Shown here: positions 1 through 64,000 of the stretch, piece by piece
Layout: every line of letters starts with the position of its first letter
Position numbering within the stretch: position 1 is the first letter of the stretch
NCBI GenBank assembly: GCA_045837725.1
Contig: JBEWZL010000011.1
Location: 248,001 to 312,000 of the forward strand
DNA from: Vermamoeba vermiformis
Taxonomy: Eukaryota
Reading direction: 5' to 3'
DNA length: 64,000 bases
Notes under the pieces: generated by a model
What the model was told of the DNA's origin: nothing
The model's input: the letters and a program-made list of their open reading frames with translations, nothing else
Database searches by the model: none
Made by a program: the position numbers and the translations under genes

Positions 1-2728
1 TATGAACGGCAATGTTCCCATTCTCTTCCCACTTCTCCAATTCTAACTTGATGGCACTGTTATGTTTGGCTGTTCTTGTGGACAGTCGGGCAGATGGAAT
101 ATTTGGACTAAGAACCACAACCAGGTCAGAGCTAAATTGTTTGATAAGACCCTTCAGTTCTTTGTGCAAGCCTGAGGGAGAGATCTGCAAAGGTCATGTC
201 AACAAATGCTGTAGGTAAAACTTGAGTGTACCTTTGTTTGGCCTGCAACAACGTTACGGCATTGAACAAGCAAGAACTTTTGGAATACTTTTCCTTTGTA
301 GAGGGGAATGATAACGTTGGTAAAGTTTGATTTTGCTTCATTAATGACAATCAAGTGGTTTTGCTTGATAATGTCCAAGGTTGAGTTAAAGTTGTCAGCG
401 GTAGGTTCTAACTTGCCAATTAATTTGATGACTCCTTTCCAGCAAGCCTAAAATCAGAGTAAGTAGTCTATAAGATAATGAAATGCATACATCTAATCCA
501 GCAGTGCCATCAAGTGGTATAAGCTGGCTAAGTGGTACTGCAGGGGATTCTGAAGCTCCAGCAATTAACTTGTACCTCAGCCACAAAGTAACAGCAGCAG
601 CATCTTCAAGTAAGTCTCCTTTGAATGGCAAATTTGTTGCAGCTCTACTGGAGGTGTGGAATGATTGAACAACAGTTTGAAGTGTTATTGGCACTGGTTC
701 AAAACTGATACCCAGATTTTGAGGGATGCTGAATTGACTGAAGGAATCAAGTGGTTTCTTTAATCTCTCTGGGTAATAGAAAAATGGCATTGTGTAGTTT
801 CGAATCAGTGAGACTGGGACTTCAGTTGTTCTTTGCTCAGTGACTGGAATTGAGTATGGAATCAAGGCTCCAGTAGCTTCCAATGTCTCGGATGTGATAG
901 TTGGTGAGTAGATTTGTGCAATGGATAATTTGGGAAGACACAGTGCTGCTTCAACTTGCAATTTTTCAACATCCTTAATGTCAAACAGTGCTCCAAGACT
1001 AGAGACATTTGGCAATGCTTTCTCAATATCAGCCTTTCTCAAGAACTTCTGTTCGTCTCCTAAACCAACACTAGCATATGCATTTGCTAATCCTGTAGCA
1101 AAATATTCAATGGTTCTTGGCACTCCACAGCAATAAATCCAACGTTTGTAAAGTTGTGCTGAAAGGTCAAAGGACAGTAAATTGTCTGTTGTAGGTTGAT
1201 TTGGTGCATGGGCTAGTTGCTGATTTAACACAAACTGACAGACTTCATTCAAATAGTGGTGACTGAGTAATGGATCCATTGGCATTGAGTAAAGAAGGTT
1301 GTAGGCTGCAGGGTCATTTGCAAGATACAAGCCACCTAATTTGGTGCCTCCCTGCTTGATGGTTAGCATTCACATTACAAGGGAATAAACCTTACCATTG
1401 TCACAAGAAACTTCTTGTTGAGGGTTCTTGCAAAATAGGCAATGTCTCTAAACACCTTATGTGCATTGTTGTTGGTTGTGTATTCATTGGAGTCAGGAAG
1501 AAGGGTCTAGAAAAAAGATCAGGACAATTGTACTAGGAGTTATTGCTTACATGACATTCATCAATGATCAGCAAAGTCAAGTAGTCTTTAGTGTCATAGC
1601 AATCAACATGCACCAAGGGATGATATGGAGGAGAATTTGCATCAACACAACGGTCAAATATTTTGATCAATTCAGGCACAGTTTAAGTCCTTCAAATCTT
1701 TGCAGATTTTGCAGCAGGAAATACTTCAATGCTGAAGACAAACTTCTGTCAGAAAAGAAGTCAATGCAGAGATTTGTACTTACAAGGTTCGCCTGTTGGT
1801 GCTAGCTGAATTGATGCAATGCCATACATCACTCGTTGTTGCATTAGTGTTTGATGGAGTCTCACCAAAAACCGAACTTTAGCTTGAGAAGTCACCTTAG
1901 CTTGTTCCAATTGGCTAATTACTGGTTGTGTTATACGTAGATCGACTGTGAGTTTGTCGTTGAGGAATGAGTGAATGATGGCTGGAGATTGTAAGGCACG
2001 TATTCCCCATTCTGCCAGTAGTCGTGTTTTTCCAAAGCCAGGAGGTGCCGTGCAAATAACTGCAGGTGGTCTTGCATGAGTTTCAATGGTGAAAGCATGC
2101 CTCAGAATCGCTAAGATTGCGTTGTGCCGGCCAAAAAATGGAGGTCGCTTGTCCGTGCCCCAATATCGAAATTCAACGCCTGGTGGGTACGGCATAGCTA
2201 AGCGATTATCTTCGCACCTAATCAAGTCCTTGTATTGTTGCAGCTGACGGATGAATTCGTCTTGTGCTTCTTTGGTCGGATCTGTTTAACGAAAGATTAT
2301 TCATTAAAGTCCGTCCAATCCAAGGTGCTCGTGCATAGTAGTAGGCCCGCGATCTTTCATCTACTTACACTGCTGAATTACTCTATCAAAGAGGTTTAAG
2401 TCGTCGTTGCTCGGGAATTCCTTCCGCGGTGATTTGGTTTGCGGAGGTTTGGTCTGTTTAAGAGCGGCAGGATTCGAAGTCCGAGGCGACCTTGATATGA
2501 CTCGACTCGTCGAAAAAAGTCTTGATGGCGAGTAATGTTAGTGCAGTTTAATTAATTAGTAAAAATAAATTGTAATTTAGGAGTTCGTTTAATGTACCAA
2601 AGTAAAATTAGTTAAATTCAAATATTCTAATATTACCTGACCGCTTTGGTAACCGTTTTGAACCGCAATATTCCTTCATTAATGTTAGCGTTGTCTCGCA
2701 AAAATATCGATCGTTGCTTACCAAGCAT
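1..2728 (-). pseudogene. Large P-loop NTPase gene (Crinkler/STAND-like architecture), probably disrupted; runs off the window start
   Basis: Walker A APPGFGKT (2025-2048) is preceded by an FFGR motif, and Walker B LLIIDE lies at ~1557-1574. GT-AG introns are present. The exon at ~1550-1745 cannot be read through without a frameshift or stops. The 5' end is uncertain. Confidence 0.5.
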
Positions 2729-2974
2729 GTACTTCGGTTACAAGATAGTCAGAATTAAATTCGTTTGTATGTCTTTTTGCTGTTTGGAAACGAAACAAAA
2801 AGAAATTGAGGATCGACGCACCCTGCAAAACATTTGAGTTTTCGCGCGAGATTTCTTGTTTTCCGATGGTCGCTAAAAAGAGAGGATAAGTAGACGTTCT
2901 CGTATTGATAGGTAACGGAGTGCAAGATTAACCTACCAATACTTTCTAGCAAATATTTATTTTGCATGGGTTCA

Positions 2975-5900
2975 TCAATTTTGACGACTTAAAAACGCGA
3001 TCCATTTACAAATAGTCTCATCAGTCACCTCTGGGAAATTATACCCTCGTTGTTGCATCAAATTCACTGAATTCGTGCAATCGTAGTCGCTGTTGCGTGT
3101 GGGGAATACGTTTCGGCCTTTGAAGTATTCTTCCCCGAGCAAGTAGATGGCATTAGATTGCTCTATTATCGCATAATTAGACAGTTTTATGAAATAGCGA
3201 GTAAAAATTTGATTTTCTTGCGTAGATCCGACGGAAAAAAATTTTGTCGTAACTTACCTAATTTGGGCAAGATCTGAGTCTTCCAATCATTAAATGACAA
3301 CTTCTCAATATTTAGCTTGGCTTGCTCATCGAGCATATCAACGAGATGATCGAATTTCACTCGGTTGGGATTATACAAGTTGAAAATCTTGCCTAGATCT
3401 GACCGACCAACAAAAATTAGAAATTTCGTTGAAAAGGGTTACGACTTACTTTGTTCGTATTCCTCACTTAAGTCGCAAATAAATCGTGCAATAAAATCAA
3501 CTGGATTCATTTCCAAGTTTGATTGCGTGTTGTACGGGCTATTTTTGGATTGCATTATGCCCATCAACATTCGCGAATCAAAATCCTCTGTCAAAAGCAT
3601 TAGATCAAGATGATATAGTACTATTGTATAGTAGGTACCTAGGTGTGCATATCCGTTAATTGTGGAGCTCGAAATCATGCCTGGTCTGGCTACAATGGCT
3701 TTCAAACCGGACCGGATCGCGGACATGACAATTCTTTCCGCGACGTATTTAGTGGCGCTAGTAGTATAATTAGTTAATAATAAGACTTAATATTATGATT
3801 TACTTACTTGTATCCACCAACTTCCTCAAAATACTCGTTGTTGAATTTGTCTTCGTAGATCAGCTCGATCTCCTTTCGATAATCATAGGACCAGCATACG
3901 CTTGTAGTAGATACATATATAAGCAGCTTATCCTTCATATTCAATGCGAAATCGACGATCTGCTTCGTTCCAATCACGTTGGCTTTTTTCAGTGAAGCGT
4001 AAGGAAGGACTGAATTGACGTAAGCAGCCGCGTGGTAAATAATATCGATCGATTTGCATAAAGAATCGAATTCTTCTTTTTCTAAGCCGAAGTTTTCTTT
4101 GGATAAGTCACCAATGACCTGTAAATAGAAAATGATGTTCGTTTTAGATCCGGTACAAAATGGTGAAAGGAAGACTTACGGGCTTAACAATATCGTCATA
4201 TTCACTGATCCATTCCAATTCCGCGAATTTAAATCGATTTTTGATCACGGTCAAGCCAGATCTGTCTTCGCGAAGTGCAGAAGGTCGGATCAGGCAATAA
4301 ATACTGTCGATTGTATTTCCATTTCGGGTTAATAGCTCGTATAGCATTTGCGTGCCTAAGAAGCCAGTAACACCAGTTAATAGGACCTTTGACCGATTTG
4401 TATCGATTTTCATTTCGCGTTGCGGATCCACTTTGATTTCGTCTAGAATTTTGAGCTCATTTCTTATATCGAATCCACTGCCAATATTCTTCGACTTCAG
4501 TTGGACTAGATTAGACAGGGCATTCATATTGGTTTCCTAGTAAAAACAAATATTCATTAATTGGGATCCGCTTAACTTTGATCTGGCAGTGTACTTACTT
4601 CGCCGAGCAAGACATTAAGCGGCATATCAATAGCATAGTCTTTCTTCAATAGGTTTCTGATTTTAATAGCGCTCAATGAGTCTACTCCGAGATTGACGAG
4701 ACTCACTATTCAACGAATTAATTAATTTTCGAAAATCGTTAATAAATCATTAAGATAAATGTACTAATATGGCTGAAATATTACTATGATATTTAGTGTA
4801 TTATTAAAGAGTATAAGGATCGTACGGTTGAGCGAATTTGAAGCGGTCTTGTGATTGCCTTACCTTCTTCCAAGTCAGTAACCAGCTTATCGCTGTACCC
4901 GAGACTTTGCAAAATTTCTTTGAATTTGTTCTTGAAGTTGTCGTCGTGCAACGGATTCTTCGGACTTTCACCAAGATCTACATAAGCCTTGGCAATTTCG
5001 ACGTTGAACTCTTTAACGATATGGTGTCTGCAATATTATTTAATAAAATAGCTATTCAAAAAAAGGATAATATTTCCATATTAGGGAATAAAATAATAAT
5101 GTACCTGATCACTTTGCGATCGTTGTCCAAGAAAGCAAGAGGTGTTAGTATTAGGCCAAAGGGCACCTCATGTGACCTCAATCGTTCACTACGGGCAATA
5201 CGAATGATTTCACTATGAATTAAGGCGCGAGTGTCCGGATGCGAAACCAGATCTGACCACTCTGATTCCATGTTTTTACCGAACTGTTTTTCAGCCCATT
5301 GCAATAGCGTCTTTTTCATAGGTAATATAATAGCGAGCTATAATAAGAGATTAGAACTATTCACTGATGTTTTGTAAGACAGGTCTGATCCGGATCTTAC
5401 CAAGTATGACTGCAACATATCGCCATGAATAAATATCTGTTCGATAAATGGGCTTCTCATATAAAGGTTTTCTAAGCGAGCAGGTCTAAGTAGACGAGTT
5501 AATACAAGCTTGTACGAGTAATACTAACGGATCGGACGTACTCTATGTATTCTCCTTGAGCAAGTTTAAAAATAGCTTTCTTTCTATCGATAATTTTAAT
5601 CGATCGTTGCGCTGGATTTAACTCGACTATATCACCAGTGTGGTACCAGCCGTCATCCGTAAATACTTCCTCGCTGTACAATTAACCGTTAATACATAAA
5701 TAATTAGAAGCAATTAGATCCTTACGTTCGTTTTTTGTCGCCAAAATAACCGCCAGACTAGAAGAATAATAGCATTTAATTTCTGAGAATTTTTGAGGTT
5801 AATTATAAAACGTACGATGTCTGGCTTCTTAACGACGAGTTCTCCTCTGGGAAATGGCTTATCGTTCGAGGTATATTCTTCCCAGTCTTCTAGTCGATAT

Positions 5901-7972
5901 TCTGCGGCAAAATTTGAGTCATTCGTACTGGTTACAAAAACGTTATAAACGGATCTTACCTAACGACCGATCCAAAATGCCGTCTGATGCAATGGCACCC
6001 ACTTCTCTAGCTCCGTATGAATTATAAATAGATGCCATATTGCCGTAACATTTACGCAAAAATTTGAGCACTTCGTCGCTCGTTGCGGCACCGCCTGTTA
6101 CGATGATTTTTATGCGATCTCCTAACACTTGCGAGAAATCTTGCAAAGCTTTTTCTTCAGCTCCCAGCGGCTATTATGCGTTGTTAGTAATATGCTATGA
6201 GTGTTATGACTTACTGTTTCACCGTTCTCAATGTACGTCTGAATCGCGTGTTTGTACTCGGAATAAATTTTGTTATAGAACACAGGTGATGCTGAAATAC
6301 TACTAGGGCGTGCTATAAGAATATCTTCAAATACTAGATCGACAGACTAGAGAAAGTCATTAGCAATCGTCAAAGTAAGCAAAATTCAAAAAAAAATTAA
6401 CGAACGGATGTGGCCTTAAAGTTCAAAAGGATGCTTACGCCTGAATAAATAGCTATTCTGAAACCACAAATGAGTGCTTTCAAATCATTTTTTCTGTCGC
6501 TGTTGGCCCAAGAGACCGTCAAACTAACTCCGCCCAAAGTAAATGACTTTGCGATCCAAGTGCGAGCCCAGGCTTCTGTAATTACAACGCCTTTTGGTAC
6601 TCCCGTACTACCACTCGTATCTAAGTATAATAATGATAATTAACGATTGTTACTTATTAAGGAAATTTCGGAACTACTACTTACAAAATAACGTTAAAAC
6701 ATCTTCTGGTTTCGTTACAACGAATAACGACGAGTTATTTTTCTTGCCCTACAATTAATTATTAATTTAAAATCCGATTATTTCCTTATTTGGAAGAGTC
6801 ATCAATGTAACGCACCATTTTTTCGATGTCTTCCCAATCGTAAATCTTGATTCGATCGCCGATGAGGTCTTTATACTTCTCCAATACTATTGTCTTATTA
6901 ATCGAGGCAGGGTTAGGCATGACGACCAAGTGTTTCACTGTTGGTGCTTGTTGCGATGCGCGTAATGCTTTTTCAATTACATCGTCGTCACAGACAAATA
7001 CTTTCATCTTCGTGGAGTTCATAATATTAATCAAGCCCTCTTCGTCTATAAAATATTAATATTAATATCTTATTTATCAAATATAATCCTGTTGAATGGG
7101 ACCAACACGAACATCACTTTTTGAGCGTTAGATCCAGAAACATTATATTACATTTTTATAAATGAAATAATAGAATATACTTATACGTACCTATATTATA
7201 TGGAATAACAGGCCCGACAAACGAGTTGACGTAACAAGAAAAATCAGCGACGTACCACTCGACGCTGTTCTTCGCGCAGATTCCAATAAAGTCACGTGGC
7301 TCGGCTATTTTACGCAATCCAAAACCAAAATTTTTAATTTTTTTGAATACGTCTTTGTAAGTAAGCCAAGTAAATTCGCGGGCCAAAACGCCATCCGTTC
7401 CACGAGCTCTGTAACCAAGACAAGGTCTGTTTGATATTAAAATATAGTTCTATATGATATGTAGTATTCGTATACGCCATGGTTTGAGATAAAGCGGTAT
7501 TTGAAACAGATCTTACCGTGATCCCCAATATTCGAACGCATTTCTTTAAATTAACCGTTAGTTGAATACAGACGTGAAGAAATAAATAATTACCTCACTA
7601 TTTGCATAAATGAAGGAGCATCTTTCTTAATTAATGCCTCTGTTTCGTCTTGATGATATTTTTCAATAACGAGTTTATGCTGATGCTTTTCTTTTTTGAC
7701 GCATTTCGCGCATAAAAAAAAATCTAAGCACTCTATATGGTAAATAAAATAATTAACGCGTGATCTTGAGAAAGGGGAAGTTGACAGTTGGAAAAAGTCT
7801 AGAAAATAAAAATTTAAATTAGATAATTACCAAAGCATTTATGACGCTCATCACCGGCAAATAGACCTCTAGCGCATTTGACGCAATGGTTGTAGACGAC
7901 ATATTTATTCGCTGTGAACAAATTTCGTTAAATCTGAATCCGATCGTTTAACAAGTCACACTTACATGCCAT
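2975..7972 (-). CDS. Carboxylic acid reductase-like NRPS-like enzyme: ZZ zinc finger + adenylation (acyl-CoA synthetase-like) + phosphopantetheine carrier + SDR reductase; multi-exon
   Basis: A-domain motifs [24 protein letters not shown] and [17 protein letters not shown]. Carrier motif LGVDSLSA (~4670-4700). Reductase motifs [19 protein letters not shown] and GGYxATK. N-terminal CVKC..C..C..CAKC..HQH. TGA stop at 2975-2977. Confidence 0.88.
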
Positions 7973-8493
7973 TCGCTTCCTGCGAATAAATTATATAAAA
8001 TATATGTACAACACGTAAGTTAGGTTTTGTTGCCCTCTTCTTTGAAGGGTCAAGCATTTAAAGTTCAAACCGAAATTTTACCGTTGGACTTTAGGACTTG
8101 AGGAAACACGTGGACCGTACGGTAGCGACCAATCGGATACAGCTTTTCATATCTCAAATAATAATATCGAAGTCTTTCCAAGCACGGCAAACATGATGTT
8201 TTTGTGGAAAAATAGCGCCCGAAAAAACGGTGCAATGGTTCCCTTTTTGGTGGTTGGAGCTTTGATGCCATCACCTTAAATATGTTTACTTTATACAAAA
8301 CCAAACGAAAGTTCCATAAGAGGAGATGTGCTTTATTTATAGGTCCTGTTCAAAGAAAATCACGTGCCTCGTTAGTTAACGACAAACAGAAACCGTTTTT
8401 CTAATACCGTTCCTTATATAACAATTTATTGCCTTGCCACCACATATCTAAAATTTTAATACAGATAGAGAAGCTTCGTCGAAAAAAAAACAA

Positions 8494-9275
8494 ATGAAGC
8501 AGATCAGCGTTTGCCTTAGCCTGCTCACCGTTGCTTATTTTGTAGGACCCGCTATTTCATTTCCCAAAGTGCAACAGGAATTCACCGCCGACTGCGATTA
8601 TTCTTTCAACGACGACGGAACCTACTGGAATGCATCTGGCAAAATGTATTCACTGCAAAACCAAAATTTGCTCCGACAAGATTATTCTAACGAACGAGGA
8701 GAAAAAGTTCAATTTTTTCAAATGTCCAGAAGCATGGTACGTATTACATAATAATAATTTGTTTTGATTTTCGAAAATTCGATCCGGTACAAATTAAGCA
8801 ATCCCGAGGTTTTCGTAGTTAGTATATATAATATGTAATAACCTATTATAACAAATGTTCTAGTTGCCACAAACTGATTTTTTACTCGATAGGCAGATTT
8901 TTATTTGGTAACGTACTCAGCTAAACCGACTTGCACCCGTAACACCATGTACTACCCTGGCTTTCCATGGTTATTTGAAGACACTGAAGCAGCGAAATAT
9001 GTCGGTAAGTGATTAATGATTAAAAATAAAGCGTGTTACGGATTGAGTTTAACGGATTTGCTAAACTAGGCAAGGTTAAAAAAGGAAACCAAAATCTCGA
9101 TTTGTGGCAATGGTCTAATGTTGACAATCTAAAGAGCTGGTATATTGATGAAAAGAGCAATCTGGCACGCTATGAGCTTGAAAATGCGTGGGCATTCAGA
9201 AAAATCGGCTTCAAAAATATAATTAATAAGGTTAATAAGACGCAAGATTTTGCGATCCCGAAGATATGTTTTTAA
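8494..9275 (+). CDS. Secreted ependymin-related (LolA-fold-like) protein, paralog 1; 3 exons
   Basis: Signal peptide, FP..F.ADC start, G.MY....LLRQDY motif, central Cys and C-terminal DFAIPKIC, all typical of ependymin-related proteins. Confidence 0.65.
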
Positions 9276-9666
9276 TTAAACGGTGCAGAGCATCGAATCC
9301 GAAATAAATGAATAAAAAATTAGATTAAAGTATTATACAACCACCTATTTCATGCCACAATGTCTAAATTTAACGGTTCCTATTAGTAGAAATTATTAGT
9401 TTATTTTTGGGACATAATTGGAATAAGAGTACACGATCGCGTGACAAAAAATACTCTAATGTTACCTGTACGAGTATGCAGGCGAATAAATATTAAGGTA
9501 GTAAATATTTTAGTATTGTTGGTATCTTTCTGTGCGGATCGCGATTACAGGGAAAAAACCGTCGTTTTCGTTTTGTGGTGCTGATTATTATATTTTTGAA
9601 CGAAAGAGTAGTAGCAAAAATTGCACTACCAATAATTGGCAAGTGATTATCATATTTAGCCGAAGA

Positions 9667-10463
9667 ATGAAAGAGATCTTGGTTATCGTGGTTGTAGTCT
9701 TGCTTACCTGCGGTCAATTATCACTCGCTCAAATAGGAAGGTTCCCAAATGTACCAAGAGATTTTAAAGCCGATTGTTTTTACTACTTCAGCAACAACGC
9801 AAAGAGTTGGGGATCTGATGGCAAAGTGTGGTACATGGAGAGCAAAAATTTATTCCGCCAAGATTACGCTAATAAGCTAGGAGAGCGGGTTGAATTTTTA
9901 CAATTATCTTTTTACCGGGTAAGGCATTATTAGAATTAGTAATTGAATTTTCTTTCAAAAAAAAACTCGTTGGATCTAACCATTTCCGAATCTTTGCTAT
10001 CAATTATAACTCATTTTGAATAAGTTTCTACGACTTTGTACTAATTAGCGACCAGAGAGATTTTTATCTGATCACCAACTCAACAAATCCGACTTGCAGC
10101 CGTAATTTGCTTGATTATCCGGGTTCGCCATACATTTTTGAAGACAGCGATAAAGCGGAATATTTTGGTACGTATAAAAACATATACTTTAAAAAACGAA
10201 GGGCAACGAAACTGATCGGATCTGCTACGTTTGTAGGAAAGACCCAAAGAGGACAGAAGGTTCTAATCTGGTGGAGATATGCTACTGATAATGGCTATAA
10301 AAATTGGTATTTCGACGAAAATAATAATTTGGTGAGCTATGATGTTACGGACAAGTCGTGGGCATTCAAGTCAATGGAATTTAGCAACCTTGTCGCTAAC
10401 CAGCTCAATGTTACGCAAGATTTTATGGTTCCAAAGATATGCTCAAAAAATAGCGAAAAATAG
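9667..10463 (+). CDS. Secreted ependymin-related protein, paralog 2; 3 exons
   Basis: Clear paralog of 8494-9275 (RQDY, PTC.RN, YPG.P..FED, QDF..PKIC) with the same intron positions. Confidence 0.65.
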
Positions 10464-10548
10464 CATAATTAAATATATCCTTACCGCGTTGTACTGGATC
10501 CATTTTTTTCGTCGCAGATCTTGTTCGTTGTATTTTGAATTTTTATAA

Positions 10549-13230
10549 TCAGCTAATTGACAACTCTTTCATTTTTTGTAATATTATATCTTCCAATAGC
10601 TTGCAACTCCTTCCTTCGATCATTTGTAATAACTCTCGGCAATTATTTTGATCGATGAAGTGGCTTACCAAATTTAAGCATGTTTCTATAAGCCTTGAAT
10701 GGTCTATACTCGGATTAGACTCTTGAGATAGGCATAAGTAATTAGCGTTCAGTAAAATTGAAATGGCATCGTTTGGATCTGAAATGACGAAAGAGTTTGG
10801 TTTGTACAGGTATTCAACCAATACTTTCAGCGCTGAAGGAGAAATTCCACCTGAATTTTCGTCGGGGATATCTAATACTCCTATAGCGTAATCGTTTAGA
10901 CGGAAACAAAAAGATTTTGGATCGGATTCGTACCTTGAAAGGATTCTTTCAGCGAGCTTGTGAAGCATCGATAGAAAAAATCGTTTCGTAATGCCAATAC
11001 TAGTTTATGGCAGCCAATCTCTTCTTTGCCAACTTTCAACGTGCAGTCACTCGAAACGAACCTTAAAGAATGAAGTTTCGTTACGGCCATTGCAAAGTTT
11101 GAAATCTCTCCTGCTTTGGTCTCTACATAAGCAATACCCTTCTGCATTAATTTTTCGTCTTCAATAGCGTCGTACAATTCCTTCATGAAACTATTCTTCG
11201 ATTTTTTCAATACAGATCTTGCTTCTTTTGAAATTTGTTCTCTGTTTGCTGATATGTATTTTAAGCACGACGCTGTTAAGCTATAAAATTTCAGTTGTTT
11301 TGATAACTCGTATAATTCCATAACGTCGCTAAGTGTTCGGATCTCGCAGTCCAAGTAATGAACGTATTGCTGAAAGCTACTCAAAGCTGAATCTGATATG
11401 GTCTTATTGTCCTCTATACTCTTAATAACGCCATTATCGAATAGCCTCGGGCATATGAGCTGAACTAACGGCTTGTAAAATCCGCGTTGTCTTACTTTGA
11501 CCGAGAAGATTGACGTCTCGTGTAATATTGGCGCCACTGCTAAGTTGAAATCCTTGCTAATAGCATCATCTATTATTGTATTAATAATAAATAGGAAGAA
11601 AAAGTGCTTTCGTACCTGAAAACCCATGATGAATTAAGACTGGATCCGTGACCAGATCTACTTCCGTTAGATATCCCCAAGCAACAATCTCGCTCGTGTC
11701 TAATGTTTATTAGCATTCGTTAAAGAATATTGCGACGAATTACCTGTTAAAGCGAGCACGTGACTTTCACTGACAGAAACATCGACGAATTTGCCATTGA
11801 ACTTTATCTTATTGTCGTAGCTCTTAGTAGAACACCGAGAGGCATCATTTGCTCCATATACATAGATCTCGCCGTCCACTATATATATTATTAGCGTCTA
11901 TAGATTATACAAAAGTAGCTCCGTACTTGTTAAGACGAAAGTGTTGGACTCGAAGGCGATAATTTTCTTCGCGTCAAGTGTGTTCAATAATGGTATTTTG
12001 TGCGGACCGTTCCGTAGCGATGAATCTTCTAATATCAGCTGGTTATGGTCATTTTTTCCGATGCCGAAGTATTCGCCCTCTGATTACGAAATTAGGAAAA
12101 AATGATGTTCGATAAGACACGTACCAGATACGAATATTGCGTGACTATGACCAACGTATAACTTGCTAATATGTTTTTGCGTGTCGTGGAATAGATGTAC
12201 GGAGCGAGGTTCCGTTGTAATTGAATTTGGTTCGTTGTTCAAAAACTGGCCGAGGTTCGCACCCCACGAATAAAGCTCGCCCTTATCTACAGAACATTAT
12301 ATACATATTCATAATAAAATTGGGTAATAATTACCTGAAATGATAAATGAAGCAGTTACTGCAGCTATTTTATCGATACGGAGTGATGGTGGAAGCCTTA
12401 TGAGGGTTGGTGTTTTGAAGCTAAAAATTGGCTCAGGATGCAACTGATTGTTCTGATTTTGACCCCATCCATAGAGCTTGCCATCATCTATAATAGTGTT
12501 GGTCTTAATAGACTACGAGCGTTATACTTACGCAACAAGACTATCGTAAAGTACGCGCCAGCGATGATTTTTTTGACAGGAGATAAATTGTTAAAAAATG
12601 ATAGTTCCGTGGGCAAATATCTATTTTCGGTATCTCCGAGTCCTAATTGTCCTAAACTATTGTCGCCCCATACGTAAAGCTTGCGGTCACCTGCAGCGCG
12701 TGTTCAAAATTAATGAAGATTACGTTGCTAATAGTATGAAAAATCATACTTGCTAAAGCAACACAGTGGCTGTGGCCAACGCATATTTTTTCAATTCTTC
12801 GTTGTGCTGACGCGAAGAACGGAACTATAGTCGGAGAAAGCGCATCTACCGCGTTTCCAAGTCCCAACTGGCCAACAGAATTTTTTCCCCACGAGAAAAG
12901 GTACCCATTAGCTATATTTTAAAGAATAAGTATTATTTTAATTATTGATATTTTTCTAATTGAATAAAAATTATTATTTGACTTTCAGTTTGCTCCGCCG
13001 GATCCTTTAACATACTGATCACTAGTGATAACGTAAATATTTATAATTAACCTTACTGGTAAAAGCTAGGGAAAAGAAAGATCCAGCAGCCACATGGATA
13101 AGCCGCTCACAATTTCTGAAGCTTGAAAGAAGGAAGTTAGGACTCGATTGACTTAAAGCAACACAAATGAAAGTACCCTAGTTTCATCAGGCTGTGGTGT
13201 TACTATTTGACGGGTGCTCGAAATGAAACC
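10549..13230 (-). CDS. RCC1-repeat and BTB/POZ domain protein; multi-exon, start not resolved
   Basis: RCC1 blades (LFSWGKNSVGQLGLG, LYVWGDNSLGQLGLG, CVGHSHCVAL). BTB motif SDCTLKVGKEEIGCHKLVLALRNDFFYRCF. Confidence 0.8.
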
Positions 13231-13393
13231 GCCTCGTTAAGAGCAGTGAGCCGAGATGACAACTAGCTAGAACAATATACTGCTACGATGAGAAACCCAA
13301 TCCGATTGCTACTCCGAAAACACGTAAGTGCAACCAAAGTTATTTGGTGCGGAAGCGGTGAGGTCCAATCTGAGCGAATTTTCGAATCAACAA

Positions 13394-13466
13394 TCCGACA
13401 TGGTGTAGGGGTTCAGCATATCCGCCTGTCACGCGGGTGACCCGGGTTCGATTCCCGGTGTTGGAG
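13394..13466 (+). tRNA. tRNA-Asp (GTC)
   Basis: Acceptor stem TCCGACA/TGTTGGA, anticodon arm TCCGC-CTGTCAC-GCGGG, T-arm CCGGG-TTCGATT-CCCGG. A downstream T-run can serve as the Pol III terminator. Confidence 0.95.
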
Positions 13467-14354
13467 ATTTCTTTTTTACTTTTTGTCCTTGCCCTCCTGC
13501 AAAGGGGTTGACTTTGAATTAATACTCACTTGTTCGTAATTTTTCTCAAGAATGCACCATAAATAATGCGCAAATTGAATACAGGTAAGTTGGACTATTT
13601 ACTTCCGCACGTTCAAATTCAAAAGAGATACTGTAGTTACTTTCGTCATCCAATTTCATTTGAACAGCACTGTTTTGCTGGCACCTTAAAGTGCTAACCA
13701 TCTAGCATAAAGTGCATTTTTGGTGACCAACTTCTATTAACAAGAGTACATCCACCTGTCATTCTTATTGATCTCTGTTGATTTTCCCTTCTTCAAGCCG
13801 CGTCCTCCGAATAGAATTACTTGATTTCTGATCACACATGTTTGATGGTGGTGTCGTGGCGACGGTCCAAGTGACTCGTACAAAGACCACGTCGCTGTGA
13901 CTGCAATTACGTTAGTATCATTCAAGTTAATATCTAGCATGGTTATCACAATAGTATTTTAGTAATAGCTTACGAGTTTCCAAAATTGCCGTCTTGTTGT
14001 TCAATTCTTTTTCGTTTTTTTGACCTCCAAATATTATCAGTTGTTGTCGTTCAACAACGAATGATTGATGCATTTATTATATTTTGTATCGGAGGAGGTA
14101 TTTGATGCCTTGTAACGACCGTTGGTCCTCTTGTAACGGTAATTTTGTGTACTACAGCCGATCCGACAAAAAGATGGATAAAGATTCCGTCATAGACCAT
14201 TGGATAATGTGTGAAAGGTAAGTTAATATCCAATATTTCATAAGATAAACATTCGTAGATCTGCAACCGGAATTTTAAAAACAAAAAATGTAATTAATCT
14301 GGCAAGCAGAGATAATTTTTATTACCTATTGAATATTCCCAAAAATCATTAAGA

Positions 14355-17300
14355 ATTGAATTGAATTGCGGTATTTTTATTTTTGGGAAAAATGCTACAG
14401 GTACGGGGCGGTACGGACTGGGAGTTCAACCCAACTGCGACGTAAAACCAGGGCACGAGGACCGGCTGATGACTCCCCCGTTTTGCCGTAGGAACTTAAT
14501 CTGCGCGCAATTGGGGGAGTGTCATGTCGACCTGCGTAGTTAATAAAATGATTATTGTGTTTACCTTTATTTCGTTAGTTTTCTTATTTCTTTTTTTCTT
14601 TCCTTCACTATTTCTGCGTCCCGTAGGATTTCGATTGTAAATGTCACCTTCTTCTGGTGTGTTTCTAGTGTGTCCGTGTTGCTGAGTCTGCTTGCCCAGT
14701 AGGTTGCATATCTTTCTCTTGCTATTATTAGCGTTATTCTGATTGTAAATTGTTTTTTATCGTCCTCGTTCTTTAATGCTCTTTTGATTTCTTTTAGCGT
14801 GCTCTCTCTGTCTTTTCGTAAGAGGGTTTTATATTTCGTGGTTACCTTGGTTTTCTGGCACTCGAAGATTGTATGGTCTCCCGATGTTTGCTTTCTGCAT
14901 AGCGCACATATACTTTCGAATCTGCCTTCGTTATTCTTGTACCGCGTTTCAATACGATTGTTAGCCCAAAGATAGTAGAACGACGTTATCTCCGGTGTTG
15001 CTTTCAACTTCTCTACGTGCCAGATGTTCGCTATCTGCTTGTTTTTCATTAGTAGTGCGTGATAGATCCATTCGTTCGTTGCTACTTGTTGTGGTGTGTT
15101 GATCGATGAGATCCATTCTTGAATTTCGGTTTCAGGAAGAATCATTTCTTTGATTTTCTTCTTTTGGTCGATTGTGATATTGACGATAAGCAGCGCGTCT
15201 TTGTTCTCGGTGATTTCTTTGTGTTCTCTGACTATATTCTTGGGGTACCTTTTTAAAATTACCTTGTTACCTTCTATTTTCTTAATTTTCATCGGTACGC
15301 TTGTGCTTTTGCCTCTTATTGTCGTTACCCAGTCGCCTTTGTTGAGTTTGTGGTCTCTTTTCGCTATTTCGTTCCAGGCTTGTACGATCGGCCAGAACGT
15401 TGAATCGTCTTTTTCGTGTGTTCTGTCCTGTAGGATTGGATGTAGGCAGTTAGTTTTTATTTTTTTGTCGAAATATTTTCTCATGAGATTTTTCCACGGG
15501 CCTTTGTCGTCTTGGTTCTTATATCTCCTAATCCATTTCACCAGCAGACCTTTTGATTTTGTTATCGGGTCATGTATTCCTATTCCTCCTAACTCTTTGG
15601 GCCTCATTAGCGTCTTGATCGCTATAATGTTCTTTTTACGATTACCCTTGGTAAACTCCGCTATTATTTTTTTGACTTTGTTGTCTACTTCCGTTGGTAT
15701 TGGGATTATGCTTCCAATGAACCACAGTTTTGACAGCGCTAGCACGTTCACAATCGTGGTTTTGGCCATTAGACTGAGTTTCTCGTGTTTCCATCGGTTT
15801 AGTGCCGATCTGATTCCGTTAATAATTCTATTCCATTCTGTGCTCCTGTCTATTTTGTATCCTACTGTTAACCCTAGGTATCTTTCTCCTGTGTAAATGT
15901 CTGTTACGGCTACGTTTTGGAGTGCTTTTGGCACGTATTTCGATTTTTGCCACCAACCCGTCAGCATTACACTTGACTTGTTGATGTTTATTTTGGCGGC
16001 GGTGGCTTTGCAAAAAAGATCGATGTGGTGCATTACTCTCTGTGCTTCTTTGTCGCTTGTGACAATGGCAACTGTATCGTCCGCGTACCCACTGTTTGGG
16101 ATATTAATCTGCTTCGTTATCTTATAGCCTTTGATGTCTGGATCGTTGAGTATGCTGCAGTGCAGCAGTTCGTTAGTTAGAATAAATAAGAGTGGTGATA
16201 ATGGGCACCCTTGTTTAACTCCTGACCTAATTTGGAACGGTGCTGTGAGGTTGTCGTTGATGTTGATGCGTGCTCTGCATTTTCGATAAATTGCGTAAAT
16301 GGCGTTTCGGAATCTTACTGGGAATTTCAGCTCTTCTAGTACTCTGTGCAGTGCTTTGTGTGACAGTCTGTCAAAGGCTTTTTCCCAGTCTACGAATAGG
16401 AGGGCTGTGCTTGTGTTCTCTTCCATTGCTTCTTCTATGATTGTTTGAATGAGCATGATGTTATCCCGAATATCTCTGCCCGGGACAAATCCAGTTTGGT
16501 GTCTTTCAATTATTTCCGATAGCGTTTCTCCTAGTCTTGTTGCCCAGGCTTTGGCGAATATCTTATAGACTACATTTGTAAGCGATATTGGGCGCCAATC
16601 TCTTGGATCGGTGCCTTCAGCAGGTGTCGCTTTCTTTCTGAGGAGGACTATATTTGCGTCTACAAAGCAGCGGGGTGCTTTGGCCGTGTCGTTTATTTCA
16701 TCGAAGACCTCTGCTAGCATTTGCGCCCATTCTCGTTTGTGCATTTTGAAAACTCTGCCTGTTAAGCCGTCTGGCCCTGGAGCTTTGTCATAGGGCATGT
16801 TTTTAATTACTGTTTCTATTTCGTCAACATCTATTCTTTTTTCCATGTTCCTCGTGTGAGCAGGTTTTAGTTCGATTCTCTTTTTGAGTTCGTTGATCAT
16901 GTTGTGTAGTTCTACTTCATTAATTTGTTTTTCCGCGTATAGTTCTTTGTAGTAGTCCCTAAATATTTCTTTCATTTCGTCTGTGTCATTCGTTATACCG
17001 TTCCCTGTCTTGACGTCCGCAATTGGGTCTTTTCGGTGGAATTTGTTGCGCTGGAAGAACTGCTTTGTGGGTCGTTCTGCTTTTGTGGCTTGGTGATGCC
17101 ATCTTTGTGGTTGTTTTTTGATTTCTTCTTCAAGATGGGTTAGTCGTCCTAGTTTCTTGTAGTGTTCTATGACTTTCCATCTGGCCGCTTTGTCGTCGGG
17201 TGTTATTTGCGTCTCTTGCGTGATTTCGAGTAGGGCGCGGCGAATCGCTTCTCTCTTTTTTTCCGTGTTCTTTTGTAGTCTGCGCTCCGTAGCAATTGCA

Positions 17301-17818
17301 AGGTCTCTAACTTCTTCCATTATGTTGTCGAGGTGCGTTGTCCAGTTAGTGTTCAACGGTTTTTCCCTGATCAGTATTTCTCTGCTTTGCTTGTCGAAGA
17401 GTCTATCAAAGCACGTGGTTGTTGCAATTCGCCACTGCCTTTTCCCTCTCTCTATTTTGCTTTTGCTTAACTTCGCGTGTATTGCAAGGTGGTCTGAGAA
17501 GTGTTCCGCTGACAGTTTGATGTCTATCGACCCAATATTTATCGCGTTGTTGTTTGCCATCATTGTGTCTATGCTACTGCCTCCGTTCAGGTTGGGTCTT
17601 GTTATTGGCCTTTTATTTACGACCCCTATGTTAGGGTCGAGCAGGTCATTGTATTCTTTGCCATCGAACGCTACGTCGAATGCTTGGTGGTATCTCTCAT
17701 ACTTTTTGTTTTCTTTTGTTTTGGTTGGGTCAAAATTGCGATCCATACCGATTATCGTGGGAGTATTCTCCCAATTGTGGTTATTTTCTGCTATATAAGT
17801 TATGTCGTTTGCCATTGT
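14355..17818 (-). mobile_element. 5'-truncated non-LTR retrotransposon (L1/Tx1-like)
   Basis: Identical 10-bp flanks ATCATTAAGA at 14345-14354 and 17819-17828 (TSD). The 3' tail is CAATTCAATTCAAT. The element is intronless with a strongly A-rich sense strand and an RT ORF. Confidence 0.93.
14567..17815 (-). CDS. ORF2-like protein: C-terminal part of an APE endonuclease + reverse transcriptase + C-terminal CCHC zinc motif (1082 aa from the first ATG in the insert)
   Basis: EN remnants IIGMDRN, SSIDT and FSDH. RT motifs KAPGPDG, WRPISL, QTGF, DWEKAFD, GVKQGCPLSP, YADD and YLG. C-terminal CALC...HTIFEC. No internal stops. Confidence 0.93.
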   Translation of the reverse strand: MANDITYIAENNHNWENTPTIIGMDRNFDPTKTKENKKYERYHQAFDVAFDGKEYNDLLDPNIGVVNKRPITRPNLNGGSSIDTMMANNNAINIGSIDIKLSAEHFSDHLAIHAKLSKSKIERGKRQWRIATTTCFDRLFDKQSREILIREKPLNTNWTTHLDNIMEEVRDLAIATERRLQKNTEKKREAIRRALLEITQETQITPDDKAARWKVIEHYKKLGRLTHLEEEIKKQPQRWHHQATKAERPTKQFFQRNKFHRKDPIADVKTGNGITNDTDEMKEIFRDYYKELYAEKQINEVELHNMINELKKRIELKPAHTRNMEKRIDVDEIETVIKNMPYDKAPGPDGLTGRVFKMHKREWAQMLAEVFDEINDTAKAPRCFVDANIVLLRKKATPAEGTDPRDWRPISLTNVVYKIFAKAWATRLGETLSEIIERHQTGFVPGRDIRDNIMLIQTIIEEAMEENTSTALLFVDWEKAFDRLSHKALHRVLEELKFPVRFRNAIYAIYRKCRARININDNLTAPFQIRSGVKQGCPLSPLLFILTNELLHCSILNDPDIKGYKITKQINIPNSGYADDTVAIVTSDKEAQRVMHHIDLFCKATAAKININKSSVMLTGWWQKSKYVPKALQNVAVTDIYTGERYLGLTVGYKIDRSTEWNRIINGIRSALNRWKHEKLSLMAKTTIVNVLALSKLWFIGSIIPIPTEVDNKVKKIIAEFTKGNRKKNIIAIKTLMRPKELGGIGIHDPITKSKGLLVKWIRRYKNQDDKGPWKNLMRKYFDKKIKTNCLHPILQDRTHEKDDSTFWPIVQAWNEIAKRDHKLNKGDWVTTIRGKSTSVPMKIKKIEGNKVILKRYPKNIVREHKEITENKDALLIVNITIDQKKKIKEMILPETEIQEWISSINTPQQVATNEWIYHALLMKNKQIANIWHVEKLKATPEITSFYYLWANNRIETRYKNNEGRFESICALCRKQTSGDHTIFECQKTKVTTKYKTLLRKDRESTLKEIKRALKNEDDKKQFTIRITLIIARERYATYWASRLSNTDTLETHQKKVTFTIEILRDAEIVKERKKEIRKLTK

Positions 17819-18232
17819 ATCATTAAGAGGCTCATTTTTATCTCCGCAACCTCCAAATAAATAAATCTTATCTTTGTAGCTGACCAACGAATGTCAATGA
17901 CGAGGCGACGGACCGTTCTTCGACTGTTTAATCGTTGTCCACGTTATTTTAGTGTCCTTATTTACGATGCTAGCTGGTTTTCCGTTACAAGCAGTTGTTG
18001 GTTCCGTTCCATCTTTTAATAACTAAAAAATACATCTTACTGCTGGTTTAAAGTTAGGGAGCCTTAAGAACAAGGTTACTAGCACTCTGAACTCTCATCC
18101 GATTGTATATGTTAACCTTTCGCTTCGTTCTTGAAATTCACCGAACAATTTGACCGGATCTAAACGGCATAGTTAGGTAAAGTAATTATGAGTGAATTAG
18201 TAATATTTTATTTCATATTTATTCTATAATAT

Positions 18233-19938
18233 TTAGTTTCTGGAATTAACGCTAGAGCGCGAGCCTGTCAGAAGGGCTTCATTTTCGTTATTCAAAAGGT
18301 CGTAGTCGATATCGCCAGATAACCATTTCTTAATGTCCACGAAGAAGTATAAGAACAGCTTGACGGCAATAATGATAAAGAACACGACGATAACAGGAAC
18401 GGCTACTTCATGTCTGAATAGACCCAAAACAATCGTTGCCATTGACAAGCCAAAAATAGATCTGCCCAACCACCCTAATAAAATTAATCGTTATTAGTTA
18501 GTATTCAAACAATAGCATATTATATTAGTATATACGTACAATGAACCTTATCAGGGAAGAAAGGAACTTTAGTTCTGTTCGGATCAAACATGCGATCCGC
18601 TACAACTCCCATAATGATGTTCAAAAACACTACAATGAGCGTGGACAAGCCAAATCGGGAGTGAACCGATTCAAAGTGAGGATAGCCTCCCACAATCTTG
18701 GCCCAGATGATCAAGCCGAACGCTGTAAAAACAGCCATTGAGCCGATCACTTGGATCACAATGTGAGTCGAAAACCACCACTTATGAGCCTAGAAATATT
18801 ATTAATATACGCTCTATATTATCGTATAGTTCGTACCTTCAAATGGCGTGCAATGAATATTCCTACCGACATGCAAAAAGCGAATCCAAAGACCATCAAA
18901 GAGCCGTGGTAATTAACAAGCACCGAAACTAAGGCATCAGTATCATCTGAAGTATTAATTTGGGCACTAGGAGCTAAAAATAAGTTGATTTGGAACGTGT
19001 CGGCGTAATCTCCGTGGAAGCCAAAAGTGTTCGGATCCTTTTTGCCATCGAGGTCTCCGGTCGCCCAAATGAACCTACACAATAGCGTATAAGCCTCACT
19101 ATACTATAGTATTATAGTACTTGCCTAGTAGTAGTATTCATCCACTTATGGTCGTTGATGTCCTTCGTGGCGAATTTGCGCGAGAAGGTGAAAGTGCTGA
19201 AGGGCGGTTGTTTTGTTTGATAGCCATGCACGTCGAAGAAATCATTAGTGCCATTCATATCTAAATATAGAAGGTATTAATAGGCATAATTTCATAGTAA
19301 CATTAAGTTTAGTACCGATATCGCTAGGCGGCATTGTAAATCCATTCTTATTTTTGGATGCGACGCCGTCGATAACCTTATCGAGCTAAAACGATGTATT
19401 AGCTTTATAAATATTATAGTAGTTATCTTACAGTTCCATCTTCGTTAAAAAGAGCAATGGCAAAGTCGGCTTCAGTCATCTTGGTTAAAGAACCGTTGCA
19501 CGAGCTCTCCATGCAGTGCCAGCCAATACCTTAATAAATATAATAAATACAATGCAATTATATAAATAGCTAAAGGTATTTATTCAGTACTTACCAACCC
19601 AACACGCTGCATCAACGGATACCGAAATTGTAATTGTTTCATTTTGCTCGTTTACAGACCACCACGCTCGATATGTTGGTGTTACCGAATAATAGGGCGA
19701 TTGTGAAGCAACTAAAGTGGTGTCAGGTGAGATCCGAAAGAAGCACCAGAAGATCCGAAAAATCTTAATTTTTATAATTGTAGATTATGCTGATTCCTTT
19801 CGGTCTTTGCATAGTGATAATAAGAAAGGAAATAAAAATAAGAATATTAATATTTTTAAACTAATTTTAGTTTTAATTCGCGTTACCTGCCACTACTAGA
19901 ACAGCAATAGCGATCAAGGCCGTTGTTACTCGTAGCAT
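18233..19938 (-). CDS. DOMON + cytochrome b561 (ferric-chelate reductase-like) membrane protein
   Basis: Signal peptide. DOMON motifs (GIGW, M..ADFAIA, FTFSRK, FIWATG...FH). b561 helices with His ligands (YHGSLM, THIVIQ, VHSRFG, KVHW). Confidence 0.85.
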
Positions 19939-20194
19939 ATTAATATTAACGAGTTGTGGTATTGATAAACAATTAAGTGGCTACGAAAGAACCTTCGGAC
20001 GAAACGACTCACAAACCTTCAAAAATTGCTTTTTCTTCGGAAGTTTCTAAGGGCTTTTTGTACGAGAAAAACCGACATTATTTTAGACAATAATAATTGA
20101 GACACTACATGGTTGCATGTAGGTAAAGATCATTTGAATTCGAATGCAGGATCTGCTCTGTAACGTTTACTTTTAATTGGCAAAAGTCGTAATC

Positions 20195-23100
20195 TTAAAG
20201 TTGGTTATCTTGCAAGCTGTGGAATGGCGTTGAAAGATCTTCGCGATAGACCTGATACGAAGCACGGCGCTTCTTGACAGCACGCACGATGAAAATAATG
20301 GCCACCATAATACCCACTGCTCCAATAATGACGCAGATCACGATAATGGCTAAAAAATAATGGTACGTTAGTAACAATATAAATCGTTAATAGGAGTCAA
20401 TATATCTTACCGATAACAGCAGGAGTCAAGCCCATTGTTTGATGGAAATCCTAAAGAGATCCAGTTAGAAGAGTTAATTGTAGAATAAGCAGTCGGTTAT
20501 AAAGACTATAGCGTATATCATATGATATAATATATTATAAGCGCGATATCTTATCTACTTGAGTGATAAAGAAAGACTTTTGGATCTGGGCCTGAGTGGA
20601 TCTTGTAGCGCGTGAATACTTACATCTCCCCAAGCCTGAGTAGCAGTATTATATAAAGTAGCAAGAGCTTGTCGGCCTTGGGTCGTGGTAATGTCGCTAT
20701 TGTGAACAGCGTCCCAGTAATAAGTACGGAATTCGGACACCACGCGGTTGAACTCTTGTGGGTAACGATCATTTGCGTTCAAATACACCTGGTGGAAGTT
20801 GAAACGAGCGACTAAATATAGTTCAAATATTAATATTGCAGCGATACATATGTTTTTAGCGATTTTGTTAAGTATTGTACTTACAGGCTGAAGAAATAAA
20901 TTGGATCGGTCTGTTCGGTGCGTTAGGCGCCAATCTGTAGAAAGCGGAAAGGAAATCGGGCCAATCCAACACATTACCACCGGCGAATGAACCAGCATCG
21001 ATCTACGCATTAACATTATTTTCTGCGAATTTCAAAAAGCGCATCTGGATCTAACGAACTACTTACATCTTGACCACGAATACCTCCATGAGTGATTACT
21101 TTACCGCGCTTGTTGTTAATGAATTTTCCAACGAACAAAGCACATGCACTGCCGCAAGTACCATCAGTAACGATGAGAACATTCTCGGGCCAGTGAGTTT
21201 GACCATTGAACGCATAATCCAAAACCGGTGTGCATTCAGCAGGGAAGAACCTATCATAATAATATTCATTAATAATCGTTCTTTAAGTAGTCCTTGTCGA
21301 AGTCGTTTCAAATTTTTGTTGGAAGAAGACTCGACTTACACTTGTTGCATGAATCGACCTTGTTGACCTCCACGAGTGCGTTGAACAGGCGATGTGTAGA
21401 AGTCAGTACCAGTCATTTGATTACCAGTAGTTGTGCTATAATAAAAAAACAATTAGAGCCGGTTTTCTACGAGCGGATCTTGTCTCTTGTTACTCACTTC
21501 AAATAGTTCGTAGCGTTGATGTATCCAATCTTAAAATATATATCGGTTAGATAATACTAATCAATGAAAATTATCTTACGTTGAACAAGAGATCAGTCAT
21601 CGGAGTTTGACGCAGATCGTACGGTTGCCACAAAGTATTTTCTGGTTCACGAACGGTAGCTAAATAATTAAGAAATAAATATCATTATGCGCTTAATGTA
21701 ATGTATTTACCATGAGCCCAATCTTCAACCAAAAGTCCTTGCAACATAAGACTAAAGCACAACGCGCCACCTCTGAAAAAAAAGTTTAGATCCAATCATA
21801 GCATTTATCCTTATGATGTCTTACCCGTTCTTAGAGACGTCAATAACGACGCTATCATATTTTCTGGCTTGAACTTCATTTCTAAACGCCAAAATTGTAT
21901 TTACGTATTCTTCAGTTGCACTTGGCGCGAAAGTAGTGACTCTCAGAATAGGAACAAAGTTGGCACCTATGCGTATATTAGTAGAAGGTCTCGGGTACTA
22001 TACTAATTATCGATACTAAGGAATGAATAGAAGCACTTACGTTCGTCGAGGTATTCTAAGTACATAGCAGATCCGTCGGATGCTGTTTGTTTCAAACTAA
22101 GACCAACTGAAGAGCCAAGACGAATGTCCTTCACTGTCTGTTGTGAACTTTGATCTTGAGCCAGCATTCGCTCATTAGTTTCAACTGGTGTAGCGACATT
22201 GTCCTAAAATGTATACGTTAGCTATTGACACTTTTGATGACACCAATTAACATTTTGACGCGTCTGAACTAACTAGCGACAATAATAAATGTCAACTATG
22301 ACAGGTGTCAAATTGACGTGTCAAACTCGAACGCACCATCATGGAATGCAAAGAAGAGAACACGGAACTGAATGCCTCGTTAGCACGCTTCTTGATTTGA
22401 TCAGCGTATGAAGGAGTGTCGAGCACAGTCATCAGGCGCTCTTTGGTTTCAAGATGGATATCGGGATTTGAAAGTGCCAACACGGCTTGTGATGACGGCG
22501 CGTTGCTAATCTTGACAGGCATAGGCTAAAAATAACAATCAGCAAATATTCATTAGACTGGCGGGTACGAATGTTTGCACGAACGTCATTTCCTTATTTG
22601 GCAATTATGTGAGCACTTACAGTGTCCAACATTCGAAGTACATCAGCGGTACCGGAAAATCCTCCATTGCAAGCAACGAGTGTCGGAACTTGCAGCGAAA
22701 TTTCCCCAGCCGCAGATTGCAAAAGCAATGTCTCGGTGTTGTAGTCTTGGAGCGGAATTCTAGTGGCATCAATCAAACCCCAGCCCACGTCACCTTCGAA
22801 GAGCTTGTTCACGCGGACATTGATGTCTTTGTAGTTACCAACGAATGTTTGAGCGTATTCCTATTATGCATTAATTAGCTAAAGAAAATTAGCTGTACTT
22901 AAAAAAATTCTATGGCGCGATCCGAATCCGGTCAGGCATGGAATTTCCGATGGTAGTACATAAATATTGTAAAGCTAAATTATGTATGACTTACAGTCAA
23001 ATATTGTATAGGATCTCTGTTGTTGATTTTCAAGACTTGATTGCCAACGTAAGGAGTCGGATCGAAGTTCAAATACTGTTGTAAGATGTCGTTGGATACC

Positions 23101-24229
23101 ATAACTAATAAAAACATATATAATTAGCATGCTAATAGCCATTGTCCAACAATATAATGGGCCAAATTAAGTTTCAAGCTGAGATGTAGATCGGCCGATC
23201 GAGCAAGCGAAGGAAAGGATTTTGCTAGTTAACTGAGATAATAATAAATGTGTACTTACAGTGGTTATCCAAATAAACGCGTTGTTCACCGTTGACAATA
23301 TTAGTGGTCAATGAGAAGGGCTTGAACAGACCGCAGTTTCTGTACGGAGCAGGCATGCCGAACCAAGTGTGCGCATCGTTCAATCGATTGAACAAACGTG
23401 CAATATCTATCATATATATTAGTATGCATATTATAGGACATTGCGTTTTTGCGTAGCGGCTTCAAAATCAAAGCGAGAAATTTGAGAGTCAAATCCGATG
23501 AAATTCGTGCGGGAATAATAAGATTGGATAATCATTACTAACCTGATTGGAATTCGTAGTCGCGCGTATAGAAGTTTTGATCAATCGTGTTCAGACCTGC
23601 ATCCAGATCGACCTAAAAAATATTGGTATTTGTAATAAAATGAGAAATGCTTGAATTATACGCACTTGCATGTTCCAAGGAGCACCAGAGTTCTTTGCGA
23701 TGTCAGTAAATGAATAAAGTTGCGCAAGTTGGCGAAGAACATGCGTAGTGGCAGTAGCACGTGTTTGTTCGAATTGGATCGAGTTGAAACATTGAAGAAG
23801 ACTGGTAAATAGGTAAAATGAATATTAATCAGAAATGTACACGGAAGATACTAGAAAAATAACGCGAAAAATTGAAAGTGAATTGACTGACAGATTTGAA
23901 CCGTATGACGGTTAGCTTTTACAAGCCTAATTAAATAGGAAATAAATAATATTTACGGCCGATCTTATATTTTGGTCAATATTTTGGCTTGGTATTAACC
24001 GGATCAAGCCTGTAAAAAATACTGATTTATTTTTTTAATTTATCGCCTTATTTAACACCAATAATTAGGTATAATATCGCCATATTCATGCTATAGCTAT
24101 ATTTACTTACGTTTCGCGCGGGCCAATCCATCTTTTTCCGTTGTCGTTTCTCAAAGCGCACGGATCTGCTGTAACAAGCAGAGCGCTTACTAGTACGATA
24201 ATAAATATACTAATATATCGTACTGCCAT
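20195..24229 (-). CDS. Secreted/type-I membrane S41-family peptidase; multi-exon
   Basis: Signal peptide, RLNDAHT, VVIDVSKNGGG, catalytic region IVTDGTCGSACALF, and a C-terminal TM helix followed by a basic stop-transfer segment. Confidence 0.8.
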
Positions 24230-24449
24230 CTCTTATATTGTTATATATTACAGAACAAGTTCAAAAAGAACACAACGGAAAAAAAAAGATCATAACACCT
24301 ACCCATTACAACCGGACGGCCCAGGACCAGTTAAAATTTTATTTTTGCCCGTCGGGAAATAGCGCCGAAGTATATCATAGGAAAATATAAATAGGAAGCT
24401 GTAGTGACCATTATCAATAAGCAACAACCTGTAACACCACACACGAACA

Positions 24450-25025
24450 ATGAACTACAACTTACGCCCCCGTCCTTTAAATCGTCGTCGCAGAGTGCTT
24501 ACAGAACGACAAGTGCAGCTGATGAATATATTCGGTAAATTAGGAAGAAAAATCGTCAAGAGAGGCCACTCTGTTGCTAGCATAGCCAAGTCAACTCGCA
24601 AGTATTTGGTCCGCTCGATCCAAAAGCAGATCAAATTCCGACATCGCCGCTTTGTCACCCTCTCCCACCACGTCCCCAGGCGCGTCTTTGCCAACTTGGT
24701 CTTCAAGCACGTCGACGAGGAGGACTTCAAAGTCAACTGGATGCGAGCCCACAAAACCGAAAAAGGCAAGTGGGTGCCGGAGAGAACCCGACTGAGTTTG
24801 GAGGTCGATGTCTTGAAGTGCATTGACATCTTCGGCTCTAAAACTGCTAATGAAAAGCAAATCATCGATCAAGCCAACAGGCCCTACTACGGTTGTGTCG
24901 TACTGCTGGATCACAACGATCGAAGCACGATGAAGATGAAGTATTGCTATGAAACCGAACAACTCCAGCTCAAGTTTCAATTTCAATTGTACCGTAAGAT
25001 TGGAAAGCAAATGATTCTTATTTAG
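24450..25025 (+). CDS. Intronless basic hypothetical protein (191 aa)
   Basis: ATG in an ACAATG context, C/G-biased third positions, and AATAAA directly after the stop. No family recognised. Confidence 0.6.
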   Translation: MNYNLRPRPLNRRRRVLTERQVQLMNIFGKLGRKIVKRGHSVASIAKSTRKYLVRSIQKQIKFRHRRFVTLSHHVPRRVFANLVFKHVDEEDFKVNWMRAHKTEKGKWVPERTRLSLEVDVLKCIDIFGSKTANEKQIIDQANRPYYGCVVLLDHNDRSTMKMKYCYETEQLQLKFQFQLYRKIGKQMILI

Positions 25026-25829
25026 AATAAAGTAGATTTAAAAATTGTACGGATTTGTCTTGCAGCAACTGACCGTGTAATATAATTATAAATAAAGCCT
25101 TAATGCTATGAAAATAATTACAAATTATTTGTGCACTGTGACTTGTTCAATAAAACCATCGCGATCTGCGCACCCGAGTGATTATAGTCAGGGCCCGTAG
25201 TTGTGAAGCCGTATTCTTCAATATGATACAACTTATAGTGTAATTTATCGATTGCAATAATTGCGAGTTATGGTCGACTTATTAGAGAGTGGCTATTAAT
25301 GGACCTGCAGGATTTGAAAAGTTTTTTTCACTTTTTAATCTTACTTAACCTGCTTATTTCAAAATTGTTTCACCTATGAGATCAGCATCATAAGCTAATT
25401 TGATACAGCTTATTATCTCTTCTATTAGAGCAGTACAAAATTCTGTTTCTAAACTTGGTAGATCAGCGATAAAAATTATTCGAGATTATTTGAGATTTCG
25501 TTCGTGATAGCGGATTAGGCAAGACTGCACTATTCCCGCTTGTGAGATTTCGCAGCGGTATAAATTGTAATGGCGCATTTTTGTTGCACACAATAGGGCA
25601 TTATAAATACTACGGAATTTGGTAACAATAGCATCGTGATGGATACCGACAGAACCGATTCCGCTGGTTGTTAGACGCAATTACCGCCATTCAATCCTTA
25701 GAGCCAGCTGGAGATCCAACCAGCACTGATGTATATTAACTAACAGGTAAATTAATGCATAAATTAAGTTTAATTATTGGTCAAGATAGGGAAAAGATAT
25801 TTACTTTATTTTTAAAAGATTGAGAAAAA

Positions 25830-28081
25830 ATGGATCACAATATCCTTGAATCAAGCGAACCTTTCGAGTATAGGAAGCAGCTATTACATCCATTGATTGT
25901 AACACCAAAGATAATCAAAAGAATTCGAAGGAAATTAGAGCGCGAAAACAACTCAGATTTACAATTCGTAGATGAGCTCATAGACATTCCGTTCAAGGCT
26001 TGCCCAGCTCCAGAAAAATATTGCGTGGACTTCTTTTACGGATTTTTTATTCTTTGGCGCAAGATCTGCAATTACAATAACGCAAATAATACGTCAGGCG
26101 GATGCAGCAATTTTATTTCTTACTTAGCTGGTGGATTATCTTTCTATATCAACTTCTTTTGTCCAGAACTACTACGACCTAATTTTGACAACGACGTAGA
26201 TATATTTTCAAGTTCAAGACCAGATCTTGGTTAGCGAGCCGACAAATTTCGATATACACGGAGTGCGGCCTATTAATAGAAACACGATGCGTAACAACTT
26301 GCGCGCGTGCATTGACCAACAATTGAAGCACTTGCCGTTGGAGCATTGTTGCGCGTTTGGCTTGAGGCATCGTATGTAGCTTTTTAAAGCCCAATTAACT
26401 CATTACAAATGATCGAATAATACTTTCACATTATTGTGATAGAATAATTATGCTTTAAAGTCGTATTTTTTCTCGATCTGAGATCAAAAGTCTGGATGTA
26501 ATTTTCTTGCAAATATTTTTCACGTGACTGACATGATATGCATCTTATACGAATATTACAAGTGATTTAATAGTACCTTATATTTTTATTTTGCGTAGGT
26601 GGTGCTTTATTGTGGATCTGTGTCATGCAACCCGAACTCCCAGAAAATTCAACTATGATTCGATATACGCTGCGGGTAATCAAATACAGATTGTATTTGA
26701 GTGCGGGACAAGATTTATTGGAGCTCTTTGACGTCATGCAAGAGATCGAACGTCGTGCAAAAATTATGGTGGAAAATTATGGCAAAGAAACTGCACGTGA
26801 TTACGTTATTCCGCCAATTAATGTGCGTAAAAACAGTAGCGAAGTAGTTGCAAAGGCTAATGGTTCACTGAAACACTTGAACGATCGAGATCCAACGGAT
26901 GCAAAAAATCAGAAGAAGTTAAATACAACAGAATCGAATAATATGGACAGCGAAAGTGATTCAGAGGCTTTAGAATTAGAAAGAATATTAATGAAGATTA
27001 TTCCAGGAAAATTAGTGGAATTAGGGTGGGCGTTGACTTGGATCGACGATAACGTTATTCGCGTTGGAAAATACTACTTGCCCGAAAATAGCAACAATAA
27101 TAATATAGAGCCTATAGACGTGGCATTGATTGAAAAGGAAGGCAGAGATGATCGCGAGATTGAGTTTTTGAAAAGAATGAAGCATAAACACATTATTGCT
27201 TGTTATGGACATTACGCGCGGCCAATGAACGAAGGTACGTAAAATTTACCCTTAAAGTTAATATTATTGTGGTTTTAATAATACTCGTTCGCCTTGAAGT
27301 TTAAATCAATTAAAGTACGAATCCGGATCAGATCTTTTTGAAATTAACTTTGAAACTAAAGATAAGAAATATAGATACACCATAACAGCATTACGTTCAA
27401 TTAATATCGATATTTATATTAATACTAACCAAATATAAAAGAAGGACAGATCAAGTACATTATGCTGCTTGAAAGATTAAAACACATTGAAGCAGGCGAC
27501 GATCCGAAGAGATATCTCCTCTTGGCTTGCGATATCGCCAGTGGTTTGGCATATCTCCACAGCTTGAACATCATTCATCGCGATCTCAAGCCGAAAAATA
27601 TTTTGCAAACGCCGTATCGTAATGGGCGCGCTAAAATCGTTGATTTTGACTTGGCTAAAAAACTTAAGCCAAAAAAAGACTATAAAGCTTATGGAGAAGG
27701 CGTTGGTACAGATGGATTTATTGCGCCCGAGGTTTTAAAAGTCGATCTGGCAGTAGGATACGATTATAAGGCCGATATTTATAGCTACGGTAAAACATTA
27801 GAGAAAATTTTCGGAGAAAATGTAAGTCATTACATTAATATTTAAGCCAAAAAAATGCTGGCTGTACGCGGTCTTTGACCGGTCAACGTTTGGTCAAACT
27901 CAAGAAAAATCGATACTCCAATTAATTTCGGAAGTCCTAACGCTCTATATTATAGAAGCAGCTGTTCGATGCTACTCTAGCTAAGCTAGTTCATTGTTGC
28001 ACTAAAACAGATCCGACAAAGAGACCTAGCGCACGAGAAATAGTCAAGTATCTGTCGCACAAGTTTAAGAAAATGAAATAA
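25830..28081 (+). CDS. Ser/Thr protein kinase with a long N-terminal region; multi-exon
   Basis: REIEFLKRMKHKHII, HRDLKPKN, DFD (in place of DFG), GTDGFIAPE, DIYSYG and DPTKRPSA. Linkage of the first exon is inferred. Confidence 0.8.
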
Positions 28082-28866
28082 GTCGACTAAACGGCGTAGG
28101 TAAGCATAAATTGGTAACATTACCTCAAATTAACATACCGCAATACTTCTTTAGATCTACAATCGGATCAAGGGACAAAGCGAATTCAAAAGTAGCTTGG
28201 CATCATCAATAAGAACAGATTGAATTGCCTTCAAACGAACGACTTTAAACGAATGGAAATAACTGCCAGCACAGGCTGCTATTGGATCAGGTAAGCCACT
28301 TGCGCTAATTAATTGCTGCACACGAACGTTATTTAAATCAACATTTAGCCAATTCTATTGTCCTGAGTTGCTAATCGGCATCAATACAATATAATAACCT
28401 ATCTGAGAATTTACTGATAGTGTGTACCTTTCTTTCGGCACACAGAAGCAAACAAGATCCGCGTGCTGCCGAAATAATTTTTTGTTGTGGCTTGCTTGTT
28501 TCTTATGTGAGCTCACATTATTAATTGCAAAATTTCGATCCACATTTAGTGCTAGAAATAGCCTCTTGTTGAGACCTCCATTGAATTTTTTGGAACATCC
28601 GGATCAATTGTGTTCCTCGGATTGTTCAAAAAGTAGTATTCAACGGAAGCAATCGTCCCATTTGTGGGTCCACATCTAGATTTCGTACGCAAAGCTTGAT
28701 AATTGAGACCGGTTCACAAATTCCGTGATTTTTCTGACGGCTCGGGACTAGTGTCTCCAAGAAAATACTAGAAATACAACGTATCTTTAAATATTAGTAT
28801 AAAACGTTGTTCGGCTAATATTTTCTAATTTTTCATTCGATAATCAGCAAGAGACCACAAATAATA

Positions 28867-30441
28867 ATGTTGCGCGTACGATCTAGATCCAACTCAACCG
28901 AAAAGATGCGTGTAAGTAATACTCAACATCTGATCTCAAGTCATTGAAGTGTTGTTTAATATTTAAAGATTATTTGGACCAATAATTTACGTTTTGTCCC
29001 GTAGGTGGTTCAATCTGTTGAAGATCTAAGAAAGCAGATGAAGAAAAATAAGCCGTTTAGATTAGGCGACGTAAATAATATTACTGCCTATCTTACTAAA
29101 GGATGCAATCATTTGATGGACGCGATCAAAAATTGCAATAACGTTAGCACGATCCGATTTGCAACGCCTTTCGACAATACTCCGAAAGCCAAAGACCAAC
29201 CCTCATTTGATTGGAACAAGATATACGAAGCTCTTATCTCGAATACATCAATTACCTCACTCGAAGTTTACGTAGACAACCCAGAAATTTTCAAGATCTT
29301 CAAACGAGTTTTGAAAAAGAACCACAGAATCACCGAGCTTCATATTTCAGCATCAAATATTACAGAAGAATCATCGCGACATGTCTACGAAGCATTGAAA
29401 GCCCCATCCGGTCTCCAAACTCTCAGTTTTTGCAACTCGATCTTGCCAATCGAAATTTGGCGCAAAATCTGCCGAGGAATAGAACGCAATACTAGCCTTA
29501 AGAATATAGAATTTAGATTTGGTGTCTATGACGAACAAGCCTTGAAAATCATTTGTGGCGCACTTGCAAAGAATTCACACATTGAATCGGTCATTTTCAA
29601 CCAACCGAAATTGCACGAGACCAACGTCAAAGCCATCGCGAATATTCTAAGAAAAAATACTACTTTGAAGGCATTAGAGATTCGTGGCATCACCGTCAAT
29701 GGCATCGAATCACTCGGCGAAGCACTGAAGGAAAATTCCGGCTTGAAAAAACTCGCGCTGAAAAATTGCAAGTTGGACCATTACACGAGCGGTTTTCAAA
29801 ACAGCAAAGCAGTTAGAGTCTTAATTTCGACTTACCAAGGACGAGGCCGACAGCAACCATCTAACGACGCCGTTGTTTCAAAACGATTCAACTTTGACTC
29901 GTTTTGCGAGTCGCTGAAAGTCAACACTTCACTCGAGGAGTTGGATCTGTACGGATCTGCAATCACCGATCAATCAATCTGCAGCCTCAGCGACGTTATT
30001 AGCATCAATACTACTTTAAGAACGCTACGTTTATGTGTTAATGGCACTTCGCAGTCCCGAGGCTGGTCTTCGTTGATGGACTCGTTGACACGAAATGACA
30101 CTTTGACACGTGTCGATTTTGGATCCGAATATGTTCCTGGATCAAAAGATAGCCTAATGCAGTTATTGCAAACCAATAAGGCCATCAACGACATCACCAA
30201 TCTTGATAGTCTCGTTGGTGAAGGCTTCGAAGAAGTTCAGCTCGCGGTTACAAAAAACAAATTAGATCAGATCTCGAACGAAACCAATTCAACGATGCTG
30301 TTGAAAATGATGTCAATGCAACAAGACCAGTTCTTCTCAATTTTTCCGTTAGAGATTTGGCTTAATATTGTCGAGAACTTTAAATTCTCAGGCATCACTA
30401 CGGACTTTGTAAATACGTTCAGCAAATACTTAAAATTGTAA
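28867..30441 (+). CDS. RNI-like leucine-rich repeat protein
   Basis: ~28-aa repeats of the form (L..NTTL..L.L). A short first exon (28867-28911) splices to 29005. Confidence 0.85.
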
Positions 30442-30522
30442 ATTCCTATTTATTATAACAATGTAAATAAACTATCAAAACGATTAACATATGCAAGTGA
30501 CGACAAGGAAATCATTCACTCG

Positions 30523-30947
30523 TTATTCATACGGTCTCTTGCCATGTGTTCTTTCAGAGAGACTGATCCACTGCTTTAAAGTTTGGCTCAGCTCATCACT
30601 TAGGTTTGCAATTGTACTTTCATTCAGAAAAATTTGAACCATGGAATCTGTTTCTTCTTTTTGGGCATCCCTGAAAGAGGGCATTGTTGCACTAATAAGC
30701 AGGCTCTTTTCAGGCAAGTTCATCTGTTGTAATATTTGCCTAGAAGGGTTGCCTGAGTAAAAGTTAGCTGGCCTCTGCCTTTGTTTGTTCTGCTCAAATT
30801 TCTCCCACAAAGCTTTATAGCTGTCACTGGGGCTGCAAGACATTGACACTGCCACCAATGCTTTTTTTGATCCACTCTCTGATTCATTAATTGAGTCATA
30901 AAAACTTCGAAATCTGAAAGATACGTAACAATATCATTATGAACCAT
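30523..30947 (-). pseudogene. Frameshifted gene fragment of unknown family
   Basis: Two overlapping ORFs join across a 7-nt homopolymer at ~30862-30868. Most of the region is CpG-free. Confidence 0.4.
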
Positions 30948-31336
30948 GTAATGTACATATAATATATCTAATTACCTCATATTAGTTGCTTGCCTTCCCT
31001 TCTTCGTAATAAAACCAGTCGCTCCGAGAACGGATGAGACGCGCAGGGCCCGCGACGCTCCGACCATTAAGCAAGATATCATTAGAGCTTAATTAGCCAA
31101 GCGTTGTTGTTATACTTTCGTTACTAGCAAAAAAAACTGAAAAAATCGCAATCTTTAAAACCGCTAGGAAGTAAAGAAAAAGTATGCCCTCCGAAGGCCC
31201 AAAAATAACTAATTCGCATCAATTGAACCTAATGTACGGTGCTATTAGCTTCGCCGGCCACAAAGGTACAACGTACGTTGGGAATTTAGATCTGCAAATG
31301 GGCGGGAAAAAGAAATTTTTTTTATGTTACATCACC

Positions 31337-34298
31337 TTACGAGGCAGCGTTATAATACAAGATTGGTTTGTTACAATTCGGACAAATTTTCTTCGGCAAT
31401 TTGTTGTAACACGACTTACACATTACTTTGCAACCACATGCCGTCGTGATTTTCTTTTTCTTCTCGTAACAAATCATGCACTCGCTCTTTTCTTTCTTTT
31501 TCATCGCTTCGGCATGCGCTTTTTTCATTTTCATGAATACTTCAAAACCAAAGCCACCCGTAAGAATTTTGACCTAAAGACGAAGATATTATTAGTACCC
31601 TCGATATTCCAATGGTGTTTTAATTCAAAAGTGTGACACGTGTCACGAGAGAGATTACGATGTGACACGCGTCATAGTGACTAAAATTAGCTAAGAAAAT
31701 AATTATCGTTACTATGACCGTGGCACGTGACCGTTTGATATCGAAAGCACGTGCGAGATTGCAAATGACACATGTCATTACACAACGAGCAAGAAAGCTT
31801 ACTTGTTTCTCGAGCTCGGCGACTTTAGCATTAGCTTGTTGCAGCTGCGTGAATAATTCCGACACGTTCTGATTGGCCATATCAACAGGCTGCGGCGCAA
31901 CTTGTTGGTTAATGAACATATCGTCAGACATCGAATGGCTCTTCAAGAAACTGTCGTATCTTCCCGCCAATGCTTTTTCGTCGTCCAAGTCAACTTCAAT
32001 TTTTTCAGGCACGATTGTTTGATCTGTCGGCAAAATGTCGTGTTCTTCGTGCACACTGTCTTCATCGTCTGAGTCGCTCTTGCCTTTACTGCCATCGGCA
32101 CTATGAAAAAAAAAAGTTGGTTAGAATTGAATTCCTTACACGGTAAAACACAAATTATGACGTGAGATCTAGATCTGTCGGAGAAGGCCAATAAAATGAT
32201 CATCAAAATAATATTATATCGTTTGATAGGGTAATATCAAGTAACTTTTGTATGTCGCTTGCGCTACGTTACCTAAAGTACAGATCTATTTCCATTTCTT
32301 CGCGTGCTTGTTCTGCCTTCACGTCTTCATCTTCATCGTCCAGTACTATCACTTGTGAGTCCTTGGGTGAATCTAGTGGACTAGGAGCCAAATCTTCTTT
32401 GATCGGCGATGCGTCCATTGGCTCGTCCGGGATCTGCTCATGAGGCCGCCTTTGTTGGAGTCAGATTAGATTCCATAACACTAGCAGCAGCGTTACGTTA
32501 TTATGCCCGAGGACTTACGTCAATAGGAAATTGGTTGCACGTTCTACGTCACCACCGTAAGCTCGTAAAGCGAACAGAACTTTGAACCTCGGCATTCCCG
32601 GAAGAATTTCTTGGATCGCTTTGATCTGCAATCGAACGAAGGTAAGACCATGTACTATAGTATTTAAATGGAATATGTAACAGGATTGTTTGAAGTAAAC
32701 GATAAATGGCTCCAGTCTTGTACAAGGCTAATCTCGCACAGGAGATTTTAGCCAAAAAATGATGTTCCGTTACAAAAAATAAAATTGATAAAATTTTGTA
32801 ACGGCACCGTTTTGAAACCAAAAAAAATTCCTAGTACGTACTTTTTCTTCAGGAATAACCTTCTCTTTCTTCTTGCCATGCGACGGCTCTTCTTTCTTGT
32901 TCGTAGTCCTCGGGCTCATCGATCGATGTTCGTGCAGGCTATGTCTATGATCGCGCTTAGGCTTCTTCTCTTTGGTATCAGATTCGTTCAATCTCTTCGG
33001 CGAGATTAACGCGGAGATTCGCGCCGATCTGTCTCGTGGGCTAGCAACACCGCCGCCTGGATCTTGATTGTTATTTACATTGTTATTGGCGTCGCTGCTT
33101 ATACTATTGTTATTTATATTGCTATTGGATTTGCTGAGATTGCCGTTCGATGAAGCGGATCTGTTTCGTTTTTCTTTGTGTGGCGCTTCTTTTGCAAATG
33201 CTTGCGCTGGAATTTCATTTACAATGTCTATTGACAATCGAAACCTCTCTATATCTACATATACATTAATCAATATTAAATGTTAAATCCACAGTTGAGG
33301 GCTTCAAATGAGGGTTTTGGATCAGATGTCGATAAATCTTGGTGATTAATATATAGAGGGTCATATTAATACTTACTAGAAAATAGCTCTATTTCATCGC
33401 CGTTCTTTAAGTGCACTGGCTCTTCTTTTGATAAAATACGTGTTTTATCTCTGTTCTGTTTGCGTGCGTACCGCGAGTAATTCATGCCAGTCTAAAATCA
33501 CAACAATCAGGTCAATTATGAGTTATTTATTATTAAGTATAACCATAGGAATGATTTCTAGTCAAAATCGGGAATTTGATAAGCTTGCAAAGATCCAAAA
33601 TTTTTCGAATCGAAAGCGCGGGATCTGACAAGCGTACATGCATAAAATCAAAACGCCGCAATTTGCACGTAATATTAATTCCATATTTAAACAATAAAGA
33701 AGTTTAAATGAATATTGACTTACGTTTTTAACTGAGACGCCGCCAGGAATATTAGCGACTATCATTAATTGATTTCGACTTATTCGCGTGTCTGTAATGC
33801 CTAATGACTATAATAATAGTTAGAATATGCATTAAATCTGTGTAACACAGAGATTCGGACGATTTTATGGAATTATTTTAAATCCGAAAATTTGACGAAT
33901 GTAGCGCGATACATAATCGGTTAAAAATCAAATATGATTCATTATAATAATGACGTAATATTATTAAAATATTTCTGAATGAACAGAATCGAGATTTCGC
34001 ATAGCAAATGAATGATTAATTTTTTCGGATTTGAAATTGACTCGGTCCCGTATTAATAACTGTTTTTCATCCTACGTACTTTACTTCTACCAAAATAAAA
34101 CGTCTCTCCATCTTTTAAATACTGTAGTATTTTTTGACGTGCTGAGACTTCAAATCCATTCGCATCAACCGGGACAAGCTCCAATTTAATGTATCGATTG
34201 TCAATTACGGATTTCTTAATATTTTCTTTGCTATTATTTAATGATCCTCCGACTTTCAAAGTCTTCTCCCGTCGCAAGTGCTTTCTGTTTTCTTCCAT
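31337..34298 (-). CDS. FHA-domain + C-terminal RING finger protein (CHFR/RNF8-like architecture)
   Basis: FHA motifs FYFGR, DTRISRNQ, GMNYS and LKNGDEI. Low-complexity middle and a coiled coil. RING-like CMIC...CGC..MCKSC...CPNC. Confidence 0.75.
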
Positions 34299-34468
34299 CT
34301 TGAAAATCCGGATGGGCAAGTCTTGAATATCTTTTCACGGATTATCTCTTATAAGGATGACTATTTACAATTATTAATATAATATGATGAGGTCCTCTTG
34401 CATTTGTTTACAAAAATAAAACTTTGCGCCGCGTTTTTTTTTTGTTTTCCACGCCAATAGACAACACA

Positions 34469-37400
34469 ATGGGCATTAAAATCAAGGTACTAAGTATATG
34501 TTAATTATTAATATAATGGTCGTATTAACATAATTAGCTCTTTGTTATCTTATCTTTGGCTGTTGCAGCGCTGTCAACTCGAGTTGTTCTCGAATCTACT
34601 GCACGCCCGCACGTGTCAATTGAATGGTAGTAATAATAACGCAATATTATAATTATTGAAGCATAATATTTACCCGAAACATTTATTGAAGGGCAAAGGT
34701 CGGAGATGCTGATCCTCACGCTCTTATTGACTTGAGTTTCCCACTTAAACAACGCAACCTTGCTGCCTTCGAGGTATTTATTATATATTAACGATTTTAA
34801 TTGTAATTTTATGCATAATTAGCTACCTAGCGAGCATTTATTTAACCAAAAAAAATATCTGATATTTTTCTTTTTGCAAAGCAACATCGCTAGTTCTAAT
34901 TTGATGCTGCATTGATTTTATGGTGCAATGGTTAACAATATTATTATTAACTGATTAAATTCGTCCTTCGTTTAGAAATTTCGGACTACATTTCATTTCA
35001 AGCAGGCTGACAGCCTTTAATCCACCATTTACTATACATAAATACTTAACATTATCTATAGGCACGTGTTGAGGCCTTGAGCGACCCTTCTTCGCATGAA
35101 TACGGCAAGTACATGACTATCGACCAGATCCGACAAATGATCAGCCCTCCTAAGTCTGCTGCTGCCGTAAGTACCCATTAGATAATATACTCTCCTATAT
35201 ATGATTCAAACTCATAATATCTGCGTACTAAACGGCTTAAAATAGACCGTAATTGAATGGTTGCAACAACACCGTGTGACCCAAATTGAAGACCTTAGCG
35301 ATTGGGTTCGTGCTACTATGACTGTAGAACAAGCTGAGAAGCTCTTGCAGGTAATAATGTTAATCTACAAAGCATTAAATCTTCGCGTACCGGCTTGAAA
35401 GTAGCGGATGCACTTCGATCTTGTTAATAACTTCTCTAACGCTATTAAATAGGTTGATTACCATCACTACCGCCACATCATCAAGAACGTCGAAGTTATT
35501 CGTGCTCCCCAACACTACACCGTTCCTCAACACATTGCGGATGTGATCGACTTTGTTGGTGGCGTCTTCAGATTCCCTAGTAAGACTATATAAAATAGTA
35601 TAATTTATTTGGTACTTATTTATTATGCGCTATTAGAGGTCCCTAAGCCTGTTTTCCAATTCCCTGGCCAACCCATCACTCCGGCTACTATTCTTCAATT
35701 GTACAACGCTACTACGCTCCCTACTTATTCTGCTAACTTGCAAGTACGTATAATGTTGCCTATAATCATATTATATATTCGCACTGCCACCTTGCAGTCA
35801 ACCAGTCGAGGGATTTCTACTATAATTAGCCGATCGAGACAAAATATTGCGTAGCGGAATTGAAAATGTACAAATTCAATCTAATATGATATATATAGGC
35901 TGTAGTGTCATTCTTGGGCCAATTCTTCGATCCCGCTGATTTGATGCAGTTCCAACAGAACAACAACTTGCCCAACAACTCGATCGAGAAAATTATTGGT
36001 CCTAACGACCCTACTAACCCTGGTGAGTTATATAAGGGAATATTAAATAGCTATATGTACTAACGAAGGATCTATAGGAGTTGAAGCTAGTTTGGACGTC
36101 GATTTCCTCGTTGGAATTCCGGGCAACATCCGTACCTGGGTCTGGTCCACTGCTGGACAACGCCCGTTCGGCAACGAGCCTTTCTTGGACTTCTTGATGA
36201 ACGTCTCAGCTACCACTAACGGTAATATTGGCACTTATTTCAGAACGAATCCGGATCAGCTAACCTACTTTTCTTTTCGCTTAGTTCCTTACGTGTTCTC
36301 CATCAGCTACCAAGACTTCGAGAACACCGTGACTCCGGAATACGCCATGCGTGTATCAGCTGAATTCATGAAGGGCAATGCTCGTGGTTTGACCTTCGTT
36401 ACCGGATCTGGTGATTGGGGTGTTGGATGCACTAGCTCTCCTGCTGACTCGACCGACCAAGTCAATTGCAACGTATTTACTGCCGATTTCCCCTCATCTT
36501 CTCCTTACTTGACTTCTTTGGGTACGTGCTCGAGTTAGATTCGCTTGCTCAATTTTTCTGCCGTTACATGAGCTTACTAATACTCGAATATACAGGTGCT
36601 ACTTACCTTACTTCTAGCGGCTCCGAGAAGGCTGTTTCTTTCTCATCCGGTGGTTTCTCTAACTACTTCAAGCGTCCTACCTGGCAGGTACGATCCACAT
36701 CCGAATTGAACCAACGAACTTGCACCTAATACGCCAATTCTAATTAGAGAGATGCCGTTGCTAAGTACATGAGCGGTCCTAATGTCCCTCCTACCTCTTA
36801 CTTCAACACTACCGGCCGTGGTTTCCCTGATCTTGCTACCGTCGGAACTAACTTCCAAGTACGAGCAAATTTGAACCTAAGAATACTTTTATCAATTTTA
36901 TTTTGTTGCTGATTTAATAATATGTCCTAACGATGCATTATTATCCCCGTAGGTTGTTATTGGTGGCAGCACCGAACCTGTCTCTGGAACTAGCGCTGCT
37001 ACTCCTACTTTTGCCTCTTTGATCTCCATGTTCAACACTTTGAGGTACGTATCTTCATATTACTAATAATAATTATTACTTGATCCGAACTTCCAATTGG
37101 ATCACATCCACAATTTCTTTTATTTCTTAACCCTCTTGTGTTGTAGATTGGCTCGCAAGCTCCCTGTTGTTGGTAACATCAACGCGTTCTTGTACAAGGC
37201 TTGGGCTATTTCTCCTAAGGCCTTCACCGATATTGTTCAAGGCGATTCTCAAGATCAAGGTTGCTGCAATGCGAACTTCGCTACTGTTCCTGGCTGGGTA
37301 CGGCTATCCATACTGATGAAGTTAATATATATACTAACATTACGAATAGGATCCTTACACTGGTTTGGGTACTCCTAACTGGGGAGTTCTCGCCGAGTTG

Positions 37401-37469
37401 CTGATGAGCAACAAAGTTTTTGTTAACTTCCCTGCTCCGGCTGAAATGCATAAGCCTGAGTACAAATAA
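34469..37469 (+). CDS. S53 sedolisin / tripeptidyl-peptidase I-like protease; multi-exon
   Basis: Signal peptide and prodomain (SDPSSHEYGKYMT). Catalytic motifs EASLD, GSGDWG and SGTSAATP. Ca-site GWDPYTGLGTP. Confidence 0.92.
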
Positions 37470-37648
37470 GGCTATATAACATTGTTATTGTGGACACCAT
37501 GAGATAAATAGCTGTTTCAGTACAAAAATACTTTTTCGCGATCGAGAAATCCCGACGATTCTTTGAGGAAAAGTCGTCATAATATAAAACAATCATCTTG
37601 CGGCGAGCATTTTAAGTCAAACCAAATTACATATAACCACAATCCAAT

Positions 37649-38024
37649 ATGGCAACAAGAAAGTCTATCCCTGTATGTAATCGCAAAACTTTTCAGCAGC
37701 TGATCTCCATATCTCACCATAATTGACCTTTAGGAATCCAAGAATAAACTGGTAGACGCTATTACCAATAATAATGTCGAAGAAAGAGTCCGAGAAGCTT
37801 TTAATCAATATGACAAAGACAAATCTGGCACTTTGAACAGAGAAGAATTTTCTTCATTCGCAAACGATTTGTTAAATATTATTCGCGAAGGAATGGACAG
37901 CGCTGAATTATTAGAAAAATTTACTCCGAAGCATTTTACAGAAACAATGTTTGCGAAGCTGGACACAGACCACAATGGCAAGATCTCGTACAATGAATTC
38001 AGAGAGGTCTTGAAAAATATTTAA
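37649..38024 (+). CDS. Small two-EF-hand calcium-binding protein
   Basis: EF loops DKDKSGTLNREE and DTDHNGKISYNE. One intron. Confidence 0.88.
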
Positions 38025-38115
38025 ATAATAAATAGTATACTATAGTATTAATTTTGTTTAGTGTGAAGCTTTACATTGCGTAAAAAAACGGATCGAGTCC
38101 AACAAATCTAAATTC

Positions 38116-40297
<2,182 letters not shown>

Positions 40298-40621
40298 CGT
40301 GTTATATTACAACAAAGTGTTACTTGTGGAATGGAAGTACTTCGTTATTTACAATTTATCAAATACTAAATTTCCAGTGACGAAGTTTTGCTCGTTAAAT
40401 TTGGCCATGAAAAAATTGACCGTCAAAATTTAATTTGAACGGCCAGTAAGACCTCAATACGAAAATTTGATATTTAAAGGAGTTCATTGGACGCAGGAGG
40501 AAAAAGGGACGGACTGGGATCTCTCATCGGCAAATAATAGTTTTCCCTCGGGACCAGAAAAAATTCAGAAAACGCTATCTTTGGGTTTGATTGCAATAAT
40601 TCTAGTATCTCTGATGGCAAG

Positions 40622-43600
40622 ATGGATTATACACATTTAACAGCCTATTCTCAACAGCCTGTTGAATTATTTAACGAAGATCCTCAAATTGTTCGTCCTG
40701 CAAGCGAAACCGTTTATTCAGATCCCGACAATGAAGCTACCCACAACGATGGCGTAGATCCTTGTGAGTATATCTAATATTTTGAATAAGACACCGTTTT
40801 TTTGAATTTGAAATCCGTTTCGTTAGATGCGAGTCAACAAGTTTACGACGCGTACGCCGCTGAACTCCGTGCTAGCAATAAAATTTATGAAGCCGAAAAG
40901 GATAATGGGGCCCTTAGTCTATCGGACATAAAGCAATCGTTGGAGACTACCTACGCGTCCGCGGATCCCTATTTCGAAGCCCAAATCACGTTAGTAGCTC
41001 TATCTAAACAAATACCTAATTAACCATGGTTGGATATATTAGAGATAATGATGACGCGGATAAAGATGACGGAGACTCGAGCGAATCCGAAGAAGACCTG
41101 AAATCAGGCGTATCTAAGCCTGAGCCTACTTCTTTCTCCGTCAAAGACTGGAACGCTGAATTTCAACAGCTACTTCAAGCGGAGGATGATTATGATAAGT
41201 TTGTTAATCTTGGCAAGCTTGCCCAGGAGTTTGGTACGTGACACATCCGGATCTTTTTAGCCGTAGGCGCTAATTAAGTCATTACTATAGTCTATACTGC
41301 TCAGACATATGGTCGGGTGATTATATCTGAGTTATCGGTACCCGTTCAGAACAAAACAATCAAGCCGACCTCGATCGGAGGTGCAGCAGGCGGTGAGAAG
41401 TACATCGTCAACGGAATTTTATTCAAATTTGCTCTTGATTTCAACGGCATTTACGGAGGCGATGAGAATGCTGCTAAAGCTGCGGGACATGACTTGAAGG
41501 TAACGCGCGATCCAAAAATCTTAAAATAGCCTACCGTTGCAAATCTCCTTCGAATCAATTTTGTGGCTCATTATGATTAATATTAACTAATATGGCGTTT
41601 AGGGCTCGATTCATTTCTTCCTAGCGGGTGAAGCTGGTCTGCATCTGCCTTTGATGGCGCTAATCAATTACATGGGCTTTTGTTTGGTCGCTGTAAGGAT
41701 TGAATAATATAATATCATTATATACTAATTGTCATCGCAGATGTCGCTATTGCCTATCTCATCTAAGACCTTGAAGGTAAGTTCGATCGAGGATCCTGCT
41801 TTTTTCTAACATTTCCTTTTATAGTATGGAAGCTCTGACAGCGGTGTGACTGTACATGTAGACGACGATACCTTGTTCACTAAGATGGCTGACACTGCTA
41901 AGAGGCTTAATCTTAAAGGCCATCACGTTGGCGCTCTTTCGTCTTCCATGAGGTTAATTTATGGACCTGGAGATCTCGAAGGACATTTAGGCAACGTACG
42001 TTATACTTATCACTTATGTATATTAATATTAGTACCTACTCACCAACGGTAATATAGGACGGTCGATATTATGTTATTGACTTTGCAAGGTTGTTCCCGC
42101 CAGAGGCGCCTATTGACAACAGGTAACGGATCCAAAAACAATTTTTTTTTATTCCAAAATTAGTTTCTTTCCGTTACTAATATAATATTTATCGATTAGT
42201 AAAGAGAAAGGTCGAATTTTGTACAAACTTCTGCGACCTGAACTTGTCGCAACCAACTCGGTCCCCCTGTCATCTGATGCATTTACCGGTATGCACCTAA
42301 ATCGAGATTTCACCATACAATGCGTGACGCTAATTATAGCTCTCAGGCTGGGCTGTTCTTGATAAGCAACATGGTCCTGAGAATAATAAGGAAGTGTTGG
42401 AGTGCACGAAAAGACTGCTGTTCGAAGTGATCCCTGCATTCGCTGAAGAACTGAAAACTCGCGACATCACTTATGACGCGGCAATATACACCAATTTACC
42501 TTCAGAGTTACATCGATGCGGTACGATCACGATGAATTTCCTTATTTGGTAATTGAAGGCTAACGCCATAACTAAACAGGAATTAACGTTCGTTACGCGG
42601 GCCACGTGCGAAGACTTCTCCGAGATACCACTTGGAGCACTATCTTTCTCTCATTTATCGTAAGCCATAAGCTAGTTTCCTTATTTGGCAAGTCAGACTA
42701 ATGAGTTTGCAGATCTCGCGAACAGTTTCGAGTATTATCCGAAAGAAGTGGCGTAAAATCATTTCTACGTCCAAATACATCACCGAACAGAAGTGCAAAG
42801 AGATTGCCATTGAAGTCCTCAATCACACCTTTGTGTCGTCAGTGCCTGGCTACAATGCATTCGTGACCGGAAAACTCCGCAAAATCATGAACCGAAAGTT
42901 CAAATTTGCCCTTTTTGATGACGAGAACGTAGAAGTAAGACTACTATTAACAATTAGTACTTAGCACTGTACTTACTATTACCTTACTTTAGGACTTTGA
43001 TTTTGTCGAGTCTTGTTTCAAGGATTATTCGCCCGGTCGTTTGGCGTGCTTAAAAAACATTGCCATGCAATTGGGCCTGGAACTCAGTACCATGGGCGAG
43101 AAGTCGCTGAGGCAAGTTAAACGAGAACAGGTTTTTTTAAGTTCCAAAAACTGATGATCTTTCTTAGTAATGAAAATGCCGCGTTGGTTCGTCGTGATAT
43201 TGTTGCTATTCACCCACGTGTCAAGCATATGAATGTCATTGGTACGTACAAAGCAGCGACGTGTCAAAAGTGTCAAAAAATAATTAACTTTGTTTATTTC
43301 AGATATCGCTGAGGCACAAGAAATGCTCTATTCAGCCATTTATGGTGACGGCGCAAAGGCCCATTTTGAGCACATTACTGAGTACTTCTCAAACACGGTC
43401 AGAAATGCTCCTCATTTGGTGGTACGAAACTTCCTTTTTTTATTCATGAACGAGCCGAAAAATAACATCTTTTGCAGAAATATCAATTAGACTTTGTTTT
43501 GAAAGGTTCGAGAACTTATCGCAAAAGGGCTAAAATGGGAGTGCTTGACAGTCGAACTGTTGCAATGGTAGGTCTCAAAAATGACACGTGTCAACTGATA

Positions 43601-45712
43601 ATTTTTTCTCGGAGTGAAAAAATTCGAACACCAATCTAACCGAATAATATACAGAATGCTGCGTATATGTCAACGCTGCTCACTGGCTTATTTACAAATG
43701 AACGGGACAACAAAATGAAATTTCTTTTGGCACTTGAACGAGCCAAAATTCAGCGACTAGGAATTTTGATTACTACAAAATTTGAGGACATGGGAAATTT
43801 TTCACTGTACCATACGATCAAAGAATTGTGCGGATTGGATTCTGATGGCTATCATGGCTTAGAGATTTATTTGGACACTTCGGCTCATTTTTATCATATT
43901 GGCAAACCTGATTTTACGCAGAAAGATTATCTTTGTAGCTTATTCAATGTAAGATTAAGTTACCAAATAAGGAAATTCAGTCATTATACAATACTCATTT
44001 TTATTTACAGAAAGCGGAAGAAAAGTTCATGGACGATACGAAATTTCAACTCATTGCCATTCGATATTACTTATTCCGCGCCGTATTCTTCGATGAAGAT
44101 TATTCGGATAAAATTATCTCGTTGTTTAACGTAAGAACAAAATTTTATCAATTTTATTATTGAGCGGATCTCGGCTAACTTTTTTCGCTTCAGGGAATTC
44201 CAAAACCGGATCAATATTTTCCTAAGCTATTGAATACTACGAAATTGGCGTTTTTGAACCACAAGCAATTCGATTACGAACAATTCAGCAAGATCTTGGC
44301 CATTGCTAGATCCATTCCCAAATTTTCCTCGTTGTTGCAGCAAGTCGTGGTGGTCGAAAGAAGTTTAACTATTCAGTCGGTCAATGAGGACCAGTTGGAA
44401 TTTCTTAAGAACCTCACTCCTAATAGCGGTTTCGTTTCCCTGAAAATCAAAGGAGGTGAACAGTAAGTCAAAAAATTTCCTTTTTAGGAACAGGACATTA
44501 TATTAACTGCGATTACAACAGAAATGCAGTTGCCGTTGATTTGCTAGGCCATTATTTGGCAAAGTCAGGTGACTTGACTTATTTGGAAATGGAGGAGTTC
44601 CCAGAACTACCAGCAAAAGTAATCGCGTGCATTGAAAGCAAGAAGATTAAGCATTTGAAGTTGTTGCAAGTGGGTCCTGCTCAAGTACTAGCGTCAACGA
44701 TCAAAATTTTAGCGCCAAATTTGGAATCGTTCGCTCTCGGCGAAACGGATTTGACGCAAGATCAGCTTTTGGAATTATTAGCTGCGTTGCCTGTCGGCTT
44801 AAAACAGCTACGATTGTCCTCATCAAAGATTAATCACGACCTATTGGCGGCACCAGAGCTCTCAGAACTTTTGAACAACGTTTTGGAGTTGGATCTGACC
44901 AATTGCACAGCGATCAATACGGAGGCTGTAGCTATGCTAACAAGACTTCAAAACATGCACCGATTGGTCCTTACTGGTTGCACCGGCATCTCCGATAATG
45001 ATTTCTATGCCACGATTTATCTGGTGCAGTCGAAGTCGTTGTTACAAGTCGTAACTCATCACGGTAACTCCGGATCTGGATCTTGTTTTTCAAAGCTTTT
45101 TCTAACGTTTGTTATTACAGGAGACGTCTTGGAGTATCAAAACGATTATAGAAAAGTCTATATTAACAGAATTGCTAATAATACACAGTATATTATTAAA
45201 GCAGCTTCTTCAGAGGTAAATTTCCAGTTTGACGAACGAATCCGAACCGAACCTGACTTTTCTTTATTTAGACACTAGCAGCTTATCATTTTAAGCCATC
45301 GTTTCAAAATTTCGTCTTTTCTGACAGTAACAACCGGCTATCAATATTCATAACAAAAACAGCTTTGGAAAAATCGATCAAGATCCACGGACAAGCTTTT
45401 GGTAATATCAATAGTATAATGATTGCTGTATTATTATCGAACATAATACATATTAAGTATTCAAGTTTCGCTTTTGTGGATGCGTTCCCAAAAATATTTA
45501 TTAATTTTATTTTTGTAGCGACTATTCGAACTTCGGGCGCCACTATGCCCGTAGTGGTTGGAAAAATGCTCATGAACGTTAATCCTGCACTAATGACGGT
45601 AAATTTCCCTGGTGGCATGTATTTCAAGCAAACGAATACCATTCAATTCGCTCCTGGCACTTGCATTACCCTCGCTTTGCCCGTATTCGGTGCAATAACG
45701 CAATCTCTTTAA
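40622..45712 (+). CDS. CLU (clustered mitochondria)-domain protein with C-terminal LRRs; multi-exon
   Basis: DWNAEFQ, GGAAGGEKY...GILFKFA, AAKAAGHDLKG, YGPGDLEGH.G.DGRYYVIDFARLFPP, LLRPELV and ELHRCGINVRY. LRR at 44541-45060. Confidence 0.85.
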
Positions 45713-45842
45713 GAACTTCGGATAATAATTTCAAACTGAGCCGGGAAGCTCGTCATAATCACTTTTTTAATTGCGAATGTACTTGTAACGAAAATTTTTT
45801 AATCGAATGTATTTTTTATTATTACCATAAAAGGTAAACAAT

Positions 45843-46703
45843 TTAACTAGTACAAGATTTACATCGGAATCCTTCTCGAATGCAATCGAAGCAGTAAATG
45901 CCGTTACAAAGTTCGCATCGTTCCTCGCAGTCTTCACAATAAGTTCTACCACATTGCTGACAATTGCTATGTTCCGCCGAATTATTGCAGAGTTGACATT
46001 CGAGCGTCAAAGAGCACATCCGATCTGGGATCTGAGAACACTTATTGCAAACACGATGATTTCCGCATCTCTCGCTGCAATCTACGCATACATTGGACCC
46101 ACAAGAACAACAGACAATCTTGTGCTGGTGGCATGCATGCCGTTTCTCATCGGATCCACATCCGCATTGAAATTCAACCAATCGGTGACGGCAAGTGTGA
46201 GCACAATAATAACAAGACAACTGTTCGTCGCATAATTTGCATACGGTAATGAGGTCCATTCCTGGGCAATTGCTCAAACAGGCTTTACACACGAATGAGT
46301 GACACGTCTCGCACTGTTGAACGCAAAACATACAAACTGGACTATTGCAGCTTGGAACCTCACAACTGTGCTTCGTATATTCGTAGCAGCCCCTGCTGCA
46401 AATGAAATAACTCCGTATGTACAAGCGTTTCGGATCCTGACACTTTCGTAAGTAATAATTCTTCAACAAGAATTTTAGTTTACTTACTGTATAAAAATCT
46501 GTCTTCGTATATTTTAATCCCCTGCGTTGCGATTCGAGTTGCTTCCAAAAATCTTCTTCGATCTTGCGAAATTTGTGGCTGACTGATCCGAGGCGACTAA
46601 CAGCTTTAATTGAGTCCAATAAATCTTGCATGTCGCTGCTTTTATTGAACTTCCATAAGAATCCCAAAATAACGCTACGAGTTTCGATCGGCGTTTCTTC
46701 CAT
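45843..46703 (-). CDS. Intronless Cys-rich protein with many CxxC zinc-binding motifs
   Basis: 286-aa ORF whose C-terminal 180 aa consist of repeated CxxC/CxxH pairs. Confidence 0.75.
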   Translation of the reverse strand: MEETPIETRSVILGFLWKFNKSSDMQDLLDSIKAVSRLGSVSHKFRKIEEDFWKQLESQRRGLKYTKTDFYTVSKLKFLLKNYYLRKCQDPKRLYIRSYFICSRGCYEYTKHSCEVPSCNSPVCMFCVQQCETCHSFVCKACLSNCPGMDLITVCKLCDEQLSCYYCAHTCRHRLVEFQCGCGSDEKRHACHQHKIVCCSCGSNVCVDCSERCGNHRVCNKCSQIPDRMCSLTLECQLCNNSAEHSNCQQCGRTYCEDCEERCELCNGIYCFDCIREGFRCKSCTS

Positions 46704-46912
46704 TCTTTCTTTGTCTACAACAATAATAGAATCATCAAGTAGCGTATTCGTGTTCGTGTCATCATATTATTATTGTTTGTATTCGATATAAATAGTTGTT
46801 TTTGGTCCATTCTTGTAGGCAAAGAATTGACTTGTTTTGGTAATAGAATCGATTGGTTCCATAGATGAACATCATATCACAATAGTACTTGATCGGACAA
46901 GCTTATATTAAT

Positions 46913-48316
46913 ATGAACGAAGATCCAGAAATTACTGTGGAAGAAGTAAAAGCCACGTCATGCTGTCTAAAAATCGAGTTTCAAGCGAACTGTATCCAAA
47001 AAATTATGATAATGCAAAAGAAAAGCAAAGACAATTGGCAGAATATTCTGGAAAAGAAGATCGAGGATGAAAAAATCTCTGAAATAATTCAGGAAATTAG
47101 TAATTTAGATCCCGCAACAAAATATAAATTTCAAGCTATTTTAACAACTAAAGATGGCAAAATAATCCAACTTGACGAAGTAAGAATTATAACAAAAGGT
47201 TCGGGCCAAGATCTTGCGCTTTCTTTAAAGATTGTTTATTAATCTTGCATATATTTAGAGCATAGTGGTATTAAATTATCAGAAGAAAATATTAATTTAA
47301 TGAAAACTACTTGTGGTGAAAAAAGAAAGCTACGGATCGTATTCGTTGGCCCAAAAAGCAGCGGAAAGACCTCAATAATCAATTCAATAGCGTCAATATT
47401 AAGTAGAGACCATATAACACCTATTTCAAACGACAAATCAGCCGAAAATTCTCGAGCAACTTCGGATGTAGCACATCCAAATACGACCATTACTTTAGTT
47501 GAATATAATGGCTTATTTGACCAATCAAAAAATGATACATATGATCTAAATTCCTTCATTCACGGATTAATACCCGAAAACGCACTACTAAATGACGCCT
47601 CCCAAAGTACGTTTTCGATCAGATCTGGATTCGATTTAGTACGACTTACTTTCTTTTTCAGGTCATGTCGCAATTTGTTTTGATAATACTGAACAACGAA
47701 AACTAGACGCTATTGTTATAGTCGTACCAGCTACAGAGTCCAAAGGCAACTTGGACCACATCCGTCAATACTTACTTTTAGCGAACAAAGCAGGTAAGCT
47801 ACTGTCCCTATAATAATATTTCTATTCTTAAGGTGTATATAATAACATATTATATTAGCAATCAAATCGGTTGTGTTCGTAACGAAGGTGGATCTGCTTA
47901 CGGAACAAACAGCCGTTACAAGCATCGTTAACGCTATGGTTGAGCGAAATATTCCCAAAGAATTAATATACCATACTATGGCTTTGAATATAGACCATGA
48001 TTCGGATGCAGATCTGCAAGCCAAGCCACTTTTATTAGCGATGAAATACTTGACTCAAAATTCAATTGAAAAACAACGCGGACTACGAGTGCTAATGAGA
48101 CAAAAAGACAAAGAAATATTTAAACGATGTTATATAGAGGGCAATAAGAGCTATATCAACCTCTTGGAACTTATTTGCAAGACTTTTGTTTTGACACATC
48201 CACCGTTGAACATTTACGAGCTCAAAAATGGCATTAAAATAGCTATCGATATCGATAATGATGTCAAAGAATTAAAAGAAGATGCGATGATAGAATTTGA
48301 AGTCAATAGCAAGTGA
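46913..48316 (+). CDS. FN3-like + IFI44-like P-loop GTPase + C-terminal ubiquitin-like/PB1-like domain
   Basis: FN3-like NLDPATKYKF. GTPase motifs LRIVFVGPKSSGKTSIINSI, DLNSFIHGLIPE, VVFVTKVD and NIPKELI are collinear with IFI44/IFI44L motifs as recalled. Confidence 0.7.
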
Positions 48317-48340
48317 TACGAGCAATAAATAACATTATCG

Positions 48341-48635
48341 AAAAATACTGCTAATCTAGCACGCAGTGCTTCGCCTAGTTCACGCCAATTGCTTGGTCGT
48401 AGTGCTTACTTGACTCCTTCAATACGCGCACTACCTCAATGCACCTCCTAAGGTGGCATTAACGGGCGATGATAGATCTATAAGAAGGCCAACAAAGATA
48501 ACCGATCTGCACGGGTCAGCTGACGAGAATGAAAGCTTGAAGGCTGACAAATTATAATTGCTCCCTCTAGGGTGGGGAGGAAATTAACTGAAGAAGGTTG
48601 CGCGAGTTATCCGAGCTCTACCAGCTTCGCTAGAC
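48341..48635 (-). ncRNA. Candidate ~295-nt structured non-coding RNA (family unassigned)
   Basis: GC-richer island between gene ends, with a terminal stem and six internal stems. A-box-like TAGCGAAGCTGG at the 5' end and TTTTT at the 3' end. G-U pairs favour the minus strand. Confidence 0.5.
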
Positions 48636-49179
48636 GTGTTTGTTTTGCAAACAAGCAAGATCCAATTAGATCTAAATAACAGTCAATCCAAACTGTACAT
48701 AAAGATTTTAAACAAAAGCGAATTTATATAGTTATTTACTACTGCAAATAAATATTTGCTTTGGTTACTTTGCTGATCTTTTGGTAGATTGGTAAATTAT
48801 CGCGATCTAGAAAACAATTCAAAATAAAACGATTTTTATCAATTCATTAATAAACTTTAATAAATAATTTACCTTCTTGATACGAGCCCTAGTGTTGTTC
48901 ATGATGCGGAGAAAACGGAACCAAACTTTTTTTATTTTGTACCTAACGAACAAAAATGGTGTTGCGATAATGAAAAAGAGAGGCAAGGTGACCAAAGGCA
49001 AAATAACCTCTAAAGGAAAACCCGGGCCACCAATTGATCCAAGACTAAGCCTCAAACGGTCATTCTAGAACAAGCAGTAAAGCTCCATATTGTTATTACC
49101 GTTCACTTACGAATTTAAAATGAAATAACATGTAGCAGCGAAGACTATTCAGTCGACAAATAATATTTATTTATTGATT

Positions 49180-50340
49180 ATTTGGTGCTATCCGTTGCGA
49201 GCAAATTAAATTATTGGGATAACCTGGATCGTGCCATCTCTGTCCCTGTAACTTACAACCCTGATTTTTAGTATTAATTTGAGTATTAAATATATGTATC
49301 ATTATATGCGCATATATTGACTTACCCTATGGCATTGGGAGTTTCGTACTCCTAAGAAGATAAACCGGATGTGCGGATCAACCATTTGACTGATGCGCAT
49401 TGGTGGTGTTTTGAAGTAGAAAGGACTGTCGTTCGAGGTAAAATGCTAATCGTTCGATCTACGTTAGAATATGACGCCAGTCACCATCAGAGGTTCGCTT
49501 GGTGGATTCGTGCCACGATCCACAACCACAACGTTATTTTGGCTTCTGCATGCCTCGCGCTTAACACTCTTGCCTTATCGGGCATTCCGCCTGCGTTGCT
49601 GGCTCAGGCACTGATTACCAAGCGATCATGGTAACGGGCTGACCGTTGGTTGGCCTAACAAAATTTGGTTAGGCGTAGTAATCAACACTTTAAAGCTCAA
49701 AAATGTATACAAATCAATAGGTACTGCATTAGTAGCAACGTGCAAAATGACTGTCATTAATGAAAAAAGCCTACCTTTCGAGCGCGATTCAGATCTTCGT
49801 GGGATTAGAGCGAGCACTGTTAATGCTCCTAGCATACTATCCATAATGTGGACTTGCTCAATTACTTCATGAAGTCAATGTGGTATGATTGCTACCGGCT
49901 AGGTTAGCCGCCATCCAGCAGATTCGGAGCACCATACAGAATAGCTCCTATAAAGAGGGAATATTAGCAATATTTAGCGTTGAATTAATAATATTTTACG
50001 GTTATAAATTGCTTTCGAAATAATTTATTTCAATTTCAAAATCCGCTTTGGCCAGTATTGTGACTTACATTTCATTCTGAATATGTCTTGCAAGCTATTC
50101 ATACGATCACTTTACCGCTTAATGATAAATCAGATCTTACGGGTCGCTGCTATTTCGTGTTTAAATTGTAGGAGGACTAAATCTTTTGTTGCGCAAAGGT
50201 TTTTTTCAAAAGCGCCTATCCGTAAATAGGACGCACCACCTATCAATTAGAATTATTCTGTATCTTCTCGTATCCGGCCGGGCAAAGCGAAATCCGGATG
50301 ACGGAATTCTGCAACAACAACAACGAGCAGCTCACCAAGT
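49180..50340 (-). pseudogene. Degraded gene, possibly a trypsin-like protease remnant
   Basis: Splice-site-bounded segments with stops in all frames. Fragments HPDF, KDLVLLQF and GQPVTMIAW* resemble S1 protease segments. Confidence 0.25.
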
Positions 50341-51619
50341 ATAAAAATATATATATATAACAAGAAGAACAGTAGCATATGAAGATAGTTAAGCGGCTAC
50401 TAAATTTCAATTACGTTCCAACGGCACATCTGCGCACCACACACCTCAAAAAATTCGCGCAATATGAAAATACTCACGTAACAATTATTAAATATATTTA
50501 TAGCATATATTCATATTAATTGGGAACCGAGTACGGAAGAACCTATCCTCGGGTCTCTCTATCTGGACAGACGGCAGCCAAGGCATCAATTCCGCAATTA
50601 TAATCGTTTCTGGTGATATTCTCAAGCTATAGTAGCCCGAAGACAATGGTAAGTCCGATCGGACCTAAGATCTTTAAAGATTTTGTTTAACTTCGGGTAT
50701 AAGAAACTACTCGCGGCTTGCGTAACTTAGTCAAATTCGGCTTATCCAGTTCTTGAAGTCGTAAACAAGTATTGGTAAGTTCTTTATCGCATTACAAAAC
50801 ACGCTCTAACTTAACCATAAATTTCTAGCCTGCTCGTCACCAGCTAAACGACCAAAAGCAAGGCTTTAGTAACAATAGCGTGGACTTCTCCTTGCAACAG
50901 CGCAAAGAAATGTAGTATATAGCGCCGCAGAATTAAAATTACGTGGTACAAAACAACGGCAACATCGAAGTTGTTAAGGTAGTTAGCTTCCGAGCATTGA
51001 ACTACTACAAGTCATCAGACATCATTATCAACGAGATAATTACACTACTCACTGAAGGTATGTATGAGGTGCCGTTAGGGCGTTTTGCACGAGCTGCAGT
51101 GTCTCCGTGCTTGTGAGGATCTCCTTACTGACTCGTGGATGCAGATCGCAACTGGGCCGAGATACGCTGCTTCAAATCGATGGAGATAACTACAAGTTCA
51201 AGAGACGAGTGCACCTAGACACGAACAAACGATTTGTTGGCTGCATTGTACAACAAGTGGAGTGTGTTGTTCCTGCATCTGGGCGATCTGTTAAGCGGAT
51301 CGATGGTAAGTTCTATCGAGTCAAAGTGATGCACGAGACTAATCAACGAGCTTTAGAAGTTCCTAATGTTGACTATGAGCCTTTGGAACCGTATCTGAGC
51401 GAGTGTACCAAGCAGCACTTGCACCGACAGAAGGAGTTAACCCAAAAGCGGATCGGATGCAACCAGCTATTGGACAGCGTGTACGAGCAGTTAGTGAAAA
51501 GAAGTCATAGAAACACCAGTATTTGTCACAGAAAGCGATAGAGGAGGCATCAAACGAACCATTGAGCAAGAAGAGCCCGAGCACGTTAGGGAAGATCATT
51601 ATTTTTATTCGCGGAGTGG

Positions 51620-52620
51620 TCGCGAGTGCAACGACAGGACGTCACGTACTTCCTTATCACATCGTGGAATTACATCCCATACAGTGTGCCTGAAACACCC
51701 CGCGAAGAAAGTTAGCTACATTTATGGCAATAAAGAGTTCGCTCTCCGAAGCAACGGATTCAAGTTGGAAACTGCGAGACTACTAAACACATGCATCACC
51801 TCCTGCAAATGGTTAGGCCGTCAAGTGCAAGGATTATGAAGTCGTGGAGCTCAGTCTATCGTTCAGCAACTTGGTGGAACGACGATCTAGAAACGTTTTC
51901 CGAATTAGGAAATTTAACGCTGCACATCTGACGGACAACTTCCTTGGAGGATCACTTCTGCGAGTTGTTTAGAGGCTCTCTCAACTTCGAACATTGTTTT
52001 TTGAAAGAACCGAGTTTGGCGGCACGATCCGAAAGAGTTTCTAAAGATACCCTCCGATCCTGGATCTTAGCGATAACGAGCCACAGGCACTATTCAGGCG
52101 GATACGGACGTGCAATTGTCGTTGGTGGAGCTAAATCTGTCCAGAAACAAGCTAATTGGAGCGATTCCGTTCTTTTGGTTTTGGAACTCTATCCGAGTCA
52201 AAACTTTCTCGAAGGCACCATAGGCATAGGACTGTCAGCAACTCGTTTTAACATGTCTAACGATCACTTCTATGGCAATCTAAGTCGAATTCATGACCGA
52301 AAAGTTGCGTCTTGCGTGCCTCGATCGAGCCATAACGAAAAATTTCAACAACACACTCGACCTCAGCTAGCTACGCCAATTGCATTCTTTGATAGTTTTG
52401 ATCATTTCTTACATTATAATTCGGTATTTATTCCGAATACGAGCCCTCAAAGCTGAACTTTACCGATGCAACGGTAGTAGGGATGCTATTTGTTTGTAAG
52501 GCACCCAGCGATGTAGCGAGATGTAAATCAACTCGTGACGCGAAATAAATTGTCTATAGTCGATTATGCTGCAATACATCCAATGGATGGATGGCGAATA
52601 ATGAGCTAGCTTCGTTGAAG
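51620..52620 (+). pseudogene. Frameshifted plant-type (LxxLxLxxNxLxGxIP) LRR gene
   Basis: Fragments in different frames: LVELNLSRNKLIGAIP, ILDLSDN, SQNFLEGTI, MSNDHFYGNL and TEFGGTI. Many stops. Confidence 0.65.
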
Positions 52621-52831
52621 GTTAAAATTAGTCGTGACTTCGGTCAACTAGTGTTCGCTCCTAAAATAATAAATACGTCTCCCGAATGTGTTGCATATAG
52701 TACGAGTTATTCTATAGAAAGAATCTCTGAGGAAAAGCTTCGGTTTTAGGTTGGCTAGAAAAATTCTGGCTAGCCGTTTGTCCGCCAGTTTTTTGCTTCC
52801 TCCTTTTATTGCAATTTCATTTTGTGAATTT

Positions 52832-55800
52832 ATGTCGTCAAACACAAACGGAACTCCATCCTACCATCGTAGGAAGTTAGGCTCGCTTGAAGATCTCGGC
52901 GAAGTAATGAGTCTAATGAACCTTCGGGAAGTGCAGTTTCCCAACAACGTTCACGAAAGAGACTCTTTATTTGTGAGCCTTGGATTTTGGAAAGCACGCT
53001 ACGAAATAAATCGTACTGCACAGTGCGATTCAACTGTGCAAAATATCAGTGAAAATCTTTGTTCGTCACGTTCAATCCAAAAAATCCGTCACCAGTTACA
53101 CGCCGACGCTCGACAATATGGAAGAACAGACCATATTGTGCTGTGGAGTATCGATGAACAAGTTAGCACATTTGTGCTTGATGAAGCCGCAATGAAGTGC
53201 GTTTACGAATCCAATGCATCAGATCGAATCGCAATTCTCTCGTGCACAAATCAGTTCCTTTACAGACCAATCTTAATCGAAGCAAAAGGTACGTAGAATT
53301 TAACATAAGAATCAAAATAATCAAATCAAAAACATTGCTAACTCTTCTTCCAGTTCCGGTCACATCTTGTAATATTATTTCACGAGCAATTATACGCCAC
53401 CTACGGGCGACCTTAGAAGAGTGCAACCAGTCGGAGGTTTCACATGCCCAAGATCTGCGAATCGCGTTAGGTGGCGGAATTAAGGTAAATAATTAGACGA
53501 TTAATTAATTAAGTAGTGATATATTTTTTTATGTTACCTAAATATTAATATATATAATTTTATTGCTTAAATTATTATTTTCCAGATCAAGCAGATTTAG
53601 TACTTTTTGAGAAGAAATTCAGTAAAAATAATCACCAAATTTTCCTAGATAATTATCTTATCAATAAACCAACTCGTTTAAATTGATCGGCAATTTAAGT
53701 AAATCTATTTGCGCGGTAAAACCTACTATGCCGTTTTTGATGCACTCAATTAATGTACTAATCCTGAGCAGGATTTAATTGACCGCTGCAAGGAGTTGGA
53801 GTTGGAAGGACCCACCGACGAACAAGGCACATCAGTCCTGTTTTACGGATCACAAGGTAAAGACTATTATTATTAATGTAGTCGCTAATTCACGATGAAT
53901 AGGAGTTGGAAAGTCGCATTTAATTAATCAAGTGTTGAAGCGAGATCTTGCTCCACTGACTGATACCATCTACGGTCAAATTGTTACGTGGTACTGGCTT
54001 TCTTTTCAACAATTCCAAGAAGAAACTGTTCTGCAAGCAATAGATGAAGACGAACTGGATATCTATCATCCACATAGCAATTTCCAGGAGATAGGCCTTG
54101 ACGACCCGAGTTTGGACGACTTTTTCCTCTTTCCTGAAGGTAAGATTCATAGCACCATTTAATCTAGTGCTAACTTTGTTAGGATCTATTTTGTCGACAA
54201 CACACCTGAATGCCCGTGTGTACTATGGCCCGTTGTTTGCCATCACAATTGAATTCTTTTCAAAGCAAGAGGTTCAAACTGAATTTGATATTGCAAAGGT
54301 ATGTAGTGTTGTAATCACTTACTCAGTACTTATTTTTATACAAATAGCACTATCAGTCATGTAAGTCCAGACTTGCTGCTGACAAAGTTTTTGTGGCTCC
54401 ACGGGCTCTGAATATGATTGGAGTGAAGGCTCCTCCTGGCAAGTTGCCAAAAAGCTACCTGCATATTGACCCCTATTTCCAATGCAAGCTTGGCAAAACG
54501 ATCAAGTACACTTCACCGTACACAACTGTGGATGCAAGCTTGCGCTTCTTAAAGGCCAAATTGCTATCCTACGGCAAATCTGATCGTTATGTATGGGGTT
54601 TGATCAAGAGCTTGCACATTGAATTGCCCTCACGCATGTTAAGGGGTGGGGGTTGCCTTATAGACTCACCTGGCTTTGTTCACAACGAGTTTTGGCTTCA
54701 AAAACAAACAGAGTAAGTCAAAAAGCATACTTAAATATTTAATCAACAACAATTAGTGCGGCCATTGCCTCAGCTGCTTCAGTTGTCTATGTTTCACAAA
54801 CTGGAGACTTCCAAAACGAGCTTGCATTACTCCTGGACTCTCCCTTTGCACAGAACTATCTACCAAAGATAGGGAAAAATTACAAAGACAATGCCCTGCA
54901 AACAATGCCTGCACAATGGATTTTTGCGTTTCCGAGCGACAAATCACTTCAAAATAAGAATCGAGCCAGCTTGCTTAAGGCCATTGCTCAACACCTGCAA
55001 TCTGCAACGGACAAGCTCGAACAAAAATTTTTTGCAGAATACTCGGTGGACTTCAACGTACAACTTGATGAAGCAGAAGAAGGCTCGTTTGTGAGATCAC
55101 TTTTCCAATGTTATTTGGCTACCGACCACAAGTTTAACTTTGAAGTGCCTCAGCTAATCAATTTGAGTGTCAACCCAACAGTCAAAATCCAATTGCCTTT
55201 GAAATCAGGAATTGCCAAGATTATTCGTGCTGCCAACAATCTTGACTTGGCTCCAGAGATATACCAAGGCCCAATTGCACTTACACATGTGCACTTTCAC
55301 AGTGATCTGCTTCACAAGGATGAAAATGGAGTAGATTTATTCATGAATTCGCTCACACATGCGCTCCAAGGAAACCGTCAAGCAACTGTCAACAGGCTCA
55401 ATGAAATTCACCAACTATTCGCACACATTGACGAATGCTTATGTTATGTAAGTTATCTTGCAATTAATTCACTTGGCTAACAGAAATTTATCAGATGTCT
55501 GATATTTCAAAGCTGACTTCAAGTGCTGATGTGGAGACAAAGACCAAAGTCTTTAAGATGTCTCTTCAGGGAAAAAACTATATTGAAGTATTTTTGACTG
55601 ATCTTGAACAATGGCAAGCATCTCTAATGTTTGACATCCACTACTTGATACAAGACACTCTCAATGCATCAAGCAGAATGTGCACTTATGAATACTTAGC
55701 TTCAGTTGTAAGTATTTGCACATTTCAAATATATTTTATTACTTACACTTGTTAGATTGCATCATTGCCCAGAATATTCAAGTCAAGTGGCCCACGTGAA

Positions 55801-57599
55801 AAAGTATTGCAATTTATCAATTCAGCCTGTGTTGCTGGAGGTAATTTCCAGAAATATTCACTTTCAAACATGATACTTGCTCCAATGTGGAAGAGCGTCA
55901 ACAATATGTTGGAAGAGATTGGAAAAATGATCACTGCAGATGCTAATGAAGAAATCATCGTTATTGGATTCAACAATACTTCAATCATCAACGAAATCGA
56001 TGAGTTAGCCCAAAAAATCTTCCAGTCTGAGGATACAAATGAAACACTCGATAGAATTATTCGTCATGAAAAGAATAGATTCACAGTTGAAATGAAGGCA
56101 TCTGTTTTAATATTCAAAAAACTGCAACAAATCTTGGCACTGGAGAAAACACAGCTTCAAAAGAAGTTTTCCAGCATGTGGACAGCCCTTATCACACAAC
56201 GAGACAAAGAGCTTGCTGGCAAAAAGAGAGTCAATAATTTGCCGCTGAAAGTTGTTCGTGAAAACTATTTGAAAGAATTGTTGCCTGCATTTGTTGAAGA
56301 GTGCACACAACAGACAATCAAAACACTCAGTGAGCGAATTGCTTCCCTACTTGGCAAGATGGCAACAAAGGACTCTGTGGATCAACAGTACCTTGGAAAG
56401 CAAATGAATGCTTTTATGGAGGTCTTATCCACTCGTTACTCCGCACCAAGTCTAATTCAAAGTGGCTACGATGTTACGAAAATGAGACAATACTTTCAAG
56501 CTCTACACTTCTCCATATTAGACAACATTTTGGATGCAAATTTTTATTCACAGTAAGTTGTCGTGCACAAAAATATTTTTTTCTAACACTAGTAGGAAAT
56601 TGGAAAAGCTCCTCTTAACAGAATACTCACGATTGCAAATCTCCAACGCGTCCGAATTGCGTGCGACTGTAAAATCATTGGAATGGAATAAGCTACTTGA
56701 GGGACCGAAAGGGTCTTTTACCTCACGCTGGGGCTTTGAAGAGAAAAAGGCTGTGGTAAATCAACTAAAAGATCAAGCCACCAATATAAGCAGTCAAAGC
56801 ATTTATCTGCCTCTGGCAGCCGTGCCAGTAAGTTCTAATTTGACAAATAATAACGTACTAAAGTATCGCTAGGAAACGGTGCGATTACTACAGCAGAAGT
56901 TTCCGCTGGCTAACCTTGGAAAGGCTCGCAGTGAGGCCTCAATTGAAAATATGCTATTTAAGCAATTCCGACAGGTAATAAGAGAGCATCAATACTAAAT
57001 ATTCTGTACTAATCACCTTCCTACAGTTTGGCACCGCTCAGTTAGCGCTCAACTTCGTGAACAATGATTTAAATAGGACCATGGCTCTTCGCACTGCCTT
57101 CTCTATGGACAACGAACCTGACACAAGCGACCTTGATATTCGTCGTGCAATATTAATTCACCTTGACAACGAAGATCTCTCGGATAAACTGAAGGACGAA
57201 CATTTGTTCAGCCTTACCGAGAGAGTCAACGAGCAGTTAGACCTGGACGGATTCGTTGATGTCTTAAAGCCTAAAAACGTGCAACAATTCATTCAGGCAA
57301 TGAGTCTCGAGTCTACCTCTCGTACTTTGGCTTTGGAGGCTGTTCAGTCCCTTATTGCAGAACGAGATGCGCGCCGAGACAAAAAGAAGGCTGAAAAACA
57401 GAAAGAAGATGACGATATGACCGCGGACGAAGAGGTGGAAGTTCGTCCGCAGAAACCTGTCAAAAAGCGAAAAACAAAAAAGAAGACCCGAAAAGAGCCA
57501 CTAATCGTCGAAGAAGACATCGAGCCAACGCAGCAACCTAAGCAAAAACGAAAAAGAGAATCAAAGCCCGTTGCACCAAACAAAAAGGCCAAGAAGTAA
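52832..57599 (+). CDS. Large dynamin-superfamily (BDLP/SLIP-GC-like) GTPase with helical C-terminus and basic NLS-like tail; multi-exon
   Basis: G1 GSQG|VGKS is split by an intron (~53857-53902). G3 region LHIELPSRMLRGGGCLIDSPG. Long helical region, then a KKRKTKKK/KQKRKR tail. Linkage of the N-terminal exons is inferred. Confidence 0.65.
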
Positions 57600-57827
57600 C
57601 TTAGCGGCTATTCGATGTACTAACGGTATCACTGCAATACCAATTTAATTTTACTATTTTTGTTTTACTCACCATCATCATCATTTGTTATACTAAATAA
57701 ACATATCAGTTTCCTGCCACGGCCTTGTAGATCTTGGTTAGTTAGTTAGTTTTTATCAATTTGCGTGAATATTACATTAGGACCGATAAATATTTAAACA
57801 TATTATTATGATTATTAGTTTCGTTAT

Positions 57828-60036
57828 TTAAGCGAATGCTTTCTTCGTCAAAACGTTCAATTTTTCAAGCGCGATGAAAGTGATAATCGTGTGAGGACCT
57901 AAACGCAAGAAATAAGGTGTGAAGCCGCGCCATAGAGCCAAGACACCTTCGGTTCTATATTGGAAAATAATACGTCGTTAGTTTTCATTCGTGGGTTAAA
58001 AGTAAAAAAAGATCCAGATCTCGAAAAAAATCGAGCTAGATCTGCTCTTAATTAAATCGTGCATGCACGTTCGCTTCATCATATTATTATAATAGCTTCA
58101 TATAAAATGTCAGTAGTAAATCGAAGCGCTAATATTTCATAGTCAAGGAAAAAAATTTGGATGTGGATGTAGATCTTACCTGACGACTTTTTGCAAGCAG
58201 TCCAAAGTACCGCTATATTGAGGCTTGCCATCGATGACTTTCATATTCTGCAAACGAGTCTTTGAAATATCAATAGGAATTGAAACGGCCGTCGACACGA
58301 ATCCAGACACCAAACTAGCGGCAAAATGCAAAGGCATGCCTTCAGTGAAGTAGCCAGTCTTGACCAACATTTCTTTGGCTTGCGAGTAGACTCCTATAAT
58401 CATATATAATGAGTATTATCGTACTGACATTAATAAAAATAATATCTAATAAAAATAAAGGATCCACATCTAAAAGTACATCCGCTTCTCAACTTCAAAA
58501 TGAAAATAATATTCAATTACATATGATATATGAAGTATATATGCTTAATATTACTATTATAATAAGCATCGATAATTAGAAACTATAAAAAGGTAAAAAA
58601 TGTCATCTTAAAAAATTTGACGCGTGTCAAAGTCGATGCTGTACCCAAGTCACGTGTGACAGGTGTCACTTACCGAGTTGCGCAGCGTTCAAGACCATGG
58701 CACGCATGACAGTAGGCTTCCAACCACGCCACAAAGTGGTCACACCTTCTTCTTTGGTGATGCGTACAAGTGCGTCAAACGCGTTCTTGTAGCCACGGCG
58801 CTGTTCTACGGGCAATCTGAAGCACGAGATTAACGGCCAAATTATTTGCACGGCGATAATAAAATTGATAAAATTTATCGATAAAATCAAATTGGCGCTT
58901 GGTTAGTACTAATTCCAAACTTTTATAAATCTAAATAAATTTGCAGTAATATTTAATATGAGCATATGTGCGTTGATATGTATTATATAGTAATAATATT
59001 ATATAGTATTATAAAATAATAAAAGGCCTTACCTGCCATCAGCCATTTGTCTAATTAAAGCAACTTCAGCGGGAGTTCCGATCAAAGCACCAACACCACC
59101 TGAAGTCATACCAATAAGAAGCTATAAAATACATTAGTATGATCCTTATTAGTTACATTATAGGTATTAAAGGTCTTCGGATCCAGGAGCTGAAAAATAA
59201 GAAAAAATATTGGGATCTGGATCTCGTATTTTTAAATGCGATAATAATCCAAATATCGATTATGATAATGCAATTAATATGCTTGTGATAATTAATATAA
59301 TATGGCCGTACCTTAGTGAAGAAAGAGGTTTGAGATCCGTCCTTTGGAGCGGTTTTATCGGTAAGGTATTGATAGACACCCAAACGAGTGGTAGTGTATG
59401 TAGCTTGACGAAGAAGACCGGCAGAAAGGCTGGATTATATATGGTTAGTTATTGTGAACATTTTGAGGTCCGTGTAACAGCCAACAGATCCACTTCACGA
59501 ATAAAACGAAAAAATTATTGGGAATAAATAAAATACCCTAATATCATAGTTTGCACAGACAATGGCGTATTTGAACCAAGTATAATATTTAGGTATTATT
59601 AATCGATTTTTTCTCGTTAGAAAATTAATGAAAATTTTTATCGAAATTCATACCCGTTATAGCAGGCCATAATGCCTTCAGTTCTGGCAATATCAAATAA
59701 TGCGTGGAAACTAGTGGGGTATTTCTTAGCAGCACCGCTCTCGCCCAAAAGTTGCATACGTGTTTTAACCAAATCTGCGCGGGTAAAAAATTAGTAAAAA
59801 ATTAGAAGGCAATCTGAACATGCTAATCTATTCTATACATGATGTTTAATATATTTGTATACGTGATATTATTATTTAAAATTTCCGTAAAATTAGATTT
59901 CGTTTTTAAAGTATTCTGGCATTAAGTACGCACCCAAAGGTTGCACGAAGCAAGTAGCAATCATTCCCGATAGACCACCATTAACAAACTTAGTCCAGCT
60001 TGGGGGATTCTTCGCGGCGGGTTTCTTTTCGGCCAT
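57828..60036 (-). CDS. Mitochondrial 2-oxoglutarate/malate carrier (SLC25A11-like)
   Basis: GGLSGMIATCFVQP.DLVKTRMQ, RQATYTTTRLG, ADGRLPVEQRRGYKNAFDAL, RAMVLNAAQL, PIDISKTRLQNM and PYFLRLGPHT. Confidence 0.93.
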
Positions 60037-60318
60037 CTTGTTGTGATAATCAGATCTGGTATTTTAGAATATACCTAGCGAAGATTATTCGTGTCAATAT
60101 GGTTTATATGTCATAGGTATAGTATAGACTATAGTTGTTGTTACCTTTTCGTTGAATTGTTTAATTGACAAAGCGCAAAATAATTCGTTTGGGTTGCCGG
60201 TTGATTTTTGGACGAAATTTACAAAGGTAAGGCTTCGTTTGAATTACTTTTATTGGTTACACTTTTTAATAATACATGCTAATATAAACAATGATCTTTT
60301 AGATCAGATCCGCTGTAG

Positions 60319-63300
60319 TTATTTTTTGCTCGGAGATCTAACACTATTTTTTTGTTGATCTTCGTTATTTTCATCTCTTAATCTCGTTGGGGTCTTAATA
60401 GGCGTAGTACCATTACTAGGCGGTTTAATATTAAGCCCTGACGATACTTCAATGCTGTAGCGCTTAGCTTTGTTAGAACTGTTCGGCGCCGATCTGCCGC
60501 TCGGATTCGTTAGCTCGATAGGATACGGCGAGCCAGTCTTCTTAACGCGTTGTAATAATAATGGAGAGTTTGAACGCATCAAGATAATGTTGCCGTGACG
60601 AGCACGAGGAGTTCCAGGGCCGGATGTGGTGAGCTCGTCGTAACGGTACTCCTTTGACCGCACATTGATCGAGTTGGAGCTGCTAGTGAACCAAGAGTCC
60701 CTCTTGAGTGCCATAAACTGTCGCCTTCGCTTTCTATTAATATTAAGTAAAGTCAGATCTTTTGTAACGCAAAGAGTTGCATCCAGAAATTTTAGTTCTT
60801 ACCGGTCCAATAAGCGTTCATCGTCTACTAATTCGTTGATTTGACCGTCAGAGTTGAGGATATTATCCTGCGATACCTCTTGGCCATCATAGCTCAAATT
60901 TGAAGTTATGATCACTCCGTTCAAGTAGATCGTGTCGATCTCTTCTCCACTACGTGTAATCTCTTTGCCGTGGCCTTCTTTCTTGCCACGACGCCATTCT
61001 CCCTATTAATACAACACTATTAGCGTTTGTACACGATGAAAAATTTGACCGTCAAAAACACTGGAGAAATTTGCCACTCAAATTTTACGCCAGTACAAAT
61101 GAACGCGTGTAGCACGTAATAATTTCAATGCAGTATGAGTATACTACAATGTATTATAATTAATTGTAGTATACTCATTGCTCGGATAAAAGTTCGCGGA
61201 TCTATCGGTTTTCCAAGTACTTACAATGTACGACTTGACAGGCCCTCGCAAGTAGGTCATCATGCCAAAACCCATCTTCTCGCCCTTGTAGTATGTGCCT
61301 TCGAACACATCTCCGTTGCCGTAGATAACTTTAGCCGTACCTAAGCAAAAAAACATTGAATTAGGTCGGGATCGGATCCGGATCTGCTCCATTGTGTACG
61401 CGAGAGTAATAATTATATCAATATGATATTGCGAAGATATGTTGACCGTACCATGTAGTCTCCCTCGCTCCCAATAGCCTTGATATACAGTGCCACTGAA
61501 GAACTTGTAAATGCCAAACTTGTGCTTGCGTCCGTCTTCAAAATGACCGTAGTACACGTCTTTGTTGCTGTACAACATCACGCCCTGGCCTTGTCGCTTG
61601 CTCTCGTGCCATTCACCTTCGTATCTGTTGCCATTGGGCCAGATAAACGTGCCGTAACTGTCACGCACGCCGTCTTTAGAGAATATTACCTAATTTGGAA
61701 AGTCAGTTTCCACGGCTAACATAACGAGAAGTACTACGTACAGATTTCGTCCTATAAAGGATCTTCCACGAGACATTAAGCTTTGGTCGTGCTAAATTAT
61801 ACAATTCTTTCCACCGTTGTTTACTCATTGCCTCCCATAGTGCTTCATTGTCACCGAATAAAGTTCTCCATGATTTGCACACGCAACTCACCTACAACCA
61901 AATATCGTTAATAAAATTGATAAAATCTTCTATATCTTTCATTGAAACAATTTGCAAGCCAATAAAAAAAATTCGTATTGTAGCTTACTCTTGTGAGTGC
62001 TCGCGCGTCTAAATATGAAAATATCTTAATCGCTAATTTGTATTGCATAACGGTGAGCTTCTTATTAGCGCTCTTGAAGCTCAATCGAAATTCTCTGTTT
62101 TTCTTATCCGACTCTGCTTTTTTCGACATTGGATGCTTGACATTAGTATCACGATCAATTCCTCGGTTCAGAATCAATTGCCATGGGTCAATATGAATCG
62201 TGGCTAATATAAAAATTTCCGTTAAAATCAAACAAAAGAATACGAAGAAATAGATCCGGATCTGTATTTCAGTACGTAAGAATAATTATACGAAGTAATG
62301 GGTCTATATGATAGATTATATTAACATCAATATATAAGACGTACTTTCTTCGCTTTTAATCAACTCGTCATCTCGCCAGGTCTCTTTGAAAAATTGTCTA
62401 GTTTCAAATTTGAATGCAATTCCTGTGCCGTGCTTGGCATTTCTTCGAAATTCACCTTCATAGCTATTTTTATTTGCTTCTATTAATTTGCCTCGTCCAT
62501 GGTATTGACCTTCAACAAAGTCGCCTGACGAATTTAAAAAAAATTAGCCGTTACTAAATATTTTATTATTGTATCAAGATTATAATAAAAATAATTATTA
62601 TATTATGAATGATTATAATAAAATTGCAAAGAATTGATAATTGTGTACCAAATCTGACACGGATGTGCTGGTAAGATACACGGGAGATTTTTATCGTAGT
62701 ACAAAATTATTGTAATAATGCATATTTAAGCTAGAAATATTAAATATGCATTGGAAAAATATTATTACGTATTTGTTCAATTAAATTACCTTCATAGCGT
62801 TGGTTTTTGTAAGCGATCGTTTTTGTTCCCCTTCCAGTGATATATCCATTTCTAAAACTACCAATATATACATCTCCATTAGCCCACTTCATCGTTCCTC
62901 TGCCGTGCATTTCGTTGTTTTCGAAATCCCCTGCGAAAAGGTCGATTATTAATTAATTGAGTTAAAAAATATTATAAAAATGCCCTACCTTCATAAGATC
63001 GTCCATCAGGCCAAGTCTGAACGCCTTTTCCGTGTTTGTTATCATTTAAATATTGTCCTTCAAAAATGCTGCCGTTAGCGTACTCCAATCTGCCTTTTCC
63101 ATGCCGCCGTCCTTTTTCATATTGTCCACGGTAAATATTTCCATTGCTATAATTATATACACCTTCTCCGTGCTTTAATCCATCCAAAAAATCGCCTTGG
63201 TATGCGTCTCCATTATTGTAATGGTAAATGCCGTATCCAGATCGATTATTGTTCTCAAAATCGCCTTCATATCGCTCGCCATCAGCCCAAATAAATAGAC

Positions 63301-63457
63301 CTTTGCCGTGCCGCATTCCTGCTGCGAATTCTCCAATATATTTGTTGCCATTTGGGTAAGTTAGAATCCCGTAACCGTCCATCTGACCATCGAGCAGCGG
63401 CCCTTGATAAGTGGTCCCATTAGGCCACTTATATATCTTTGGGCCCGAATCACCCAT
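60319..63457 (-). CDS. MORN-repeat protein with an internal F-box
   Basis: Two blocks of MORN repeats (Y.G.F..G..HG.G) flank LAIKIFSYLDARALTR|VSCVCKSWR...LW. Confidence 0.85.
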
Positions 63458-63723
63458 TCGGGATCCGTGGTGTTATTTATCAGCGCTAAAGAATAAATTT
63501 TAGTTTGTGCGCGCCATTTAACGCAGCACAGCACCAAAAATTCCTACGTTTAAAATAATACTACCAATGCGCAAAATATGTTCAATGGTGACGTTTTTTT
63601 ATGATTGTAAGCGTAAAGTAAGGCTGTGGTAGTAGATCGAGCAACGAAATTACTTAAAAATTAAATTTTTATTAGCCTGTAAATTTTGTTCAATTCAGTA
63701 TTACACCTCCGTTATATATACAT

Positions 63724-64000
63724 TTACAGGGTCAATGAGGCACCCAAACCAAACTTGTATTCGTTCTGAGGATAGTTCACACGACCGCTCAACGAGACTG
63801 AAATAGCATCGCTCAATTTTTCTTCGACGAGCACGTTAACTTCGCTCAATTGCACCACGGCGCCCTTCACTGTCATGTGACCGAAGAAATCGAACACGTA
63901 GCCTGCTGACCAGAGCGACATAACTTGACCTTCTTCGTTTTTAGCAAATGTGAGCGATGAAGCCACCTTCAAGTGACGAGTAACAGCACTAAATATTATG
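63724..64000 (-). CDS. TOM40: Mitochondrial import channel TOM40, 3' part
   Basis: C-terminal beta-barrel strands: AGYVFD, VKG, VLVEEKL and YKFGLG. Confidence 0.75.
   Translation of the reverse strand, partial: IIFSAVTRHLKVASSLTFAKNEEGQVMSLWSAGYVFDFFGHMTVKGAVVQLSEVNVLVEEKLSDAISVSLSGRVNYPQNEYKFGLGASLTL

Follow-up and report, generated by a model that had tools for sequence, protein, structure and literature searches.

A 64-kb stretch of a Vermamoeba vermiformis contig, hereafter the window, carries words with a GATC core in introns of unrelated genes on both strands, and raises the question of what these words are for and whether they act in RNA or in DNA. The original prediction described them as enriched in introns, and its twelve quoted strings are all present, exact and in place (nine in predicted introns, two in other non-coding DNA and one in a predicted exon). 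The analysis reported here covers this one window and relies on our own gene models.

GATC enrichment in introns, coding sequence and other DNA

The enrichment of GATC-core words was reproduced. Under a trinucleotide Markov model 241 GATC sites are expected in the 64-kb window and 370 were counted, GATC being its most enriched tetramer. Likewise, RGATCY (143 against 48.1±7.0) and GGATC (186 against 82.4±10.5) were as frequent in none of 100 dinucleotide shuffles, and the observed-to-expected ratio of GATC, 1.53, compares with 0.46-1.16 in 23 contigs of at least 8 kb. GATT and GATA are below expectation. Flank preference around the core is weak (CR..YG, i.e. CRGATCYG) and informative to ±3, and the density of 5-6 sites per kb is even along the window. 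The copies announced just upstream of start codons near ~60052 and ~63460 are also found, as AGATCT and GGATCC (Table 1).

Introns, exons and other DNA were assigned by our own ab initio gene finder, which, checked on one RNA-covered gene, recovered three of six RNA-supported introns exactly and missed one exon. In the 96 predicted introns (12,454 bp) GATC occurs 76 times against 36.1±5.6 in dinucleotide shuffles, a ratio of about 2, and GGATCT (14), AGATCC (14) and CGGATC (12) each stand against an expectation of about 1.2-1.6. The comparison by DNA class suggested by the original prediction also gave an excess in other non-coding DNA (126 against 64.4±7.3) and in predicted CDS (165 against 124.3±10.3); upon shuffling of synonymous codons the CDS figures are 167 against 124.4±8.3 (z 5.1). 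The intron enrichment claimed by the prediction therefore stands, but its emphasis on introns does not, since CDS and other non-coding DNA are enriched as well: the GATC excess is not an intron feature. The best explanation for the word being most conspicuous in introns is that these are AT-rich and unconstrained.

An element that acts in intron RNA, for instance by enhancing splicing or assisting branch-site use, would fit the twofold excess in introns, the one copy beside TACTAAT at 59141 and the copies that adjoin splice signals (e.g. GTAAGATC, at 5952 and at 58172). However, every asymmetric extension is as frequent in sense as in antisense orientation (on the intron sense strand, 27 GGATC and 29 GATCC, 27 AGATC and 29 GATCT), which bears out the predicted orientation independence and already contradicts such a reading. 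In addition, 52 of the 96 predicted introns contain no copy, the copies per intron look Poisson, as in random scatter, their positions within introns are spread, and copies in CDS and intergenic DNA share one lattice phase with them (see below). We regard an RNA element as extremely improbable, and place the signal at the DNA level, as had been predicted, because it is strand-symmetric, missing from more than half of the introns and found in CDS and other non-coding DNA.

A lattice of about 142 bp in anti-phase with TA-rich words

Pair distances between GATC sites show maxima, separated by troughs, at 140-160, 280-300, 420-440, 560-580 and 700-720 bp. The cosine score peaks at 144 bp with z 9.9, whereas none of 300 class-preserving placements exceeds 4.56, and the proposed comparison of spacing with the nucleosome repeat length is thus strongly positive, at about 142-144 bp. 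Scores by 16-kb quarter are 6.2, 8.1, 3.8 and 4.9, and those for CDS only, non-coding DNA only and RGATCY only are 6.5, 4.9 and 6.8. Global Rayleigh power of GATC is 24.4 at 142.30 bp; the lattice period is estimated at about 142.2 bp, and thirds of the window analysed separately yield 142.0 and 142.2 for GATC and for TA-rich words alike. The phase of GATC is 123 in CDS, 125 in introns and 122 in other DNA. In ten unrelated eukaryotic contigs of at least 15 kb no comparable peak near 142 bp was found, maximum power being 4-7 at scattered periods.

One register spans about 42 kb, many genes and both strands, a phase coherence that to our knowledge exceeds what barrier-set nucleosome arrays give. 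Both this range and a period shorter than the 147 bp of the canonical nucleosome core particle count against a nucleosomal reading. Enrichment and phasing are separable, because the stretch at 43.5-55.5 kb is as rich in GATC as elsewhere, yet without a lattice (Table 1).

Table 1. Domains and GATC-containing sites along the 64-kb window
Feature	Positions	Strand	Basis	Measurements
Lattice domain, GATC and TA-rich words at ~140-142 bp, anti-phase	1-12000		periodicity analysis	GATC n=72, period 140, z 6.8; TA clusters 141, z 6.4; GATC-TA cross term z -9.8
GATCCGGATC, inverted pair of GATC, predicted intron	5387-5396		sequence	
LINE-type retroelement region, RT ORF 14567-17893, free of GATC excess and of lattice	12001-18000	-	RVT_1, E 2.7e-32	3.2 GATC/kb, periodicity z 0.2 (count too small for significance alone)
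Main lattice domain, many genes on both strands, register as in 1-12 kb	18001-43500		periodicity analysis	GATC n=161, period 142, z 8.0; TA clusters 141, z 9.2; cross term z -11.2; phase holds to about ±25 bp of one register
GATC-rich stretch without detectable lattice	43501-55500		periodicity analysis	6.2 GATC/kb; best z 1.7 (GATC), 2.6 (TA); combined phasor power at most 2.4
CCGGATCTGGATCT, exact 6-bp tandem duplication of GGATCT, predicted intron of CLU gene	45070-45083		sequence	
Local lattice, drifting phase, local period ~143-147 bp	55501-64000		periodicity analysis	GATC z 3.9 at 147; TA z 5.4 at 141; cross term z -6.3 at 143; phase drift from 20 to 94
AGATCCAGATCT, predicted intron of mitochondrial-carrier gene	58010-58021		sequence	
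GGATCTGGATCT, exact 6-bp tandem duplication	59213-59224		sequence	host intron with 4 GATC
AGATCT, ~15 nt 5' of start codon of minus-strand mitochondrial-carrier gene	60052-60057		sequence	
GGATCGGATCCGGATCTG, densest cluster, predicted intron of MORN-repeat gene	61369-61386		sequence	3 GATC
AGATCCGGATCTG, predicted intron of MORN-repeat gene	62252-62264		sequence	
GGATCC, just 5' of start codon of minus-strand MORN-repeat gene (Pfam MORN)	63461-63466		sequence	

TA-rich words (e.g. TATA, ATAT) have the period of GATC in near anti-phase to it. In fact, the strongest component in the Fourier spectrum of A/T content (8-2000 bp) lies at 142.22 bp (power 19.4); overall A/T content swings by only about ±7%, and the lattice is carried mainly by TpA-containing words. 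When half-period zones were defined by TA clusters only, GATC density was 3.4 per kb close to the A/T lattice points and rose to 9.0 per kb in the zones farther off (64 against 169 sites in total; 29 against 82 in CDS, 10 against 40 in introns and 25 against 47 in other DNA). A/T peaks called by a published recipe have a spacing mode of 125-175 bp, and GATC sites lie about 70 bp from such peaks: relative to compositionally equal tetramers, its frequency is 1.5-fold at ±50-90 bp from a peak and 0.55-0.74-fold at the peak centre and at neighbouring peaks. None of the 136 tetramers is more polarised between half-periods than GATC (2.75:1); ATCC/GGAT and CAGA/TCTG, words of its own flanks, come next, and TAT-type ApT contexts are depleted in the GATC-rich zone. 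GATC is enriched in the window not on account of introns but because it recurs regularly, every 142 bases or so, between AT-rich peaks, as would be expected of a mark in inter-nucleosomal DNA.

A pattern of this kind may also arise passively, from differences in mutation and repair between cores and linkers of a regular, long-lived nucleosome array, possibly modulated by methylation, with GATC as a by-product without a role. The half-period contrast of at least twofold in CDS, introns and other DNA alike is what position-dependent mutation would give; the deficit of GATT and GATA beside the excess of GATC also fits, as does an intact, presumably young LINE ORF without excess (12 GATC against 12.2 expected), although with about 16 expected under enrichment this last count does not discriminate. 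Against such an origin, the synonymous-site excess would need a strong bias, and the mutagenic effects of 6mA are judged limited in the portion of PMC12695648 available. Moreover, because one 4-bp palindrome among 136 tetramers is singled out along with flank preferences of its own, recognition by an enzyme or protein looks likelier than a generic mutation spectrum, and we consider the passive origin unlikely.

Short spacings and related motifs

Tandems with a period of 5-6 bp, which the original prediction regarded as frequent, do exist, with six neighbour distances of 5 bp and ten of 6 bp for about two expected each, but they are a small minority and not the typical form. Exact tandem duplications containing GATC number 4 of 95 (5-bp) and 4 of 40 (6-bp) in the window. 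GATC is the site of enzymes common in library preparation, and this, together with the few exact duplications of GGATCT and GGATC, could be taken to indicate ligation junctions, window-wise polishing, or decayed transposon or microsatellite copies. We find such an origin highly improbable: a tandem repeat of 142 bp is absent from the 64-kb window, whose dispersed repeats amount to one weak pair of 40 nt, GATC is present in just 8 of 135 short tandem duplications, GATCGATC junctions are absent and no neighbour distance of 4 occurs, a fraction of 0.98 of 31-mers sampled from an 8-kb stretch is found in a public run, possibly from the source sample, and the period is non-integer and common to TA words.

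The suggested analogy with cyanobacterial HIP1 is not supported. Like the word described here, HIP1 (GCGATCGC) is palindromic, has a GATC core and occurs more often than expected in coding as well as non-coding DNA; however, HIP1 is a sharply defined bacterial octamer and, as far as we know, not a phased element, whereas the word in the window is a 4-bp core with weak CR..YG flanks that carry little information, enriched 1.5- to 3-fold and phased on a nucleosome-scale lattice.

GATC or CRGATCYG could instead be bound, in linkers or transcribed DNA, by an abundant protein acting without methylation, such as a GATA-type zinc finger like WC-2, a Myb-like factor or a reader of TTNGATYTG. A palindrome with informative flanks is expected of a dimeric binder, pairs at 5, 6, 9 and 12 bp are in excess (29 against about 8.6), and fungal WC-2 binds GATC, according to the available part of PMC12638772. 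Furthermore, the plant intron-mediated-enhancement motif TTNGATYTG (Gallegos and Rose 2019), which contains GATCTG, is described in the accessible text (PMC6760150) as active from introns, 5'UTR and CDS, independently of splicing and additively with copy number, its reader being unknown; GATC in the window likewise occurs in introns, in CDS and just 5' of start codons. In contrast, the plant 9-mer is one-stranded and lies no farther than roughly 1 kb from the transcription start (PMC6760150, same part), whereas the window word is palindromic, phased at 142 bp and extends along whole genes and intergenic DNA, with no visible confinement to gene 5' ends as judged from the distribution of sites along the window. 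TTNGATYTG itself is found only 16 times against 8.9±3.0, with 10 of the 16 matching through the GATC core. Since the sites are also far denser than those of regulon type, and the anti-phase TA lattice is left unaccounted for by a binder alone, we hold this alternative to be doubtful.

GATC as a candidate linker word and methylation site

The original prediction knew of no described system of this kind, a statement that has to be revised, since nucleosome-scale A/T peaks and linker 6mA have been published (PMC12146615, PMC12019607, PMC12695648; these papers are drawn on here in excerpt). Consecutive A/T peaks (CAPs; Mondo et al. [quoted passage not shown] Linker 6mA lies at VATB motifs and MTA1c is essential in Rhizopus (PMC12019607), AMT1-bearing eukaryotes have periodic 6mA in linkers (PMC12695648), and in early-diverging fungi, ciliates and green algae MT-A70 complexes (AMT1/MTA1c) place symmetric ApT 6mA in linkers (PMC12019607, PMC12695648, PMC11258239). 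The A/T peaks of the window (called over ±25 bp) resemble CAPs in their nucleosome-like spacing through genes and intergenic DNA, and GATC lies at the published 6mA offset (PMC12146615). They differ in their carrier, mainly TpA words with a period of 142.2 bp, and in a register of about 42 kb, against arrays of two, three or more peaks in the excerpts of PMC12146615, whose main text does not contain the word GATC.

With the linker-6mA systems the window shares an ApT word that is its own complement, conforms to the fungal VATB motif and lies in the putative linkers, midway between A/T peaks, as well as the depletion of TAT-type ApT contexts, which in early-diverging fungi is reported for methylated genes (PMC12695648). 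In contrast, those systems methylate any accessible ApT, and the parts of the papers available report no enrichment of a single tetramer; in the window only GATC is enriched and phased, and the other VATB words (CATG, GATG/CATC, AATT, AATC, AATG) are neither enriched nor phased (0.90-0.97). A generic ApT methylase is consequently insufficient to account for the GATC specificity. Pfam scans of 16 and 131 ORFs revealed no methyltransferase gene among the ORFs of the window. For one protein, the closest named relatives belong to Mortierellomycetes, with an identity of about 25%.

The period of about 142-144 bp and the offset of about 70 bp from A/T peaks favour two candidates of the original prediction, a chromatin or nucleosome-positioning role and symmetric 6mA, and we hypothesize, with roughly even confidence, that GATC is a DNA-encoded linker word. 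By analogy with CAPs, the TpA-rich half of each period would correspond to nucleosome centres, and the other half, which holds nearly all of the GATC excess, to the linker. GATC would probably be a preferred symmetric ApT methylation site, and the putative writer may be an MT-A70 (AMT1/MTA1c)-type or another GATC-reading adenine methyltransferase. In the literature searched, neither a register of such range nor the specificity for GATC appears to have been described. In such a system, methylated linkers and A/T-centred cores would jointly fix the positions of nucleosomes.

Enrichment and sequence context of GATC

All 12 strings with which the original prediction had illustrated a GATC-core motif are present exactly where it placed them, and the proposed enrichment was confirmed: GGATC and RGATCY have 186 and 143 occurrences in the window vs 82.4±10.5 and 48.1±7.0 expected from dinucleotide shuffles, respectively. 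Under a trinucleotide Markov model the core itself ranks first among the enriched tetramers (370 vs 241 expected), and its density is 13-30 per 4 kb throughout the window, also toward the 3' end of the CLU gene, which is 5 kb long. The observed-to-expected ratio (O/E) of GATC is 1.53, vs 0.46-1.16 in 23 unrelated eukaryotic metagenome contigs of at least 8 kb, which derive from a metagenome scan with the proteasome ATPase (80 loci, none from a close relative) and serve as negative controls only; a metagenome scan with the CLU relative gave no match. GATC is the only ApT-containing tetramer to be enriched, as CATG (O/E 0.90), GATG/CATC (1.14), AATT, AATC/GATT (0.73 for GATT) and AATG/CATT all fall between 0.73 and 1.14 in non-coding DNA. 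Within the open reading frame (ORF) of a LINE-type retroelement 12 GATC were counted vs 12.2 expected, which fits a host-specific feature, the count being too small for proof.

The flanks of GATC are symmetric, and in non-coding DNA they carry information at positions -3 to -1 only (C.28-.33, R.65), roughly CRGATCYG. With information confined to these positions and no dominant octamer, the suggested analogy to HIP1, the GATC-core palindrome of cyanobacteria, does not extend to a sharply defined palindrome of at least 8 bp. Tandems with a 5-6-bp period, which had been described as frequent, do not represent the usual form of the word: exact short tandem duplications in the window number 95 for 5-bp and 40 for 6-bp units, are mostly AT-rich, and only four in each group contain GATC, for which reason tandem duplication was rejected as the main source of the excess. 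These duplications suggest a high rate of short slippage in this DNA. Distances of 5, 6, 9 and 12 bp between neighboring GATC are in excess (6, 10, 7 and 6 vs about 2 each); the tandems seem to reflect ordinary slippage in a word that is common anyway, together with some nested palindromes. Neither a 142-bp tandem repeat nor a relevant dispersed repeat was found in the window, and repeat and artefact explanations of the signal are effectively excluded.

A second enriched palindrome, CACGTG, occurs 20 times in the window (8.8±2.7 expected) and nine times in predicted introns (about 1 expected), frequently in GTGAC/GTCAC contexts.

Gene models and distribution among annotation classes

The 64-kb window is intron-rich, with 39% G+C, and GTAAG(T) is its top enriched pentamer and hexamer. 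Pfam matches on its open frames comprise an AMP-binding/NAD_binding_4 reductase, BTB, RCC1 and Kelch pieces, cytochrome b561, a protein kinase, a leucine-rich repeat (LRR) protein, an EF-hand protein, a proteasome AAA ATPase, CLU, a mitochondrial carrier, a MORN-repeat protein and a porin, in addition to the LINE-type reverse transcriptase. The named relatives of the LRR protein in a protein search belong to Mortierellomycetes, at about 25% identity, and a further protein search was dominated by CDC48-like proteins; the source of the DNA was taken to be a eukaryote that is probably fungal and may be early-diverging. Since the first residues of the LINE frame match a Kelch repeat, this frame continues from a neighboring Kelch exon. 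The proteasome ATPase and CLU genes are divergent and lie approximately 325 bp apart, and long open frames with no Pfam match are found between 43501 and 55500.

Coordinates of genes, open frames and CACGTG sites in the window
Feature	Position	Strand	Remarks
LINE-type reverse transcriptase ORF	14567-17893	minus	RVT_1, E 2.7e-32; weak zf-RVT match; 1108 uninterrupted codons
Proteasome ATPase	38116-40297	minus	Rpt3-like
CLU	40622 onward	plus	
Open frame	44460-45275		no Pfam match
Open frame	45846-46766	minus	no Pfam match
Open frame	51068-52453		no Pfam match
Open frame	52718-53293		no Pfam match
Open frame	54743-55477		no Pfam match
CACGTG	26521-26526		
CACGTG	31724-31729		
CACGTG	58651-58656		
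Intron	58640-58672		CACGTG in GTGAC/GTCAC context just inside 5' end

Three public RNA runs filed under the species name of the best-matching DNA run were aligned to positions 26001-46000. Nearly all of the reads are 95-99% alike to the window, cover the proteasome ATPase gene only and show six introns; at 38000-40300 the runs differ at many, mostly synonymous-looking, positions, and the species label seems to cover diverged strains or cryptic species. Because the RNA covered a single gene, we wrote an ab initio splice-aware gene finder, which predicted 130 exons and 96 introns of up to 400 bp (median 93.5 bp) in 19 gene spans, some of them merged, with a donor consensus of GTAAGT/GTACGT. It reproduced three of the six RNA-supported introns exactly and missed one exon, and the classes of coding sequence (CDS), intron and other DNA used below are therefore approximate. 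C occupies position +4 in 33 of the 111 predicted 5' splice sites, so that about 30% read GTACGT instead of GTAAGT, and these donors account for the over-representation of GTAC in introns (85 vs 34.6).

The motif had been described as a property of introns, but its excess reaches well beyond them. Relative to dinucleotide shuffles, GATC is in excess in predicted introns (76 vs 36.1±5.6, z 7.1), in other non-coding DNA (126 vs 64.4±7.3, z 8.4) and in predicted CDS (165 vs 124.3±10.3, z 3.9). In fact, synonymous codons shuffled within genes still yield fewer GATC than the CDS contains (124.4±8.3 vs 167 observed, z 5.1), and the excess thus extends to synonymous sites. The orientation independence that had been proposed is borne out on the sense strand of introns, where GGATC and GATCC (27 and 29), AGATC and GATCT (27 and 29), GGATCT and AGATCC (14 each) and CGGATC and GATCCG (12 and 10) are balanced. 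A splicing element was rejected on the basis of these strand-balanced counts, of the 52 among 96 predicted introns that have no GATC and of the scattered positions within introns, which show no preference; a requirement of one GATC per intron is ruled out by the per-intron distribution, which is that of random scatter by length. An explanation at the RNA level is effectively excluded, and "intron motifs" spotted by eye in AT-rich introns should be treated with caution, as they may be genome-wide chromatin words.

A 142-bp lattice of GATC and A/T-rich words

When spacing was compared with the nucleosome repeat length, as had been recommended, GATC proved to be periodic at about 142 bp, and this is our main result. 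The histogram of GATC pair distances has maxima at 140-160, 280-300, 420-440, 560-580 and 700-720 bp with troughs between them, and the cosine statistic reaches 9.9 at 144 bp, a value to be compared with the 4.56 that was the highest among 300 random placements preserving class. The periodicity is found in each 16-kb quarter (z 6.2, 8.1, 3.8 and 4.9) and in CDS sites (z 6.5), non-coding sites (4.9) and RGATCY (6.8) each taken alone, and ten control contigs of at least 15 kb gave noise only. TA-rich words share the period, with z values of 18.9 for ATAT and 17.0 for TATA, both inflated by clustering of hits; after de-clustering, the Rayleigh power of TA clusters is 24.7 at 142.34 bp, next to 24.4 at 142.30 bp for GATC. 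In the Fourier spectrum of A/T content, no component between 8 and 2000 bp is stronger than that at 142.22 bp (power 19.4), and the autocorrelation of A/T content has maxima near 144, 290-310 and 410-420 bp. By thirds of the window, GATC and TA words independently gave 142.0 and 142.2 bp, the last third being incoherent. The period is smaller than the canonical core particle.

Folding of the first 43 kb at 142.2 bp places GATC and the TA-rich words near anti-phase. GATC is the most polarized of 136 tetramers (184 vs 67 by half-period), followed by words of its own flanks, ATCC/GGAT (1.65) and CAGA/TCTG (1.59), and the opposite half-period is filled by TATA (0.34), ATAT (0.40), CATA, ATAG and GATA. 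Other words that conform to VATB, the fungal N6-methyladenine (6mA) motif, are unphased (0.90-0.97), and overall A/T content swings by only about ±7% along the lattice. In the lattice domains, 1-12 kb and 18-43.5 kb, half-periods were also set from TA clusters alone: 64 GATC fall near the A/T lattice points (3.4 per kb, O/E 1.16) vs 169 away from them (9.0 per kb, O/E 1.71), a division seen in CDS (29 vs 82), introns (10 vs 40) and other DNA (25 vs 47). The phase of GATC is alike in all classes (123 in CDS, 125 in introns and 122 in other DNA), independently of annotation. A passive, position-dependent mutational process could be proposed as the origin of such a pattern, and we regard this as unlikely. 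No phasing on the lattice was detected for intron midpoints (power 0.5), and hand calculation revealed no common phase for the start codons of six well-defined genes or for 16 CACGTG sites in lattice domains.

A/T peaks were also called with a published recipe (±25-bp window, prominence of at least 2 SD). Among the 413 peaks, once plateau duplicates less than 25 bp apart are set aside, the commonest spacings are 125-150 bp (45) and 150-175 bp (36), and the counts rise again at 275-325 bp. Compared with tetramers of equal composition, GATC is 1.5 times as frequent at ±50-90 bp from these peaks and 0.55-0.74 times as frequent at the peak center and at the neighboring peaks.

The register is kept over long distances. 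Pairs 12-24 kb apart still give a statistic of 11.8, whereas 150 null placements average 2.6 and do not exceed 6.9. Between 1.5 and 43.5 kb, 3-kb sliding windows show a combined phase that departs from a single register by no more than about ±25 bp, except at 12-18 kb, the LINE region, which shows no lattice. The register is the same on either side of the LINE, an identity that may be due to chance. From 43.5 to 55.5 kb the lattice is undetectable although GATC is equally dense (6.2 per kb), and from 55.5 to 64 kb it returns with a drifting phase. Within this one 64-kb window the long-range register is statistically solid.

Relation to known systems and proposed mechanism

In 1117 microeukaryote genomes, A/T peaks about 150 bp apart have been reported in consecutive arrays of 2, 3 or more (consecutive A/T peaks, CAPs), matching nucleosome centers in vitro and in vivo, and in Chlamydomonas 6mA lies in linkers, approximately 70 bp from the peaks (Mondo et al. 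2025, PMC12146615); the main text of that paper does not contain the string GATC. The A/T peaks of the window resemble CAPs in their nucleosome-size spacing and in forming consecutive arrays. Our reading is that a CAP-type lattice of nucleosome scale is encoded in the DNA of the window and that the excess of GATC noticed in introns is its linker-phase word, where the assignment of the GATC half-period to the linker is made by analogy with the CAP results.

Periodic 6mA in linkers is reported to be widespread in eukaryotes bearing AMT1, a methyltransferase complex of the MT-A70 type, and in early-diverging fungi TAT is depleted in methylated genes (PMC12695648). In Rhizopus microsporus the mark is symmetric and located in linkers, with a preference for VATB; it makes nucleosome positions sharper and depends on the MTA1c complex, which is essential (PMC12019607). 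The motif of Phycomyces is also VATB (PMC11258239). GATC resembles the targets of these systems, as it is a symmetric ApT that conforms to VATB on both strands and peaks at ±50-90 bp from A/T peaks, presumably on the linker side. Unlike in generic VATB methylation, GATC alone is both enriched and phased. As the most economical mechanism, we hypothesize that GATC would be the preferred symmetric ApT methylation site, and that methylatable GATC and A/T-centered cores would together fix nucleosome positions. Since only GATC behaves in this manner, a generic ApT methylase would be insufficient, and a GATC-specific enzyme or reader, or a corresponding preference of MTA1c, would be needed. Among the ORFs of the window scanned with Pfam, none has an MT-A70 or Dam domain. 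Fungal WC-2 is reported to bind GATC (PMC12638772), and a sequence-specific linker-binding protein that reads GATC is an alternative to methylation to which we assign a low probability.

Our literature search turned up no account of GATC being over-represented in introns, in fungi or in linkers, and in the 6mA literature GATC is mentioned mostly as the DpnI/DpnII site. In plants, TTNGATYTG, the motif of intron-mediated enhancement, boosts expression from introns, UTR and CDS (PMC6760150), and is restricted to transcribed DNA no more than about 1 kb from the transcription start. It occurs 16 times in the window vs 8.86±2.95 expected, a count reached in one of 100 shuffles and explained by the GATC core, which 10 of the 16 contain. 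The findings could be relevant to the way in which words with a GAT(C/T) core boost plant expression from within transcribed DNA.

A more far-reaching and tentative idea, which we consider possible but doubtful, is a quasi-crystalline nucleosome register written in the genome, in which one 142.2-bp frame would persist over some 300 periods with deviations of no more than about ±25 bp, in at least 12 genes on both strands and through exons, introns and spacers, with a TpA-rich center and a methylatable linker GATC per period. Such a register would be maintained by selection, like a reading frame, and be absent from a young retroelement and from some stretches. If true, GATC-cutting enzymes would produce a nucleosome-like ladder on naked DNA.

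DNA-encoded nucleosome arrays, in the form of A/T peaks, and adenine methylation of linkers are already known separately. It would be new for one palindromic tetramer to be enriched in the linker phase in particular, synonymous codon positions included, and this would mean that the substrate of an epigenetic mark is itself encoded in the genome. A register kept over tens of kilobases would also be new; it is difficult to square with arrays that start afresh at every promoter, and points either to selection on the register or to nucleosomes that are extremely dense and uniformly spaced.
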